A stretch of DNA of 39,099 nt, taken from contig CADCPT010000283.1 in assembly GCA_902803385.1 (NCBI GenBank), positions 1 through 39,099 of the forward strand. The letters are read 5' to 3'. Position numbers and translations under genes: made by a program. This DNA is from an uncultured Ruminococcus sp. Its GTDB lineage: Bacteria; Bacillota; Clostridia; Oscillospirales; Acutalibacteraceae. Below are positions 1 through 39,099 of this stretch, in pieces (the stretch's first letter is position 1; each line of letters opens with the position of its first letter). Below the pieces are notes generated by a model. It did no database searches. It was given only the letters and a program-made list of their open reading frames with translations, and was not told the origin of the DNA.

Positions 1-120
1 GGCGCACTTTTATTATAGTGTTTTTTCAGAGGTGACGCGAGCAAAGCTCGCGTCACCTCTGAAAAAACAAGTCTTAAAATAGCCCGGTCGTGCCGAAGGC
101 ACGGTCTGGCGGATTGACCG
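1..120 (-). repeat. Copy A of a composite intergenic repeat family. It is in inverted orientation and truncated by the window edge. It holds a module-3 remnant (1-20), a perfect 22-bp-stem hairpin (21-67) and a small hairpin cgtgcc-gaag-gcacg (89-103).
   Basis: The reverse complement aligns module by module with 4176-4325 and 7655-7765. The shared order is: small hairpin followed by gaccgg, AT-rich spacer, TTTTTCAGrGGTG...CACCyCTGAAAAAA hairpin, then ctataaaaagtgcRcc. Confidence 0.75.
21..67 (-). terminator. Intrinsic terminator downstream of the alarmone-synthetase operon. Its symmetric T-run/A-run flanks make it look bidirectional.
   Basis: ttttttcagaggtgacgcgagc-aaa-gctcgcgtcacctctgaaaaaa is a perfect palindrome lying 84 nt past the stop codon at 151. 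Confidence 0.8.
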
Positions 121-150
121 AAATGATTTTCCGTGATAAACATCCCTCAG

Positions 151-879
151 TTAGCTTCCGTTTGAGGACACTAAAAGATTTCTGACATTCTGCATCCTGC
201 TGTCAAGCGAAGAGCTTATATTTGCACAGTCGATAAGCTCAGAGCGAAGCATTTCCTTCATCTGAGGGGTTATGTTTTTCTTGTACTGCAGCTTGTGTTC
301 AAGACTTGCCCAGAAATCCATTGCGATGGTGCGAAGCTGGACCTCGACCTTGACGCTTTTCTTTTCATTCTCATAAAAAACAGGAACTGATACTATAAGA
401 TGCAGACTTCTGTAGCCCGAGGGCTTGGGATTCATTATGTAATCCTTGCGGCTTATAAGCGTTATGTCATCCTGCTGTAAAAGACATTCCGCAAGTCTGT
501 AAATGTCGTCTACAAACGAACACACTACACGTACGCCTGCTATGTCGTTGATGTTTTCTTCTATTGAAGCAAGATCTCTCGGAATATTCTTTCTTACGAC
601 CTTGCGTATAAGGCTGTCGTAATCCTTTACCCTTGAATGAACGGATTCGATCGGGTTTCCGTCGTATTTGAGCGAAAACTGTTCATTAAGCACCTTGAAT
701 TTAGTCTCAATTTCCATGATGGCACATGTGTAGTTTGCGAAAAACTGTTCTACAGGCAGCATGCTGTCCTGAAGAAAATCAAGAAATGTTTCTTCATTGA
801 GTCCATTTGACTGCGAAAGTGTCACAAGCTCCTTAGCGACCTTGTTCGCAGTATCCATTATCTGTTCTTCGGTATTCAT
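151..879 (-). CDS. Small alarmone synthetase, a single-domain (p)ppGpp synthetase of the RelQ/RelP (YjbM/YwaC) type.
   Basis: RelA/SpoT synthetase motifs are present: DIAGVRVV, GYRSLHLIV, EVQLRTIAMDFWASLEH. I chose the ATG at 879 (MNTEEQ...), which is preceded by GGAGA. The ORF-track start at 912 would overlap the upstream gene. Confidence 0.85.
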   Translation of the reverse strand: MNTEEQIMDTANKVAKELVTLSQSNGLNEETFLDFLQDSMLPVEQFFANYTCAIMEIETKFKVLNEQFSLKYDGNPIESVHSRVKDYDSLIRKVVRKNIPRDLASIEENINDIAGVRVVCSFVDDIYRLAECLLQQDDITLISRKDYIMNPKPSGYRSLHLIVSVPVFYENEKKSVKVEVQLRTIAMDFWASLEHKLQYKKNITPQMKEMLRSELIDCANISSSLDSRMQNVRNLLVSSNGS

Positions 880-881
880 TA

Positions 882-1847
882 TTACATCTCCTCTGCTATT
901 ATATCTCCGCATCTGACTTTTCTTGCCTGTTTGTAAATCGGAGAACTTTTCGTTACGGTAACGGTTCTGTTCTCGTCAGGCGAGCAAAGTGAGAGCGTTA
1001 TACGACCTTTTTCAGTCACGGGATGTCTGAGTACTCTTGAATAGCTTGTATATGACGGAGATCGTATTACAGCAATATATGTGTATTTTTCATCCTCATA
1101 AGGAACATCTCCGCCTTTTATAAGTTTATGGAGTCGGCTTCGCTGTATTCTTGCAGTAAAATGACACCAGTCGTTTTTATCAAGTCTGCATTCATTTTCA
1201 TGCGGACAAGGTGCAGCGATATGCCCGCCTTTCTTCAAAAGATATGAACGCGCTTCTTTTATTACTTCAAAGCCATCTTTCGTTCCGGGTTCTACAAGAA
1301 GCAGAAGCTTTTCTGTACATTCCCATAGCTTGTCGATCGCTTTGTGCCTTTGCTCAGGCTTCAATTCGTTAAGCATATATGATTCCGTGACAAGATCGGC
1401 TCGGATATCCGTTTCATCTTTTGTGATATCAAGACTTTTCCATTTTGCATAGGAAAGGGGAGAGCCGCAATTGCTCAGAAGCTTTATTCCGAGATCAGCC
1501 ATCACTTTTTCCCTTTCGAGACAAGTGATCTCATCAAGATCGCACAATTCGGCAGCAGCACATGCACAGGCGCCGGTGCCTGAACCTGCATCAAGCAACG
1601 ATCCGCATTCGACCCCTGAAATATCGAGTGAGCTTTTCAGAGCTGAATATACTGCTCCGAAGGTGGCGGGCATACGAACGGCTGCATATACAGCAGCGTC
1701 CGCCTCGGAAATAACAAGGTTTTTGCCGCTGCCGCTGACAGTCTTATACCTGTCTGTAAGCGCAGAAGATGCATTTTTCAGTACAGAAGGCTGCCAGGCT
1801 GCAGCGTTCGCTTCGATCGCATTTCTTACTGTTAACGGAAGTTCCAT
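882..1847 (-). CDS. Rsm22-like class I SAM-dependent methyltransferase with a C-terminal Cys cluster.
   Basis: SAM motif I LLDAGSGTGA and the cluster CPHENEC...WCHF are present. I chose the start at MELPLTV (ATG 1847), because the longer ORF-track extension overlaps the NUDIX gene. The stop at 882 lies 2 nt from the downstream start at 879. Confidence 0.65.
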   Translation of the reverse strand: MELPLTVRNAIEANAAAWQPSVLKNASSALTDRYKTVSGSGKNLVISEADAAVYAAVRMPATFGAVYSALKSSLDISGVECGSLLDAGSGTGACACAAAELCDLDEITCLEREKVMADLGIKLLSNCGSPLSYAKWKSLDITKDETDIRADLVTESYMLNELKPEQRHKAIDKLWECTEKLLLLVEPGTKDGFEVIKEARSYLLKKGGHIAAPCPHENECRLDKNDWCHFTARIQRSRLHKLIKGGDVPYEDEKYTYIAVIRSPSYTSYSRVLRHPVTEKGRITLSLCSPDENRTVTVTKSSPIYKQARKVRCGDIIAEEM

Positions 1848-1851
1848 TTTA

Positions 1852-2367
1852 TCAGCCTCCGATAAAACCACATTCTGTATAGTATTGCTTGTAACGTTCA
1901 AAAAGAATATCGATATCAAGTGAGGAGTTGAGAAATCCTGAAAATTGCTCAGGTGACAGCCATCGGTAACCTTCTGTTTCACCCTGTTGGAGTATGACAG
2001 AAGATTTATCACAGTCGATTTCTGTAACAAAAGAATAAAAAATAGATCTGTATTTTTCGTTGAGCCTTCTGTCAACAAGACGAAGCTGTCCGGCGGAAAG
2101 CCCGGTCTCTTCAAAAAGCTCTCTTTTTGCACATTCTTCGGGAGTCTCTCCTGAATTTGCAGAGCCTCCGGCAGTGGTTTCGTAACAACCCCCGTATTCT
2201 TTCTTCGTTTTTGCTCTCAGCATCTGAAGTATGTCACCGTCATTATGACGCACAAGGACCTCACAGCTAATATGATATAATCCATCCGGTATGCGTTCAG
2301 AGCCGTGCCTGTCTATTACGATCCCGGTTTTGATTCCGTCCGGAGTATATAGATCCCACAATTCCAT
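1852..2367 (-). CDS. NUDIX hydrolase.
   Basis: A canonical Nudix box GGSANSGETPEECAKRELFEETGL (GX5EX7REUXEEXGU) is present. The stop lies 4 nt upstream of the next start. Confidence 0.85.
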   Translation of the reverse strand: MELWDLYTPDGIKTGIVIDRHGSERIPDGLYHISCEVLVRHNDGDILQMLRAKTKKEYGGCYETTAGGSANSGETPEECAKRELFEETGLSAGQLRLVDRRLNEKYRSIFYSFVTEIDCDKSSVILQQGETEGYRWLSPEQFSGFLNSSLDIDILFERYKQYYTECGFIGG

Positions 2368-2404
2368 ATCAGTTTTACACCAAAATCCTTTATATTTTTA
2401 GTAA

Positions 2405-2433
2405 ATTTTACAATAAATAAATATAAAAGTCAA
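2405..2433 (-). promoter_or_regulatory. SigmaA-type promoter of the NUDIX / methyltransferase / alarmone-synthetase operon.
   Basis: The minus strand reads TTGACT-17 nt-TAAAAT, about 40 nt upstream of the ATG at 2367. Confidence 0.6.
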
Positions 2434-2440
2434 GGTTCAG

Positions 2441-2610
2441 AAAGCACTCCGTAGCAGCATGCCCTGGAGCGCATCTACCCAGCGGCTTACTTCCTATTTA
2501 TTATTAGCGGGGTTGTCGCATTAACACTCTCTCGTTCGCCCGATCGTTGCTACGCAACGACCGGGACTGCGAATAGTTTCACAGCCCTGAAAAAAAACTA
2601 TAAAAAATGG
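2441..2610. repeat. Degenerate locus of the same intergenic repeat family. It holds an inverted module 3 (2441-2490), a module-1-like hairpin cgttgc-tac-gcaacg followed by gaccggg (2545-2565), and only the right arm of the big hairpin plus the start of module 3 (2584-2610).
   Basis: By-eye alignment: gccctgaaaaaaaactataaaaaatg matches cccctgaaaaaactataaaaagtg at 7693-7716. The reverse complement of 2441-2486, gccgctgggtagatgcgctccagggcat, matches accgcagggtaggcgcactataggggcac at 7718-7746. Confidence 0.55.
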
Positions 2611-2617
2611 TTTTCGC

Positions 2618-2646
2618 TGGACAATTCCCCTGTATTCTGTTATATT
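2618..2646 (+). promoter_or_regulatory. Putative sigmaA promoter for the carboxypeptidase gene.
   Basis: TGGACA-17 nt-TATATT is followed by RBS AGAAGGGG and the ATG at 2679. Confidence 0.45.
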
Positions 2647-2678
2647 ATATTTGAAAATGTTCAGAAGGGGTCGTATAA

Positions 2679-3641
2679 ATGAAAATAAAGTCGTTATTGG
2701 TATTTGCGCTGTGCAGCTTATTGTTTCTTTCAGCCTGTTCGGTTAATGCTCCGGATACATCTGAGATAACTCCGGCTTCTGATGTATATGCCTCAGCTGA
2801 TGAAGGATCTCAGGAGCCTTCCCTTCCGGATAATGAGCCGTCTGATTCAGACAAGCTGATATATAATCCTGCCTGTCGTTCTGCCGTGCTTTATTGTGCA
2901 GATGATAAAGAGTACATTTATAGTGACAGCGCAGCAAAAACGACAGCTCCGGCAAGTCTGACAAAGCTTCTTACTGCGTCAGTTATGCTAAAATATATGA
3001 GCCCGGAGGATATCGTTACAGTTGGCAGTGAACAGCATCTTGTGGAATTAGATTCAAGTAAATGCTTTATTTCGGAGGGTAATCGTCTGACAGTACGTGA
3101 TCTTCTTACGGGTATGCTTTTATGCTCCGGCAATGATGCGGCATATACTGCGGCTGTTTCTACGGCAAGAACGGTTTCCGGAGATCCGTCTATGAGCGAT
3201 GATGAAGCTGTGAAGTCGTTTGTTGATCTGATGAATCAAACTGCAGCTCAGATAGGTATGTCTGACAGCCATTTTGTTAATCCTGACGGCTGGGATAATG
3301 AAGATCAATACACGACCGCTGCGGATCTTGTCAGGCTTGCCGTTTATGCATATGAGATACCGGAGATAAATAACATCGTCGGAACATTTGAAAAAAGTGT
3401 TGTATTTGAGTCCGGTGAAAGCATTACATGGAAGAATACAAATCTTCTGCTCGATCCTGAGAGTGAATTCTATTCAAAGGATGCTGTCGGAATGAAAACA
3501 GGTACAACAGATAAAGCCGGCTGCTGTCTTATAGCTGCCTTCAGCAAAAACAGCAAGACCTATTATTCGGTAGTAACTGGCTGCGGAGCGGATTCTGAAA
3601 GGTATATCCTCACCCTGACAATGCTTTCAAGGGCAGAATAA
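2679..3641 (+). CDS. Serine-type D-Ala-D-Ala carboxypeptidase (peptidase S11, low-molecular-weight PBP), a lipoprotein.
   Basis: The signal peptide carries a lipobox (LFLSAC). All three PBP motifs are present: SLTK (SxxK), SGND (SxN) and KTGTT (KTG). Confidence 0.85.
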   Translation: MKIKSLLVFALCSLLFLSACSVNAPDTSEITPASDVYASADEGSQEPSLPDNEPSDSDKLIYNPACRSAVLYCADDKEYIYSDSAAKTTAPASLTKLLTASVMLKYMSPEDIVTVGSEQHLVELDSSKCFISEGNRLTVRDLLTGMLLCSGNDAAYTAAVSTARTVSGDPSMSDDEAVKSFVDLMNQTAAQIGMSDSHFVNPDGWDNEDQYTTAADLVRLAVYAYEIPEINNIVGTFEKSVVFESGESITWKNTNLLLDPESEFYSKDAVGMKTGTTDKAGCCLIAAFSKNSKTYYSVVTGCGADSERYILTLTMLSRAE

Positions 3642-3688
3642 AGCATTACGTTTTGCAGCAGGATATCAGCCTGCGAGGAGATATTGAT

Positions 3689-4162
3689 ATGAAAGTCAGA
3701 CGTGCTGAAGCAAAGGATATCCCTTATATTCTCAGGCTTCTTGTTCAGGTGGATATGGTCCATCATAACGGAAGGCCGGATCTTTTCAAGGGACCTGCAA
3801 CAAAATATAACGAGAATGAGCTAAAAACCATTCTGTGTGATGATACTACACCTGTTTTTGTATGCGTTGACGAAAACGATATACCATTGGGTCATGCCTT
3901 CTGCATACATAAGCAGATAAAAGGTGATAACGTTCTTACGGATATAAATACACTTTATATTGATGATATCTGTGTTGATGAAGCTGCGAGGGGAAAACAT
4001 ATAGGAAAAGCTTTATTTGATTTTGTTGAAGAATATGCCGCTGTCCATGGCTTCTATAATATAACGCTCAATGTCTGGACTTGTAACCCCGGTGCAGTTA
4101 AATTCTATGAATCAATGGGGCTTTCTCCTCAGAAGATAGGAATGGAAAAGATCATCCGGTAG
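3689..4162 (+). CDS. GNAT family N-acetyltransferase.
   Basis: The acetyl-CoA-binding-like segment VDEAARGKHIGKALF has the (Q/R)xxGxG/A pattern, and the size and topology fit GNAT. I chose the ATG at 3689 (MKVRRAE...), which lies 8 nt after GAGGAG. Confidence 0.75.
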   Translation: MKVRRAEAKDIPYILRLLVQVDMVHHNGRPDLFKGPATKYNENELKTILCDDTTPVFVCVDENDIPLGHAFCIHKQIKGDNVLTDINTLYIDDICVDEAARGKHIGKALFDFVEEYAAVHGFYNITLNVWTCNPGAVKFYESMGLSPQKIGMEKIIR

Positions 4163-4175
4163 TTTTTTAGTTTGT

Positions 4176-4325
4176 CAGCTCCGACAGTGTCTTCGGCGCG
4201 ACCGGATTAATAAATATTTGTTTTTTCAGGGGTGCCAGGCGCTTCGCGCCTGGCACCCCTGAAAAAACGCTAAAAAAATGCGCCGCAGGTTAGGCGTATC
4301 CCAAGGGCATTTCCTGCGGGCACAC
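4176..4325 (+). repeat. Copy B, the most complete copy of the composite intergenic repeat. It holds module 1 (4183-4206), the big hairpin (4221-4267) and module 3 (4268-4325).
   Basis: It aligns with copies A (reverse complement) and C. The big-hairpin stems differ between copies only by paired substitutions: gtgacgcgagc/gctcgcgtcac, gtgccaggcgc/gcgcctggcac and gtggcaggcgc/gcgcctgccac. Confidence 0.75.
4221..4267 (+). terminator. Intrinsic terminator after the GNAT gene, embedded in repeat copy B.
   Basis: ttttttcaggggtgccaggcg-cttcg-cgcctggcacccctgaaaaaa is a GC-rich stem flanked by T and A runs. Confidence 0.8.
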
Positions 4326-4533
4326 AAAAAAACATAGAACTAATTGGGTTTCCGTCAGAATCATTATTTTGCGACACCCCCATCTCAGAAAACACTGTTT
4401 CAAAGAAAAGCCTGTTGTATGTAATAATACCGTTATAATGCAATTATCATATGGACAAAACGCCATTTTTTTGATATTATACTATTGAAAGTGCATATAT
4501 TGATAGTTTTGAAGTTCCCGGGGGATAAAAGAA

Positions 4534-7500
4534 ATGCTAAATGTTTCATATTCATCAAGCTGTTTTTTTATTAAAAAAATCGATCGTATATTCTTTATAT
4601 CGGTTATATTTCTGATGATATTTTTGTTGTTTTCGGTTTTAGAAAACCGTAATACAGTATATGCTGCTGATAGTGAAGAACAAGACATCTCTGTAGACCT
4701 TATCAGTCATAATGACGGCTATTCTGCTGTTCTTTATGATAATACCAACGGTCTTCCGACTCCGGAGGCAAATGCTATCGTAAATACAAAAGAAGGATTT
4801 ATCTGGATCGGCAGCTACGACGGTCTGATACGTTATGACGGTAATACCTTTGAACGTATCGACTCGACTACCGGTATCGCAAGTGTTGTCTGCCTTTATG
4901 TTGACAGTAAGGATAGACTCTGGATAGGAACCAGTGATAACGGAGTTTTCCTTATGGAAAAGGGTGAGTTTCGTCAGTGGAACAAATCCGAAGGAATGGA
5001 ATCGTCTTATATCCGTTCTATTTCCGAGGACGGCAATGGTCTCATATACGTTGGTACGACGAGAGGCATCGGTACTATAAACAATGAAATGAAATGGAAT
5101 ATGATATCCTCTCCTTATTTTACGGATGATTATCAATATATGAGAAACATACAGGTCGGTCAGGACGGTCTGATATATGCCCTTACAAATGACGGTGATG
5201 TTTTTACGATCAGGTCAGGTAATGTAGAAAACTATTTCAGCCAGGACCAGATCGGTGTTGATAATATAGTCAGCATTTTTCCCGATACGGTATCTCCCGG
5301 TTTCGTATATCTCGGAACAGCTGATTCAGAGCTTTATTACGGAAGTATTGAAGACGGCCTTTCAAAACTGACCCAAACGGATATTTCGCCGCTTGCAAGT
5401 GTAAATGAATTTGAATACTTTGATGAAAAGCTATGGATCTGCGCAGAAAACGGTATAGGTATACTCAGCGAAAACGGATTTGAGGTTCTCGAAAACCTGC
5501 CTATGACCGGTTCTATCGGTAATGCTATGACTGATTATGAAGGCAATCTTTGGTTCACCTCGACCCGTCAGGGCGTGATGAAGATCGTCCGCAATCAGTT
5601 CTCGGATATTTATAAGCGTTTTGGCCTTGATAAAGCTGTTGTAAATTCAACATGTGCTATTGATGACCTGCTCTATATCGGGACAGACTCGGGAATTACT
5701 GTATTAAACAGTGATGGGGTAGTATCATCGGTACCGCTGAAAAAAGCTCAGACCGGTTCCGGCGAAAAAGTCGAAGCTGACGATCTTCTGAAGTATCTTG
5801 ATGGCTGCCGTATACGTTCTTTGATAAGGGACAGCAAAAACAGGCTGTGGATTTCGACATGGAGAAAACATGGTCTGCTGTGTCTTGATAACGGAGAGCT
5901 GACCGAATATACTGAAAAGGAAGGTCTTCTTTCTGACAGGATCCGTACTGTATATGAGCGTGAAGACGGGTCGTTTCTTGTTGCTCTTACAGGCGGAGTA
6001 AATGTTATAAAAGACGGCAAAGTCATCGAAAGCTATGGTACTGAAAAAGGAATAATAAATACCGAAACTCTTACTGTAGCAGAAGGCGACAACGGAGATA
6101 TTCTTGTCGGTTCAAACGGTGACGGCATATATATCCCGAATAAAAAAAGCGGTCTGAAACATATAGGTACAGAAGACGGTCTTATGTCTGATGTTATACT
6201 TCGCATTAAACCGGATAAGCTACGCAATCTGTACTGGATAATAACAAGTAACTCCATCGCATATATGACATCTGACTACAAAGTGACCACTATAAACAGA
6301 TTCCCCTATTCAAATAACTTCGATATTTTTGAAAACAGCAGGGGAGAGATATGGATCCTCAGCAGTAACGGCATATATATTCTACCGGTCGAAGAGCTGC
6401 TCGCAAATTCCGATATTTCTCCGGTGCATTACGGTATGGACAACGGGATCCCATGTGTATCTACAGCAAATTCATATAGTGAGCTAACATCAGACGGTGA
6501 TCTGTATATATCCGGAACGACCGGTGTCGCAAGGGTCAATATCGAAAAGCCGCTTGATAACGTCAATTCTCTCAAGGCTGCAATTCCTTATATAGAAGTT
6601 GACGGAAAAAGAGTTTATCCTGATAAGACCGGAGTATTCACTATTTCTTCAAATGTCAAGAAGCTTACGGTTTACAGCTATGTATACAATTATTCGCTGA
6701 TGACTCCCAAGATATCATATCGGCTTCAGGGCTTTGAAGATACGATCACAACAGTAAGCAGGAGTGATCTTCAGCCTGTGGATTATACAAATCTTTCCGG
6801 CGGCGAGTATCAGTTTGTATTACAGATAAGAGATTCCAGGGGCTTCGGCGATAAAACGATATCCGTTAAGATCATCAAAGAAAAGGCCTTCTATGAAATG
6901 CTGTGGTTCTATGTTGTTATTGCCATTCTTATCATATTGCTTATCATTATGATCGTTAGAATGTATATCCGCTGGAGAGTTGAAAAGCTTGAAAAGAAGC
7001 ATCAGGAAAACATGACCTTTGTCCGTGAGATCACCGAAGCCTTTGCTAAGGTCATAGATATGAAGGATAAGTATACCAACGGACATTCACTGCGAGTTGC
7101 AAAATATACCGCTATGCTTTGCAAGGAGCTCGGCTACAATGATGAAGATACAGAAAAGTATTATTATATTGCGTTGCTTCATGACATCGGGAAAATAGGT
7201 ATTCCCTCAGAGGTGCTGAATAAGGCCGGAAAGCTGACAGATGAGGAATTTGAGATAATCAAATCACATGCTGCAATGGGTTATGAAGCTCTTAAGGGTA
7301 TAAACATTATGCCGGAGCTTGCTTTGGGCGCTCAGGCTCATCATGAAAGACCTGACGGAAAGGGCTATCCTAATCACCTCAAAGAAGGAGAGATACCAAG
7401 GGCAGCACAGATAATTGCTGTTGCCGACTGCTTTGACGCTATGTATTCAAATCGTCCCTACAGAGACCGTATGAATTTCGACAAGGTTGTAAATATCATT

Positions 7501-7641
7501 AAATGCAGTGCAGGCACCCAGCTTTCAAGAGACGTTGTTGAAGCTTTTCTCCGCCTTGTGAAGAGGGGCGAATTCCGTGATCCCGATGATCATGGCGGCG
7601 GAACAACAGAGAATATAGATAATATCCGCAAGAACAGCTGA
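4534..7641 (+). CDS. Membrane sensor protein with a double beta-propeller and Y_Y_Y ectodomain, one further TM helix and a cytoplasmic HD-GYP domain. It is a putative c-di-GMP phosphodiesterase.
   Basis: There is an N-terminal TM/signal segment. About 14 propeller-blade motifs are present (for example FIWIGSYDGLIRYDG, RLWIGTSDNGVFLME, RLWISTWRKHGLL, EIWILSSNGIYILP). The Y_Y_Y-like segment is YRLQGFED...YTNLSGGEYQFVLQIRD. The second TM is LWFYVVIAILIILLIIMIV. HD-GYP motifs are HSLRV, LLHDIGKIGIP and HHERPDGKGYP. Confidence 0.85.
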   Translation: MLNVSYSSSCFFIKKIDRIFFISVIFLMIFLLFSVLENRNTVYAADSEEQDISVDLISHNDGYSAVLYDNTNGLPTPEANAIVNTKEGFIWIGSYDGLIRYDGNTFERIDSTTGIASVVCLYVDSKDRLWIGTSDNGVFLMEKGEFRQWNKSEGMESSYIRSISEDGNGLIYVGTTRGIGTINNEMKWNMISSPYFTDDYQYMRNIQVGQDGLIYALTNDGDVFTIRSGNVENYFSQDQIGVDNIVSIFPDTVSPGFVYLGTADSELYYGSIEDGLSKLTQTDISPLASVNEFEYFDEKLWICAENGIGILSENGFEVLENLPMTGSIGNAMTDYEGNLWFTSTRQGVMKIVRNQFSDIYKRFGLDKAVVNSTCAIDDLLYIGTDSGITVLNSDGVVSSVPLKKAQTGSGEKVEADDLLKYLDGCRIRSLIRDSKNRLWISTWRKHGLLCLDNGELTEYTEKEGLLSDRIRTVYEREDGSFLVALTGGVNVIKDGKVIESYGTEKGIINTETLTVAEGDNGDILVGSNGDGIYIPNKKSGLKHIGTEDGLMSDVILRIKPDKLRNLYWIITSNSIAYMTSDYKVTTINRFPYSNNFDIFENSRGEIWILSSNGIYILPVEELLANSDISPVHYGMDNGIPCVSTANSYSELTSDGDLYISGTTGVARVNIEKPLDNVNSLKAAIPYIEVDGKRVYPDKTGVFTISSNVKKLTVYSYVYNYSLMTPKISYRLQGFEDTITTVSRSDLQPVDYTNLSGGEYQFVLQIRDSRGFGDKTISVKIIKEKAFYEMLWFYVVIAILIILLIIMIVRMYIRWRVEKLEKKHQENMTFVREITEAFAKVIDMKDKYTNGHSLRVAKYTAMLCKELGYNDEDTEKYYYIALLHDIGKIGIPSEVLNKAGKLTDEEFEIIKSHAAMGYEALKGINIMPELALGAQAHHERPDGKGYPNHLKEGEIPRAAQIIAVADCFDAMYSNRPYRDRMNFDKVVNIIKCSAGTQLSRDVVEAFLRLVKRGEFRDPDDHGGGTTENIDNIRKNS

Positions 7642-7654
7642 TGCTGTTAAAAAT

Positions 7655-7765
7655 TTGCTTTTTCAGGGGTGGCAGGCGCTTCGCGCCTGCCACCCCTGAA
7701 AAAACTATAAAAAGTGCACCGCAGGGTAGGCGCACTATAGGGGCACTTTCTTCAGGGGCAATCGA
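7655..7765 (+). repeat. Copy C of the composite intergenic repeat. It has the big hairpin and module 3 but no module 1.
   Basis: It starts 14 nt after the stop codon at 7641 and aligns with copy B through ...ctgaaaaaactataaaaagtgcaccgcagggtaggcg. Confidence 0.75.
7659..7704 (+). terminator. Intrinsic terminator after the HD-GYP gene, embedded in repeat copy C.
   Basis: tttttcaggggtggcaggcg-cttcg-cgcctgccacccctgaaaaaa. Confidence 0.8.
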
Positions 7766-7801
7766 GTTATAGATACAGGAGGGATGATCGCCCCGAGCTC
7801 T

Positions 7802-7829
7802 TTACAAATGTTGTTTTATATGATACAAT
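7802..7829 (+). promoter_or_regulatory. Putative sigmaA promoter with an extended -10, for the map operon.
   Basis: TTACAA-16 nt-TACAAT, with TG one base upstream of the -10 (TGaTACAAT). RBS GAAAGGA precedes the ATG at 7866. Confidence 0.5.
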
Positions 7830-7865
7830 TAGACCTGGTAAAGAATAACTGAAAGGACAATTGTC

Positions 7866-8741
7866 ATGAGTAATAAGCTCGGAAGAAACGATCCCTGCTG
7901 GTGCGGCAGCGGAAAAAAATATAAAAAATGTCATCAGGAATTTGATGATAAGATCTCTTACATAGGCAGTAAGGGGCATATAGTTCCTGATCATTCTATT
8001 ATAAAAACTCCGGCTCAGATCGAAAAGATACGCGAAAGCTGTAAGGTCAATGTCGCTGTTCTTGATTATGTTGCCGAGAATTTAAGAGTCGGAATGACAA
8101 CGGAAGAGATAGATCGTATGGTTTACGAAAAAACAAAGGAAATGGGTGCCGTTCCTGCTCCGCTGAATTACGAGGGCTACCCCAAGAGCGTATGTACATC
8201 AATAAATGAGATAGTTTGTCATGGCATTCCTTCCGATAAAGTAGTGCTTAAAGACGGCGATATTATCAATATTGACTGCAGCACCATACTCGACGGTTAT
8301 TATTCGGATTCTTCGCGCATGTTCTGTATCGGCAACGTTGATCCGGAAAAGAAAAAGCTTGTCGATGTTGTAAAAGAATGTGTTGAGATAGGTCTGGAAA
8401 AAGTCCAGCCCTGGTCATTTCTCGGCGACATGGGTCAGGCTGTGAATGAACATGCCATGAAAAACGGCTACAGTGTTGTCCGTGAAATAGGCGGTCACGG
8501 AGTCGGACTTGAATTTCATGAGGATCCATGGGTAAGCTATGTTTCAAAGGCAGGGGAGGAAATGCTCCTTGTTCCCGGTATGATCTTTACTATAGAGCCT
8601 ATGGTCAATATGGGCACAAATAAGGTCTACTGTGATAAAGAGGATGGCTGGACGATCTATACAGCCGACAAGAAGCCTTCTGCTCAGTGGGAAATAATGG
8701 TTCTTGTAACCGAGACAGGACATGAAGTCCTTTGCTGGTAA
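7866..8741 (+). CDS. map: Type I methionine aminopeptidase with an N-terminal SEC-C zinc-binding motif.
   Basis: SEC-C motif NDPCWCGSGKKYKKCH. MetAP signatures include CHGIP, DIINIDCS, GHGVG, FTIEP and WTIYTAD...SAQWE. Confidence 0.9.
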   Translation: MSNKLGRNDPCWCGSGKKYKKCHQEFDDKISYIGSKGHIVPDHSIIKTPAQIEKIRESCKVNVAVLDYVAENLRVGMTTEEIDRMVYEKTKEMGAVPAPLNYEGYPKSVCTSINEIVCHGIPSDKVVLKDGDIINIDCSTILDGYYSDSSRMFCIGNVDPEKKKLVDVVKECVEIGLEKVQPWSFLGDMGQAVNEHAMKNGYSVVREIGGHGVGLEFHEDPWVSYVSKAGEEMLLVPGMIFTIEPMVNMGTNKVYCDKEDGWTIYTADKKPSAQWEIMVLVTETGHEVLCW

Positions 8742-8753
8742 CGAAAGGTGAAT

Positions 8754-9218
8754 ATGAAAAAGATATATCTTGCCGGCTTTGATGTTTTCAGTCCGGATTC
8801 TCTTAGTATAGGAGCATATATGAAAAAGCTCTGTGCTTCTTATGGCTTCGAGGGGCTTTTTCCTCTTGATAATGAATGTCATACTGCAGAAGAGATCTTT
8901 ATGTCAAATACCGCTATGATCAGGAGCTGTGATATCATCGCGGCAAATATGAATCGTTTCCGCGGATTTGAACCGGACAGCGGCACTGCCTTTGAGCTTG
9001 GATTCGGTTATTCTCTCGGCAAGGATCTCTACTGTTATATGGAAGATACATCTCCTATGACAAAGCTTTTAGGCTCTCAGGACAGCAACGGATACTATGT
9101 TGAGGATTTCGGCAATCCTCTGAATCTTATGCTCTCTGTTCCCTCAATAGTCATAAAGGGTGGTTTTGAGGATTGTCTGTCCTATATTGCTCTTTCGGCA
9201 TCCGATCCGGATAAATGA
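8754..9218 (+). CDS. Nucleoside 2-deoxyribosyltransferase-like protein.
   Basis: The N-terminal KIYLAGFDVF and the DSGTAFELGFGYSLGK motif are typical of the Nuc_deoxyrib_tr family. The ATG at 8754 follows RBS GAAAGG, 13 nt after the map stop. Confidence 0.65.
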   Translation: MKKIYLAGFDVFSPDSLSIGAYMKKLCASYGFEGLFPLDNECHTAEEIFMSNTAMIRSCDIIAANMNRFRGFEPDSGTAFELGFGYSLGKDLYCYMEDTSPMTKLLGSQDSNGYYVEDFGNPLNLMLSVPSIVIKGGFEDCLSYIALSASDPDK

Positions 9219-9298
9219 TATATAGTGTTGATACCTGCTTGGATCGTCAGCTTAAAGAGCCGTCTGCTATTTGTATCATAGTGTAAGATCATACAGGA

Positions 9299-10567
9299 GT
9301 GATTCTTTTGAATGTGTGGCTGATATCTGCGGCAATAATCCTTCTGATTGCCTGTTCATCCTTTTTTTCGGCAACAGAAACAGCATACAGCTCCGCCAGC
9401 AAAGCCCGTCTCAGCACCCTTGCCGATAACGGCAATAAAAAAGCAAAAAAAGCCCTTGCTATTCTTGACAGGTATGACAAGGCTCTTTCAACGATACTTG
9501 TTGGAAATAATATAGTTAACATTGCTTGTTCAGCACTTGCAACACTTCTGTTTGTATACTTTTTCGGAGATGCTATGGGCACACTTTTAAGTACCGTAGT
9601 TATCACTATTGTCGTTCTTATCTGCGGTGAAGTTCTTCCTAAAAACTTTGCAAAGGAAAACAGTGAAAAAATATGCATGTCTACAGCCGGAGCCCTGTCC
9701 TTTCTTATGGTCATAATAACGCCGGTATCATTTTTGCTTTTACAGATAAAGAAGGCTTTTGAAAAGGTCGTAAAAAGCAATGATAACCAACCTACTGTTA
9801 CAGAGGACGAGCTTAAATTCATCGTAGAAAGCATAGAAGAAGAAGGAGTGCTTGAAGAGCAGGAAAGCGAGCTCGTTCAGTCCGCTCTTGAATTTGATGA
9901 AAAAACCGCATACGATATCCTTACGCCAAGAGTAGATATGGTTGCGATAGATATTTCGGATAGTATAGAAGAAATAATGAGTATGATCATATCAGAGCGC
10001 TATTCGCGTATTCCTGTATACGAGGATAATATCGATAATATCATAGGCATACTTCATACCCGTGATTTTCTAGAAACGATCCTTAAAACACCAGAACCGG
10101 ATATAAGAGAGCTTATCCAGCCTGCATATTTTATCTACCGCAGCAAGAAGCTTTCCGCTCTGCTCGCTGATTTCAAGTATAAGCGTCTGCATATTGCCGT
10201 TGTTACGGATGATTACGGCGGAACACTCGGAATAGTTACCATGGAGGATCTTCTTGAACAGCTTGTAGGCGAGATATGGGATGAGGATGAGGAAGTCGAG
10301 CATAAAATAAAAAAGCTGGCGGATAATAAATATGAGCTCAGCGGAGATGTTAATATCGACGATATGCTTGAGCTTTTCGACAAGGATGAAAGATATCTTG
10401 ATACAGACAGTAAATCAGTCGGCGGCTGGGCTATCGAACAGCTGGGCGAGATACCTGAAAAGAATTCCTCGTTTACATATTGTGATCTGTCAGTTGTCGT
10501 TGGTGATGTACAGGATCAGCGTATTCTCTCTCTTACAGTTGAGTATGATCCCGAGAATAAAGAATGA
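9299..10567 (+). CDS. CNNM/CorC (HlyC/CorC) family transporter with a DUF21 TM domain, a CBS pair and a CorC_HlyC C-terminal domain.
   Basis: The N-terminal TM region carries ATETAYSS, ILVGNN and GEVLPK motifs. The CBS-pair region includes RIPVY and VVTDDYGGTLGIVTMEDLLEQLVGEI. The start is uncertain: GTG 9299, or TTG 9308 lying 9 nt after AGGAG. Confidence 0.85.
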   Translation: MILLNVWLISAAIILLIACSSFFSATETAYSSASKARLSTLADNGNKKAKKALAILDRYDKALSTILVGNNIVNIACSALATLLFVYFFGDAMGTLLSTVVITIVVLICGEVLPKNFAKENSEKICMSTAGALSFLMVIITPVSFLLLQIKKAFEKVVKSNDNQPTVTEDELKFIVESIEEEGVLEEQESELVQSALEFDEKTAYDILTPRVDMVAIDISDSIEEIMSMIISERYSRIPVYEDNIDNIIGILHTRDFLETILKTPEPDIRELIQPAYFIYRSKKLSALLADFKYKRLHIAVVTDDYGGTLGIVTMEDLLEQLVGEIWDEDEEVEHKIKKLADNKYELSGDVNIDDMLELFDKDERYLDTDSKSVGGWAIEQLGEIPEKNSSFTYCDLSVVVGDVQDQRILSLTVEYDPENKE

Positions 10568-10757
10568 ATCAGTTGTTCTGAAGTATACAAAGGCTATTTC
10601 CGGAAATAATAATACAGGGCTGTTACAGCCAGGATCACTTTTGTCTGCATTATCACTCGTCGGTGTGATAACACAGAATTATAAGTGCCTTTGCAGTGTA
10701 TCTTGCGGCTTCGCCGTCGGGTACACTTTTTTATTTATTATTTATGGAGGTAATCTT

Positions 10758-11765
10758 ATGCCGCAAAGGATAGGGAAAAGGACAATTATGATAAACGGTC
10801 TGGTCACGATCCATTCAGCCGCAGGTGTAGCAGGAAAAAAAGAGACCGAAGGACCTCTCGGAAAATTCTTTGACAAAACATATTCAGATGATACTCTCGG
10901 AAAGACGTCCTGGGAAAAGGCAGAAAGTGCTTTGCAGCAGGATGCAGCATCGCTTGCGCTTGCAAAAGCAGGGCTTACTCCGCTTGATATAGACGTCATG
11001 CTTGCCGGAGATCTTCTGAATCAGTGCATAAGCTCAACCTTTGGTCTTCGTTCCTTAGGTATACCTTTTCTCGGACAGTTCGGAGCGTGTTCAACAATGG
11101 CTCAGACCTTGCTGCTTGCAGCCTTACTTGTTGACGGAGGAGGCTGTTCATCGGCTCTTGCGGTAACAAGCTCACATTTCTGTTCTGCTGAAAGACAGTT
11201 TCGTCTTCCGATAGAATACGGCGGTCAGAGAACGCCAACGGCGCAGTGGACAGTTACCGGAGCAGGAGCTGCCATTGTGGATAACAGCGGAAAGGGTTGT
11301 CCGATAAAGTCTGTAACAATAGGAAGAATAACAGATCTGAAGGTCAAGGATGCAAATAATATGGGAGCTGCAATGGCTCCTGCAGCGGCAGATACGATCT
11401 CGGCTTTTTTTACGGATACCGGAACCACACCAAAGGATTACGACCTTATCCTTACGGGTGATCTCGGATATGTAGGTTCCGAGCTTTTATATGAGCTTAT
11501 GCGCAACGAGGGTTTTGACATAACAGATAATCATAATGACTGCGGAAAAATGATATTTGACCGTAAAAAACAGGATGTACATTCGGGCGGCTCAGGCTGC
11601 GGATGCTGCGGTTCGGTTTTCTGCAGCTATATCATGAGCAGACTTTTAAGCGGAGAGATCAGAAATATGCTGTTAGTCGCAACCGGTGCGCTTATGAGCC
11701 CGACATCAAGCCAGCAGGGTGAAAGCATACCTGCTATTGCTCATCTTGTAAATATTGTCTGCTGA
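10758..11765 (+). CDS. spoVAD: Stage V sporulation protein AD.
   Basis: Thiolase-like SpoVAD signatures are present: VAGKKE(T)EGPLG, DKTSWEKAES, QFGACST, GGQRTPTAQWTVTGAGAA, GSGCGC. The ATG at 10758 lies 8 nt after GGAGG. The ORF-track extension to 10332 overlaps the CorC gene and was discarded. Confidence 0.9.
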   Translation: MPQRIGKRTIMINGLVTIHSAAGVAGKKETEGPLGKFFDKTYSDDTLGKTSWEKAESALQQDAASLALAKAGLTPLDIDVMLAGDLLNQCISSTFGLRSLGIPFLGQFGACSTMAQTLLLAALLVDGGGCSSALAVTSSHFCSAERQFRLPIEYGGQRTPTAQWTVTGAGAAIVDNSGKGCPIKSVTIGRITDLKVKDANNMGAAMAPAAADTISAFFTDTGTTPKDYDLILTGDLGYVGSELLYELMRNEGFDITDNHNDCGKMIFDRKKQDVHSGGSGCGCCGSVFCSYIMSRLLSGEIRNMLLVATGALMSPTSSQQGESIPAIAHLVNIVC

Positions 11766-11833
11766 CAAAAGAAAGCGGAGACTGTCCGTACTACCGTTGC
11801 TGCAATGATCGGGTTATTTAAACATTATATTAC

Positions 11834-11873
11834 AGGTATTATTACATACCCTATGGGGTATATAATAATACCT
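11834..11873. promoter_or_regulatory. 40-nt near-perfect palindrome, a candidate operator abutting the -35 of the distal suf promoter.
   Basis: In aggtattattacataccctA|Tggggtatataataatacct, 18 of 20 positions are self-complementary. It ends 2 nt before the TTGACT at 11875. Confidence 0.5.
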
Positions 11874-11874
11874 A

Positions 11875-11903
11875 TTGACTTTATAGTATTAAAACAGTAT
11901 AAT
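11875..11903 (+). promoter_or_regulatory. Consensus sigmaA promoter, distal (P1), upstream of sufC.
   Basis: TTGACT-17 nt-TATAAT. Confidence 0.6.
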
Positions 11904-11961
11904 GTATATACCGTTTATCAGGAAAATAATCAGATATTGACGATTATTATCTCTGTTTTAC

Positions 11962-11990
11962 TTGACTTTTTCGTCATTTTGTATTAAAAT
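11962..11990 (+). promoter_or_regulatory. SigmaA promoter, proximal (P2), upstream of sufC.
   Basis: TTGACT-17 nt-TAAAAT, about 100 nt upstream of the sufC ATG. Confidence 0.6.
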
Positions 11991-12090
11991 TGTACCTGTG
12001 TTGCTTGTTCAATAAGCAGTAATGGATCTATGTATGCAGCCGCGAAAAAGCTATCGGCTGTCAATAATACGCATTTTGCTGGAGGTTAAT

Positions 12091-12834
12091 ATGAGCAGTA
12101 AAGTATTGCTTGACGTAAAGGATATTTATGTTAATGTAGAGGAAAAAGAAATACTCAAGGGTCTTTCACTTACGATAAATGAGGGAGAAACGCATGTTAT
12201 AATGGGTCCGAACGGTGCAGGAAAGTCAACCTTAGGACACACCCTTATGGCAAATCCGAAATACAACCTCAGTTCAGGCAGTATCTTTTTTGACGGCAGG
12301 GATATTACATCAGAGCCGACTGATAAGAGAGCAAAGGGCGGGATAATGCTTACTTTTCAGGATCCTATACCCGTACCGGGTATAACACTCGGAGGCTTTG
12401 TCAGAAGCGCTCTTGAACAGCGTACAGGTAAGCGTATAAGACTCTGGGACTTCAAAAAAAGCATGAAAAGCACTTTAGAGCTTCTCAATATGGACGAAGC
12501 CTATACAGAGCGTGACCTGAATGTCGGTTTTTCCGGAGGAGAAAAGAAGAAGGCTGAGATCTTCCAGCTTCTTATGCTCAGACCCAGGCTTGCGATTCTT
12601 GATGAAACTGATTCAGGCCTTGATGTTGATGCTGTAAAGACTGTATCCGCCGGTATAAATGCTTTTGTAGAGGGCGGCGGCACTCTTCTCATAATAACCC
12701 ACAGCACAAGACTTCTGGAGTCGCTTAAAGTTGATAAGACCCATATCCTTGCTTCCGGAAGGATCGTAAAAACAGGCGACAGAAGCCTTGTTGACGAGGT
12801 CAATGCCAATGGCTTTGAAGCCTTTATCGACTGA
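12091..12834 (+). CDS. sufC: Fe-S cluster assembly ATPase SufC.
   Basis: Walker A GPNGAGKST, ABC signature FSGGEKKK and Walker B LAILDETDSGLD are present. The ATG at 12091 follows GGAGG. Confidence 0.95.
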   Translation: MSSKVLLDVKDIYVNVEEKEILKGLSLTINEGETHVIMGPNGAGKSTLGHTLMANPKYNLSSGSIFFDGRDITSEPTDKRAKGGIMLTFQDPIPVPGITLGGFVRSALEQRTGKRIRLWDFKKSMKSTLELLNMDEAYTERDLNVGFSGGEKKKAEIFQLLMLRPRLAILDETDSGLDVDAVKTVSAGINAFVEGGGTLLIITHSTRLLESLKVDKTHILASGRIVKTGDRSLVDEVNANGFEAFID

Positions 12835-12845
12835 GGGGGAGCAAA

Positions 12846-14255
12846 ATGAAAGAGAAGACCTTTGTTGATGATCTTGATCAGAGCATTTATGATTTCCGCT
12901 ATGATGAAGATGAAAACGATATGCTCGACCGCGGTATAACACCGCAGATAATAAATGAAATAGCTGATGAAAAGGGCGATCCTGACTGGATGCGCGCTTT
13001 TCGGCTGCGTTCTCTCGAGCTTTACTATAAACAGAATATGCCGGTATGGGGACCTTCCATCGAGGGTCTTGATATGGACAAGATCGTTACCTATATACGT
13101 CCCAAGACCCGTATGAGAAACGACTGGGAAGATGTTCCCGATGATATCAAGAACACATTTGAAAAACTTGGAATACCTCAGGCTGAGCGTGAATCTCTCG
13201 CCGGGGTCGGCGCACAGTATGACAGTGAGATCGTTTACCATAACCTCAAGGATTCTGTTGCAAAGCAGGGCGTTATCTATTCTGACCTTGAAACTGCCAT
13301 GAAGGACGAGTTTTATAATAAAATGATACAGGAACACTTTATGAAGCTTGTTCCTCCGACAGATCATAAATTTGCGGCTCTTCATGGTGCAGTATGGTCA
13401 GGCGGTTCCTTTGTTTATGTTCCGAGAGGGGTCCATGTCGATATTCCCCTGCAGTCATATTTTAGACTCAATGCAGAGGGAGCCGGTCAGTTTGAACATA
13501 CCCTGATCATCGTTGAGGATGATGCATATCTCCATTTCATAGAGGGCTGTTCAGCTCCGAAATACTACGCAGCAAGTCTTCATGCCGGCTGTGTTGAGCT
13601 TTTTGTCGGCAAACGTGCTACCCTTCGTTATTCCACTATCGAAAACTGGTCAAAGAATATGTATAACCTCAATACAAAGCGTGCTCTTGTTGATGATGGG
13701 GGTAAGATAGAATGGGTATCCGGCTCTTTCGGTTCGCATGTTTCCTATCTTTATCCTACAAGCGTTCTTAACGGAGAGGGTGCAAGAAGCGAGTTTACGG
13801 GTATAACCTTTTCGGGTGCAGGACAGGATCTTGATACAGGCGCGAAGGTCATCCACAATGCACCGAATACATCATCTTATATGAACACACGCTCCATTTC
13901 AAAGGGCGGCGGCGGAAATACTTTCCGCAGCGAAGTCCGTGTTACCGCTAAGGCGAAGGGCAGCAAAAGCTCTGTTTCCTGCGCCTCACTTATGCTCGAC
14001 AGCGAATCCCGCTCTGATACTATTCCTGCAATGGATATCCGTACAAAAGATGCAGATATCGGCCACGAAGCCAAGATAGGCAGGATCAGTGATGATGCTG
14101 TATTCTATCTTATGAGCCGGGGTATGTCTGAGGAAGAGGCAAAGGCTCTTATTGTTTCCGGCTTTGCTGATAATGTCGGTAAGGAGCTTCCTATGGAATA
14201 TGCTATAGAAATGAATAATCTGATACGTCTTGAAATGACGGGCAGTATCGGATAA
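12846..14255 (+). CDS. sufB: Fe-S cluster assembly scaffold protein SufB.
   Basis: Typical SufB length and conserved blocks are present (FEHTLIIVEDDAYLHFIEGCSAP, NWSKNMYNLNTKRA, HEAKIGRISDD, FYLMSRG). Confidence 0.95.
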   Translation: MKEKTFVDDLDQSIYDFRYDEDENDMLDRGITPQIINEIADEKGDPDWMRAFRLRSLELYYKQNMPVWGPSIEGLDMDKIVTYIRPKTRMRNDWEDVPDDIKNTFEKLGIPQAERESLAGVGAQYDSEIVYHNLKDSVAKQGVIYSDLETAMKDEFYNKMIQEHFMKLVPPTDHKFAALHGAVWSGGSFVYVPRGVHVDIPLQSYFRLNAEGAGQFEHTLIIVEDDAYLHFIEGCSAPKYYAASLHAGCVELFVGKRATLRYSTIENWSKNMYNLNTKRALVDDGGKIEWVSGSFGSHVSYLYPTSVLNGEGARSEFTGITFSGAGQDLDTGAKVIHNAPNTSSYMNTRSISKGGGGNTFRSEVRVTAKAKGSKSSVSCASLMLDSESRSDTIPAMDIRTKDADIGHEAKIGRISDDAVFYLMSRGMSEEEAKALIVSGFADNVGKELPMEYAIEMNNLIRLEMTGSIG

Positions 14256-14266
14256 GGGGGATCGGT

Positions 14267-15286
14267 ATGGATACAATTGAAATCAAGGTCAATAAGCTGC
14301 CGTCTCCCACAATGAGCCGACTTAAACTGAATCATGCTGTTATGAGCATTGCTGCACCGCAGTCATTCTCTGTGCCTGTATTCAATGCTCCCGACGGAGT
14401 AGCGATCAATTCCCGGAAGTATTCCGGAAAAGACGATAGAGAGCTTTTTGACGGCTCTGATGAATATTCTGTTGAGTATAAAAAAGACGCTGAGCTTACT
14501 GCGGAATATGATCTTGATCCCGGCAGTACAGTGAGCGCTCTGAGTATTCTTGTTGATGATAACGTAAGTGCGACACTTATTATCCGTTATTCTGCCAAGG
14601 ATCCCTCAGACTGCGGTTTCGGCGGTTTCAAGATAAGAGCTGAGGTGGGAAATAACTCTTCACTTCATGTTGTACAGCTTTCTGTTCTCGGCAACGGAGA
14701 ACTTTACACAAATGTTCAGTCCGACTGTGCGGAAAACTCGTCAGTGAAGCTTACGACCATATGTCTCGGAGCTTCAAAGGCATTTATAGGCGCAGATTGC
14801 CGTCTTAACGGTAAAAGAGCTTGTTTCGACAGTGACACTGCTTATATACTGGGTGAAGGCGAAATGCTTGATATGAATTATAACTGTGATCATATCGAAA
14901 GAAAGACTGATTCATTGATAAAAGCAAGCGGAGTAATGAAGGCAGCGAGTATAAAAAACTCACGTCAGACGATAAATTTTATCAAAGGCTGTTCAGCCTC
15001 AAAGGGTGCTGAAAGTGAAGAAGTCCTCCTGCTTGATGACGATGTCATCAATAAATCTCTGCCCGTGATCCTCTGTACAGAGGAAGATGTCGAGGGCGAG
15101 CATGGAGCTTCTATCGGTCAGCCTGATGAGGACGAGCTTTACTATCTGCGTTCAAGAGGCCTTGATGACGAGACCATACTCGGAATGCTCAGTTCTGCTA
15201 AGATCCTTTCAGCTGCAGCAAGGATAGATCATGAGCCGACGGTCCGCATTATTAAGGACTACTTAGGAATTTCAGAGGAAGAATGA
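14267..15286 (+). CDS. sufD: Fe-S cluster assembly protein SufD (short form).
   Basis: The call rests on its position between sufB and sufS, and on the SufBD C-terminal block (GEHGASIGQPDEDELYYLRSRGL). Confidence 0.85.
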   Translation: MDTIEIKVNKLPSPTMSRLKLNHAVMSIAAPQSFSVPVFNAPDGVAINSRKYSGKDDRELFDGSDEYSVEYKKDAELTAEYDLDPGSTVSALSILVDDNVSATLIIRYSAKDPSDCGFGGFKIRAEVGNNSSLHVVQLSVLGNGELYTNVQSDCAENSSVKLTTICLGASKAFIGADCRLNGKRACFDSDTAYILGEGEMLDMNYNCDHIERKTDSLIKASGVMKAASIKNSRQTINFIKGCSASKGAESEEVLLLDDDVINKSLPVILCTEEDVEGEHGASIGQPDEDELYYLRSRGLDDETILGMLSSAKILSAAARIDHEPTVRIIKDYLGISEEE

Positions 15287-15288
15287 TA

Positions 15289-16503
15289 ATGACAATAACT
15301 GATAAAAATATTAAAGAGCTTTTTCCGATCCTTTCGGGTGACATGATCTACCTTGATTCAGCCGCGACCGCTCAGAAGCCGATGTGCGTTGTGGACGCCG
15401 TAAGGGATTTTTATCTGAATAATAACGCTAATCCGATGAGAGGAATGTACGACCTTAGTATCAGGGCTACCGACGATTACGAGGCGTCACGTCAGGTTGT
15501 TGCCGATTTTATAAATGCTGCAGACAGCAGTGAGATCGTTTTTACAAGAAATGCAACAGAAAGCCTGAATCTTGTTGCTGACTCCTTCGGTGCTGCGCTG
15601 ACCGAAGGAGACGAGATACTCGTAGCTACAAGTGAGCATCACAGTAACTTTCTTCCCTGGAAGAAAGCTGCAGAGCGCAGCGGGGCAATGATACGTTTTC
15701 TTGACTGTCTGCCTGACGGTACAATGACAGCAAGTATGCTCAGAGAAGCACTTACGCCTGCAACGAAGATATTCAGCGTTGCTCAGATATCCAACGTATT
15801 CGGAAGGGTCAATCCTATAGCGGAATATGCTGCTGTTTGTCATAAAAACGGCACTCTTATCTGTGTGGATGCATCTCAGAGCGTTCCTCATATAGCGGTA
15901 GATGTGCGGTCTCTTGATGCTGATTTCCTTGCTTTTTCAGGTCATAAGCTTTACGGTCCTATGGGCATAGGCGTTCTTTACGGCAAGAAAAAGCTTCTGA
16001 AAAAGCTTCCTCCGTTTCTTCGCGGCGGAGAAATGATAGATTATGTTTCCAAGGAGAAAACTGTATTTGCAGAGCTTCCTCACAAATTTGAAGCCGGAAC
16101 GGTAAGTGCCGCCGATGCAGCAGGACTTCGTGCAGCAATAGGATTTGTAAATGATGTTGGCTTTGAACAGATAGAAGAAAGAGAGCTTCATCTAACGAAG
16201 CTTGCTTTTGAAGGTATGAAGAAGATACCGCATGTGAACATATTGGGAGCAGATAATGCCGAAGATCACCACGGCATACTTACTTTTACTATAGATGATG
16301 TTCATCCCCACGATATTGCAGCTATTTTTGCAGAGGATAACGTATGTATAAGAGCCGGACATCACTGCGCTCAGCCACTTCATATACTTCTCGGAATTCC
16401 TTCCACAGTACGCGCAAGCCTTGCATTTTATAATACCGATGAAGATATTGAAAAATTCCTCGGTGTTCTTTCAACGATAAGGAGTCGGATGGGTTATGAA
16501 TAA
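15289..16503 (+). CDS. sufS: Cysteine desulfurase SufS (class V aminotransferase, group II).
   Basis: PLP lysine motif FSGHKLYGPMGIGVLYG and the active-site loop RAGHHCAQP are present. An alternative start at ATG 15283 would overlap the sufD stop. The ATG at 15289 has better spacing to GAGGAAG. Confidence 0.9.
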   Translation: MTITDKNIKELFPILSGDMIYLDSAATAQKPMCVVDAVRDFYLNNNANPMRGMYDLSIRATDDYEASRQVVADFINAADSSEIVFTRNATESLNLVADSFGAALTEGDEILVATSEHHSNFLPWKKAAERSGAMIRFLDCLPDGTMTASMLREALTPATKIFSVAQISNVFGRVNPIAEYAAVCHKNGTLICVDASQSVPHIAVDVRSLDADFLAFSGHKLYGPMGIGVLYGKKKLLKKLPPFLRGGEMIDYVSKEKTVFAELPHKFEAGTVSAADAAGLRAAIGFVNDVGFEQIEERELHLTKLAFEGMKKIPHVNILGADNAEDHHGILTFTIDDVHPHDIAAIFAEDNVCIRAGHHCAQPLHILLGIPSTVRASLAFYNTDEDIEKFLGVLSTIRSRMGYE

Positions 16504-16930
16504 CAGAACATTTTACAATGAAATACTGACGGAGCATAATCGCTTTCCGGCTCATAAGCATAGTCTCGAAGGAGCTGATTTTTCCCTTGAAGGAGTCAAT
16601 CCGAGCTGCGGAGATGATATAGTCCTTAATCTTAAGGTAAGTGACGGGATAATAACGGACGGTTCATATGAGGGCAGCGGATGTGCGGTGTCACAGGCAT
16701 CAGCGGACATAATGCTTGATCTTGTGATAGGGAAGAGCATTGAAGAAGCACAGCGTCTTGCTGACATTTTTATGCGAATGATCAAGGATAAAATAACAGA
16801 TGAAGAGCTGGAAGAGCTTGAAGAAGCCGCAGCTCTGCAGGATATTTCACATATGCCGTCAAGAGTAAAATGTGCTGTTCTCGGATGGAGAACAATGAAT
16901 GAGATCTTCAGCGATGACAGTGTAGAGTAA
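16496..16930 (+). CDS. sufU: SufU-type (IscU/NifU-like) sulfur acceptor/scaffold.
   Basis: NPSCGDD, GSGCAVSQASA and the C-terminal KC motif are present. It overlaps sufS by 8 nt. Confidence 0.9.
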   Translation: MNNRTFYNEILTEHNRFPAHKHSLEGADFSLEGVNPSCGDDIVLNLKVSDGIITDGSYEGSGCAVSQASADIMLDLVIGKSIEEAQRLADIFMRMIKDKITDEELEELEEAAALQDISHMPSRVKCAVLGWRTMNEIFSDDSVE

Positions 16931-16944
16931 TGCTTTTGCTTACA

Positions 16945-16996
16945 AGCTATAGCACGTTAAGTAATATACTTGACATGCTATAGCTCTTTTTTTATT
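16945..16996 (+). terminator. Intrinsic terminator of the suf operon.
   Basis: A long hairpin has outer stem agctatagca/tgctatagct and inner stem gttaagta/tacttgac, followed by ctttttttatttt. Confidence 0.85.
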
Positions 16997-17005
16997 TTAT
17001 AAATT

Positions 17006-17143
17006 TGTAAAGGCATTTACATGACATAGCGAACATGAGAAAATTCTCATAAAATTACGAATCAGCATACTGATACTTGTAAAATCTCTTTTATTTTACA
17101 GACGTGGTATCAGAATTTAACTATTATTATAACAATTGTACAA
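17006..17143. promoter_or_regulatory. Cluster of short perfect inverted repeats upstream of the giant-gene promoter. These are candidate regulator sites.
   Basis: TGTAAA-ggca-TTTACA (17006-17021); ATGAGAA-aa-TTCTCAT (17035-17050); ATCAG-cata-CTGAT (17061-17074); TGTAAAAT-7 nt-ATTTTACA (17078-17100); TTGTACAA (17136-17143). Confidence 0.35.
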
Positions 17144-17168
17144 CTTTATAACTTTTGTCTACAGTTTA

Positions 17169-17197
17169 TTGATTTTTATATGCAATTATGCTATAAT
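17169..17197 (+). promoter_or_regulatory. SigmaA promoter with an extended -10, for the giant adhesin gene.
   Basis: TTGATT-17 nt-TATAAT with TGc immediately upstream (TGcTATAAT), about 75 nt upstream of the ATG at 17272. RBS GTGAGG. Confidence 0.6.
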
Positions 17198-17271
17198 GAG
17201 TTTAATTATAAATGATTGAATGGAATAGTCTGTTTTGATACATTATTTATCAGTATAGTGAGGTTTTTGCT

Positions 17272-20200
17272 ATGAAAAAATCTATTTTTAAGAGATTTAT
17301 ATCAAGCATTCTGGCGCTGTTGATGCTTATTTCAGCGTCTCCGTTTGATATGACCGTTTTTGCTTCGGATGGATATGTCGGTATCAAAAATGTTGTCTAT
17401 ACAGACCGTTCTTCTGTAAAAACACGTTATCTTCTTAAGTTTTATAAAGAGGTATATACCAGGATTCCCGTTGAGAATTTTGACGTGCTTAATCCTCAGT
17501 ATACCTTTGAGAGAAGTGAAGTCCCGGTCGCCTTTGGACCTGCGTTGAATCTTGGAAACAATACATATCTTGAAAGATCCGATTCAAATAATCAGTGTGA
17601 GCTTATACTTAAAAACGGAGATGATATAAATCTTTCTGGTAATCAGACCCTGCTTTCTTTCTTTAAGAACAATGCAATATGTCGTATTGATATTGTCTAT
17701 GACAATAATGCTCCTTCAAATAAAGCTGATAATTCTGAGTGCCTCCTTTATACAAACAGCACTGTTGATCCCGAGGAAGCCAACCCGGATGTGTACTCTG
17801 CATCTGTCACCTTTACACCTCAAAGAAATGCTTCCGGTATCACATATGATTTTTCAAGCTGTAATGCAGTTACCTTTACATCTACTACGATCGATCCCGT
17901 TGTAGTGGAACAGCTTTGGAGAGACAGCGGTAATAATCGTCCGACTGAGTATCTTCCGAGTGCTTTCTCTTTATCGAGAACTACTGACGGTGTTAGTTAT
18001 GAGTCAGTAACTGCTGACAGTTCGTCAGTTGAACCCATTACCAGCAATGATATCAATTATATTTATAAATTCCCGTCTTATGACGATGGTAATAATAAAT
18101 ACACATATAAGGCGGTTCAGTCTCCGTCTGTTCTGGTAAGGCATGAAGAAAACAAGATAAACGACCTTAAATATGAGAATATCGGTCTGACGGATGTTGA
18201 ATTCAATATTGACTGGGATGATGCAGCGCGTTCAACCTTAAGAAAGACCATTACTCCCGCTGATCTTATTTCTTATTTTGATTTTTACAGTATAGACAGC
18301 GGAGTCGAAACTCAGCTTACTCTTGATGCATCCAAAATAGAGATCAGCGGTAATAAAGTTACTATCAAAGATGTTGTCGAGATAGGTGAGGACAATGCAG
18401 CTGTTGTCTATTACATTAAGCCTAAGAATGCTCAGATAGCTGCAAGTACTTTTTTGAATAATTATTCCGGTATTGATGATGATGTCTACGGCATCACCGC
18501 AGATAATCCGGGTGTCAATTCGGCTGTTACCGACAAGGTTTATCTTGGCAATTCTCAGAACTGCGGTTCTTTAAGGATGCTTCTCAAGGGCGATACCGAA
18601 TTCGGCGGTACTATAAACTGGAGCGATAATGCTGATTGCGATACAGAAAGAAAGGATGCCGTAACTAACGGCGCCGCGGGTACCTTTACGCTTTATCGTT
18701 ATATAAACGGTCATACGGATCTTGTTTCTCAGGTCGGCTCATGGCCTATAGATGCTCCGGACGGCGAAAATGAGGACAGCTATAGTTTTCAGTTTATTGA
18801 TATCACAAACGGCAATTCCACCGTTTTGCCTAAATACGACAATAACGGAAACGAGTATATATACTTCGCTAGAGAATCTGTTAATAAAATAACTGCCGGC
18901 GGAGTGGATTATCAGTATAATGTCAGTTATTCTGATTTCCCCACAGGAACAAACTTATACTATCCTTTCAGCTCAGGCGGAAGCTATCTCGGCCATGTTG
19001 TTTTTCCGAATAATGCCACAGTTACCAATACTGTCAGCAGCAGTATAAATATCAGGGTAGAGGCTCAGTGGATTGCTGCTGCTCTCCAGGGCGGTGAAGC
19101 GTCTGTTACATATCAGGTACAGAAATACACCGGTTCAGGCTGGACTAATGTCGGTTCCTCACAAACGATAACCGACTTTTCACCAGAACGTATGCATCTT
19201 TCTGTTGATATGGGTTCCTTTGATAAATTTGATACAAACGGAGACCTTAACAAGTACCGTGTCGTTCAGACTTCTTTAAGCCGTAAAGACAGCGGTCAGA
19301 CCGGTAATTACACCTATCCTGTTGAAATGAATTATGATGCAAACGGTGATCTCGTTGTTACCGGCGGAAATATCGTAAATATCAGCAGTACAGGTGCAGA
19401 ATCTCCTGCATCCGGTGAATCTCTTTACATCATGATCGGCGGTCATCGTTTCAAAATAAGCGTAACAAAGTCAGGGAGTAACTATGTTTATACCTATACT
19501 CTGACAGACAGTGTTCCGCTCAGGATAAATAAGGACTGGAAGAATATCATGATCAAGCGAGGAGCTGACAGCAGCAACACCGCTCTTCTCACTGGTATCT
19601 GGAATTCCAACGTAACTCTCCAGCTCAATATCTACGACTTTACAAATAACAGATATATAGCGTATACACCAAACTCCGATGACCGTCCGGCAATTACCGG
19701 ACTGGATGCTAACGGTTGTTTGGTCCTGACAAGCTCCGATATGATATCTGATACCAATGAGCGTTTTTCAAAAATTCTGCAGAATGCTCCCAGGTATGAC
19801 AAGGATGGTCATGAAAACCGCTATGAGATAGTTGAAATAAACGCAACCGGCGTTTCCGGTTTTTACAAGCTCTGCACCATAACAAATAATGACGGCTATA
19901 AGGATCTTAAAGTCGATAATATTTTCAGCGGTGACGGCGAAACGATAGAATTTGAAAAGATCTGGATAAATGACGACAAGCAGCAGTATATGACTGGCAT
20001 CGTAAATATCGAAGGCTCAGCCCGTGCTATGCCGTATTACGGTCCGGGGGAGGATAACACGGTTCAGTTTGATTTTACCAATAGCAAGATCAATGCTGCT
20101 ACAGCAGGTATGGATGATCATGATACTGCAACCTCTCTGTATAATATGTACAGAAATGCTTATTATTCAAAATGGGGTTGTTATCCCGATGAAGATACAT

Positions 20201-23200
20201 ATGTATATAATGCCCCAAGCGGAACTGATCCCGGCAGCGGTTCGGAAACAAACGGAAGCATAAAATGGAATGACCCCGGCGTTACTGTTGGCACTAAGCA
20301 TTTTAACGATACCCTGACTGATAATGATATTTCTCATCTTCAGCTTTCTGACGAGGATGCAGCATCGCTCAAAAACTATGCCGGTTATCTCGGTACGGGC
20401 TTGAGCCTTACGAAAGACAGGAGCTACAGAGCTTCTCTTAATGTAAAAGACGGCTATTCAAATGTAAATAATGATCTTTCCGATAAGCTTAATGATTTCA
20501 GAGAATATCTTCCGAACCATACAGCTTCGGGCAAATTTTTCGTCCCTGTTTCAACTATAGAGGAGACGGCGAAGTCTGCTATGCTTGATGGAAGCACCAT
20601 GCTCGGTAAGGTCGTTTCTACTGAGGATGGTAATACCCACGGAACCGAAATAACTGTCACTTCAGGCAATAATGTAGGTTTTCAGGATTGTAAAAATGCT
20701 ATTTTTGTAGACGACATTGATAGATTTGAATGGCTTTCAGGCGTTTATGCCGCTCAGTTCGGCAATTATACCCACTACTATGCCGTTCAGGAAGAACCGA
20801 CTGTTGACAACAGCTGTAAGCTTAGAAAGATAACCTTCAGAAATACAATGACCGGTATCATCAATATCAAGATCGACTTTGAATGGGCATTGGGCGATTG
20901 GCTCACTGCTGCTGCAGGAGCAGATCAGATAACCTATGTTAAGGTCAAGCTTCTTGCAAACGGACAGACCGTTACCTTCCCAAGCGGTTCCGGCACGACT
21001 GATACAATTACTATACGTGTATCTGCTGATCTTAAGACATATTATCTCCGCAATCTTCCCAAGTATGACAATAAAGGAAAGCAGATCCAGTACACTGTTC
21101 AGGAATGGGAGATACAGGGTAAGTCTGTTTCAAACGGCCAATGTGTCCTAAATGCTGACAATACCTGTACAGTAAAGGTATCTACTCCTACCACTGACGA
21201 TTATGTTAACAATAAGACTTCAAACAGCGGTGATGTTATCCCGATAACTATTTCCAATAAATTTGAAGGCAGCACAAGCATTGAGATTTTCAAGCATTGG
21301 ATCGATGACAACAATGCTGCAAACACACGTTCTGACCTTTATATTTCTCTGTGGAGACATTCAACAAACACAAGAACTCCTGTTGCTGATTCTCAGCAGG
21401 GCGAGGAATACAGATGGCATAAGGACTACAATAATGAATACGTCAATGACTGGAGATATGAATTTACCGGTCTTGATAAGTATGATGCAGATGGCTTTTT
21501 ATACGAGTATTATGTGTATGAAAACCCGACATATCTTAAACCAAAGGAATATGAGACTTCCTATAGCAATACAGGATCTCATGCTTCAGGAACATATATT
21601 TCATATAACGGCATAGATCCCGGCACAGCTGTTGTAAATGCTCAGAATCTTCCTGCAAAGCGCTGCTATAACGGAGGAACGATCACAAATCAACTTAAAG
21701 CAAACAAAACCATTACCGGAGACAAGCTCTGGCAAAAGACCGACGATCTTGTTGACAAGGACTATCCTGTTGCGGACGTATTCCTGTATAAAAAATCAAA
21801 GGTAATAAATTCCTCAGATAAATTCCCGACTACACCGGTAATGTCATCTGACGGGGGATATAAGCTTGCATATTCTGTTACCGAGGATTCTGTTGACTAT
21901 AATATTGAGCTTGTCAATATCGTTCAGATCGTAAACGGTCAGAGGAACTTCAATTTTGACACCGCATATATTCTTCCCAAGAAACAAGTCGGTCCGGGCG
22001 ATAGTGCATATACTACCATTGATGAAACCAAGCTTGTATATGTATCAAACGGAGATGCAGGAAAAAATGTTGACTTTGTAAATTGTACAGGTATAACAAG
22101 TTCTCCTCTCAACAAATATGACGACAACGGTGCAAGAGTACAGTATGATCTCACCGAAAGAACAATAAACGGTTATGCATTTAAGATAAGCAATCAGACC
22201 ATTGTCAATGAATATAATGGCGGCGATCCTGTTACTGTTCAGTTCAGTAAGCAGTGGCAGAATATGACAAATAACTATGATGCATATCCGAATATAAATG
22301 TTGTACTCAAACAGTGCTACATAGGATTGACATCTAAAACAGATCCTACGCCTGCTATCAAGGTCTCTTCGACCGTAAGCAAGGAATTTGGTCCTTCAGA
22401 CTTCCAGACAGCCGGTGGAGACTTGAATGTACCTGTCACCGATCCGAAGCTTGTTAAGTTTGCGCCTAACGGAATGCGTTTCTTCTGCTATTTTGAAGAG
22501 GAAATGACAGATGCCCAGCGGATCAGGACAACGACCTTCAGGCCAACCTATGAACTTGTAACCAAAGCTCAGCTTCTTTCCAAGCTTGCAGACGGATATA
22601 AAAAGGTATATCCCTATGCCTCAGATTTCACTACAGGAAGAGTTACCCGTCCTGAAAAGGTCTACATTATTGTAAAGAGCGGCGGAACTGCCGTAACTGT
22701 TGATAAAGATGGTAATAATCTTTCGGCAGACCTTGGCGGCAATGTTACCTCCGGTGCGGATGCTGAGGGAATGATAGAGCTTGATGTTTCCGGCGACGGA
22801 ACAATCATATGTGATATCAATGACCTTCCGAGCGGAACCTATACTGTTGAAGCTGTTAAACCAGACGGTTCGGCTGATACGTCCACACTTTGCTCATTCA
22901 TTCAGACTGACGAAACTGATTCTTCAAAGCTTCACGTTATTCTTGCAAGAGGAGACGAATTTGTTTCCGTTAAGGGAAACAACAACACCACGACCGAATG
23001 CTGTATCGTAAGAAAGGCTTCTGCAGAAACTAACAAAGGTCTCGGCTTTAACTGTACGATAGGTGATATCACACCTACAGGAGAAACTACAGCTGCAGGA
23101 TCCATAACAAACCGATACGATCCCGACGATGAAGAAAACTTTGAAGCAAATATAACCGTTACAAAGAAGTGGCAGAATTACTATACAAAAACGGCAAGCG

Positions 23201-26200
23201 GTTCACAGCTTTCTGTAAACAGTAATGAAAATGCATCAAACTCTGTTTTTGCAGATGTTCAGGATTACAGCTTTGTTCTGAGCCGTCATGCCCGTTTTGT
23301 TGATGATACTGATGCCGGAAAGAGTCTTTTCAAGGTCTGGACAAATTATAACAATACCGGAAAACCATCAATTACTGATATTAACTCAGTCGATGGATTT
23401 GCTATCACATATTCCGGCTCTTTTTATGCCTACGATTCCTCTGATGTTCCTTTGTCTGAACCTGTGGATGAGTCTCAGGTCTCATACTATATGACCGAGC
23501 TTCAATTCACAAAAACGGCTTATACATCAGGTGTTTCCGGCTATATCCCTGTAACCGTCAAGGTATTTAAGTCTGATAAAAAAGTTGTGATACATGGCCT
23601 TGCAGTATTTGCCCAGACAGGCGTCGGCTATGATTATATCGTTACTGAGGATAATCAGACAGCTCATTATAATTCGAATACTCTTGATGAAACAAACAAG
23701 CAGATAAATACTTCTACAAAATACGTGGATTTTGAGCTGAAAAACAACCTCAAGACCTTCGACCTTCGTCTTAACAAGCTGTTCGGAACGAGGTACAATG
23801 ACGGTTCTTCTGATGTTGTCAATGCGTTGGCTCCGGGAGAGTATGCAGCCTATTTCAATGAAACATTTATCGGCAGACTTAAGTTCAGGCTTGAAAGAAA
23901 GCTTGGTACTGCAGGTACATGGCAGGAATACAAGACTGTCAATACCAACAGCGGTGATATTACTCTTACAAAGAGCAATGGAATGTACAGCTGTATCTTC
24001 AGATATCTGCCGATATGTGATACAAGCGGTACAAGATATTACTATCGCATTGTTGAAACTTCACAGCCGGGTAATGACGATCATTATACCATAAGCTATC
24101 CTTCAAGAGCAGACGGAAGCTATACTACTGATATTTCAACAGAGGCTTCAACTGCTTCTGATACAGGCTTGTCGCTTGATCCCAATAATTCCGGAAACTA
24201 TCGTTCAACTCAGGATCTTTATGTCCGTAATATTTTTGAATCCAAGCGGGTGAGCATTGAAAAGTTCTGGGAAGACCATAATAATGAAGACGGCACCCGT
24301 CCGACCTCACTTGAGGTCTACCTTTATGAAAAGGTAGACAGCTCTGTGACAGGCAGTTATCCTTCTCCGAATCCGTATCTCATAACCGAAACGCTCAGTT
24401 CTTCTGAAAACTGGTCTAAGAATATCACCCTTCCGCAGTACTACTACAATGCGAGTACGCCGATAGGGGATATCAAGTACACCATCCGTGAGCAGACTTT
24501 GTCGCAGGCAAAGCAAATGCTCACCACTACCGTGCCTGATCCTCAGTATCCGGGTGATACGACAACAACAAAAACCATAACCGTGCCCGATCCTGAGAAA
24601 AAGACCGCCGCGGAATACGGCTATTCGCTGACCGGCTACGGCTATATCATAGGCGGTACAAAAAACCAGGAGGGAACAAGCAATACCTTTAATGCACCCG
24701 GAACAGCCTATCAGGGCAAGAATACTCAGGCTCTTGATGGTACAAACTCAGGTTCAGTAACCTATAATATCAATGGTGTTGACGGCTTCTACCTTGAAAA
24801 CTCCAAGCCGCGCATGGATACGAACCTCAGCTTTACAAAGGCATGGGATGATTCCTCTGACAAATGGGGCGAAAGACCTGATTATTATTACATTAAGGTA
24901 GTCCGCAGATCAGAAAATGAGAATGACGCTCCTGCCGATCCGGAAGCACCTTCGGCTGATCCGGAAGCAGATGCAACAACAACTCCTTATGATGTAGTAA
25001 AGTATACCTACAGCTATACATCAGGAAATGAGTATCTCATATCAGCGTCTGACGGCACAAACACTTATACCGCAGATGCTTCGACCGGAGTTATTGCTAT
25101 CCCTAAGACCGTCAATACCGTGAATATCACACATCTTGCATATGGTGTGAGTGAAGGTGCGACAGATCAGATCAACGGTACATGGTCGCAGTATTACTAT
25201 ACTGTTGTAGAGTGCGATGAGTACGGCAACGACATTACCGCAAAGCTTACCTACAGCACAGGTAACAGTACATCTGATACAAGAACACTGAATACTTCCA
25301 AAAAGCTTACATTCAATTATACTGTCGGCTCCACCTATACAAAGACTTATTTCCATCTGAGAGTAAAAAGAACCAGTGATAATGAAGTCGTCAAGACTGA
25401 TATCAACGGTGTTCCGCTGAAAATGGTCGTTACCTACAGTAAGGACGGAACGATCTACACTGATGAATACGCCGCCGGCGGAGCACAGCACGGTATTGTT
25501 GCCGATGGTGTTATTGTTGTTCCTGTTCCTGCGAATGATGTTACGGTCGTAAGTGCTGTAATAGACGGCTTGCCCTTCGGTTCAAAGAACGGAGGTACAG
25601 TTACGCAGTACACTTACACTGTAGATCAGTGCGATTCAAGCGGTACGGAACCCAGAAACGGTGTAACGATAAACAGTATAGTTTGTTCTGATTCCGGCGT
25701 ACAGAAAGCTGCCGTTGATATGACATTTACAAAGTCATGGGATGAGAATGCCGTAAGAAACACACTTCGTTCCGATAATATGTACCTCAGGCTTTATCAG
25801 AAGCAGGAGGGCGTCAGCGGTGCGGCTGTTCCTTATTATGACGCTTCTTCATTGACTCTCACTATAGGTGAAACAACTTATTCATCTGTCGGCGGTTTGT
25901 TTACCATTCCTTTGGCTGATGCATCAGAAAGCATTACCGGTTCCATATCCGGTCTGCCGTCCGGCGATTTCCTGTCAAACGATACTGATGGATATTCTGT
26001 CTGGAAGCCTTATATCTACTACCTGGAAGAATATAATAACGATTCCGGAACTCAGAAGATGGATGCTGCAAGCCCGTATATTCCGTCATATGACGGTAAT
26101 ACGACCCCGAACGGAAGGGTCGCTCCGTTTGAAATAACGCAGGCTGATCCTGAGGATGAAAGCTCTGCATACACAAAGGCTGAGCTTTCAAGGAGGATAA

Positions 26201-29200
26201 AGAATTCCCTTGAGCCTACAGAGCACATAATGCAGAAGACCTGGATAGATGACGCTGAGTCGCAGGATTCCAGAACTGCATATACCGTAAAGCTGCAAAG
26301 AAAGGCTGGTGTGGCTGGCTCATGGAATGACGTTTCGTTCTCAGCCGCAGGCGACGTCAGGTATTATGATGATAGTACAGAGGGTTCCCCCTTGCCGATT
26401 GCTGATGGAGGAACAACTGCATTTACCCTTTTAGCCGATAAGCTCAATGTTATATTCAAGAACCTTCCGAAATACGATGAAAACGGCGAGACCTACTATT
26501 ATCGAGTTGTTGAAAGCATGGTCGGTACAAATAATGTAGTCGGTTCAGACAACGATCAGACAAAGCGTTATATGTTCCAGATACCGAACGGCACATATGT
26601 TTCAAAATGGCACAGAGGTACTGAAAACTATTATGTTGACTATGTTGATACTCCGGCCGGTGAAGACACAATTTCAAAGACCGAGATCAGAAACGAAATT
26701 GTCAAGAACACCGTCAGCTTTGTGCATATTGAAGCGAAAAAGGTCTGGAATGACGAGAATAACCTTTACGGCACCAGACCTGAAAGCATAACCTACCAGC
26801 TAAAGCGTAGGATCAAAACTATTACAAAGACCGGTGAGGGAGACGAGGCCGTTCTTGAAGTTACAAAGTCAGAAGACACGACCTTCAACAGCAAAACAGA
26901 CGATACCCAAAAGACTGTTTCTGAGGATGATTCCTGGACTGCCCACTGGAGCCACTGCGCAGCCTTTGATGTACACGGCTCAGAGTATGAGTATTATGTT
27001 GAAGAACTCAGTGTTTCCGGATATGACCAGTCCGGGCCGGAAGTAACCACTACAACTGACGTAAACAGTGAGCTGACACAGACCAATACCTTTACAAATA
27101 CTCCCACCAATACAGAATCTGATCCTGTTTTAACAAACAACAGATACAGACTTGATGCAACAAAGGTCTGGAGCGACCAGAACAATAACTTTGCCCTTCG
27201 CCCGGCTAAAGTGACTTTCACCCTTTATTGCAAGTATGACATCTGGGAATACAGGGACGAAGAGGGAGAGGCCATAGCGAACCCGACTCCCGAAAACCGC
27301 GGCACTCTTACAAAAGCCGACGAAGGTTACGATCAACCTGTGTATTCCGCTGCCGTAGGCGATGATCCTGATGATCCCGATTATGTTCCGGAGGTTGTAA
27401 GTGCAGTTTACGGTAGGCTGTCTGCGGCAGATAGAGCAAAGCTTGTTCAGACTCTGACAGTTTCAGAAAAGGTCGGTTCTGATACAAACACTTGGCGCGT
27501 TACATTTACCGGACTTCCGACTTCTGTAAATACCTCGGCTACCGATATGCTTGCAGGTAAGAGTGTACCCGTTACATATTACGTTGTCGAGACTTTCAAG
27601 GATTCATCAGATAATGACATTACAGCTACCGTCAAGAAGACCTATCGCTGTGCTGATGCGGATGATTCCTGCGAGTCCTCCGAGGTGGCTCTGGGCGGAG
27701 CCGACAAAACGGGGGATAACGGTCTGAGTCTCACCAATACCCTTGATACCCGTGATATCACCGTTACTCTAAAGTGGGTCGATAACTCTTACGGCAATAA
27801 TAAGGCAGACCGCGATTCACTGCATTATAATGTTGCAGTTTCCCTCACTAACAGTATGCTTGCTTCCACTGCTTCAGGCAAAACTGACGAAGGGCTCTAT
27901 AAGGAAACAAAGGTAATAGATACCACACATTGTAAAACTCAGGACAGTGATCCGATTAAACAGGGCGTCATTTTCAAGGATCTTCCGATCTATGATGCAA
28001 GCGGCAATATTATTATCTACAGTGTTTCCGAGGAGCTTACAACAGCTACTGCAGTCGCTGCCGATCAGAACGGTACCTTCAATGGATCCGGTTCGTCTGC
28101 TGCAGCTGAATTCACTCAGAATACATCCGCGGATAAGAGACAGTACGGATATAACGGAAGCTGCACAATGAATACTGCTGCGGGGTATGGTTCTGACACA
28201 TATGTAACTCAGTACAATATCACAAACGAACTGCCTCTTACTGCATTTGATGTTCAGAAAAACTGGATAGACTTTGATAACAGGTATTCCCTCAGACCAA
28301 CAACAATAACAGACGGTAATACCACATCAAGCAGGACAGATTATTCTACTCTTTATCTCTCGCTGCAGAGAAAGAGCGGAGAAGCTTCATATGCAGCGCT
28401 TGAACCGAACACTGCCGCTAAGAAAGAGGACAGGTATACTGCGGCTTCGTCCGGCACTTCAACAGGCACCTGGACATACACCTACACAAAGCTTCTGAAA
28501 TATGATAAGAACAATATCATATATTCATTCAATATCGTTGAGACTCAGCATAGATCATATGAAGCACCCAGATACTGCACTTCGGGTAATTATGATACTG
28601 TGGGTGCTGCATCTACTCAGGAGCTTACAGGTGATTCTCTTACTGCGCTTGCCAACTCAGCAGCGAAGTGGAACGGCACAAACAAGCTTTCTGCTAAGAT
28701 GCAGGTCACAAATAAGCTTGACACCCGTGAGATCAAGGTCACAAAGACCTGGAATGATAACGGCTATGCAAATGATGATTCATCTGTACAAAACGATCTG
28801 CATTATAACATAGCAGTTACCCTCAGCAATTCCGCATTAGGCTGTAATGAAAATAACAGGCACGATAACAGCGGCAAATATAAAGAGACCAAGGTGCTTG
28901 CCGCCAACAGCACTGATGCACTTGTTTTCAGGGAGCTGCCGAGATACTTTAATGACGGCAGCGAGATAGTTTACAGCATTGCCGAGGCAAAGAATGAAAC
29001 TACTGCTGCGGCAACGGGAACTGATGTCACAGCAACGCTTGAGACCTCCGCTGCATCGGATGTTGCTGCAAATGTATTTACCTATGATACTGTAAATCGT
29101 AAATACGGTTATGTCGGAAGCTGTAAGGAACGAAGAGACAGCAGCGCTACTCCTGTAGTAATGCAGTATGACATTACAAACACCCTTCCGCTTACTGATG

Positions 29201-32200
29201 TTGAAGTGACTGTTTACTGGGTGGACGATGAGGATTATCATAAGTATGCAACAAATGACGACAACAGAAAAATAACCTACACTGTCACAAGGTCTGTTGA
29301 AAATACGAATGATAACGAAAAACCGTACAGTAAAGTGGATACTGAGGATTACACTAATGCGGAAGTAGTTTATAGCGATCTTACAAATCAGCTCGTATAC
29401 AACTATGGAAACGAAAAGTATACCTACAGAGTTGAACAAAATCATCTTACAGGTTATATTACCGACTATCCTCCGGCAGCAAATTCCGAGGGAATAAATA
29501 CCGATAAGCAGACTGCCCAAGCGGTAGAAAAGGTTTCAGGTGAATCAGGCAGCGGCAAGACCCAGATGAACATCCGAAACACTCAGGTGACCGCTGATGT
29601 TGATTTTACCAAGGTCGATAAGACCTATAAGGATGAATTCAGCACAGCAACAGGCTACAGCCAGAAGGTCATCCCGGGAACAAGCTTCGATCTTAAAAAG
29701 TGGGATAATGACGGAAATGATGGTAACGATGTATCGATCCCGGTCACCCGTACTTCAACGACTGATAACGGCAAAACGAGATACACCTACACCTTCAACA
29801 CCTCGGGAACGGACTATATCGTTGCCGATGACTTCGGCGAAGTCAATTTCAAGGGTCTGCCGTTGAACAAATACTATCTGAAGGAGCTTACTGTTCCCAA
29901 GGGATTTGTTCTCGATACGAACAAGCTTGTATTCGAGCTTGACGAAAAGTGTGTTCTTGACCCGACAAACTATCCTGGCGATACGAGCAATGCAATGAGT
30001 TATGATTCAAAGCTCACCTTGCCCGGCGATGAACATCTTATCGCTGATGCAGAACAGCCGAGCAGTCTGTCTCTGACAAAACAGGGTATGGACGAAAACG
30101 GCGATATGGTTCCGCTTGAAAAAGCGACTTATCAGCTGTTGAGGCTCATCCCGTTCGAGCTTAACACCAACACAACGGTCACAGCGGCCGCCGAGACTGC
30201 CGCTCAGAACAGTGGCGGAACAAAGACAGCCGAGCAGTGCTACCTTGAAAGCGCAGCTAATGCAGTCAGGAATACGCCCTCTGATGTCAGCAAATACTGG
30301 ACATCTAGCTATAAGGATATCAATAATTCAGCTCAGACGACCACTTACCAGACAACTGTAAATGGCACTATACAGGCAAATGACCTTACCTTCGGCACAT
30401 ATGTATTCTATGAGGTCCAGGCGCCTGTGGGTTACAATATTGATCGCACTCTGGAGCCTGTTACGATCAATGCACAAACTATCGCGGCAGACTTCCCGTC
30501 TGTATCACCGCCGTACAGCTTTACATCAGTATATAAGCTGACGGAGGATACAACAGACGCTGCCGATGCAAGAGACACCGTGCATATCGATCCTCAGAAG
30601 GATGCGCATGTCCAGGTACAGAAAACCGACGAATTCGGCAATGCATTGAATGAAGCTGAATTTGAGCTGTATTATGATCCGGAGATCGAACCTCTTGTGA
30701 CCCCGAAATCTGACAATGATTATATTTTCTTTACTGATGTAAAAGAGAACCGTTGGATAACAGGTACAATAGAAACGTCTTCACCTAATAAGGGTAGGTT
30801 CAACATAGATGATGAAAATGCATTTGTCTATGCCTGCTATACTCTGTCTGATAACAGTACATCTATTGTGAAGATGGATGAAAGGTATGTTGTTCATTTC
30901 AATTCTGGAGATCAGGATTATGATGTTATCCATAAGATCCAACCTCCGGATAATGCTGTCAGTGTTTTCTTTATGAATGCTGAAACACTTGAAAGCTGTA
31001 CCAATAGGACTGTTGAAATGCCGCTGAAAAAAGGCTATGGCTATAAGAGAAGTGATAATACAACAACTTCTATCGGGGGTAAGTCAACATATGGTCTTAC
31101 AGAGTGGAAACTTACAACAAATGATCTGCTTGATGATGGTGTTACGGTTTCTTCAACTGTAGAATTCAAGCCTACCAATAATAAAGTAGTTATCTGTCTC
31201 GACAGTGGTTATGACTGGGATGATCTGCATATTTGCTTCTTTGATTCATCTGATAATCCTGTTGGTCAGACATTCCCGGGTTATATGCTTGAAAACTATA
31301 GCGGCATTAGAATCCAGAGCGGAGTATTTTATGAATTGACCATTCCTGAAGGTGCTTCTAAATTCAGCCTTAATAACGGTGCAAAAGAAAACGGTGATAT
31401 GAAATACTACAGTACAAATAAGTATAGTATTCTAACCAGTGCTGACTATCAGAATGGCGGCAACTATTATCATTTCACAGGAGACTTTACACAGGTTGGA
31501 GAAATAAAGGTATTTACTCTGGAACAATATACGAGTGCAATGCCCAGAACAGTAGCTTCAGGATCAAACGGTGAGATCTCAGATAATGACTATGTTTATT
31601 TCACTCATCCGGGAAGTCCTTATCAGTCGAAACTGTACGCATACTTCTACAACGCTGATGATACAGAATATCAGGCATGGCCCGGACTTCCTTCTGAAGG
31701 GACATATGTAAATGAGTATAGTCAGAATGTTTATAAGTTCAGGATTCCTGATGGTTATAGCTATGTTATTTTCAATGATAATAGTGGTAATCAGATACCT
31801 GCGAGTAATTCGAGTGAAAAAGTAGCTGCTGTAAGAGGTCGGGGATATTATATTAATGGCAATACTCTTGGACATTGGGTTCAAGCTGGCTTAGCTGTCA
31901 CGGAAACCTATACTGCGCTCTCTTCTACACTCGGTCTTGAAAAAAACATGTACATTTGTGAAACTTCAGGAAACTGGGATAGAATACATATTCTCTTCTA
32001 CGATTCAGACGGAAATGTTATCCACCAGTCGTCACCGGGTTACATACCGCAGTACATTGGAGTAGCCTCTGTATCCAATTCAAGCGGCAAATGCTACAGC
32101 ATTGTTATTCCGGATGATGCCGCAAGCTTCAAGGTCGTGAACAGTGATAATAACGGCATAGTAGCCTCCTCCTCCGCAGCTGTTTACCCCGGCGGCATTT

Positions 32201-34041
32201 ACACGATCGGAGCAAAGTCTTCCAATGCCAATATTACTCAGCATTCTCCGATCAAGGTCGCCACTCTTAAAACCGGCGACGACGGCTACACCAAGGTCAA
32301 CTCTGTTGAGCTTACAACGGCAGGGCGTGATTATGCATCAGTCGATACGGATAATAAGACCATAGTGCTTACGAAGTGGGGTAATTATTACTTCAAGGAA
32401 ACAAAGGCTCCAACGGGATATGAAATCACAAATGAGTATTATCCCTTCACTGTTGACAGTGCTGTTGCAAACCTTCCGCTTTATGTAGTAACAGCAAGCA
32501 ACAGCCGTAAGTTTGGTCTTGTGCAGCTTACTAAGATCTCTTCCGAGATTCTTAATGATACCGACGCCGGAACCGTACTCACTAATAACTCAAGCTTTGA
32601 GATGTATAAGTATGTTGACGGAACGTATGACGGAACAGCCGCACACGATCAGAAGATCGCGGTCAGATCCCTTACATCCGGCTCCTACGCATATGATGAC
32701 GGCGGAAGCAGTTATACACTTACGACCTCATCCGGTACGTTTACGGTATCCGGTCTGCCTTGGGGCAAGTACTATTTCAAGGAAACAAGCGCCCCAACAG
32801 GCTATAAGGTGAACGAAGACAATATCTACTTCACAGTCGGAAGAAACAGTCCGGAAATTGTTTCCGTATACTGTCAGGACGAGATCGTTCCTGCAAGCCT
32901 GAACATCAAAAAGGAGATAGATGATTGGGTAGATGAATGGGGAGATCCGACATTTATCTTCACGGTAAAGAATACCACTGCAGGCGCACGGAATTACGGG
33001 CGCGAGCAGAGGTTCAGTATTACCTTTGCATCCGGTGACAGAACTGAACGCAATTCAAGTAACAGGTTTGAAAAGACCATAGAAGATATCGAGCTCGAAC
33101 CCGGAAGCTATGAGGTGACTGAGCTTCAGGTCGCAAGATTCAGTTGTTCGGATGTTACTGTCACAGGCGGCAGTTCAACCTCTACTGTTTTGGCTGATCG
33201 TAAAGCTTCATTCACAGTTGCTGCAAACGATAACGTTACTGCAGCATATACAAATACGTTGAATTATTACGATAAGTTCAGCCATGCTGACAGTGTGACC
33301 AATGTATTTAATGGTATAAAGGGAATAGAAGTACAGTGTATAGCACCCGTTGATGTTCCCGACAGGATACTTGCTGCAAATGGTGTCCATTATGAAGAGG
33401 ATCTTACAAAGAGCAGCGTTCTCAGCGCTTACTTTGTAAAGGCTGACGGAACAAAGCAGCCTCTGACTAACGACCAACTCAAAAAGCTTACGATAACTTA
33501 TCCGGCTCAGAGCAATGATGATCCGTTCAGGATCACTGACAGCGGTAGCAATAAGGATACCTTCAAGCTTGTTACCGAACCTGTTATTTCCTCAGGCTGC
33601 GTATATGGGCTGAGAGCTTCCTATCAGTACGATCAGACTCATAGCTTCACCGATGATTTTAAGCTTACCTTCAAGGATAACAACAATATTGTTCAGAGGA
33701 CAGTTACCTTCAAGGCTGATGACAACGGTTACACTTATTTCGATCTCGGAAACGGTGAGACGACTGACGAACTGAAATTCACCTATTACATCGTCAATAA
33801 CGGCACCGCTAATGAGATCCATGCAGTCACCTACAAGGGTGTGATCCTCAGCGGAAAGCATGCGGATGTTATAACCTATGCTAATACAATAACCATCAAC
33901 TCAGGTTATTCCGGCTCATATCAGTTTGGCTCACAGAAATGGAATACTACAGGCAGTGTTCCGTATGCAAACCTTGATACAGGTATTCTTACTGCAAGCC
34001 GGGATATTGTATACACTATTAATGTTGTTACGATAACATAA
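17272..34041 (+). CDS. Giant secreted cell-surface adhesin-like protein (5589 aa). Order of parts: Sec signal peptide; ~175-aa non-repeat head; more than 20 CnaB-like (isopeptide-type) domains; SpaA/prealbumin-like domains; ~500-aa CBM25/26-like insert; ~385-aa unique C-terminal region. It has no LPXTG.
   Basis: This is one uninterrupted ORF. The signal peptide is MKKSIFKRFISSILALLMLISASPFDMTVFA/SDG. The CnaB-like domain-start motif xxKxWxDxxNxxxxRP recurs (IEKFWEDHNNEDGTRP, AKKVWNDENNLYGTRP, ATKVWSDQNNNFALRP, VQKNWIDFDNRYSLRP, FTKAWDDSSDKWGERP). The mid-domain motif LPKYDxxGxxxxYxVxE recurs (LPKYDNNGNEYIYFARE, LPKYDNKGKQIQYTVQE, LPKYDENGETYYYRVVE). Domain-end [IV][TR]N motifs are present. 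SpaA-like ends include GLPLNKYYLKELTVPKGFVLD, GTYVFYEVQAPVGYNID, WGNYYFKETKAPTGYEIT and WGKYYFKETSAPTGYKVN. The C-terminus is ...RDIVYTINVVTIT*. Confidence 0.9.
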   Translation: MKKSIFKRFISSILALLMLISASPFDMTVFASDGYVGIKNVVYTDRSSVKTRYLLKFYKEVYTRIPVENFDVLNPQYTFERSEVPVAFGPALNLGNNTYLERSDSNNQCELILKNGDDINLSGNQTLLSFFKNNAICRIDIVYDNNAPSNKADNSECLLYTNSTVDPEEANPDVYSASVTFTPQRNASGITYDFSSCNAVTFTSTTIDPVVVEQLWRDSGNNRPTEYLPSAFSLSRTTDGVSYESVTADSSSVEPITSNDINYIYKFPSYDDGNNKYTYKAVQSPSVLVRHEENKINDLKYENIGLTDVEFNIDWDDAARSTLRKTITPADLISYFDFYSIDSGVETQLTLDASKIEISGNKVTIKDVVEIGEDNAAVVYYIKPKNAQIAASTFLNNYSGIDDDVYGITADNPGVNSAVTDKVYLGNSQNCGSLRMLLKGDTEFGGTINWSDNADCDTERKDAVTNGAAGTFTLYRYINGHTDLVSQVGSWPIDAPDGENEDSYSFQFIDITNGNSTVLPKYDNNGNEYIYFARESVNKITAGGVDYQYNVSYSDFPTGTNLYYPFSSGGSYLGHVVFPNNATVTNTVSSSINIRVEAQWIAAALQGGEASVTYQVQKYTGSGWTNVGSSQTITDFSPERMHLSVDMGSFDKFDTNGDLNKYRVVQTSLSRKDSGQTGNYTYPVEMNYDANGDLVVTGGNIVNISSTGAESPASGESLYIMIGGHRFKISVTKSGSNYVYTYTLTDSVPLRINKDWKNIMIKRGADSSNTALLTGIWNSNVTLQLNIYDFTNNRYIAYTPNSDDRPAITGLDANGCLVLTSSDMISDTNERFSKILQNAPRYDKDGHENRYEIVEINATGVSGFYKLCTITNNDGYKDLKVDNIFSGDGETIEFEKIWINDDKQQYMTGIVNIEGSARAMPYYGPGEDNTVQFDFTNSKINAATAGMDDHDTATSLYNMYRNAYYSKWGCYPDEDTYVYNAPSGTDPGSGSETNGSIKWNDPGVTVGTKHFNDTLTDNDISHLQLSDEDAASLKNYAGYLGTGLSLTKDRSYRASLNVKDGYSNVNNDLSDKLNDFREYLPNHTASGKFFVPVSTIEETAKSAMLDGSTMLGKVVSTEDGNTHGTEITVTSGNNVGFQDCKNAIFVDDIDRFEWLSGVYAAQFGNYTHYYAVQEEPTVDNSCKLRKITFRNTMTGIINIKIDFEWALGDWLTAAAGADQITYVKVKLLANGQTVTFPSGSGTTDTITIRVSADLKTYYLRNLPKYDNKGKQIQYTVQEWEIQGKSVSNGQCVLNADNTCTVKVSTPTTDDYVNNKTSNSGDVIPITISNKFEGSTSIEIFKHWIDDNNAANTRSDLYISLWRHSTNTRTPVADSQQGEEYRWHKDYNNEYVNDWRYEFTGLDKYDADGFLYEYYVYENPTYLKPKEYETSYSNTGSHASGTYISYNGIDPGTAVVNAQNLPAKRCYNGGTITNQLKANKTITGDKLWQKTDDLVDKDYPVADVFLYKKSKVINSSDKFPTTPVMSSDGGYKLAYSVTEDSVDYNIELVNIVQIVNGQRNFNFDTAYILPKKQVGPGDSAYTTIDETKLVYVSNGDAGKNVDFVNCTGITSSPLNKYDDNGARVQYDLTERTINGYAFKISNQTIVNEYNGGDPVTVQFSKQWQNMTNNYDAYPNINVVLKQCYIGLTSKTDPTPAIKVSSTVSKEFGPSDFQTAGGDLNVPVTDPKLVKFAPNGMRFFCYFEEEMTDAQRIRTTTFRPTYELVTKAQLLSKLADGYKKVYPYASDFTTGRVTRPEKVYIIVKSGGTAVTVDKDGNNLSADLGGNVTSGADAEGMIELDVSGDGTIICDINDLPSGTYTVEAVKPDGSADTSTLCSFIQTDETDSSKLHVILARGDEFVSVKGNNNTTTECCIVRKASAETNKGLGFNCTIGDITPTGETTAAGSITNRYDPDDEENFEANITVTKKWQNYYTKTASGSQLSVNSNENASNSVFADVQDYSFVLSRHARFVDDTDAGKSLFKVWTNYNNTGKPSITDINSVDGFAITYSGSFYAYDSSDVPLSEPVDESQVSYYMTELQFTKTAYTSGVSGYIPVTVKVFKSDKKVVIHGLAVFAQTGVGYDYIVTEDNQTAHYNSNTLDETNKQINTSTKYVDFELKNNLKTFDLRLNKLFGTRYNDGSSDVVNALAPGEYAAYFNETFIGRLKFRLERKLGTAGTWQEYKTVNTNSGDITLTKSNGMYSCIFRYLPICDTSGTRYYYRIVETSQPGNDDHYTISYPSRADGSYTTDISTEASTASDTGLSLDPNNSGNYRSTQDLYVRNIFESKRVSIEKFWEDHNNEDGTRPTSLEVYLYEKVDSSVTGSYPSPNPYLITETLSSSENWSKNITLPQYYYNASTPIGDIKYTIREQTLSQAKQMLTTTVPDPQYPGDTTTTKTITVPDPEKKTAAEYGYSLTGYGYIIGGTKNQEGTSNTFNAPGTAYQGKNTQALDGTNSGSVTYNINGVDGFYLENSKPRMDTNLSFTKAWDDSSDKWGERPDYYYIKVVRRSENENDAPADPEAPSADPEADATTTPYDVVKYTYSYTSGNEYLISASDGTNTYTADASTGVIAIPKTVNTVNITHLAYGVSEGATDQINGTWSQYYYTVVECDEYGNDITAKLTYSTGNSTSDTRTLNTSKKLTFNYTVGSTYTKTYFHLRVKRTSDNEVVKTDINGVPLKMVVTYSKDGTIYTDEYAAGGAQHGIVADGVIVVPVPANDVTVVSAVIDGLPFGSKNGGTVTQYTYTVDQCDSSGTEPRNGVTINSIVCSDSGVQKAAVDMTFTKSWDENAVRNTLRSDNMYLRLYQKQEGVSGAAVPYYDASSLTLTIGETTYSSVGGLFTIPLADASESITGSISGLPSGDFLSNDTDGYSVWKPYIYYLEEYNNDSGTQKMDAASPYIPSYDGNTTPNGRVAPFEITQADPEDESSAYTKAELSRRIKNSLEPTEHIMQKTWIDDAESQDSRTAYTVKLQRKAGVAGSWNDVSFSAAGDVRYYDDSTEGSPLPIADGGTTAFTLLADKLNVIFKNLPKYDENGETYYYRVVESMVGTNNVVGSDNDQTKRYMFQIPNGTYVSKWHRGTENYYVDYVDTPAGEDTISKTEIRNEIVKNTVSFVHIEAKKVWNDENNLYGTRPESITYQLKRRIKTITKTGEGDEAVLEVTKSEDTTFNSKTDDTQKTVSEDDSWTAHWSHCAAFDVHGSEYEYYVEELSVSGYDQSGPEVTTTTDVNSELTQTNTFTNTPTNTESDPVLTNNRYRLDATKVWSDQNNNFALRPAKVTFTLYCKYDIWEYRDEEGEAIANPTPENRGTLTKADEGYDQPVYSAAVGDDPDDPDYVPEVVSAVYGRLSAADRAKLVQTLTVSEKVGSDTNTWRVTFTGLPTSVNTSATDMLAGKSVPVTYYVVETFKDSSDNDITATVKKTYRCADADDSCESSEVALGGADKTGDNGLSLTNTLDTRDITVTLKWVDNSYGNNKADRDSLHYNVAVSLTNSMLASTASGKTDEGLYKETKVIDTTHCKTQDSDPIKQGVIFKDLPIYDASGNIIIYSVSEELTTATAVAADQNGTFNGSGSSAAAEFTQNTSADKRQYGYNGSCTMNTAAGYGSDTYVTQYNITNELPLTAFDVQKNWIDFDNRYSLRPTTITDGNTTSSRTDYSTLYLSLQRKSGEASYAALEPNTAAKKEDRYTAASSGTSTGTWTYTYTKLLKYDKNNIIYSFNIVETQHRSYEAPRYCTSGNYDTVGAASTQELTGDSLTALANSAAKWNGTNKLSAKMQVTNKLDTREIKVTKTWNDNGYANDDSSVQNDLHYNIAVTLSNSALGCNENNRHDNSGKYKETKVLAANSTDALVFRELPRYFNDGSEIVYSIAEAKNETTAAATGTDVTATLETSAASDVAANVFTYDTVNRKYGYVGSCKERRDSSATPVVMQYDITNTLPLTDVEVTVYWVDDEDYHKYATNDDNRKITYTVTRSVENTNDNEKPYSKVDTEDYTNAEVVYSDLTNQLVYNYGNEKYTYRVEQNHLTGYITDYPPAANSEGINTDKQTAQAVEKVSGESGSGKTQMNIRNTQVTADVDFTKVDKTYKDEFSTATGYSQKVIPGTSFDLKKWDNDGNDGNDVSIPVTRTSTTDNGKTRYTYTFNTSGTDYIVADDFGEVNFKGLPLNKYYLKELTVPKGFVLDTNKLVFELDEKCVLDPTNYPGDTSNAMSYDSKLTLPGDEHLIADAEQPSSLSLTKQGMDENGDMVPLEKATYQLLRLIPFELNTNTTVTAAAETAAQNSGGTKTAEQCYLESAANAVRNTPSDVSKYWTSSYKDINNSAQTTTYQTTVNGTIQANDLTFGTYVFYEVQAPVGYNIDRTLEPVTINAQTIAADFPSVSPPYSFTSVYKLTEDTTDAADARDTVHIDPQKDAHVQVQKTDEFGNALNEAEFELYYDPEIEPLVTPKSDNDYIFFTDVKENRWITGTIETSSPNKGRFNIDDENAFVYACYTLSDNSTSIVKMDERYVVHFNSGDQDYDVIHKIQPPDNAVSVFFMNAETLESCTNRTVEMPLKKGYGYKRSDNTTTSIGGKSTYGLTEWKLTTNDLLDDGVTVSSTVEFKPTNNKVVICLDSGYDWDDLHICFFDSSDNPVGQTFPGYMLENYSGIRIQSGVFYELTIPEGASKFSLNNGAKENGDMKYYSTNKYSILTSADYQNGGNYYHFTGDFTQVGEIKVFTLEQYTSAMPRTVASGSNGEISDNDYVYFTHPGSPYQSKLYAYFYNADDTEYQAWPGLPSEGTYVNEYSQNVYKFRIPDGYSYVIFNDNSGNQIPASNSSEKVAAVRGRGYYINGNTLGHWVQAGLAVTETYTALSSTLGLEKNMYICETSGNWDRIHILFYDSDGNVIHQSSPGYIPQYIGVASVSNSSGKCYSIVIPDDAASFKVVNSDNNGIVASSSAAVYPGGIYTIGAKSSNANITQHSPIKVATLKTGDDGYTKVNSVELTTAGRDYASVDTDNKTIVLTKWGNYYFKETKAPTGYEITNEYYPFTVDSAVANLPLYVVTASNSRKFGLVQLTKISSEILNDTDAGTVLTNNSSFEMYKYVDGTYDGTAAHDQKIAVRSLTSGSYAYDDGGSSYTLTTSSGTFTVSGLPWGKYYFKETSAPTGYKVNEDNIYFTVGRNSPEIVSVYCQDEIVPASLNIKKEIDDWVDEWGDPTFIFTVKNTTAGARNYGREQRFSITFASGDRTERNSSNRFEKTIEDIELEPGSYEVTELQVARFSCSDVTVTGGSSTSTVLADRKASFTVAANDNVTAAYTNTLNYYDKFSHADSVTNVFNGIKGIEVQCIAPVDVPDRILAANGVHYEEDLTKSSVLSAYFVKADGTKQPLTNDQLKKLTITYPAQSNDDPFRITDSGSNKDTFKLVTEPVISSGCVYGLRASYQYDQTHSFTDDFKLTFKDNNNIVQRTVTFKADDNGYTYFDLGNGETTDELKFTYYIVNNGTANEIHAVTYKGVILSGKHADVITYANTITINSGYSGSYQFGSQKWNTTGSVPYANLDTGILTASRDIVYTINVVTIT
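27727..29590 (+). repeat. Diverged tandem duplication of a two-domain unit inside the giant gene (about 27727-28700 and 28704-29590).
   Basis: The translations are parallel. Unit 1 reads LTNTLDTRDITVTLKWVDNSYGNNKADRDSLHYNVAVSLTNS...KRQYGYNGSC...VTQYNITNELPLTAFDVQKNW. Unit 2 reads VTNKLDTREIKVTKTWNDNGYANDDSSVQNDLHYNIAVTLSNS...NRKYGYVGSC...VMQYDITNTLPLTDVEVTVYW. Confidence 0.8.
30712..32215 (+). other. Four starch-binding-module-like (CBM25/26-like) repeats inserted between SpaA-like domains of the giant protein. Approximate module starts are 30712, 31178, 31582 and 31945.
   Basis: Module 3 is DNDYVYFTHPGSPYQSKLYAYFYNADDTEYQAWPGLPSEGTYVNEYSQNVYKFRIPDGYSYVIFNDNSGNQIP. It has the pattern vYF..p..w..vyaYfw....... 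aWPG..m...g..Y.f.ip.....viFnd..g.Q typical of amylase-associated starch-binding modules. Modules 2 and 4 keep the frame but carry TFPGYML and SSPGYIP instead of WPG. Module 1 is weaker. Confidence 0.6.
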
Positions 34042-34262
34042 CCGAAAGGAGAGAGGGAAATGCCTCATGGTATCAGAATAAAAATTATAATACAAAGGGC
34101 TTTCTCTCTCCCGACGGCTTTGGCCTTTGCTCCGGAACAGTGTGACGGGATCTATGAAAACTATTTCAGACTATTGTTTATTAGTATTCTAAATAATTCT
34201 AAAGCATACGCTATTCAGAGAAACGTTCCTGCGTATGCTGCTGCAAACAGGAGATGATGAGT

Positions 34263-35066
34263 ATGAAAAATAAAAAACGGATCCTACCGATAATTGCTGT
34301 TTCGGCGATGCTCGTCATTCTCCTTGCATCCAGCTCGGTCGTTTCTTATCTTATGGATAACGATAACAAGGATAATGTAATAAAGATAGGCAAGGTCGAT
34401 CTTGAGCTTTCCGAAACGCTGTTCCAGAATAGTCAGGCGGTTGTACCGGGAAGCAAGATGGATAAAAATCCTGTTGTCACTAACAGCGGCACAGTTTCGG
34501 AGTATGTTTTCCTAAAGGTCACAGTGCCAAAGGCAAATGTCACCCTCCTTAATGAAAATGGCGAAACGAACGAAGGAAAACCGAAATATACCGGGACGAG
34601 AATAGTTGAATTGTTTCGTATAGGTTCTGATGGACCTGGCACTTCTACATCAACTAAAATTTCCGATATCCAGACAGGAGCACCTCCGGTCTCTGTAGAT
34701 AATGATATATATTATAATAAAGGAGACGGTACCAATAGCATTGAGGGTTGGTATTATCTAAGCACAAAAACCGAGGTCAATACCGATTCCGATGTTTATT
34801 ACTTTGGCTATAACAAAGCCCTTGCGCCTGATGACACCACTACCGACGGAACGAACGAAGCCGAAAGTACTATCACTTTGTTTGACAATATCCAGCTCAA
34901 GAGCTTTATCGAAGGGCAGGAATCGGGTAATGTCACAGTTGATGTTGTAGCTTATGGAATACAGAAGGACAATCTCACAGGTATTGATAATTCCGGTACA
35001 TATCTCAGCGACGCAGATATAGTCAAGGTGTTTGAAACTCTTATGAATAATTTGGGAGGAAGTTGA
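34263..35066 (+). CDS. TasA/BsaA/camelysin-like protein with a SipW-dependent-type signal peptide.
   Basis: The N-terminus is MKNKKRILPIIAVSAMLVILLASSSVVSYLMDNDNKDNVIKIGKVDLELSE...VVPGSKMDKNPVVTNSGTVSEYVFLKVTVP. It follows the pattern hydrophobic core, [ST]-[YF]-[LF]-x-D, N-x-[FI]-x-x-G-x-[VL]-x-[IL], then PG...KdP.V.N.G seen in TasA-family proteins. The C-terminal part has the motifs EGWYYL, YYFGYN and TLFDNIQL. I chose the ATG at 34263, 9 nt after AGGAG; the ORF-track start is 34254. Confidence 0.7.
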   Translation: MKNKKRILPIIAVSAMLVILLASSSVVSYLMDNDNKDNVIKIGKVDLELSETLFQNSQAVVPGSKMDKNPVVTNSGTVSEYVFLKVTVPKANVTLLNENGETNEGKPKYTGTRIVELFRIGSDGPGTSTSTKISDIQTGAPPVSVDNDIYYNKGDGTNSIEGWYYLSTKTEVNTDSDVYYFGYNKALAPDDTTTDGTNEAESTITLFDNIQLKSFIEGQESGNVTVDVVAYGIQKDNLTGIDNSGTYLSDADIVKVFETLMNNLGGS

Positions 35067-35071
35067 TCATT

Positions 35072-35761
35072 ATGAAAAAAATAACACGAAAATCATTAGT
35101 GATCGCTTTTTCTGCTGCAGCTCTTTCGCTTGCACTGGTATTTACAGTCTGGGCGTATTTTGCGGCGCATGATGATAAGAATAATGTCTTTACTATCGGT
35201 AACATCGGAACGGTTACAAATGCTTCTGAAAGCCGTCAGATTTCTGAAACGTTTTCATCTCCGGAGATACAGGCTGTAAATGAAACCGTTACCAAAACCG
35301 TTAGCGTGAGGAACAATTCGTCTAACAAATGCTTTGCCCGTATGTATTTTGACTTTTCAGACAGTAAGATAAGAGATAATGCAAAAATATATGTCGGAGA
35401 AACAGAATACAGCTGGTCGGATTTTATAAGTACAGCAAAAGGTGCTGGTATCAATGGCTGGAAATATATTGATCCGAGTGAAAATAATACAGCTCTTGCA
35501 GGGTATTTCTATTATATGACGGCACTTGATGCAAAGAGCGGAAACAGTATTCCCACAACTCAGCCATTGTTTACTTCCGTAAAAACAGATTTCAGAAAAG
35601 ATACTGTTCCGGATGGTCTGTCTCAGGAGGATTTCATTAAGAACTATAATATAATAGTTTACAGTGAGACTGTTCAGACTGTAGAAACGAGCACAGGACT
35701 CGATTATTCATCAACAAACAACTGGAAGGAAGCTTGGCAAAGCTTCCTAAAGGTTACATGA
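35072..35761 (+). CDS. Second TasA/BsaA/camelysin-like protein with a SipW-dependent-type signal peptide.
   Basis: The N-terminus MKKITRKSLVIAFSAAALSLALVFTVWAYFAAHDDKNNVFTIGNIG has a textbook 'AYF..' junction followed by N-x-F-x-x-G. Later motifs are NGWKYI, GYFYYMTAL and PLFTSV. The ATG at 35072 lies 11 nt after GGAGGA and 5 nt after the upstream stop. Confidence 0.75.
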   Translation: MKKITRKSLVIAFSAAALSLALVFTVWAYFAAHDDKNNVFTIGNIGTVTNASESRQISETFSSPEIQAVNETVTKTVSVRNNSSNKCFARMYFDFSDSKIRDNAKIYVGETEYSWSDFISTAKGAGINGWKYIDPSENNTALAGYFYYMTALDAKSGNSIPTTQPLFTSVKTDFRKDTVPDGLSQEDFIKNYNIIVYSETVQTVETSTGLDYSSTNNWKEAWQSFLKVT

Positions 35762-35764
35762 TCT

Positions 35765-35806
35765 AAAAAAGTCTCAGGGCGGCTTTACCGCTCTGAGATT
35801 TTTTAT
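35765..35806. terminator. Bidirectional intrinsic terminator between the TasA-like pair (+) and upp (-).
   Basis: aaaaaagtctcagggcgg-cttta-ccgctctgagatttttt has A and T runs on both sides. Confidence 0.85.
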
Positions 35807-35814
35807 ATGTTCTA

Positions 35815-36444
35815 TTATTTTGTTCCGAAGATTCTGTCTCCTGCATCTCCCAGGCCGGGGCAGATATATGCGTCTTTGTTGAGACAACGATCAACAGACC
35901 CGATATAAAGCTGTACGTCCGGATGTTTTTCCGTAAAAGCGGCAACTCCCTCCGGTGCAGCAATAATACACATGCACTTTATTCGTTTTCCGCCCTGTCG
36001 TTTTATTTCATCAACAGCGTCAATAAGAGAGCCTCCTGTCGCGAGCATGGGATCAACAACTATTATGAGTCTTTCCTCTATAAACGGCGGAAGCTTACAG
36101 TAATAAGAATGAGGAATGTGTGTTTCTTCATCTCTGTACATTCCGATATGACCGACCTTTGCATTCGGGATCAGTGCTAATACACCGCCAACCATTCCGA
36201 GCCCTGCACGGAGTATCGGTACGACCGCAGGTTTTCTGCCGTCTATTACTGGTTGGATCGTTTCTTCAATTGGTGTTTTGATCTCGATATTTTTCGTTTC
36301 AAGATCAGACAGCGCTTCATATCCCATAAGCATTGCGATCTCCTCAACAAGCTTGCGGAATTCATTTGTGCCTGTGCTTTCCATTCTGAGCATGGTTATT
36401 TTATGTTTAATCAGCGGATGATCCATTACTTTTACATTTGACAT
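35815..36444 (-). CDS. upp: Uracil phosphoribosyltransferase.
   Basis: [17 protein letters not shown], the PRPP-binding loop [11 protein letters not shown] and [14 protein letters not shown] are all canonical Upp blocks. RBS GGAGG is present. Confidence 0.95.
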
Positions 36445-36476
36445 TGTATTTCCTCCGTTTCATTATCTATACTATA

Positions 36477-36505
36477 ATAATACTGAATTATGTGACTAAA
36501 GTCAA
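36477..36505 (-). promoter_or_regulatory. SigmaA promoter of upp.
   Basis: The minus strand reads TTGACT-17 nt-TATTAT, about 30 nt upstream of the upp ATG. Confidence 0.55.
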
Positions 36506-36630
36506 TTATATCTATAGATATGTTTTCGTTTTTTTAAGTATAGATCGAGAGGTTTACATACGTCTGTGGAATTACAGTCTGGCTCTCAAAGAGTACAGAA
36601 AAACAAGGATTTTCGTCGTGTAAAATAAAG

Positions 36631-36675
36631 ACTCAGGGGAACAGCCGTTGTGACTGTCCCCCTTTTGATTTTTTG
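36631..36675 (-). terminator. Intrinsic terminator downstream of the Pmp-repeat protein gene.
   Basis: The stem ggggaacag/ctgtcccc has one bulge and is flanked by T-rich runs on both strands. It lies about 87 nt past the stop at 36749. Confidence 0.6.
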
Positions 36676-36748
36676 ATACTCAATTCTTTTCTCTACAAGC
36701 TGTCTAATAATTGTATCTTGATTATTTGCAAGTATTGATATCTTACAG

Positions 36749-38899
36749 TCAATTCTTAACGATTTCGACCCAGTAGGAGCTGGTCATGCTGCCCTTGTAT
36801 CTGTTGATCTTGTAAGCGTTTGTGTCGTAGCTGAAAACATTCTTAGTATTGTCATAAGCGGTCTTGTTTTCGATTCTTGCTACATCGAGGTATCTGTCTG
36901 ATGTCGGGCTGGTTATACCGATTCTGGAGTTCGGGTCGATCTTCTCGCTGATGGTGAATATGCACTTAGAGGTGGTGTTCTCTCCGAGGAACGCGTTGTT
37001 TGTTTTGCCGTTTGAGAGCTTATTATCGATGATGGTGATCATTCCTTTAATTTCGGGGTCGCAGGAGGATGAGCTTCCTTTCTGAGCGTAGATTCCGCCG
37101 CCTTCTTCATTGGCTTCGTTGCCTGTGATGCTGGTATCCCAGAGGTTGAGATAGTTCATTGAGTCACAGTAGATCGCACCGCCCTTTTTGCCGGATTTGT
37201 TGCCGGTAAAGGTCGAACCTCTGAGCCACAGTGAGCTGCATAAATTGTAGCCTCTGTAGTCAAAGCAGATGGCACCGCCGCTGCCGGTTGAAGAATTGTT
37301 CCTGAAGGTGCAGTCTCTGATTGATGTGTCATAGTTCGCGTAAACTGCGCCGCCTTCATTTGCGGAATTATTGATGAAGTCGCAGTTTCTGACATTGAGG
37401 GAGACATCCAGGAGATTAAAGTCCTTTAAGAAGCGGATAGCGCCGCCGCTCTTGCCGTAGTTTCCGTCGAAAGTGCATTTTTTGATATCCGCACTTGCGT
37501 TGTTGATATAGACCGCGGTCTTGTTGTTGTTCTTGAAGGTGCAGTTTTCTGCGTTCAGCTTGCCGCCATTATTCTCTACGCCGGAATCCGATGCATCTTT
37601 GACGGTAATGCCGTTGAGGTTGAGAGTGCCGCTGTTAAGCCTTATTCCGCTGACGGAGCCCATGTTGTTGCTTGAATCAATGATGTTGAGCGTGCCGTCA
37701 TCAACGGTGGCGTCAAACTTTCTGCTGCCGGAATGGATAATGGAATGACCGTTGAGGTCGAGGGTGACATTCTGACTGTTCACATAAAGTCCGCCGTCTT
37801 TGAAGTTTTCATTTGCCTTGTAGTAAAAAACGTCCTTGGAAAAATCTGAATTGTTCCAATCCTTGACAAGCTGAATGGTACCGTTGTTCTTTGCTGCATA
37901 GACCCAAGCGTCGCCGAGTGAGAACATTTCTGTGGTTTTGCCGCCAACAGTGACATTCGCAACAGTGAGGCTGTTCAGTTCTTCCTTTGACTCGTTGTAC
38001 TTTTTGCATACCTCTGCGGCCTTGCGGCAATATAACTCAATATCGTTCTTTGCGGAATTCTGAATGCTTTCCATAGTTGCCTTGTCGATCTTTCCGTCAT
38101 CATAGTTCAACTTAGCTAAATTGTACTTTGAGTTGAGACCGGTCGTCAGATTTGCAAAGAGGAGTGCGTACTGCTCCATTACCATAGTTTCAAAGCTTGT
38201 GCAGTCACTTTTGACTTTAGCCGCATCATTGTTGTTGCTCTCATCGGCTTTTGCAAGCTCGAGGTACTGGCTGAAGGTGGGGAGGCCTTTAACTCCGGCC
38301 TGACCGTTTATGATAAGATTGCTTAGATCCATGAAAGCAATTGTAACGTTTTCCTTGTCAATGGTAACGTCGATAATATTTTGAAAATCCTGCGCACAAT
38401 AGTTATCTTCATTATACAGCGAGATCTGAGCCATAGCATTTTCGTTATAGCCTTCGATGCTGGTTATGATATTCGCAAGATTCTGAAGCTTTGTGATGTC
38501 GGTAAGTTCCTTTATCTGCTGGGTCTGACTGTTGTAGTGATCGTCAATTTTAGTGGAAAGCTCGTTTACCAGTTTGATGATGTCAGCTGCGGTGGGCTCG
38601 GGTGCTATCGAATCTTTGTATACACACTGGAAGGCTCCAAGAGCACCTGACATTATGATACCTGCAACGGGATTGGCAGCTGTTACAACTCCCGCGAGTG
38701 CGTTGGCACCGCTGAAGAAGGCATCGGAGGCAGGACTCTTACGGACAACGAGCGCCTGTGCACTCTGTGTGGTAAGATACGGAACGTTTACTGCGCTTGC
38801 AGTTGTCGCATACATCGCGCCTGTAGAAAGCATCATTACTGCTGCCATTGCGCTTGCAATAACTCTCTTGAAGTTGGTTGATTTTTTTGTTCTTTTCAT
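36749..38899 (-). CDS. Secreted two-part protein with an N-terminal alpha-helical region and a C-terminal right-handed beta-helix made of polymorphic-membrane-protein (Pmp)-type repeats.
   Basis: The signal peptide is MKRTKKSTNFKRVIASAMAAVMMLSTGAMYATTASA/VN. FxxN...GGA[IV] units recur five or more times: CTFDGNYGKSGGAIRF, CDFINNSANEGGAVYA, CTFRNNSSTGSGGAICF, STFTGNKSGKKGGAIYC, SITGNEANEEGGGIYA. An alternative in-frame start at 38968 also has AAGGAG-9 nt-ATG. Confidence 0.75.
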   Translation of the reverse strand: MKRTKKSTNFKRVIASAMAAVMMLSTGAMYATTASAVNVPYLTTQSAQALVVRKSPASDAFFSGANALAGVVTAANPVAGIIMSGALGAFQCVYKDSIAPEPTAADIIKLVNELSTKIDDHYNSQTQQIKELTDITKLQNLANIITSIEGYNENAMAQISLYNEDNYCAQDFQNIIDVTIDKENVTIAFMDLSNLIINGQAGVKGLPTFSQYLELAKADESNNNDAAKVKSDCTSFETMVMEQYALLFANLTTGLNSKYNLAKLNYDDGKIDKATMESIQNSAKNDIELYCRKAAEVCKKYNESKEELNSLTVANVTVGGKTTEMFSLGDAWVYAAKNNGTIQLVKDWNNSDFSKDVFYYKANENFKDGGLYVNSQNVTLDLNGHSIIHSGSRKFDATVDDGTLNIIDSSNNMGSVSGIRLNSGTLNLNGITVKDASDSGVENNGGKLNAENCTFKNNNKTAVYINNASADIKKCTFDGNYGKSGGAIRFLKDFNLLDVSLNVRNCDFINNSANEGGAVYANYDTSIRDCTFRNNSSTGSGGAICFDYRGYNLCSSLWLRGSTFTGNKSGKKGGAIYCDSMNYLNLWDTSITGNEANEEGGGIYAQKGSSSSCDPEIKGMITIIDNKLSNGKTNNAFLGENTTSKCIFTISEKIDPNSRIGITSPTSDRYLDVARIENKTAYDNTKNVFSYDTNAYKINRYKGSMTSSYWVEIVKN

Positions 38900-39099
38900 T
38901 TCGATACACTCCTTGTTTTTATTCTGGTTTACTGTGTTGTCCTTTTTAAGAATTACGGTTGTTTTCATTTTGATTCGCTCCTTTTATTTTTTTGAGGTGT
39001 TCCCCTCTGTTGTGAAATTGTCAATATTACTTGACACAATTTGAACGAACGATTTCAGGCAGCCAAGGACACCTTGCTATAGTAAAGGCTTCTCTTAAC

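Follow-up and report, generated by a model that had tools for sequence, protein, structure and literature searches.

A hairpin repeat of REP/BIME/REPIN-like organisation between the genes of an uncultured rumen Acutalibacteraceae-like species

Hairpin-forming repeats built from separable modules lie in the intergenic DNA of an uncultured rumen Clostridia species, and the window (the whole stretch of DNA analysed, 39,099 nt) holds three good copies and two degenerate ones. On balance, we favour their interpretation as a lineage-specific REP/BIME/REPIN-like hairpin repeat of this one Acutalibacteraceae-like species, which would spread at the DNA level and affect RNA only incidentally. Its copy number, sharp edges, mosaic and clustered arrangements, absence from sister species and kept pairing are direct observations. 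The initial annotation had described a dispersed composite intergenic repeat family with three copies (A, B and C) and a degenerate locus, all of which are indeed present in the sequence. The limits of the three copies were refined, and the degenerate locus, originally placed at 2441-2610, does contain degenerate copy material, albeit as two opposite partial copies (D2 and D) with an extra module, M0, rather than as a single one. The copies and their parts are as follows.

1-114, minus strand: copy A, truncated inside module 3 (M3) by the contig start; recognised from palindrome and covariance matches
1-7, minus strand: start of M3 in copy A (GGCGCAC, the reverse complement of GTGCGCC), followed by the linker (8-18) and module 2 (M2; 19-69)
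70-82, minus strand: AT-rich spacer of copy A, followed by module 1 (M1; 83-109) and the 5′ tail up to 114
2445-2508, minus strand: copy D2, degenerate, inverted and partial, with M4 (2445-2469), M3 (2470-2491) and linker (2492-2508)
2509-2609, plus strand: copy D, degenerate and forward, with M0 (2509-2533, GGGGTTGTCGCATTAACACTCTCTC) and M1 (2534-2565, with a CGTTGC-TAC-GCAACG stem)
2580-2597, plus strand: remnant of the M2 3′ arm in copy D, the 5′ arm being absent, followed by the linker (2598-2609)
4174-4325, plus strand: copy B, 152 nt and the sole complete copy, between a GNAT gene (stop codon 4160-4162) and an HD-domain gene (start 4534)
4174-4205, plus strand: M1 of copy B, consisting of the tail GTCA and the imperfect palindrome CCGACAGTGTC-TTC-GGCGCGACCGG, its inner stem with two T·G pairs
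4220-4268, both strands: M2 of copy B, the 23-bp perfect palindrome GTTTTTTCAGGGGTGCCAGGCGC-TTC-GCGCCTGGCACCCCTGAAAAAAC
4278-4325, plus strand: M3 and M4 of copy B, ATGCGCCGCAGGTTAGGCGTAT and CCCAAGGGCATTTCCTGCGGGCACAC; the minus strand reads as a long hairpin and then U7
7643-7762 (3′ end approximate), plus strand: copy C, without M1
7643-7656, plus strand: spacer of copy C, followed by M2 (7657-7705, core 7659-7703), linker (7706-7713), M3 (7714-7735) and a diverged M4 (7736 to about 7762)
19-69, 4220-4268 and 7657-7705: the M2 palindromes of copies A, B and C, with stems of 24, 23 and 22-23 bp, respectively, and 3-nt loops

In copy B, the modules follow one another in the order M1, AT-rich spacer of ~14 nt, M2, linker, M3 and M4. 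M1 is an imperfect palindrome of ~29-33 nt, CCGACCG-NNNC-NNN-GNNN-CGACCGG, preceded by a short tail (GTYC in the family; GTCC, GTTC, ATCC and GTCA were observed). M2 is a 47-nt perfect palindrome, T6-CAGRGGTG-N19-CACCYCTG-A6, in each good copy (the T-run being T5-6). Its outer arms of 13 nt are conserved; the inner stem of 8 bp varies, its two sides always remaining complementary. The linker reads C(AC)TATAAAAA and M3 reads GTGCRCC-GCAGGKTA-GGCGYAY. The three modules M1, M2 and M3 of the architecture proposed at first were thus all seen, and two more had to be added: M4 (CCCAAGGGCAYTTCCTRCGGGCRCAC), a further conserved part after M3, and M0 (consensus GGGGCTGTCGCATTAACACTGCCCC), a fifth module whose sequence is conserved directly beyond the edge of M1 in many other copies and which both A and B lack. 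Copy C is without M1 because the stop codon (7639-7641) of the 1035-aa HD-domain gene abuts it, the copy beginning 2 nt past that codon. Copy D2 was identified by alignment with copies B and C and with fragments of two other copies; together, D and D2 form a head-to-head pair in the divergent promoter region of a NUDIX and a DD-carboxypeptidase gene.

A covariance model derived from copies A, B and C recovered them with E-values of 2e-29, 2.7e-26 and 1.8e-23 (scores that are high by construction), gave the degenerate locus 12 bits (E 1.7) and found no other match in the 39-kb window. Short patterns are likewise enriched: the half-site TTTCAGRGGTG (up to one mismatch) occurs 10 times in the window as compared to 1.08 expected occurrences, and the M1 pattern CCGACCG-N3-C-N3-G-N3-CGACCGG four times as compared to 0.03.

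The size of the family became apparent in metagenomes, where contigs from eight runs holding the host organism (bovine-gut, gut and sludge) were aligned to the three window copies. In all eight, between 42 and 153 contigs per run mapped to the element alone. Summed depth over M2 was ~50-165 times that of the flanking single-copy genes (1375-1414 vs 11.5 in run X1), and depth over M1 of copy A was ~100-400 times that of the flanks in four metagenomes (4682 vs ~12 in X1; 1898 vs 5.4 in X2). Such element-only pile-ups indicate a family of the order of 10^2 copies, a figure that derives from summed contig depth and could include relatives carrying the same family. Since the element-bearing contigs listed match the depth of the host contig (e.g., 10.3-12.7 vs 11.9), most copies probably belong to a single host genome, with a possible contribution from relatives in the same samples.

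The element has sharp edges in the metagenome contigs, at window position 114 (5′ end) and ~4325 (3′ end). At position 114 of copy A, the 5′ boundary of the family, depth drops from >1300 to ~12; the depth profile of copy B has its edges at ~4178 and ~4325-4329, and the pile-up on copy C at 7643/7659 and 7705/7735-6. By depth, M1 is two to three times as abundant as M2, and copies without M2 exist, namely at locus D, in a DNA contig found in three runs and in two metatranscriptome contigs, although the latter two could be reverse-transcriptase skips across the hairpin. One contig carries two elements head to tail and several contain inverted junctions. The family is, in other words, a mosaic of separable modules. 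An apparent 140-nt 'skip' allele at copy B was considered as an excision event and rejected, as it represents a different locus sharing a common 36-nt motif.

The genes around the copies are ordinary chromosomal genes of a spore-forming Firmicute and include those for a RelA/SpoT-type synthetase, an Rsm22-like methyltransferase, a NUDIX protein, a D-Ala-D-Ala carboxypeptidase, a GNAT protein, the HD-domain sensor protein, methionine aminopeptidase, SpoVAD and the Suf system. For the methionine aminopeptidase, the closest named relatives, at 84-87% identity, carry the labels 'Clostridia bacterium' and 'Acutalibacteraceae bacterium', and DNA of the window occurs in bovine, sheep, gut and sludge metagenomes. 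Three sister species (84-90% identical methionine aminopeptidase), for which ~63 kb of non-redundant DNA was searched, yielded no module and shared no synteny with the window. At an M1 density of three per 39 kb, that amount of DNA should contain about five copies, and their absence therefore argues for a family limited to a narrow lineage.

Searches further afield agreed with this restriction in yielding no relatives. Comparison with Rfam, as proposed alongside the first description, returned no family at the gathering score and, at E≤10, nothing beyond generic microRNA-hairpin models that scored far under the threshold. No match came from plasmids, phages or viral contigs, and the full-hairpin pattern had zero matches in JGI metagenomes, in which the M3 pattern had three, all by chance in high-GC DNA. 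Among the matches listed for a variable-gap hairpin pattern in genome contigs were four unrelated hairpins (from Actinoplanes, Prevotella, Cytophagales and Saprospiraceae). Peptides from all open frames of the element matched nothing at E≤10, and the element has apparently never been called as a protein.

Pairing within the hairpins is kept by paired changes, as had been claimed from the window alone. Among the M2 sequences of copies A, B and C, five pairs are altered on both arms (six cells) and the 22-bp core contains no broken pair, a result equalled in only 1 of 500 shuffles; all pairs are strictly Watson-Crick, with no wobble. At the level of the family, variant frequencies on the two arms (with copy A as the reference) agree in four metagenome runs. 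Because palindrome contigs align in either orientation, only pairs whose arm frequencies sum to more than 100% were counted in these arm-by-arm tables, rare variants being unable to prove pairing; this applies to pair 35/53 in 4/4 runs (87% + 87% in X1) and to pairs 38/50 and 40/48 in runs X2 and X7. One-arm changes cannot give such sums, so both arms must have changed. The M2 loop is asymmetric and tied to its flanks, reading TTC or TTT, with the letters of GAA at only ~3-7% each in X1, which argues that the palindrome is not free to flip. M1, too, has three pairs changed on both sides across seven sequences (three taken from the window, the other four from contig ends that were single or near-unanimous), its four inner stems being TGC/GCA, TTG/CAA, CTG/CAG and wobble intermediates.

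It does not follow that these changes are a signature of selection on RNA structure, as the initial annotation had it. The same pattern is reported to be common in REPINs, which are DNA mobile elements with conserved inverted ends and a variable, hairpin-forming spacer (PMC3116915). In addition, three of the four varying M2 pairs are double transversions (A-T to C-G twice, C-G to G-C). As these lack a wobble intermediate, we infer that they are explained more easily by arm-to-arm copying than by stepwise RNA compensation; arm-to-arm template switching is a known route to perfect inverted repeats (PMC7202029; PMC8604942). Kept pairing thus does not show RNA function, and compensatory change in a palindrome is, taken alone, no evidence for a functional RNA.

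We rate as rather unlikely the view of the family as an RNA 3′-end element, transcribed with the upstream gene and with hairpins selected as RNA, or, in a weaker form, stabilising the 3′ UTR, offering a processing site to RNase III or giving rise to a 3′-derived small RNA. Several observations speak for it besides the double-sided changes in M2 and M1: copies A, B and C begin 1-36 nt past a stop codon and run in the direction of the gene, and the three upstream genes have no other terminator ahead of the element. RNase III cuts perfect duplexes of the type that spans at least 22 bp, and M2 would provide such a substrate. The co-orientation, offered earlier as an argument for a 3′-end role, rests on the three copies for which orientation is known, however, and the fourth locus, the D/D2 pair, sits in a divergent promoter region. 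No Rfam relative supports an RNA role either.

The terminator function once ascribed to the element is not supported. M2 reads T6-stem-A6 on both strands, so that its stem never has a U-tract after it, and M1 lies ~20 nt from the nearest U-run. The window's own terminators (35755-35800 and 16930-16995), in contrast, have the canonical A-stem-T layout: one, AAAAAA-GTCTCAGGGCGG…CCGCTCTGAGA-TTTTTT, lies between convergent genes at 35761/35815, and the other consists of a hairpin and a T-run after 16930. Long hairpins of sister genomes are likewise A-stem-T, and the M2 stem is two to three times longer than the stems of the window's terminators. Folded as RNA, M2 of copy B reaches -45.5 kcal/mol on either strand. 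Judged by this sequence layout, M2 is not an intrinsic terminator; it resembles one in placing a GC-rich stem-loop beside homopolymer runs directly downstream of genes and differs in that the runs are reversed (T before, A after) on both strands. The polarity of its flanking runs shows that a hairpin directly after a gene need not be a terminator.

Metatranscriptomes contained between zero and four element-bearing contigs per run, which are unstranded and too sparse for the mapping of RNA ends; this low number speaks against a 3′-end element, given that, in the richest run, as many as 24% of the words sampled from the 10 kb around the element were present. Two contigs from one run (706 and 976 nt) cross the whole of M2, one of them continuing for 230 nt. 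They fit read-through, with DNA carry-over as a possible source.

The one canonical terminator shape in the element is that of M3/M4 with UUUUUAUAGUUUUUU, on the strand opposite the flanking genes. This raises a further alternative, namely an opposite-strand function, in which the M4/M3 hairpin and U-run would act as an intrinsic terminator and M1 would form a 13-bp helix, stopping antisense or convergent transcription that arrives from downstream or encoding a short RNA on that strand. A terminator scan flagged the M3 hairpin with TTTTTATAGTT on the minus strand, and in minus-strand folds of copies B and C the U-run directly follows the hairpin. Folds on the minus strand were equally or more stable for four of five M3/M4 variants and six of seven M1 variants. 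Yet both genes flanking copies B and C are on the other strand, so that no known transcript would use this terminator, and M2 and M1 would fall past the termination point. The pairing within M1, described next, speaks for an opposite-strand function, which we hold to be distinctly unlikely.

In M1, the stems CGTGCC/GGCACG of copy A and CGTTGC/GCAACG of copy D are as first described, and copy B does keep its stem via two T·G pairs. These pairs had been taken to point to the gene strand, and T·G pairs in the inner stem of copy B and of three other copies do function only there, in line with a 3′-end element. The wider comparison does not uphold the argument: a tandem invariant in 7/7 sequences is G·U/U·G on the strand opposite the genes and A·C/C·A on the gene strand, so that the outer stem pairs, and a 13-bp helix forms, only on the opposite strand. 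Over the seven sequences, 91.8% of M1 cells are paired on the opposite (minus) strand as compared to 77.6% on the gene strand, and in one copy a wobble pair is functional on the opposite strand alone. As the tandem G·U does not vary, however, its pairing is not proven. Moreover, hairpins of single-stranded DNA tolerate G·T pairs as well, and the strand asymmetry of M1 would fit a DNA mechanism equally. The strand evidence is, in sum, mixed.

A DNA-level role for the host is conceivable as well. The palindrome in its AT-rich flanks could be a binding or cruciform site for a dimeric protein (a nucleoid protein, gyrase or a regulator), as proposed for some REP/BIME classes. That the palindromes of copies A, B and C obey Watson-Crick symmetry strictly on either strand, with no wobble pair, would suit such a site, as would the conserved outer 13-mers and the GC-rich core between T-run and A-run. 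The inner 8 bp, on the other hand, vary freely, which is unusual for a binding site, and the loop, conserved with respect to its flanks, is not symmetric. The absence of the family from the sister species argues against a conserved host function, and we regard this explanation as very unlikely.

This leads back to the preferred reading of a REP/BIME/REPIN-like repeat, a class that the family resembles in its organisation. Like the REPINs of Pseudomonas fluorescens and relatives (PMC3116915), M2 has conserved inverted ends, here 13-mers, around a 19-nt inner part of kept length and pairing in which compensatory changes are common, and the element occurs in hundreds of intergenic, lineage-restricted copies as singlets, tandems and clusters. 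It differs from REPINs in that the conserved 13-mer of M2 neither forms a small palindrome of its own nor carries a GTAG tag, that M2 measures 47 nt as opposed to ~70-110 nt, and that the present host is a Firmicute. With the BIMEs and REP elements of enterobacteria, the family shares a mosaic make-up, in which short modules, some palindromic and some not, combine variably and in either orientation, as well as an intergenic location, often directly past a coding region and possibly in 3′ UTRs. Enterobacterial BIMEs are composed of palindromic units plus other motifs and have protein partners such as gyrase or IHF; their sequence is unrelated, and the perfect 22-24-bp palindrome with T-run/A-run polarity sets the present family apart from them.

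REP units, some of which fall into GTAG- and CGTC-tagged superfamilies, are short palindromes of 20-40 bp with high copy number and extragenic location (PMC3733652). M1, at ~29-33 nt, with a depth ~100-400 times that of its flanks (four metagenomes) and intergenic in the window, has these features. It further resembles the tagged superfamilies (PMC3733652) in being a palindromic repeat of ~30 nt with a short unpaired 5′ tail, and the M1 junction C|GTCC of several copies contains CGTC. CGTC families, however, have 8-9-bp stems opening with A/T pairs, 4-5-nt loops and a CCA tail (PMC3733652), unlike M1 with its GC-rich 13-bp stem, 3-nt loop and no CCA. M1 thus has neither tag in combination with the stem, loop and tail typical of its family, and GTAG is confined to the loop of M3.

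Other classes of mobile or modular elements agreed less well. The initial annotation had offered a MITE/REP-like element as one option, and its REP-like half is favoured by copy number, edges, mosaic structure and the REPIN features. The MITE half fails on terminal inverted repeats, which it had been proposed to look for: when the left end was compared with the reverse-complemented right end, 371-1390 of 2000 shuffles were as good, and a 9-nt resemblance, GTSYGCCCG, was all that was seen. No direct repeat borders copy B (…TTTTTTAGTTT | AAAAAAACAT…), the only copy with both ends in the window. Non-autonomous elements derived from IS200/IS605 have imperfect, subterminal hairpins at either end, on a single strand, and enter 3′ of a fixed target of 4-5 nt. 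Here, M1 and M3/M4 both folded best on the same (minus) strand, and the flanks of six to eight copies, a small sample made up in part of consensus sequences, had no tetranucleotide in common.

Integron attC sites are imperfect R''/L''-L'/R' palindromes with a GTTRRRY core and extrahelical bases, located at the 3′ end of cassettes. The hairpins seen here pair perfectly, lack extrahelical bases and show no GTTRRRY at their edges, and their neighbours are housekeeping genes of up to 1035 aa; an attC identity was rejected. Firmicutes have modular repeats of their own, among them BOX (boxA-boxB-boxC) of Streptococcus pneumoniae and the bcr1 element found in the Bacillus cereus group: short intergenic elements that form hairpins, occur in many copies and are often transcribed together with their neighbours. 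The present family resembles them in structure and has no apparent sequence similarity to either. MITEs of the bcr1 type have terminal inverted repeats and target duplications; the former were not found here, nor was a duplication at copy B.

Mechanistically, we infer that the repeat spreads and is maintained at the DNA level. Its hairpins may serve as single-strand DNA structures recognised by a putative enzyme, and/or the identity of the arms may be kept by arm-to-arm template switching. In a copy co-transcribed with a neighbouring gene, the hairpin (-42 to -45 kcal/mol) might block 3′ exonucleases or become the target of double-strand RNases, and would not act as an intrinsic terminator. 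Two observations run counter to a purely DNA-level repeat: the three copies with gene context follow their gene in co-orientation, which could reflect selection for a role in the 3′ UTR, and the perfect 22-24-bp stems in 3/3 window copies exceed what neutral decay would lead one to expect. REP and REPIN elements are associated with a RAYT gene, encoding a Y1 HUH transposase, that the repeat flanks; no transposase gene is present on the 39-kb contig, the one contig of this genome examined.

The family might, more specifically, be the non-autonomous half of a REPIN/RAYT-like system for the mobilisation of single-stranded DNA hairpins in Oscillospirales, with the ~30-nt palindrome, its invariant tandem G·T/T·G on one strand and the GTYC tail as the signature and the 47-nt palindrome as cargo. 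We consider this proposal unlikely. If true, long-lived associations between such repeats and their hosts would extend well beyond the Proteobacteria and Cyanobacteria from which they have been described.

To our knowledge, high-copy hairpin repeats of the REP/BIME type are little documented in Firmicutes. Unusual features of the present family are its perfect palindrome with inverted run polarity and its strand-specific wobble signature, and with several hundred copies it could serve to study the spread of repeats in Gram-positive bacteria. The repeat also fragments metagenome assemblies of this rumen lineage. The window is a whole contig that begins inside copy A, and look-ups of exact protein matches, aimed at extending it past copy A or the right end, led to no contig other than the same one or shorter ones. 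Independent assemblies likewise break inside the repeat, with the 5′ boundary of copy A recurring as a break point in other assemblies; in total, contig ends fall within a copy for the window's own contig and for at least three further assemblies. Knowledge of this hairpin repeat family helps to close genomes of the lineage.

The contig begins inside a copy of the mosaic hairpin repeat (copy A, 1-114, minus strand), position 1 of the window falling within it, and the window is the entire contig. In other samples, assembled independently, contigs end at the very base where the window starts or within the hairpin of copy C (position 1 of contigs L005 and L011). For this lineage, the repeat is a systematic source of broken assemblies. 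In a sister species, contigs L020-L025 of a single locus have recurrent ends, at ~13.6 kb and 20.4-20.5 kb and across different assemblies, a pattern suggestive of repeats at this locus or of variation between strains; the modules of the window family are all absent from it.

Copies of the family differ in their module content, and two further sequence elements lie beside some of them:

2509-2533, extra hairpin module M0, GGGGCTGTCGCATTAACACTGCCCC, in the degenerate forward copy (locus D) and in the flanks of other copies
4346-4381, 36-nt stretch, GGGTTTCCGTCAGAATCATTATTTTGCGACACCCCC, shortly 3′ of copy B

M0 lies immediately 5′ of module M1 in many family copies (loose contig ends behind window position 114); copies A and B are devoid of it, and locus D carries a degenerate version. 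The 36-nt stretch recurs at at least two further loci of the same genome, each time with 3-5 differences, and one of these loci directly follows a repeat copy without M2, the 47-nt palindrome. It may be a common promoter or regulatory region, or else an additional repeat module. Copy C, from which M1 is missing, starts at 7643, 2 nt downstream of the stop codon (7639-7641) of a gene encoding a 1035-aa HD-domain protein. The way this gene ends may reflect the insertion of copy C or a deletion that came afterwards.

A variable-gap hairpin pattern scan of genome contigs returned hairpins with M2-like outer arms in other bacteria:

L001 5583-5623, hairpin with M2-like outer arms
L002 6780-6820, hairpin with M2-like outer arms
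L003 7289-7329, hairpin with M2-like outer arms
L004 2180-2218, hairpin with M2-like outer arms

These matches (at least four), on Actinoplanes, Cytophagales, Prevotella and Saprospiraceae contigs, take the form TTTTCAGGGGTG…CACCCCTGAAAA and share with M2 the outer arms and the polarity of T-run and A-run. Among the matches listed, the Actinoplanes and Prevotella hairpins lie directly 3′ of stop codons, and the hairpins of all four groups are probably chance or convergent pattern matches.

Elsewhere in the window, positions 17272-34041 form a single open reading frame of 5589 aa. It contains internal repeats at intervals of ~5.6-6.1 kb, along with Cna_B, SpaA-type and starch-binding (CBM26) domains, and probably encodes a giant cell-surface adhesin or starch-binding protein. 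The interval separating spoVAD from the suf operon holds a further palindrome:

11834-11873, AT-rich palindrome of 40 nt, AGGTATTATTACATACCC-TATG-GGGTATATAATAATACCT

It overlaps strong promoter-like sites (11875-11903) and resembles an operator.

Follow-up and report, generated by a model that had tools for sequence, protein, structure and literature searches.

Filaments of the TasA/BsaA type polymerise by donor-strand exchange, as described for both BsaA and TasA (PMC9674648), and their genes occur in operons of varied composition, among them tapA-sipW-tasA in B. subtilis and sipW-tasA-capP-calY in B. cereus (PMC9674648, PMC10151520, PMC13082335). BsaA/TasA genes have also been reported in putative operons with genes for SpaA-domain proteins, LPxTG proteins, signal peptidases and sortases, with multiple paralogues per operon, and the bsa operon of C. 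perfringens co-encodes a large vWA protein, BsaC (Kivimaki et al. 2025, bioRxiv 10.1101/2024.11.04.621531). These fibres have so far been regarded as matrix scaffolds rather than as carriers, and the display by Gram-positives of very large adhesins that have no LPXTG signal is poorly understood. The locus considered here lies in a window of 39,099 nucleotides, the whole stretch of DNA that was analysed, and consists of a gene for a giant adhesin followed by two small genes of the TasA/BsaA type, T2 and T3. The preliminary description of the window knew of no system with such a combination. Since Kivimaki et al. report BsaA/TasA genes adjoining SpaA-domain genes in other species, the locus is not wholly new in kind and the combination of a giant adhesin with BsaA/TasA-type genes is not wholly undescribed; what does set it apart is the place of the giant as first gene of the operon and its C-terminal module Y2.

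A giant adhesin with a rare C-terminal module

The adhesin gene (17272..34041, + strand) is, as had been described, a single intact open reading frame of 5589 codons, encoding 5589 aa without internal stops, and its designation as a giant secreted adhesin that has no sorting signal draws on the ORF itself, Pfam, hydropathy and a self-trained HMM. The extended -10 promoter proposed for it corresponds to a promoter-like site at 17169..17197 (+), TTGATT, 17 nt and TATAAT with an upstream TG, a consensus match only and one of 4 promoter-like sites found as against 3.5 expected in shuffles; GAGG stands 8 nt upstream of the ATG. The proposed Sec-type signal peptide (aa 1-32; 17272..17367, +), recognised from sequence features and hydropathy, has the N-terminus MKKSIFKR-FISSILALLMLISA-SPFDMTVFA/SDG, a predicted cleavage site after VFA and the appearance of an ordinary SPase-I leader.

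Beyond this leader the giant is a very long, Sec-exported stalk of isopeptide-type Ig-like domains. The CnaB array postulated earlier is real, and the count of more than 20 domains was slightly high: the self-trained HMM delimits 18 CnaB-like repeats of ~150 aa each (aa 206-4115; 17887..29616, +), with three inserts that have no assignment inside the array (aa 940-1195, 1701-2168 and 2688-2813, same strand). Across the whole protein Pfam recognises 6 Cna_B stretches (PF05738, with scores of 97.9 and 92.4 bits), one SpaA_2-like module and ~5 SpaA modules (PF17802, 116 bits), which bears out the claim of several SpaA domains. SpaA (prealbumin-like) modules occupy aa ~4130-4500 (29659..30771, +; PF17802), and two more follow at aa ~5020-5200 (32329..32871, +; Pfam). 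The earlier list of domains had missed three CBM26-like modules within aa 4637-4965 (aa 4637-4712, 4774-4842 and 4891-4965; 31180..32166, +), detected with PF16738 and an HMM. The middle one (aa ~4775-4846 in Pfam) matches PF16738 at 48.5 bits, with a cut-off of 28.1, and is flanked by two paralogous modules; all three can be aligned with one another, and an HMM made from them also matches the giants of the related loci L001, L002 and L023. By these profile matches, predicted starch-binding modules sit near the C-terminus of the giant.

Motif search, hydropathy and Pfam agree with the earlier view that the giant carries neither an LPXTG signal nor a hydrophobic tail nor a wall-binding domain. 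The vicinity of the C-terminus contains no LPXTG-type motif, the sole LPxT[GAS] match being an internal LPLTA at aa 3654. At the termini, hydrophobic windows occur at aa 4-32 only, with one further, internal window at aa ~2742-2747, and no hydrophobic tail is found, the last 200 aa reaching a maximum hydropathy of 1.0. Pfam detects no SLH, LysM, choline-binding, CWB1/2, GW, SH3b, dockerin or other wall-binding domain in the whole giant, and none even at E<=5 in the last 258 aa, which include Y1-Y2, of the window protein and nine relatives (10 giants). The 12 related giants, which end in ...TA.LK..T.P, also have no LPXTG-type sorting signal.

In place of a sortase signal, the giant is closed by a rare module of the form X-linker (YYDKFS)-Y1-Y2. 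Domain X (aa ~5205-5331; 32884..33264, +) is pilin-type and CnaB/SpaA_2-like, as judged by a weak Pfam match to SpaA_2/DUF5979, by an AF2 model of pLDDT 75-90 and by Foldseek, whose best matches are the S. pyogenes major pilins 6bbt, 6bbw and 3gle; it contains WGDPTFIF and YEVTE, with Lys, Glu and Asn positioned as in isopeptide domains. This domain is kept in all related giants and, together with the linker, in a large secreted protein whose gene stands first in a more distant sipW operon from Ruminococcus. The invariant linker YYDKFSHADSVTNVFNGIKG (33265..33318, +) was defined from alignments A2 and A3, in both of which Y133, Y134, D135, K136, F137, N145 and F147 do not vary. Domain Y1 (aa ~5350-5474; 33319..33693, +), beta-rich and with no family match in alignment and Pfam analysis, also occurs in related giants whose loci lack T genes. 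Domain Y2 (aa ~5475-5589; 33694..34038, +), delimited by alignment and with no Pfam match, bears the pattern TVTFKADxxNxSYF ... W ... I.YTA.L and is a candidate coupling module. AF2 gives a pLDDT of <50 for Y1-Y2.

Several more specific interpretations of this C-terminus were tried and set aside. As a TasA-like acceptor, forming a tip in the style of FimH, it is not supported, Y1-Y2 against the T proteins being negative by HMM and by hhalign (probability 0.1-0.2%). The segment DSVTNVFNG after domain X resembles, by eye, the mature T1 N-terminus FDEVTNVFEGG, which raised the idea of the linker as a donor-strand mimic; the idea failed an objective test, in that a PSSM of 49 T N-termini applied to 9 large proteins never placed the linker among the top matches, and the top scores fell within the shuffled null. 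The single alignment that hhalign gives between Y1-Y2 and the T1/T2 profiles is this same linker segment, at a probability of 0.08%. Nor does Pfam support reading Y2 as a Listeria-Bacteroides (Flg_new) repeat. A protein homologue search with the last 260 aa of the giant found no match in an index from which the giants seem to be missing, and a profile query returned fragments only.

The T genes and their surroundings

Between the stop codon of the giant and the start of T2 lie 212 nt in which, as stated earlier, there is no terminator-like site, and in which no remnant of T1 was found either. A long hairpin directly 3' of the giant's stop codon (34048..34111, +; RNA folding) has no U-tract; the 225-nt region that contains it has an MFE of -57.6 kcal/mol (z -2.15), and the hairpin is a possible 3' stabiliser or attenuator. 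This strong hairpin and the 212-nt spacer were, for their bearing on co-transcription, weighed against the reading, given below, in which the T fibre captures the giant.

T2 (270 aa; 34254..35066, +) is TasA-like (Peptidase_M73) by Pfam PF12389 and alignment and has a predicted SipW-type leader. T3 (229 aa; 35072..35761, +) is BsaA-family-like by family alignment, by hhalign and by the TIGR04090 matches of its orthologues. Its start, an ATG at 35072 or alternatively a TTG at 35063, overlaps or abuts the T2 stop and has the Shine-Dalgarno sequence GGGAGG in front of it, which agrees with the translational coupling suggested before. The strong bidirectional terminator that had been noted is an intrinsic terminator of 17 pairs with flanking A-run and T-run (35766..35804, found by hairpin search and serving both strands), common to the T genes and the convergent upp. 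The flanks of the window hold sufCBDSU, upp and further housekeeping genes. Pfam on the neighbours confirms that the 39-kb window has no sortase, no sipW and no other S26 peptidase gene, and no riboswitch or other known RNA was found in it at Rfam gathering thresholds. The usual cluster is a triple, T1-T2-T3, of which T1 is missing here; the TasA/BsaA-like pair of the preliminary description is right as to family and is, as a pair, the reduced form of this conserved triple.

The family assignment comes from several comparisons. T2 scores 25.1 bits against PF12389 (cut-off 22.5), in a match that spans aa 12-88 only, and the same family is matched by 13 of 32 T1/T2 relatives. The window's own T3 has no family match above cut-off; 17 of the 18 T3 orthologues match TIGR04090 (BsaA; best E 9e-18), and hhalign relates the T3 family to the T1/T2 family with a probability of 99.2% (E 2e-19). 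On the strength of these profiles, T2 and T3 can be placed in the TasA/BsaA superfamily, with predicted SipW-type leaders. Against TIGR04088, the SipW-type signal peptide model (...A[YF][LF]xDxxxxxNxF..G), T3 scores 17.1 bits, below the cut-off of 19; the leader motif is visibly kept in 49 related N-termini, its cleavage being a prediction. The AF2 model of T2 is of moderate quality (pLDDT 61.6, pTM 0.65). Its top Foldseek match in the PDB is the TasA fibre 8aur_A, a weak one (E 2.6e-3, probability 0.57, TM-score 0.22-0.25), and its third is the cannula protein CanA; sequence and profile searches of the PDB with T2 and with the alignments of T1/T2 and of T3 returned nothing meaningful. Three residues, N41, E54 and K71, are invariant across 32 T1/T2 sequences, as are N38, E59 and K75 across 18 T3 sequences. 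The T3 triad is spaced at 21 + 16 residues and that of BsaA (N35/E56/K74) at 21 + 18, a correspondence by spacing that was drawn without a BsaA alignment.

Conserved linkage and its possible meaning

The linkage of Y2-ending giants to downstream T genes is conserved in every case examined. All 12 of the divergent, LPXTG-less giants with X-linker-Y1-Y2 lie directly upstream of T genes (as in the window, L001, L002, L015, L019, L020 and L023), five of the 12 having been retrieved through the giant alone. Among 1.84 billion representatives, an exhaustive search with Y1-Y2 yielded no more than 9 clusters, and in 5/5 of those looked up, found via the giant C-terminus alone, T1-T2-T3 follow. Y2 occurs in 12/12 giants with a T cluster downstream and in 0/3 related giant loci that have no T genes within 10 kb. 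The comparison with related genomes proposed earlier thus gives a strong positive, and evidence to the contrary that was looked for (a cryptic sorting or wall-binding signal, missing family matches, an unconserved neighbourhood) did not appear. Among the 601 ORFs of 28 loci there is neither a sortase TLxTC motif nor an LPXTG-type signal. Directly after T3, six of the loci (L014, L015, L017, L018, L022 and L023) have two Peptidase_S26 (SipW-type) genes, with PF10502 scores of 33 and 29.7 bits (cut-off 22.9).

It might be argued that the giant and the T genes are neighbours by historical accident, through a single insertion of a mobile adhesin gene beside an unrelated fibre operon and inheritance ever since, and the IS66 transposases bordering the L001 and L002 clusters, like the syntenic site spoVAD ... 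upp of L011, which carries T1-T2-T3 and no giant, fit such a history. We consider it highly unlikely, given that the linkage survives at 27-35% identity in Y1-Y2 and 33-59% in T3, recurs in varied chromosomal contexts and is shown by 5/5 loci ascertained via the giant alone. Giant-linked and giant-less loci are, moreover, interspersed on the T3 tree, so that the family as a whole has retained or re-acquired the association.

The reading that we favour, with a probability of roughly one half, is that the window holds a reduced copy of a rumen-Ruminococcus operon in which a T2/T3 fibre captures the anchorless giant via Y2. The conserved order would be [giant adhesin]-T1-T2-T3(-sipW-sipW-large T-like protein). 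A SipW-type peptidase from another part of the genome would cut the T2 and T3 leaders, the two proteins would polymerise, by exchange of N-terminal donor strands, into a fibre or platform that needs no sortase, and an Asn-Lys isopeptide of the BsaA type may lock the polymer. By holding the giant through Y2, the fibre would display or retain an adhesin that binds starch and itself lacks an anchor. Dependence would run one way, the T fibre functioning without the giant and the Y2 giant not being seen without T genes. Physical coupling between giant and fibre is what we infer here. If Y2 docks, the starch-binding modules near the C-terminus would come to lie close to the attachment point, which counts against capture. 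The window has no T1, sipW or large T-like protein, and the local system is therefore incomplete and may not function. A more far-reaching proposal, which we offer tentatively and regard as rather doubtful, makes Y2 a dedicated docking module by which a donor-strand fibre of the TasA/BsaA type catches the giant, possibly covalently via the Asn-Lys lock, the fibre serving as an all-purpose platform for giants that can be swapped as cargo.

A somewhat unlikely alternative, to be taken seriously nonetheless, is that giant and T proteins are co-regulated and physically independent, the giant acting as a free or loosely wall-associated bridge between cell and starch granule, the T proteins as a separate TasA/BsaA-type biofilm scaffold, and the genes being linked by simultaneous need. 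T clusters are found without a giant in L003/L024, L011, L014, L017 and L022, often with a pair of SipW-type peptidase genes behind them, the fibre genes thus having no need of the giant; neither similarity nor a complementary motif was detected between the giant C-terminus and the T proteins; BsaC, co-encoded in C. perfringens, is apparently secreted independently of BsaA oligomers; and in the window itself the hairpin and spacer part the giant from the T genes. Co-regulation alone, however, leaves unexplained both the restriction of Y2 to giants with T neighbours (12/12 versus 0/3 Y2-less giants) and the constant place of the giant immediately 5' of the T genes, often separated from them by <=25 bp (for example in L001, L002, L019, L033 and L035).

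The presence of three distinct conserved orthogroups, T1, T2 and T3, instead of one major subunit invites a further thought, that some or all T proteins are strand-complementing chaperones or export or assembly factors for the giant, as TapA is for TasA and CapP for CalY. With these two, TasA-type systems offer a precedent for accessory proteins (PMC10151520, PMC13082335), and BsaB is reported to form dimers only. This we hold to be improbable, as T clusters are kept in genomes that have no adjacent giant, the family matched by T3 orthologues, BsaA, is a polymerising one, and T1 is dispensable, as the window and L020 have each lost it independently.

The 115-residue domain Y2 on the one side and the small fibre proteins, two or three in number, on the other form a sharply defined pair, found together in all cases examined, and their linkage suggests a way of displaying giant adhesins without sortase. 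Should Y2 and the T proteins interact, a sortase-independent display system would be defined, the attachment of rumen Ruminococcus-like bacteria to starch granules would be explained, and a self-assembling, possibly self-locking protein-display scaffold would come into view. If docking is real, Gram-positives would have a further route to adhesin-bearing fibres, beside sortase pili and type IV pili. Without such an interaction, the locus would remain a clean example, from uncultured rumen bacteria, of a BsaA-type operon that includes a giant adhesin as an accessory.

Comparison with described systems

A close parallel is the BsaA system of C. perfringens, which shares with the present locus leaders of predicted SipW type, an operon with several TasA-like paralogues, a co-encoded large protein of adhesive type and fibre subunits that have no LPXTG signal; T3 orthologues fit TIGR04090 and have invariant N, E and K at BsaA-like spacing. 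The partner protein differs, being here a CnaB/SpaA/CBM26 giant of 5589 aa encoded first in the operon and there a 70-kDa vWA protein encoded last, and the giant has the rare C-terminal Y2, found only beside T genes. Also unlike C. perfringens, the window has no sipW, and the cluster comprises three conserved orthogroups, of which T1 is missing in the window; the rumen clade is known from genes alone.

With the TasA systems of Bacillus, the locus has in common the Pfam family of T2 (Peptidase_M73), a best, though weak, structural match of the T2 model to 8aur, and, as proposed here, extracellular filaments that are independent of sortase and accompanied by accessory proteins. Sequence identity is nevertheless very low and the PDB profile search was empty, a TapA/CapP homologue is absent here, the N-E-K triad is absent in TasA, and the Bacillus systems have no associated giant adhesin.

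Sortase-anchored CnaB/SpaA adhesins and pilins (Cna, SpaA, Spy0128) resemble the giant in its Cna_B and SpaA domains, in the likeness of domain X to S. pyogenes major pilin domains and in a Lys, Glu, Asn pattern typical of intramolecular isopeptide domains. They differ from it in their anchoring, the giant having neither an LPXTG signal nor a hydrophobic tail, the window no sortase and the 28 related loci no sortase motif. The CBM26 proteins of starch adherence and the amylosome in Ruminococcus bromii (Sas6, Sas20; PMC9112005, PMC4611034) are likewise surface proteins with CBM26-type modules, from an organism of which the present one is a Ruminococcus-like counterpart. In the giant, by contrast, no dockerin or cohesin was detected, and the CBM26-like modules, rather than belonging to an amylosome, are borne on a giant stalk of Ig-like domains that is linked to TasA-like genes.

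The giant adhesin and its unanchored C-terminus

The giant adhesin gene (17272-34041, + strand) is one unbroken ORF of 5589 codons, preceded by a promoter-like TTGATT-17-TATAAT element with an extended -10 TG (17169-17197) and by a GAGG Shine-Dalgarno sequence spaced 8 nt from the ATG. Its leader combines a basic n-region, a hydrophobic core of 14 residues and a VFA/SDG cleavage-type site. The intact ORF, extended -10 promoter-like element and signal peptide of the preliminary description were all recovered, as was the absence of an anchor. By hydropathy, the only hydrophobic window at the termini is aa 4-32 (one internal window lies at aa ~2742-2747), and the C-terminal end, ...RDIVYTINVVTIT, has no hydrophobic tail. 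LPXTG-type motifs are absent from the C-terminal region, a single LPLTA being internal (aa 3654), and neither SLH, LysM, choline-binding and dockerin models nor any other wall-binding family matched the giant, with the last 258 aa scanned to E<=5.

Pfam models for Cna_B, SpaA and CBM26 match the protein. A self-trained HMM delimits 18 CnaB-like repeats of ~150 aa each from aa 206 to 4115; the array described earlier is real, but its count of more than 20 was slightly high. About five SpaA modules and three CBM26-like starch-binding modules follow (the latter at aa 4637-4965, and overlooked in an otherwise accurate description). Four C-terminal elements (X, linker, Y1 and Y2) are common to all giants linked to genes for T1, T2 and T3, small proteins of the TasA/BsaA superfamily. 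Domain X is pilin-like, its confident model having S. pyogenes major pilins as top matches. Across all related giants the linker, YYDKFSHxDSxxNxFNG (giant aa 5332-5349, window 33265-33318), varies little or not at all, a degree of conservation unusual for a linker. It is kept also in giants without T genes, and it recurs near the end of the 1070-aa first-gene protein of a Ruminococcus sipW operon, which stops just after it. Two particular ideas of coupling found no support: mimicry of a T donor strand by the linker was statistically undetectable, and Y1-Y2, whose fold gave no usable prediction, has no detectable likeness to TasA.

Over the final 60 residues shown, a near-identical copy of the giant on another contig (P0016) departs from it at a single position (GSPKWN vs GSQKWN). 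Several samples therefore contain this organism, whose T2 is present on 7 contigs. The listed length of P0016 is 4908 aa, with an internal Met (aa 687) as its start, probably because a contig end cut it short.

The TasA/BsaA-like pair and its surroundings

The 212-nt spacer between the giant gene and T2 (34254-35066) has no terminator-like site and no T1 remnant, and includes a long hairpin without a U-tract (34048-34111). T3 (35072-35761) begins behind GGGAGG, its start abutting the T2 stop, and the unit ends at a bidirectional terminator of 17 pairs (35766-35804), with upp converging from the other side. This layout, including the strong terminator, agrees with the preliminary description. 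T2 scores 25.1 bits against Pfam Peptidase_M73, the TasA/camelysin family (cut-off 22.5), and matches TIGR04090, the BsaA family, weakly. T3 alone reaches 17.1 bits against the SipW-type signal model TIGR04088, below the cut-off of 19; TIGR04090 is matched by 17 of the 18 collected T3 orthologues (best E 9e-18), and hhalign relates the T3 family to the T1/T2 family with a probability of 99.2% (E 2e-19). The proposed TasA/BsaA-like identity of both ORFs is borne out by the T2 and orthologue matches. The AF2 model of T2 (pLDDT 61.6) has as its best PDB match the TasA fibre 8aur, weakly (E 2.6e-3, TM-score 0.22-0.25).

All T-related N-termini have in common the motif ...A[YF]L.D.....N.[IF]..G.V...L.E, and both T families have an invariant Asn, Glu and Lys (T2 N41/E54/K71, T3 N38/E59/K75). 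In BsaA, mutagenesis assigns the N35/E56/K74 triad to an intermolecular isopeptide that locks the polymers (Kivimaki et al., bioRxiv 10.1101/2024.11.04.621531); the T3 triad is spaced nearly alike and, judged by this rather than by alignment to BsaA, may be its equivalent, which we offer as a lead.

Neither a sortase nor an S26 peptidase was found within the 39,099-nt window, as had been noted. The remaining genes are housekeeping ones, for a RelA/SpoT-domain protein (small alarmone synthetase-like), an Rsm22-like methyltransferase, a D-Ala-D-Ala carboxypeptidase, methionine aminopeptidase, spoVAD, sufCBDSU and upp. At 4534-7641 (+) a 1035-aa protein carries Reg_prop beta-propeller repeats, a Y_Y_Y domain and a C-terminal HD_5/HD domain of HD-GYP type, possibly making it a c-di-GMP phosphodiesterase sensor able to regulate adhesion. 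On the far side of the convergent upp, two genes downstream of the T pair, a 739-aa protein (36749-38968, -) with Chlamydia-PMP repeats, a right-handed beta-helix, an N-terminal leader and no recognisable anchor is a putative second anchorless surface protein.

One-way linkage among related loci

Comparative genomics bears most of the weight of our analysis. A CnaB giant lies directly 5' of T genes in the window and in loci L001, L002, L015, L019, L020 and L023, at a gap of <=25 bp in several (e.g., L001, L002 and L019). As a reciprocal and unbiased check, an exhaustive HMMER search of 1.84 billion representatives with Y1-Y2 as query matched nine clusters only, and the five looked up all have T1, T2 and T3 directly downstream (HMM-confirmed). 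From both approaches, 12/12 giants ending in Y2 are T-linked, at Y1-Y2 identities of 27-35%, which upholds the suggested co-occurrence of LPXTG-less CnaB giants with adjoining TasA-like genes; that the adjacency is a historical accident seems very improbable. Three related giants without Y2 stop after Y1, with a resolvase next and no T genes within 10 kb. The ORFs of the 28 loci examined up to then are free of sortase motifs and LPXTG-type signals. The Y2-less giants (5219-6322 aa) have DUF7601/DUF5979 repeats, and their X-linker-Y1 is a separate ORF starting in frame right after the stop codon of the giant body (L029 and L030, 9863-9866; also L028, 8422-10001); the split may reflect pseudogene formation, faulty assembly or a recoded stop.

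The linkage is tight and one-way: Y2 giants always occur with T genes, and T genes often occur without a giant (L003/L024, L011, L014, L017 and L022), the two kinds of loci being interspersed in the T3 tree. L011 (Ruminococcus sp. RUG12347) is syntenic with the window (L011 7122-11305 against window 10332-16930; Upp 81% identical, SpoVAD 68%), with the order spoVAD-T1-T2-T3-upp there versus spoVAD-sufCBDSU-giant-T2-T3-upp in the window. The suf operon and the giant separate spoVAD from the T genes in the window and neither does so in L011, and the T cluster therefore appears older than the giant at this site. It is possible, if rather doubtful, that giant and T proteins are matrix components which share regulation but are physically independent of one another.

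All relatives found for T2 and T3 are in rumen metagenomes and MAGs bearing the names Ruminococcus sp. or Clostridiales. In its canonical form the cluster is a paralogue triple, T1-T2-T3; T1 was lost independently in L020. Downstream of T3 in six loci with the triple lie two Peptidase_S26 genes, both over the Pfam cut-off, followed by the gene for a larger T-like protein, 415-713 aa long (L014 4068-7644, L015 7519-8824, L017 5932-8240, L018 2555-5426, L022 11069-14936, L023 10896-13544), an arrangement that directly supports dependence on the signal peptidase SipW. The two peptidases differ from each other, and the N-termini of the large T-like proteins are nearly identical (MASKSKRRRRVLGASCILAALIIAGSSFAWFTSKDEVTNRL). 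The window copy is reduced, having T2 and T3 only, without T1, sipW or the large T-like protein. The two closest relatives carry an IS66-family transposase directly 3' of T3 (L001 11568-13208, L002 11574-13229), where other relatives hold the sipW pair, which suggests replacement of the operon's 3' part.

A more distant seven-gene Ruminococcus operon (L006-L010) encodes a secreted protein of 1070-1197 aa whose C-terminus is domain X plus linker, one T3 orthologue, three T1/T2-like proteins, a TasA-like protein anchored by a C-terminal transmembrane segment, and a SipW. The anchored protein (435-442 aa; L006 7872-9179, L009 7860-9188) carries a Sec leader and, at its N-terminus, a TasA-like strand (TEVTNIVEVGEVDISL), and a basic tail follows its transmembrane segment; the protein is plausibly the membrane-anchored base subunit of a fibre, and has no counterpart in the window or close relatives.

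A candidate display fibre and known systems

To the observed families of the T proteins and the giant, their architecture and the absence of a sorting signal, we would add a reading to which we give a probability of about 0.5. The T proteins would be processed by SipW and joined by donor-strand exchange into a fibre, perhaps locked by isopeptides, for use as a generic platform on which the giant is optional cargo docked via Y2. That Y2 is the docking module of a new sortase-independent adhesin-display fibre is a more tentative proposal; the reduced state of the window copy and the position of the CBM26 modules near the supposed docking end are caveats. Bacillus TasA/TapA and TasA/CalY/CapP form sortase-independent filaments with accessory proteins (PMC10151520, PMC13082335); we consider it unlikely that the T proteins are chaperones of the TapA/CapP kind.

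No publication on TasA-like systems came to light for Ruminococcus. Closest to the locus is the sipW-bsaA-bsaB-bsaC operon of C. perfringens and, more broadly, the BsaA/TasA family surveyed by Kivimaki et al. (bioRxiv 10.1101/2024.11.04.621531), in which such genes already appear in putative operons alongside genes for SpaA-domain proteins, LPxTG proteins, signal peptidases and sortases, and heteropolymers are suggested. New here are the kind of partner, a giant CnaB/SpaA/CBM26 adhesin without LPXTG; a C-terminal module that is rare and was found only adjoining T genes; and a T1/T2/T3 orthogroup structure kept across an uncultured rumen clade.

Follow-up and report, generated by a model that had tools for sequence, protein, structure and literature searches.

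Predicted nesting of a four-module CBM26-family cassette within one SpaA domain of a giant secreted fibrillar protein from an uncultured Ruminococcus sp.

Results

A giant secreted fibrillar protein of an uncultured Ruminococcus sp. appears to carry a CBM26-family cassette nested in its stalk, with a predicted glucan site in the third module, and we consider it fairly probable that the cell, or a shed fibre, attaches to alpha-glucan particles in this way. The protein is encoded in the window (the whole 39,099-nucleotide stretch of DNA analysed) by a single forward-strand frame at positions 17272–34041, and its translation comprises 5,589 residues with an N-terminal Sec-type signal peptide. Pfam matched Cna_B in three pieces of the protein (70, 140 and 23.9 bits) and SpaA in four stretches (129 bits), bearing out the first-pass annotation, which had described a CnaB/SpaA pattern for the rest of the protein; the N-terminal 700 and C-terminal 400 residues gave no Pfam match above threshold. 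An LPXTG-like motif is absent from the last 120 residues, as is any other recognizable anchor, and membership of the sortase-anchored LPXTG pilins was rejected, since NCBIfam NF033902 (SpaH/EbpB pilin) reached 28.6 bits, short of its cut-off of 95, and the LPXTG motif is missing. A motif-like C-terminal string, VPTSG, occurs in one of 21 relatives, which we read as chance. Two TasA/camelysin-like genes follow downstream of the frame. A near-identical copy of the protein (98.6%) is encoded on a metagenome contig in Logan, next to the same genes as in the window.

The Cna_B/SpaA stalk pattern is broken at residues 4481–4993 by four homologous beta-sandwich modules. The insert had been placed at positions 30712–32215, which translate in frame to residues 4481–4981 of the single 5,589-residue frame; its end has to be moved, as the fourth module reaches about residues 4986–4993. 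The strings DNDYVYF...KLYAYFYNADDTEYQAWPGLPSEG...YKFRIPDGYSYVIFNDNSGNQIP, GQTFPGYML and QSSPGYIP were all located in the translation, together with the flanking strings HVQVQKTDEFGN and KVATLKTGDDGY. That four related modules interrupt the stalk, as had been proposed, was supported by BLASTP, Pfam and family-iterated profiles, which together link all four, and their relatedness is well beyond chance. Modules 2 and 4 share 34% identity over 86 residues (BLASTP E 5e-14), the pairs 2/3 and 3/4 matched at E about 5e-4 to 7e-4, and a family-iterated profile seeded with module 3 scored module 1 at 28.6–42.7 bits, module 2 at 47–54 bits and module 4 at 46–52 bits. Pfam and family-profile scans found no further CBM26-like modules elsewhere in the protein. 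The whole 513-residue insert gave no phmmer match in the PDB; the PDB matches reported below were obtained with module 3 singly (phmmer) and with a profile of modules 2 and 4.

Module 3 (residues 4771–4888; positions 31582–31935, forward strand) is, judged by its sequence, a bona fide CBM26 with its ligand platform intact. A CBM HMM scan of the insert returned this module at 39.9 bits against Pfam PF16738 (CBM26; E 4.8e-10, profile positions 1–69 of 70, cut-off 28.1), and inside larger query pieces the CBM26 score was 44.7 bits and 33 bits. The modules had been called CBM25/26-like: the CBM26 half of this label holds through the PF16738 match, and CBM25 identity was ruled out, as Pfam CBM_25 gave no match at E ≤ 10 with the insert or any single module. 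The closest solved relatives of module 3 are CBM26s from R. bromii, those of Amy16 (9qf9, phmmer E 3.4e-12) and Amy10 (9qf8, E 3.7e-5). Y4791, Y4793, W4803-P-G and Q4841 (the W4803 codon being nucleotides 31678–31680) align to YFW...WPG...Q of the Amy16 CBM26s, and module 3 also has equivalents, mapped by sequence alignment, for all four Sas6 RbCBM26 residues Y53, Y55, W63 and Q103. The aromatic starch-binding signature seen earlier in the third module was thereby recovered as Y/Y/W plus Gln. In RbCBM26, stacking on the sugar comes from W63 and Y55 and hydrogen bonding from Y53 and Q103, and the equivalent of W63 is essential in LaCBM26 (10.1101/2022.11.20.514607). On this alignment module 3 is a likely candidate for an alpha-1,4-glucan site. 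According to the cited literature, isolated RbCBM26 bound short oligosaccharides only, with no detectable binding to granular starch, suggesting that a single canonical CBM26 may anchor weakly.

The other three modules are, by their profiles, CBM26 homologues in which the ligand platform is lost, so that of the four glycan-binding units originally envisaged, all four stand as CBM26-family modules and module 3 alone has known alpha-glucan-binding residues. Module 1 (residues 4481–4635; positions 30712–31176, forward strand), detected with family-iterated profiles, is a degenerate, CBM26-like beta-sandwich extended by a strand at its C-terminal end. Of the four it is the most degenerate, as had been noted, with Cys and Thr at the platform positions and no WPG. 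Its tie to CBM26 comes from family profiles; the counterpart of module 1 in relatives P0028, P0042 and P0046 is a canonical Y-x-Y...WPG CBM26. Modules 2 (residues 4636–4770; positions 31177–31581) and 4 (residues 4889–4993; positions 31936–32250), both on the forward strand, are Trp-less homologues assigned from their mutual similarity and profile matches. Both keep the framework with the WPG tryptophan replaced, in agreement with the first reading of the sequence: the platform positions are C4655, F4657 and F4668 in module 2 and L4908, Y4910 and S4921 in module 4, and the equivalent Gln is absent from both. Singly, modules 1 and 2 gave no Pfam CBM26 match; module 4 gave 14.8 bits (E 0.033), below the gathering threshold of 28.1, and such a sub-threshold match was seen in just two of seven sequences of the module 2/4 type. 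A profile of modules 2 and 4 aligned with the canonical CBM26 profile at 97.7% (hhalign, E 1.9e-12), found the Amy16 CBM26s of R. bromii among PDB entries (E 9.3e-6), and also retrieved, from amylase and dockerin proteins, CBM26 domains whose coordinates agree with the Pfam calls.

Modules 2 and 4 share a signature of their own, H4653 and PGY4671 in module 2 and H4906 and PGY4924 in module 4. Across the Trp-less class (406 modules) H19 is present in 47%, Y36 in 50% and F62 in 79%, compared with 6% for H19 and 9% for F62 in the Trp class, where Y36 falls outside the five commonest residues. The Trp class is marked instead by the motif Y-x-[YW]...WPG (Y21 82%, W/Y23 83%, P34 92%, G35 94%). Thus modules 2 and 4 appear, by their His, PGY and Phe signature, to belong to a separate Trp-less subfamily under selection.

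We then considered the flanks of the insert. SpaA-like domains had been described on both sides of it, but the two flanks proved to be complementary halves of one domain. The N-terminal half (first two predicted strands, residues 4446–4468, HVQVQKTDEFGNALNEAEFELYY; positions 30607–30675, forward strand) matched positions 2–25 of Pfam SpaA (PF17802) at 14.9 bits when scored alone, and the C-terminal half (residues 4993–5080, PIKVATLKTGDDGY...WGNYYFKETKAPTGYEI...LYVVTASNSRK; positions 32248–32511, forward strand) matched positions 33–79 at 33.3 bits. With the insert removed and the halves spliced, a single SpaA match spanning positions 2–79 was obtained at 51.2 bits (cut-off 23.1). Since the halves are complementary on the profile and give one match once spliced, the cassette is predicted to be nested within one SpaA domain. 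The chain leaves and re-enters the same domain, so the cassette should project sideways, and it probably forms a side branch of the stalk. Among 28 cassette-bearing SpaA domains, the Lys (K4451) and the Glu of YYFKET of the isopeptide triad are conserved; the last-strand Asn is inconsistent, being Thr in the window protein.

These data bear directly on an arrangement in which four starch-binding modules lie in line between two separate SpaA domains and act as a multivalent tether in the stalk axis. Four homologous CBM26-type modules are indeed present, and amylases commonly carry tandem CBM26 arrays. However, the flanks form one SpaA domain rather than two, the tandem arrays of amylases are uniformly canonical (Y-W-W) whereas module 3 alone is so here, and modules 2 and 4 score below the Pfam CBM26 cut-off. 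We regard this arrangement as very improbable.

An AF2 model of the cassette region, computed from an alignment of 20 rows taken from representative-search matches, was all-beta with a mean pLDDT of 77.3 and a pTM of 0.67 (an alignment of five sequences gave a pLDDT of 43.2). Module 1 was modelled with pLDDT mostly at 64–93, and module 3 was the lowest-confidence module of the four, with 10-residue block means of 47–82. In the SpaA domain, the two strands of the N-terminal half had pLDDT values of 88–90 and the C-terminal half mostly 74–84, with one block at 67. When the whole cassette model was searched with Foldseek, it matched the E. rectale Amy13K CBM26 tandem (6b15_A) with a probability of 1.00 (E 1.4e-6, 231 aligned columns), a match to the cassette model as a whole that is not assigned to particular modules. 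The resemblance to CBM folds expected from the sequence was thus obtained, and the modelled beta-sandwich fold of the cassette matches that of solved CBM26s. Further matches were to the SpuA tandem CBM41 (2j44; probability 0.99) and to Gram-positive pilins including SpaC (6m3y).

Alternatively, the modules could be structural beta-sandwich spacers, recruited from CBM26, that have lost carbohydrate binding and supply only bulk, length or protein–protein contacts. In favour of this, the pTM of 0.67 suggests that the modules pack into one body, the platform is lost in three of the four modules, and Ig-like and CBM-like folds are frequently reused as spacers. Nevertheless, every ligand residue is kept in module 3, and the strong conservation of Y-x-[YW]...WPG across the Trp class points to selection for binding and not for the fold alone; moreover, nesting a unit laterally leaves the stalk no longer than before. 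A pure spacer role therefore seems improbable to us.

Relatives of the cassette are rare. An exhaustive representative search with the profile of modules 2 and 4 found 128 representatives at E ≤ 1e-3 among 1.84 billion proteins, the tail of the list including canonical CBM26 proteins; word-indexed homologue searches had returned five proteins only. The relatives always show the same nested layout, with the N-terminal SpaA half followed by 2–11 modules and then the C-terminal half, and the distance between the halves increases stepwise (about 310–345, 557–694, 879–944 and 1637–1966 residues). Every cassette in relatives is preceded by the conserved motif K.DE.GNPL.GAEFELYY, and the module next to the C-terminal SpaA half is always of the module 4 type. 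Accordingly, the last module was canonical in none of 30 distinct complete cassettes, and the penultimate one was canonical in 23 of them. At least one canonical module is present in 24 of the 30; the other six have none (in P0041, for example, the Trp is replaced by Ser), suggesting that the function of the family may not depend on the canonical site. By contrast, in amylases, where tandem CBM26 arrays are common, the arrays are uniformly of the Y-W-W type.

The composition of these cassettes raises the question of whether the ligand is dietary starch at all. The cassette could be glycan-binding with another target, either the glycogen or alpha-glucan capsule/EPS of neighbouring cells, leading to cell-to-cell aggregation, or a non-alpha-glucan polymer bound through the Trp-less His/Tyr/Phe surface. 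Such a role would fit the 134 of 183 nested modules in the family (73%) that are non-canonical and yet have a conserved signature of their own, the six cassettes lacking a canonical module, and the window itself, in which we found no amylase or other starch-utilization gene. On the other hand, CBM26 is the sole family that the modules resemble and is called starch-specific in the cited papers, a canonical module is retained in most cassettes and mostly in the penultimate place, and the closest solved relatives of module 3 come from amylases of a starch specialist, R. bromii. We consider a ligand other than dietary starch rather unlikely.

Discussion

In the mechanism that we favour, a side-projecting alpha-glucan-binding cassette, a CBM26-family cassette of ~520 residues with four modules would be inserted in a loop of the SpaA fold, between the parts of the domain covered by profile positions 2–25 and 33–79. 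Starch binding by the cassette is what we infer from sequence homology, on which the ligand of module 3 would be starch, malto-oligosaccharides or glycogen. Binding would be expected to involve CH/pi stacking on Y4793 and W4803 and hydrogen bonds from Y4791 and Q4841. In the weakest step of the proposal, modules 1, 2 and 4 would serve as scaffold or presentation modules that keep module 3 away from the stalk, or may contribute a weaker or altered glycan surface. Overall, the cassette would serve to fasten either the cell or a fibre shed from it to particles of starch or another alpha-glucan.

The cassette shares several properties with the CBM26s of gut Firmicutes. As in the CBM26s of R. bromii Amy16, Amy10 and Sas6 and of E. 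rectale Amy13K, module 3 scores above the Pfam cut-off and has the Tyr, Tyr-or-Trp, Trp and Gln ligand residues; modules 1, 2 and 4 are homologous by profile, and the modelled fold matches the Amy13K tandem. Unlike the CBM26s of amylases and amylosomes, however, the cassette modules stand apart from any glycoside hydrolase, dockerin or Sas-type protein and sit instead within SpaA of a giant fibrillar protein. The platform is missing from three of them, and modules 2 and 4 fall in the rare Trp-less subfamily. The cassette in its giant surface protein combines known parts in an uncommon way, with only one module in four keeping the starch-gripping residues.

An internal location, away from the tip, had been called unusual for an adhesin, but nested adhesive domains are also familiar from the tip adhesins of pili, such as RrgA of S. 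pneumoniae and SpaC of L. rhamnosus. As in these proteins, a stalk domain of the CnaB/SpaA type would hold the binding unit in one of its loops and close around its base, leaving the unit to project from the stalk. Although the layout is similar, the insert here consists of tandem CBM26 modules where those adhesins have a vWFA domain, and the host is a single-chain fibre of several thousand residues lacking LPXTG rather than a sortase-polymerized pilin. Giant fibrillar adhesins are usually described with an adhesive domain at one terminus and, at the opposite terminus, a cell-wall anchor, whereas the only recognizable binding unit of the window protein is nested at 80–89% of its length and the anchor was undetected. 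In being very long and secreted and in having dozens of Cna_B/SpaA-type repeats, the protein otherwise resembles the giant Ig-repeat fibrillar adhesins of Gram-positive bacteria, of which that of Mobiluncus mulieris has 7,651 residues (PMC10619420). A full-text literature search found no relevant report joining CBM26 with an adhesin, pilin or fibrillar adhesin, the single co-mention being incidental, and the R. bromii amylosome paper makes no mention of such a protein.

Which gut and rumen bacteria reach resistant starch first is decided by their attachment to starch granules, and the devices known to provide it in Firmicutes are CBMs on amylases, or proteins of the amylosome such as Sas6 and Sas20. 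On a giant non-enzymatic fibre, a CBM26 cassette would constitute a separate, enzyme-independent route of adhesion. A bolder reading, which we hold only tentatively, is that the Trp-less modules are a functional CBM26-derived subfamily, with another glycan specificity or with a surface that they form jointly with the canonical module for ordered or double-helical chains of granular starch, and that nested cassettes of 2–11 modules are an undescribed enzyme-independent starch-granule device of rumen Ruminococcus-like bacteria. With such an extended surface, the Trp-less modules would be functionally analogous to the addition of CBM74 to CBM26 in Sas6. The Trp-less subfamily offers a defined sequence set for testing the repurposing of a starch-binding fold, and the cassette lineage is relevant to grain-fed ruminants. 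Judged by its relatives, the host is probably a rumen member of the Ruminococcus/Acutalibacteraceae group. The family was traced to 22 genomic loci in 14 uncultured MAGs, mostly named as rumen (RUG series, 'ruminal_MAG') and with record titles of Ruminococcus sp., Acutalibacteraceae, Ruminococcaceae, Clostridia or Clostridiales.

Module identity and ligand residues

The giant protein, encoded by a single ORF of 5,589 aa (17272-34041, + strand), has a signal peptide of the Sec type and contains numerous Cna_B and SpaA domains. Its insert at 30712-32215 lies in the same frame (aa 4481-4981), and every motif quoted for it in the first-pass annotation was found there. In this analysis we divided it into four modules on the + strand, M1 (aa 4481-4635), M2 (aa 4636-4770), M3 (aa 4771-4888) and M4 (aa 4889-4993). 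M3 matched Pfam CBM26 over profile positions 1-69 of 70 with 39.9 bits (E 4.8e-10; cut-off 28.1 bits), a match also kept when larger protein pieces were scanned, and its closest solved structures by sequence were the CBM26s of Ruminococcus bromii Amy16 (9qf9, E 3.4e-12) and Amy10 (9qf8). M3 is, by Pfam's own standard, a CBM26 member. M4 scored 14.8 bits, below the cut-off, and M1 and M2 gave no Pfam CBM26 match. The annotation had called the modules CBM25/26-like; CBM26 holds for M3, and CBM25 was rejected, with zero Pfam matches anywhere in the segments scanned.

That the four modules are related, as first proposed, was borne out by several comparisons. M2 and M4 share 34% identity (E 5e-14), and family-iterated profiles seeded with M3 found M1, M2 and M4 at 29-54 bits and recovered no further CBM26-like module elsewhere in the giant protein. 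An M2/M4-type profile matched the Amy16 CBM26s in the PDB (E 9.3e-6) and the canonical CBM26 profile (hhalign probability 97.7%, E 1.9e-12); when it was run exhaustively against 1.84 billion representatives, its match list ended in CBM26 domains from amylase and dockerin proteins, verified by Pfam with coinciding coordinates. These alignments indicate that all four modules are homologous to one another. M1, M2 and M4 were not filed as CBM26 members because they fell short both of the HMM cut-off and in their ligand residues.

In RbCBM26 of R. bromii Sas6, W63 and Y55 stack on the sugar, and Y53, K101 and Q103 hydrogen-bond it; the equivalent of W63 is indispensable in a Lactobacillus CBM26 (10.1101/2022.11.20.514607). 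Alignment to the Amy16 CBM26s assigned Y4791, Y4793, W4803 and Q4841 of M3 to Y53, Y55, W63 and Q103 respectively. The first three positions are C4655, F4657 and F4668 in M2, and L4908, Y4910 and S4921 in M4; M1 has Cys and Thr for Y53 and Y55, and no WPG. An equivalent of Q103 is absent from M1, M2 and M4. M3 alone among the four looks competent for canonical alpha-glucan binding.

Nesting within one SpaA domain

The cassette had been placed between two SpaA domains, which proved not to be so. The sequence directly upstream, HVQVQKTDEFGNALNEAEFELYY, matched SpaA profile positions 2-25 (14.9 bits alone) and that downstream matched positions 33-79 (33.3 bits alone), and removal of the insert in silico gave one SpaA match over 2-79 at 51.2 bits. 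Because the spliced halves give one match, the flanks are complementary parts of a single SpaA domain, within which the cassette is inserted. In an AF2 model (20-row alignment; mean pLDDT 77.3, pTM 0.67), both N-half strands of this host domain had a pLDDT of 88-90, not what one would expect of an orphan hairpin. Foldseek matched the model to the E. rectale Amy13K CBM26 tandem (6b15, probability 1.00) and, besides numerous pilins of Gram-positive bacteria, to the SpuA tandem CBM41 (2j44, probability 0.99).

Conservation of the cassette in relatives

The nested design is conserved yet rare. Word-indexed searches returned only five proteins, four fragments of related adhesins and one alpha-amylase with two CBM26s, and an exhaustive profile search of 1.84 billion representatives gave 128 matches at E <= 1e-3, the best being proteins of 2,000-7,500 aa. 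Scanning 185,579 species genomes yielded 22 loci in 14 MAGs, a lower bound given that the scan used two peptide patterns; all 22 lie within giant ORFs, and there are MAGs with several paralogues. Most of these MAGs carry rumen names (RUG series, 'ruminal_MAG'); no source can be read from the titles of UBA2857, UBA1244 and a Clostridia bin. The relative P0012, from a Logan metagenome contig that shares the neighbouring genes, is 98.6% identical to the giant protein. In the Logan contig L023 (SRR22585827 assembly), the 98.6%-identical gene at 946-17727 was called as two ORFs (665 and 4,908 aa), which could stem from a frameshift, from a difference in assembly or from real variation.

Every complete relative has the order SpaA N-half, 2-11 CBM26-like modules, SpaA C-half, and the distance between halves falls in steps (~310-345, 557-694, 879-944 and 1637-1966 aa), the four-module cassette studied here being among the shorter forms (557 aa). 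In eight relatives (L002, L004, L006, L010, L019, P0009, P0017 and P0025), 8 to 11 modules spanning up to ~1,950 aa are nested in a single SpaA domain, an unusually large insertion. Across 30 distinct complete cassettes, modules with intact platform residues (canonical) made up 49 of 183 (27%); the penultimate module was canonical in 23, the last in none, and six had no canonical module at all. Amylase-type tandem arrays, unlike these cassettes, are uniformly Y-W-W. Modules without the platform Trp (M2 and M4 types) conserve a His at M3 position 19, a Tyr after Pro-Gly and a Phe at position 62; since they keep residues of their own, they are being selected for something and not merely decaying.

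Five relatives (L009, L013, P0006, P0009 and P0109) have an isolated canonical CBM26 near the N-terminus (aa ~150-260), distant from the nested cassette; the giant protein has no such extra N-terminal module.

Proposed function

A CBM26 cassette is thus nested in a SpaA stalk domain, with one canonical module among Trp-less homologues and the architecture kept in relatives. Judged by sequence, the region would work like a CBM26 starch-binding unit, with M3 as the family member and M1, M2 and M4 as homologues only. The cassette may project sideways from the fibre, where M3 could bind alpha-1,4-glucan through Y4793 and W4803, with M1, M2 and M4 as possible scaffold or accessory surfaces, and the giant protein might attach cells to starch or other alpha-glucan. 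The first-pass annotation also had the protein tethering cells in this way; the CBM26-type insert and canonical M3 in its interpretation stand, and the two flanking SpaA domains do not. The attachment step is weakened, however, by the relatives devoid of canonical modules, by the lack of starch-utilisation genes in the window and of a recognisable anchor, LPXTG or other, in the giant protein, and by the finding that isolated RbCBM26 bound only short oligosaccharides and not granules (10.1101/2022.11.20.514607).

A C-terminal LPXTG anchor was recognisable neither in the giant protein (33800-34041) nor in relatives L001-L018 and P0006-P0112; a VPTSG string at the C-terminus of one relative only, among those examined, was read as chance. 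A sortase pilin was rejected as the protein's identity. The C-terminal tails of many proteins in this set are alike, roughly ...F.[SK]W...Y[TQE]AVL.

Among the full-text papers searched, none linked CBM26 to adhesins. What is new here is the arrangement of known domains and a divergent CBM26 subfamily. In topology the cassette resembles the adhesive domains that are nested in pilus tip adhesins, RrgA and SpaC among them.

Neighbouring genes

Directly upstream of the giant gene lies a SUF iron-sulfur cluster operon (SufC, SufB, SufD and SufS; 12022-16503, + strand), and SpoVAD (10332-11765, + strand) indicates a spore-forming Firmicute. L023 has a NifU_N gene after its SufS. A 1,035-aa protein (4534-7641, + strand) with Reg_prop and Y_Y_Y sensor repeats and an HD_5/HD domain is possibly an HD-GYP-like signalling phosphodiesterase, and a 739-aa protein near the giant gene (36749-38968, - strand), which combines a right-handed beta-helix with Chlamydia-PMP repeats, is probably another surface or adhesin-like protein. 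Directly downstream of the giant gene, two overlapping ORFs (34254-35066 and 35063-35761, + strand) matched the TasA/camelysin family (Peptidase_M73) with 25.1 bits and, weakly, 15 bits; they could be part of a fibre assembly or anchoring system. The giant gene is followed by the same pair in the independent contig L023.
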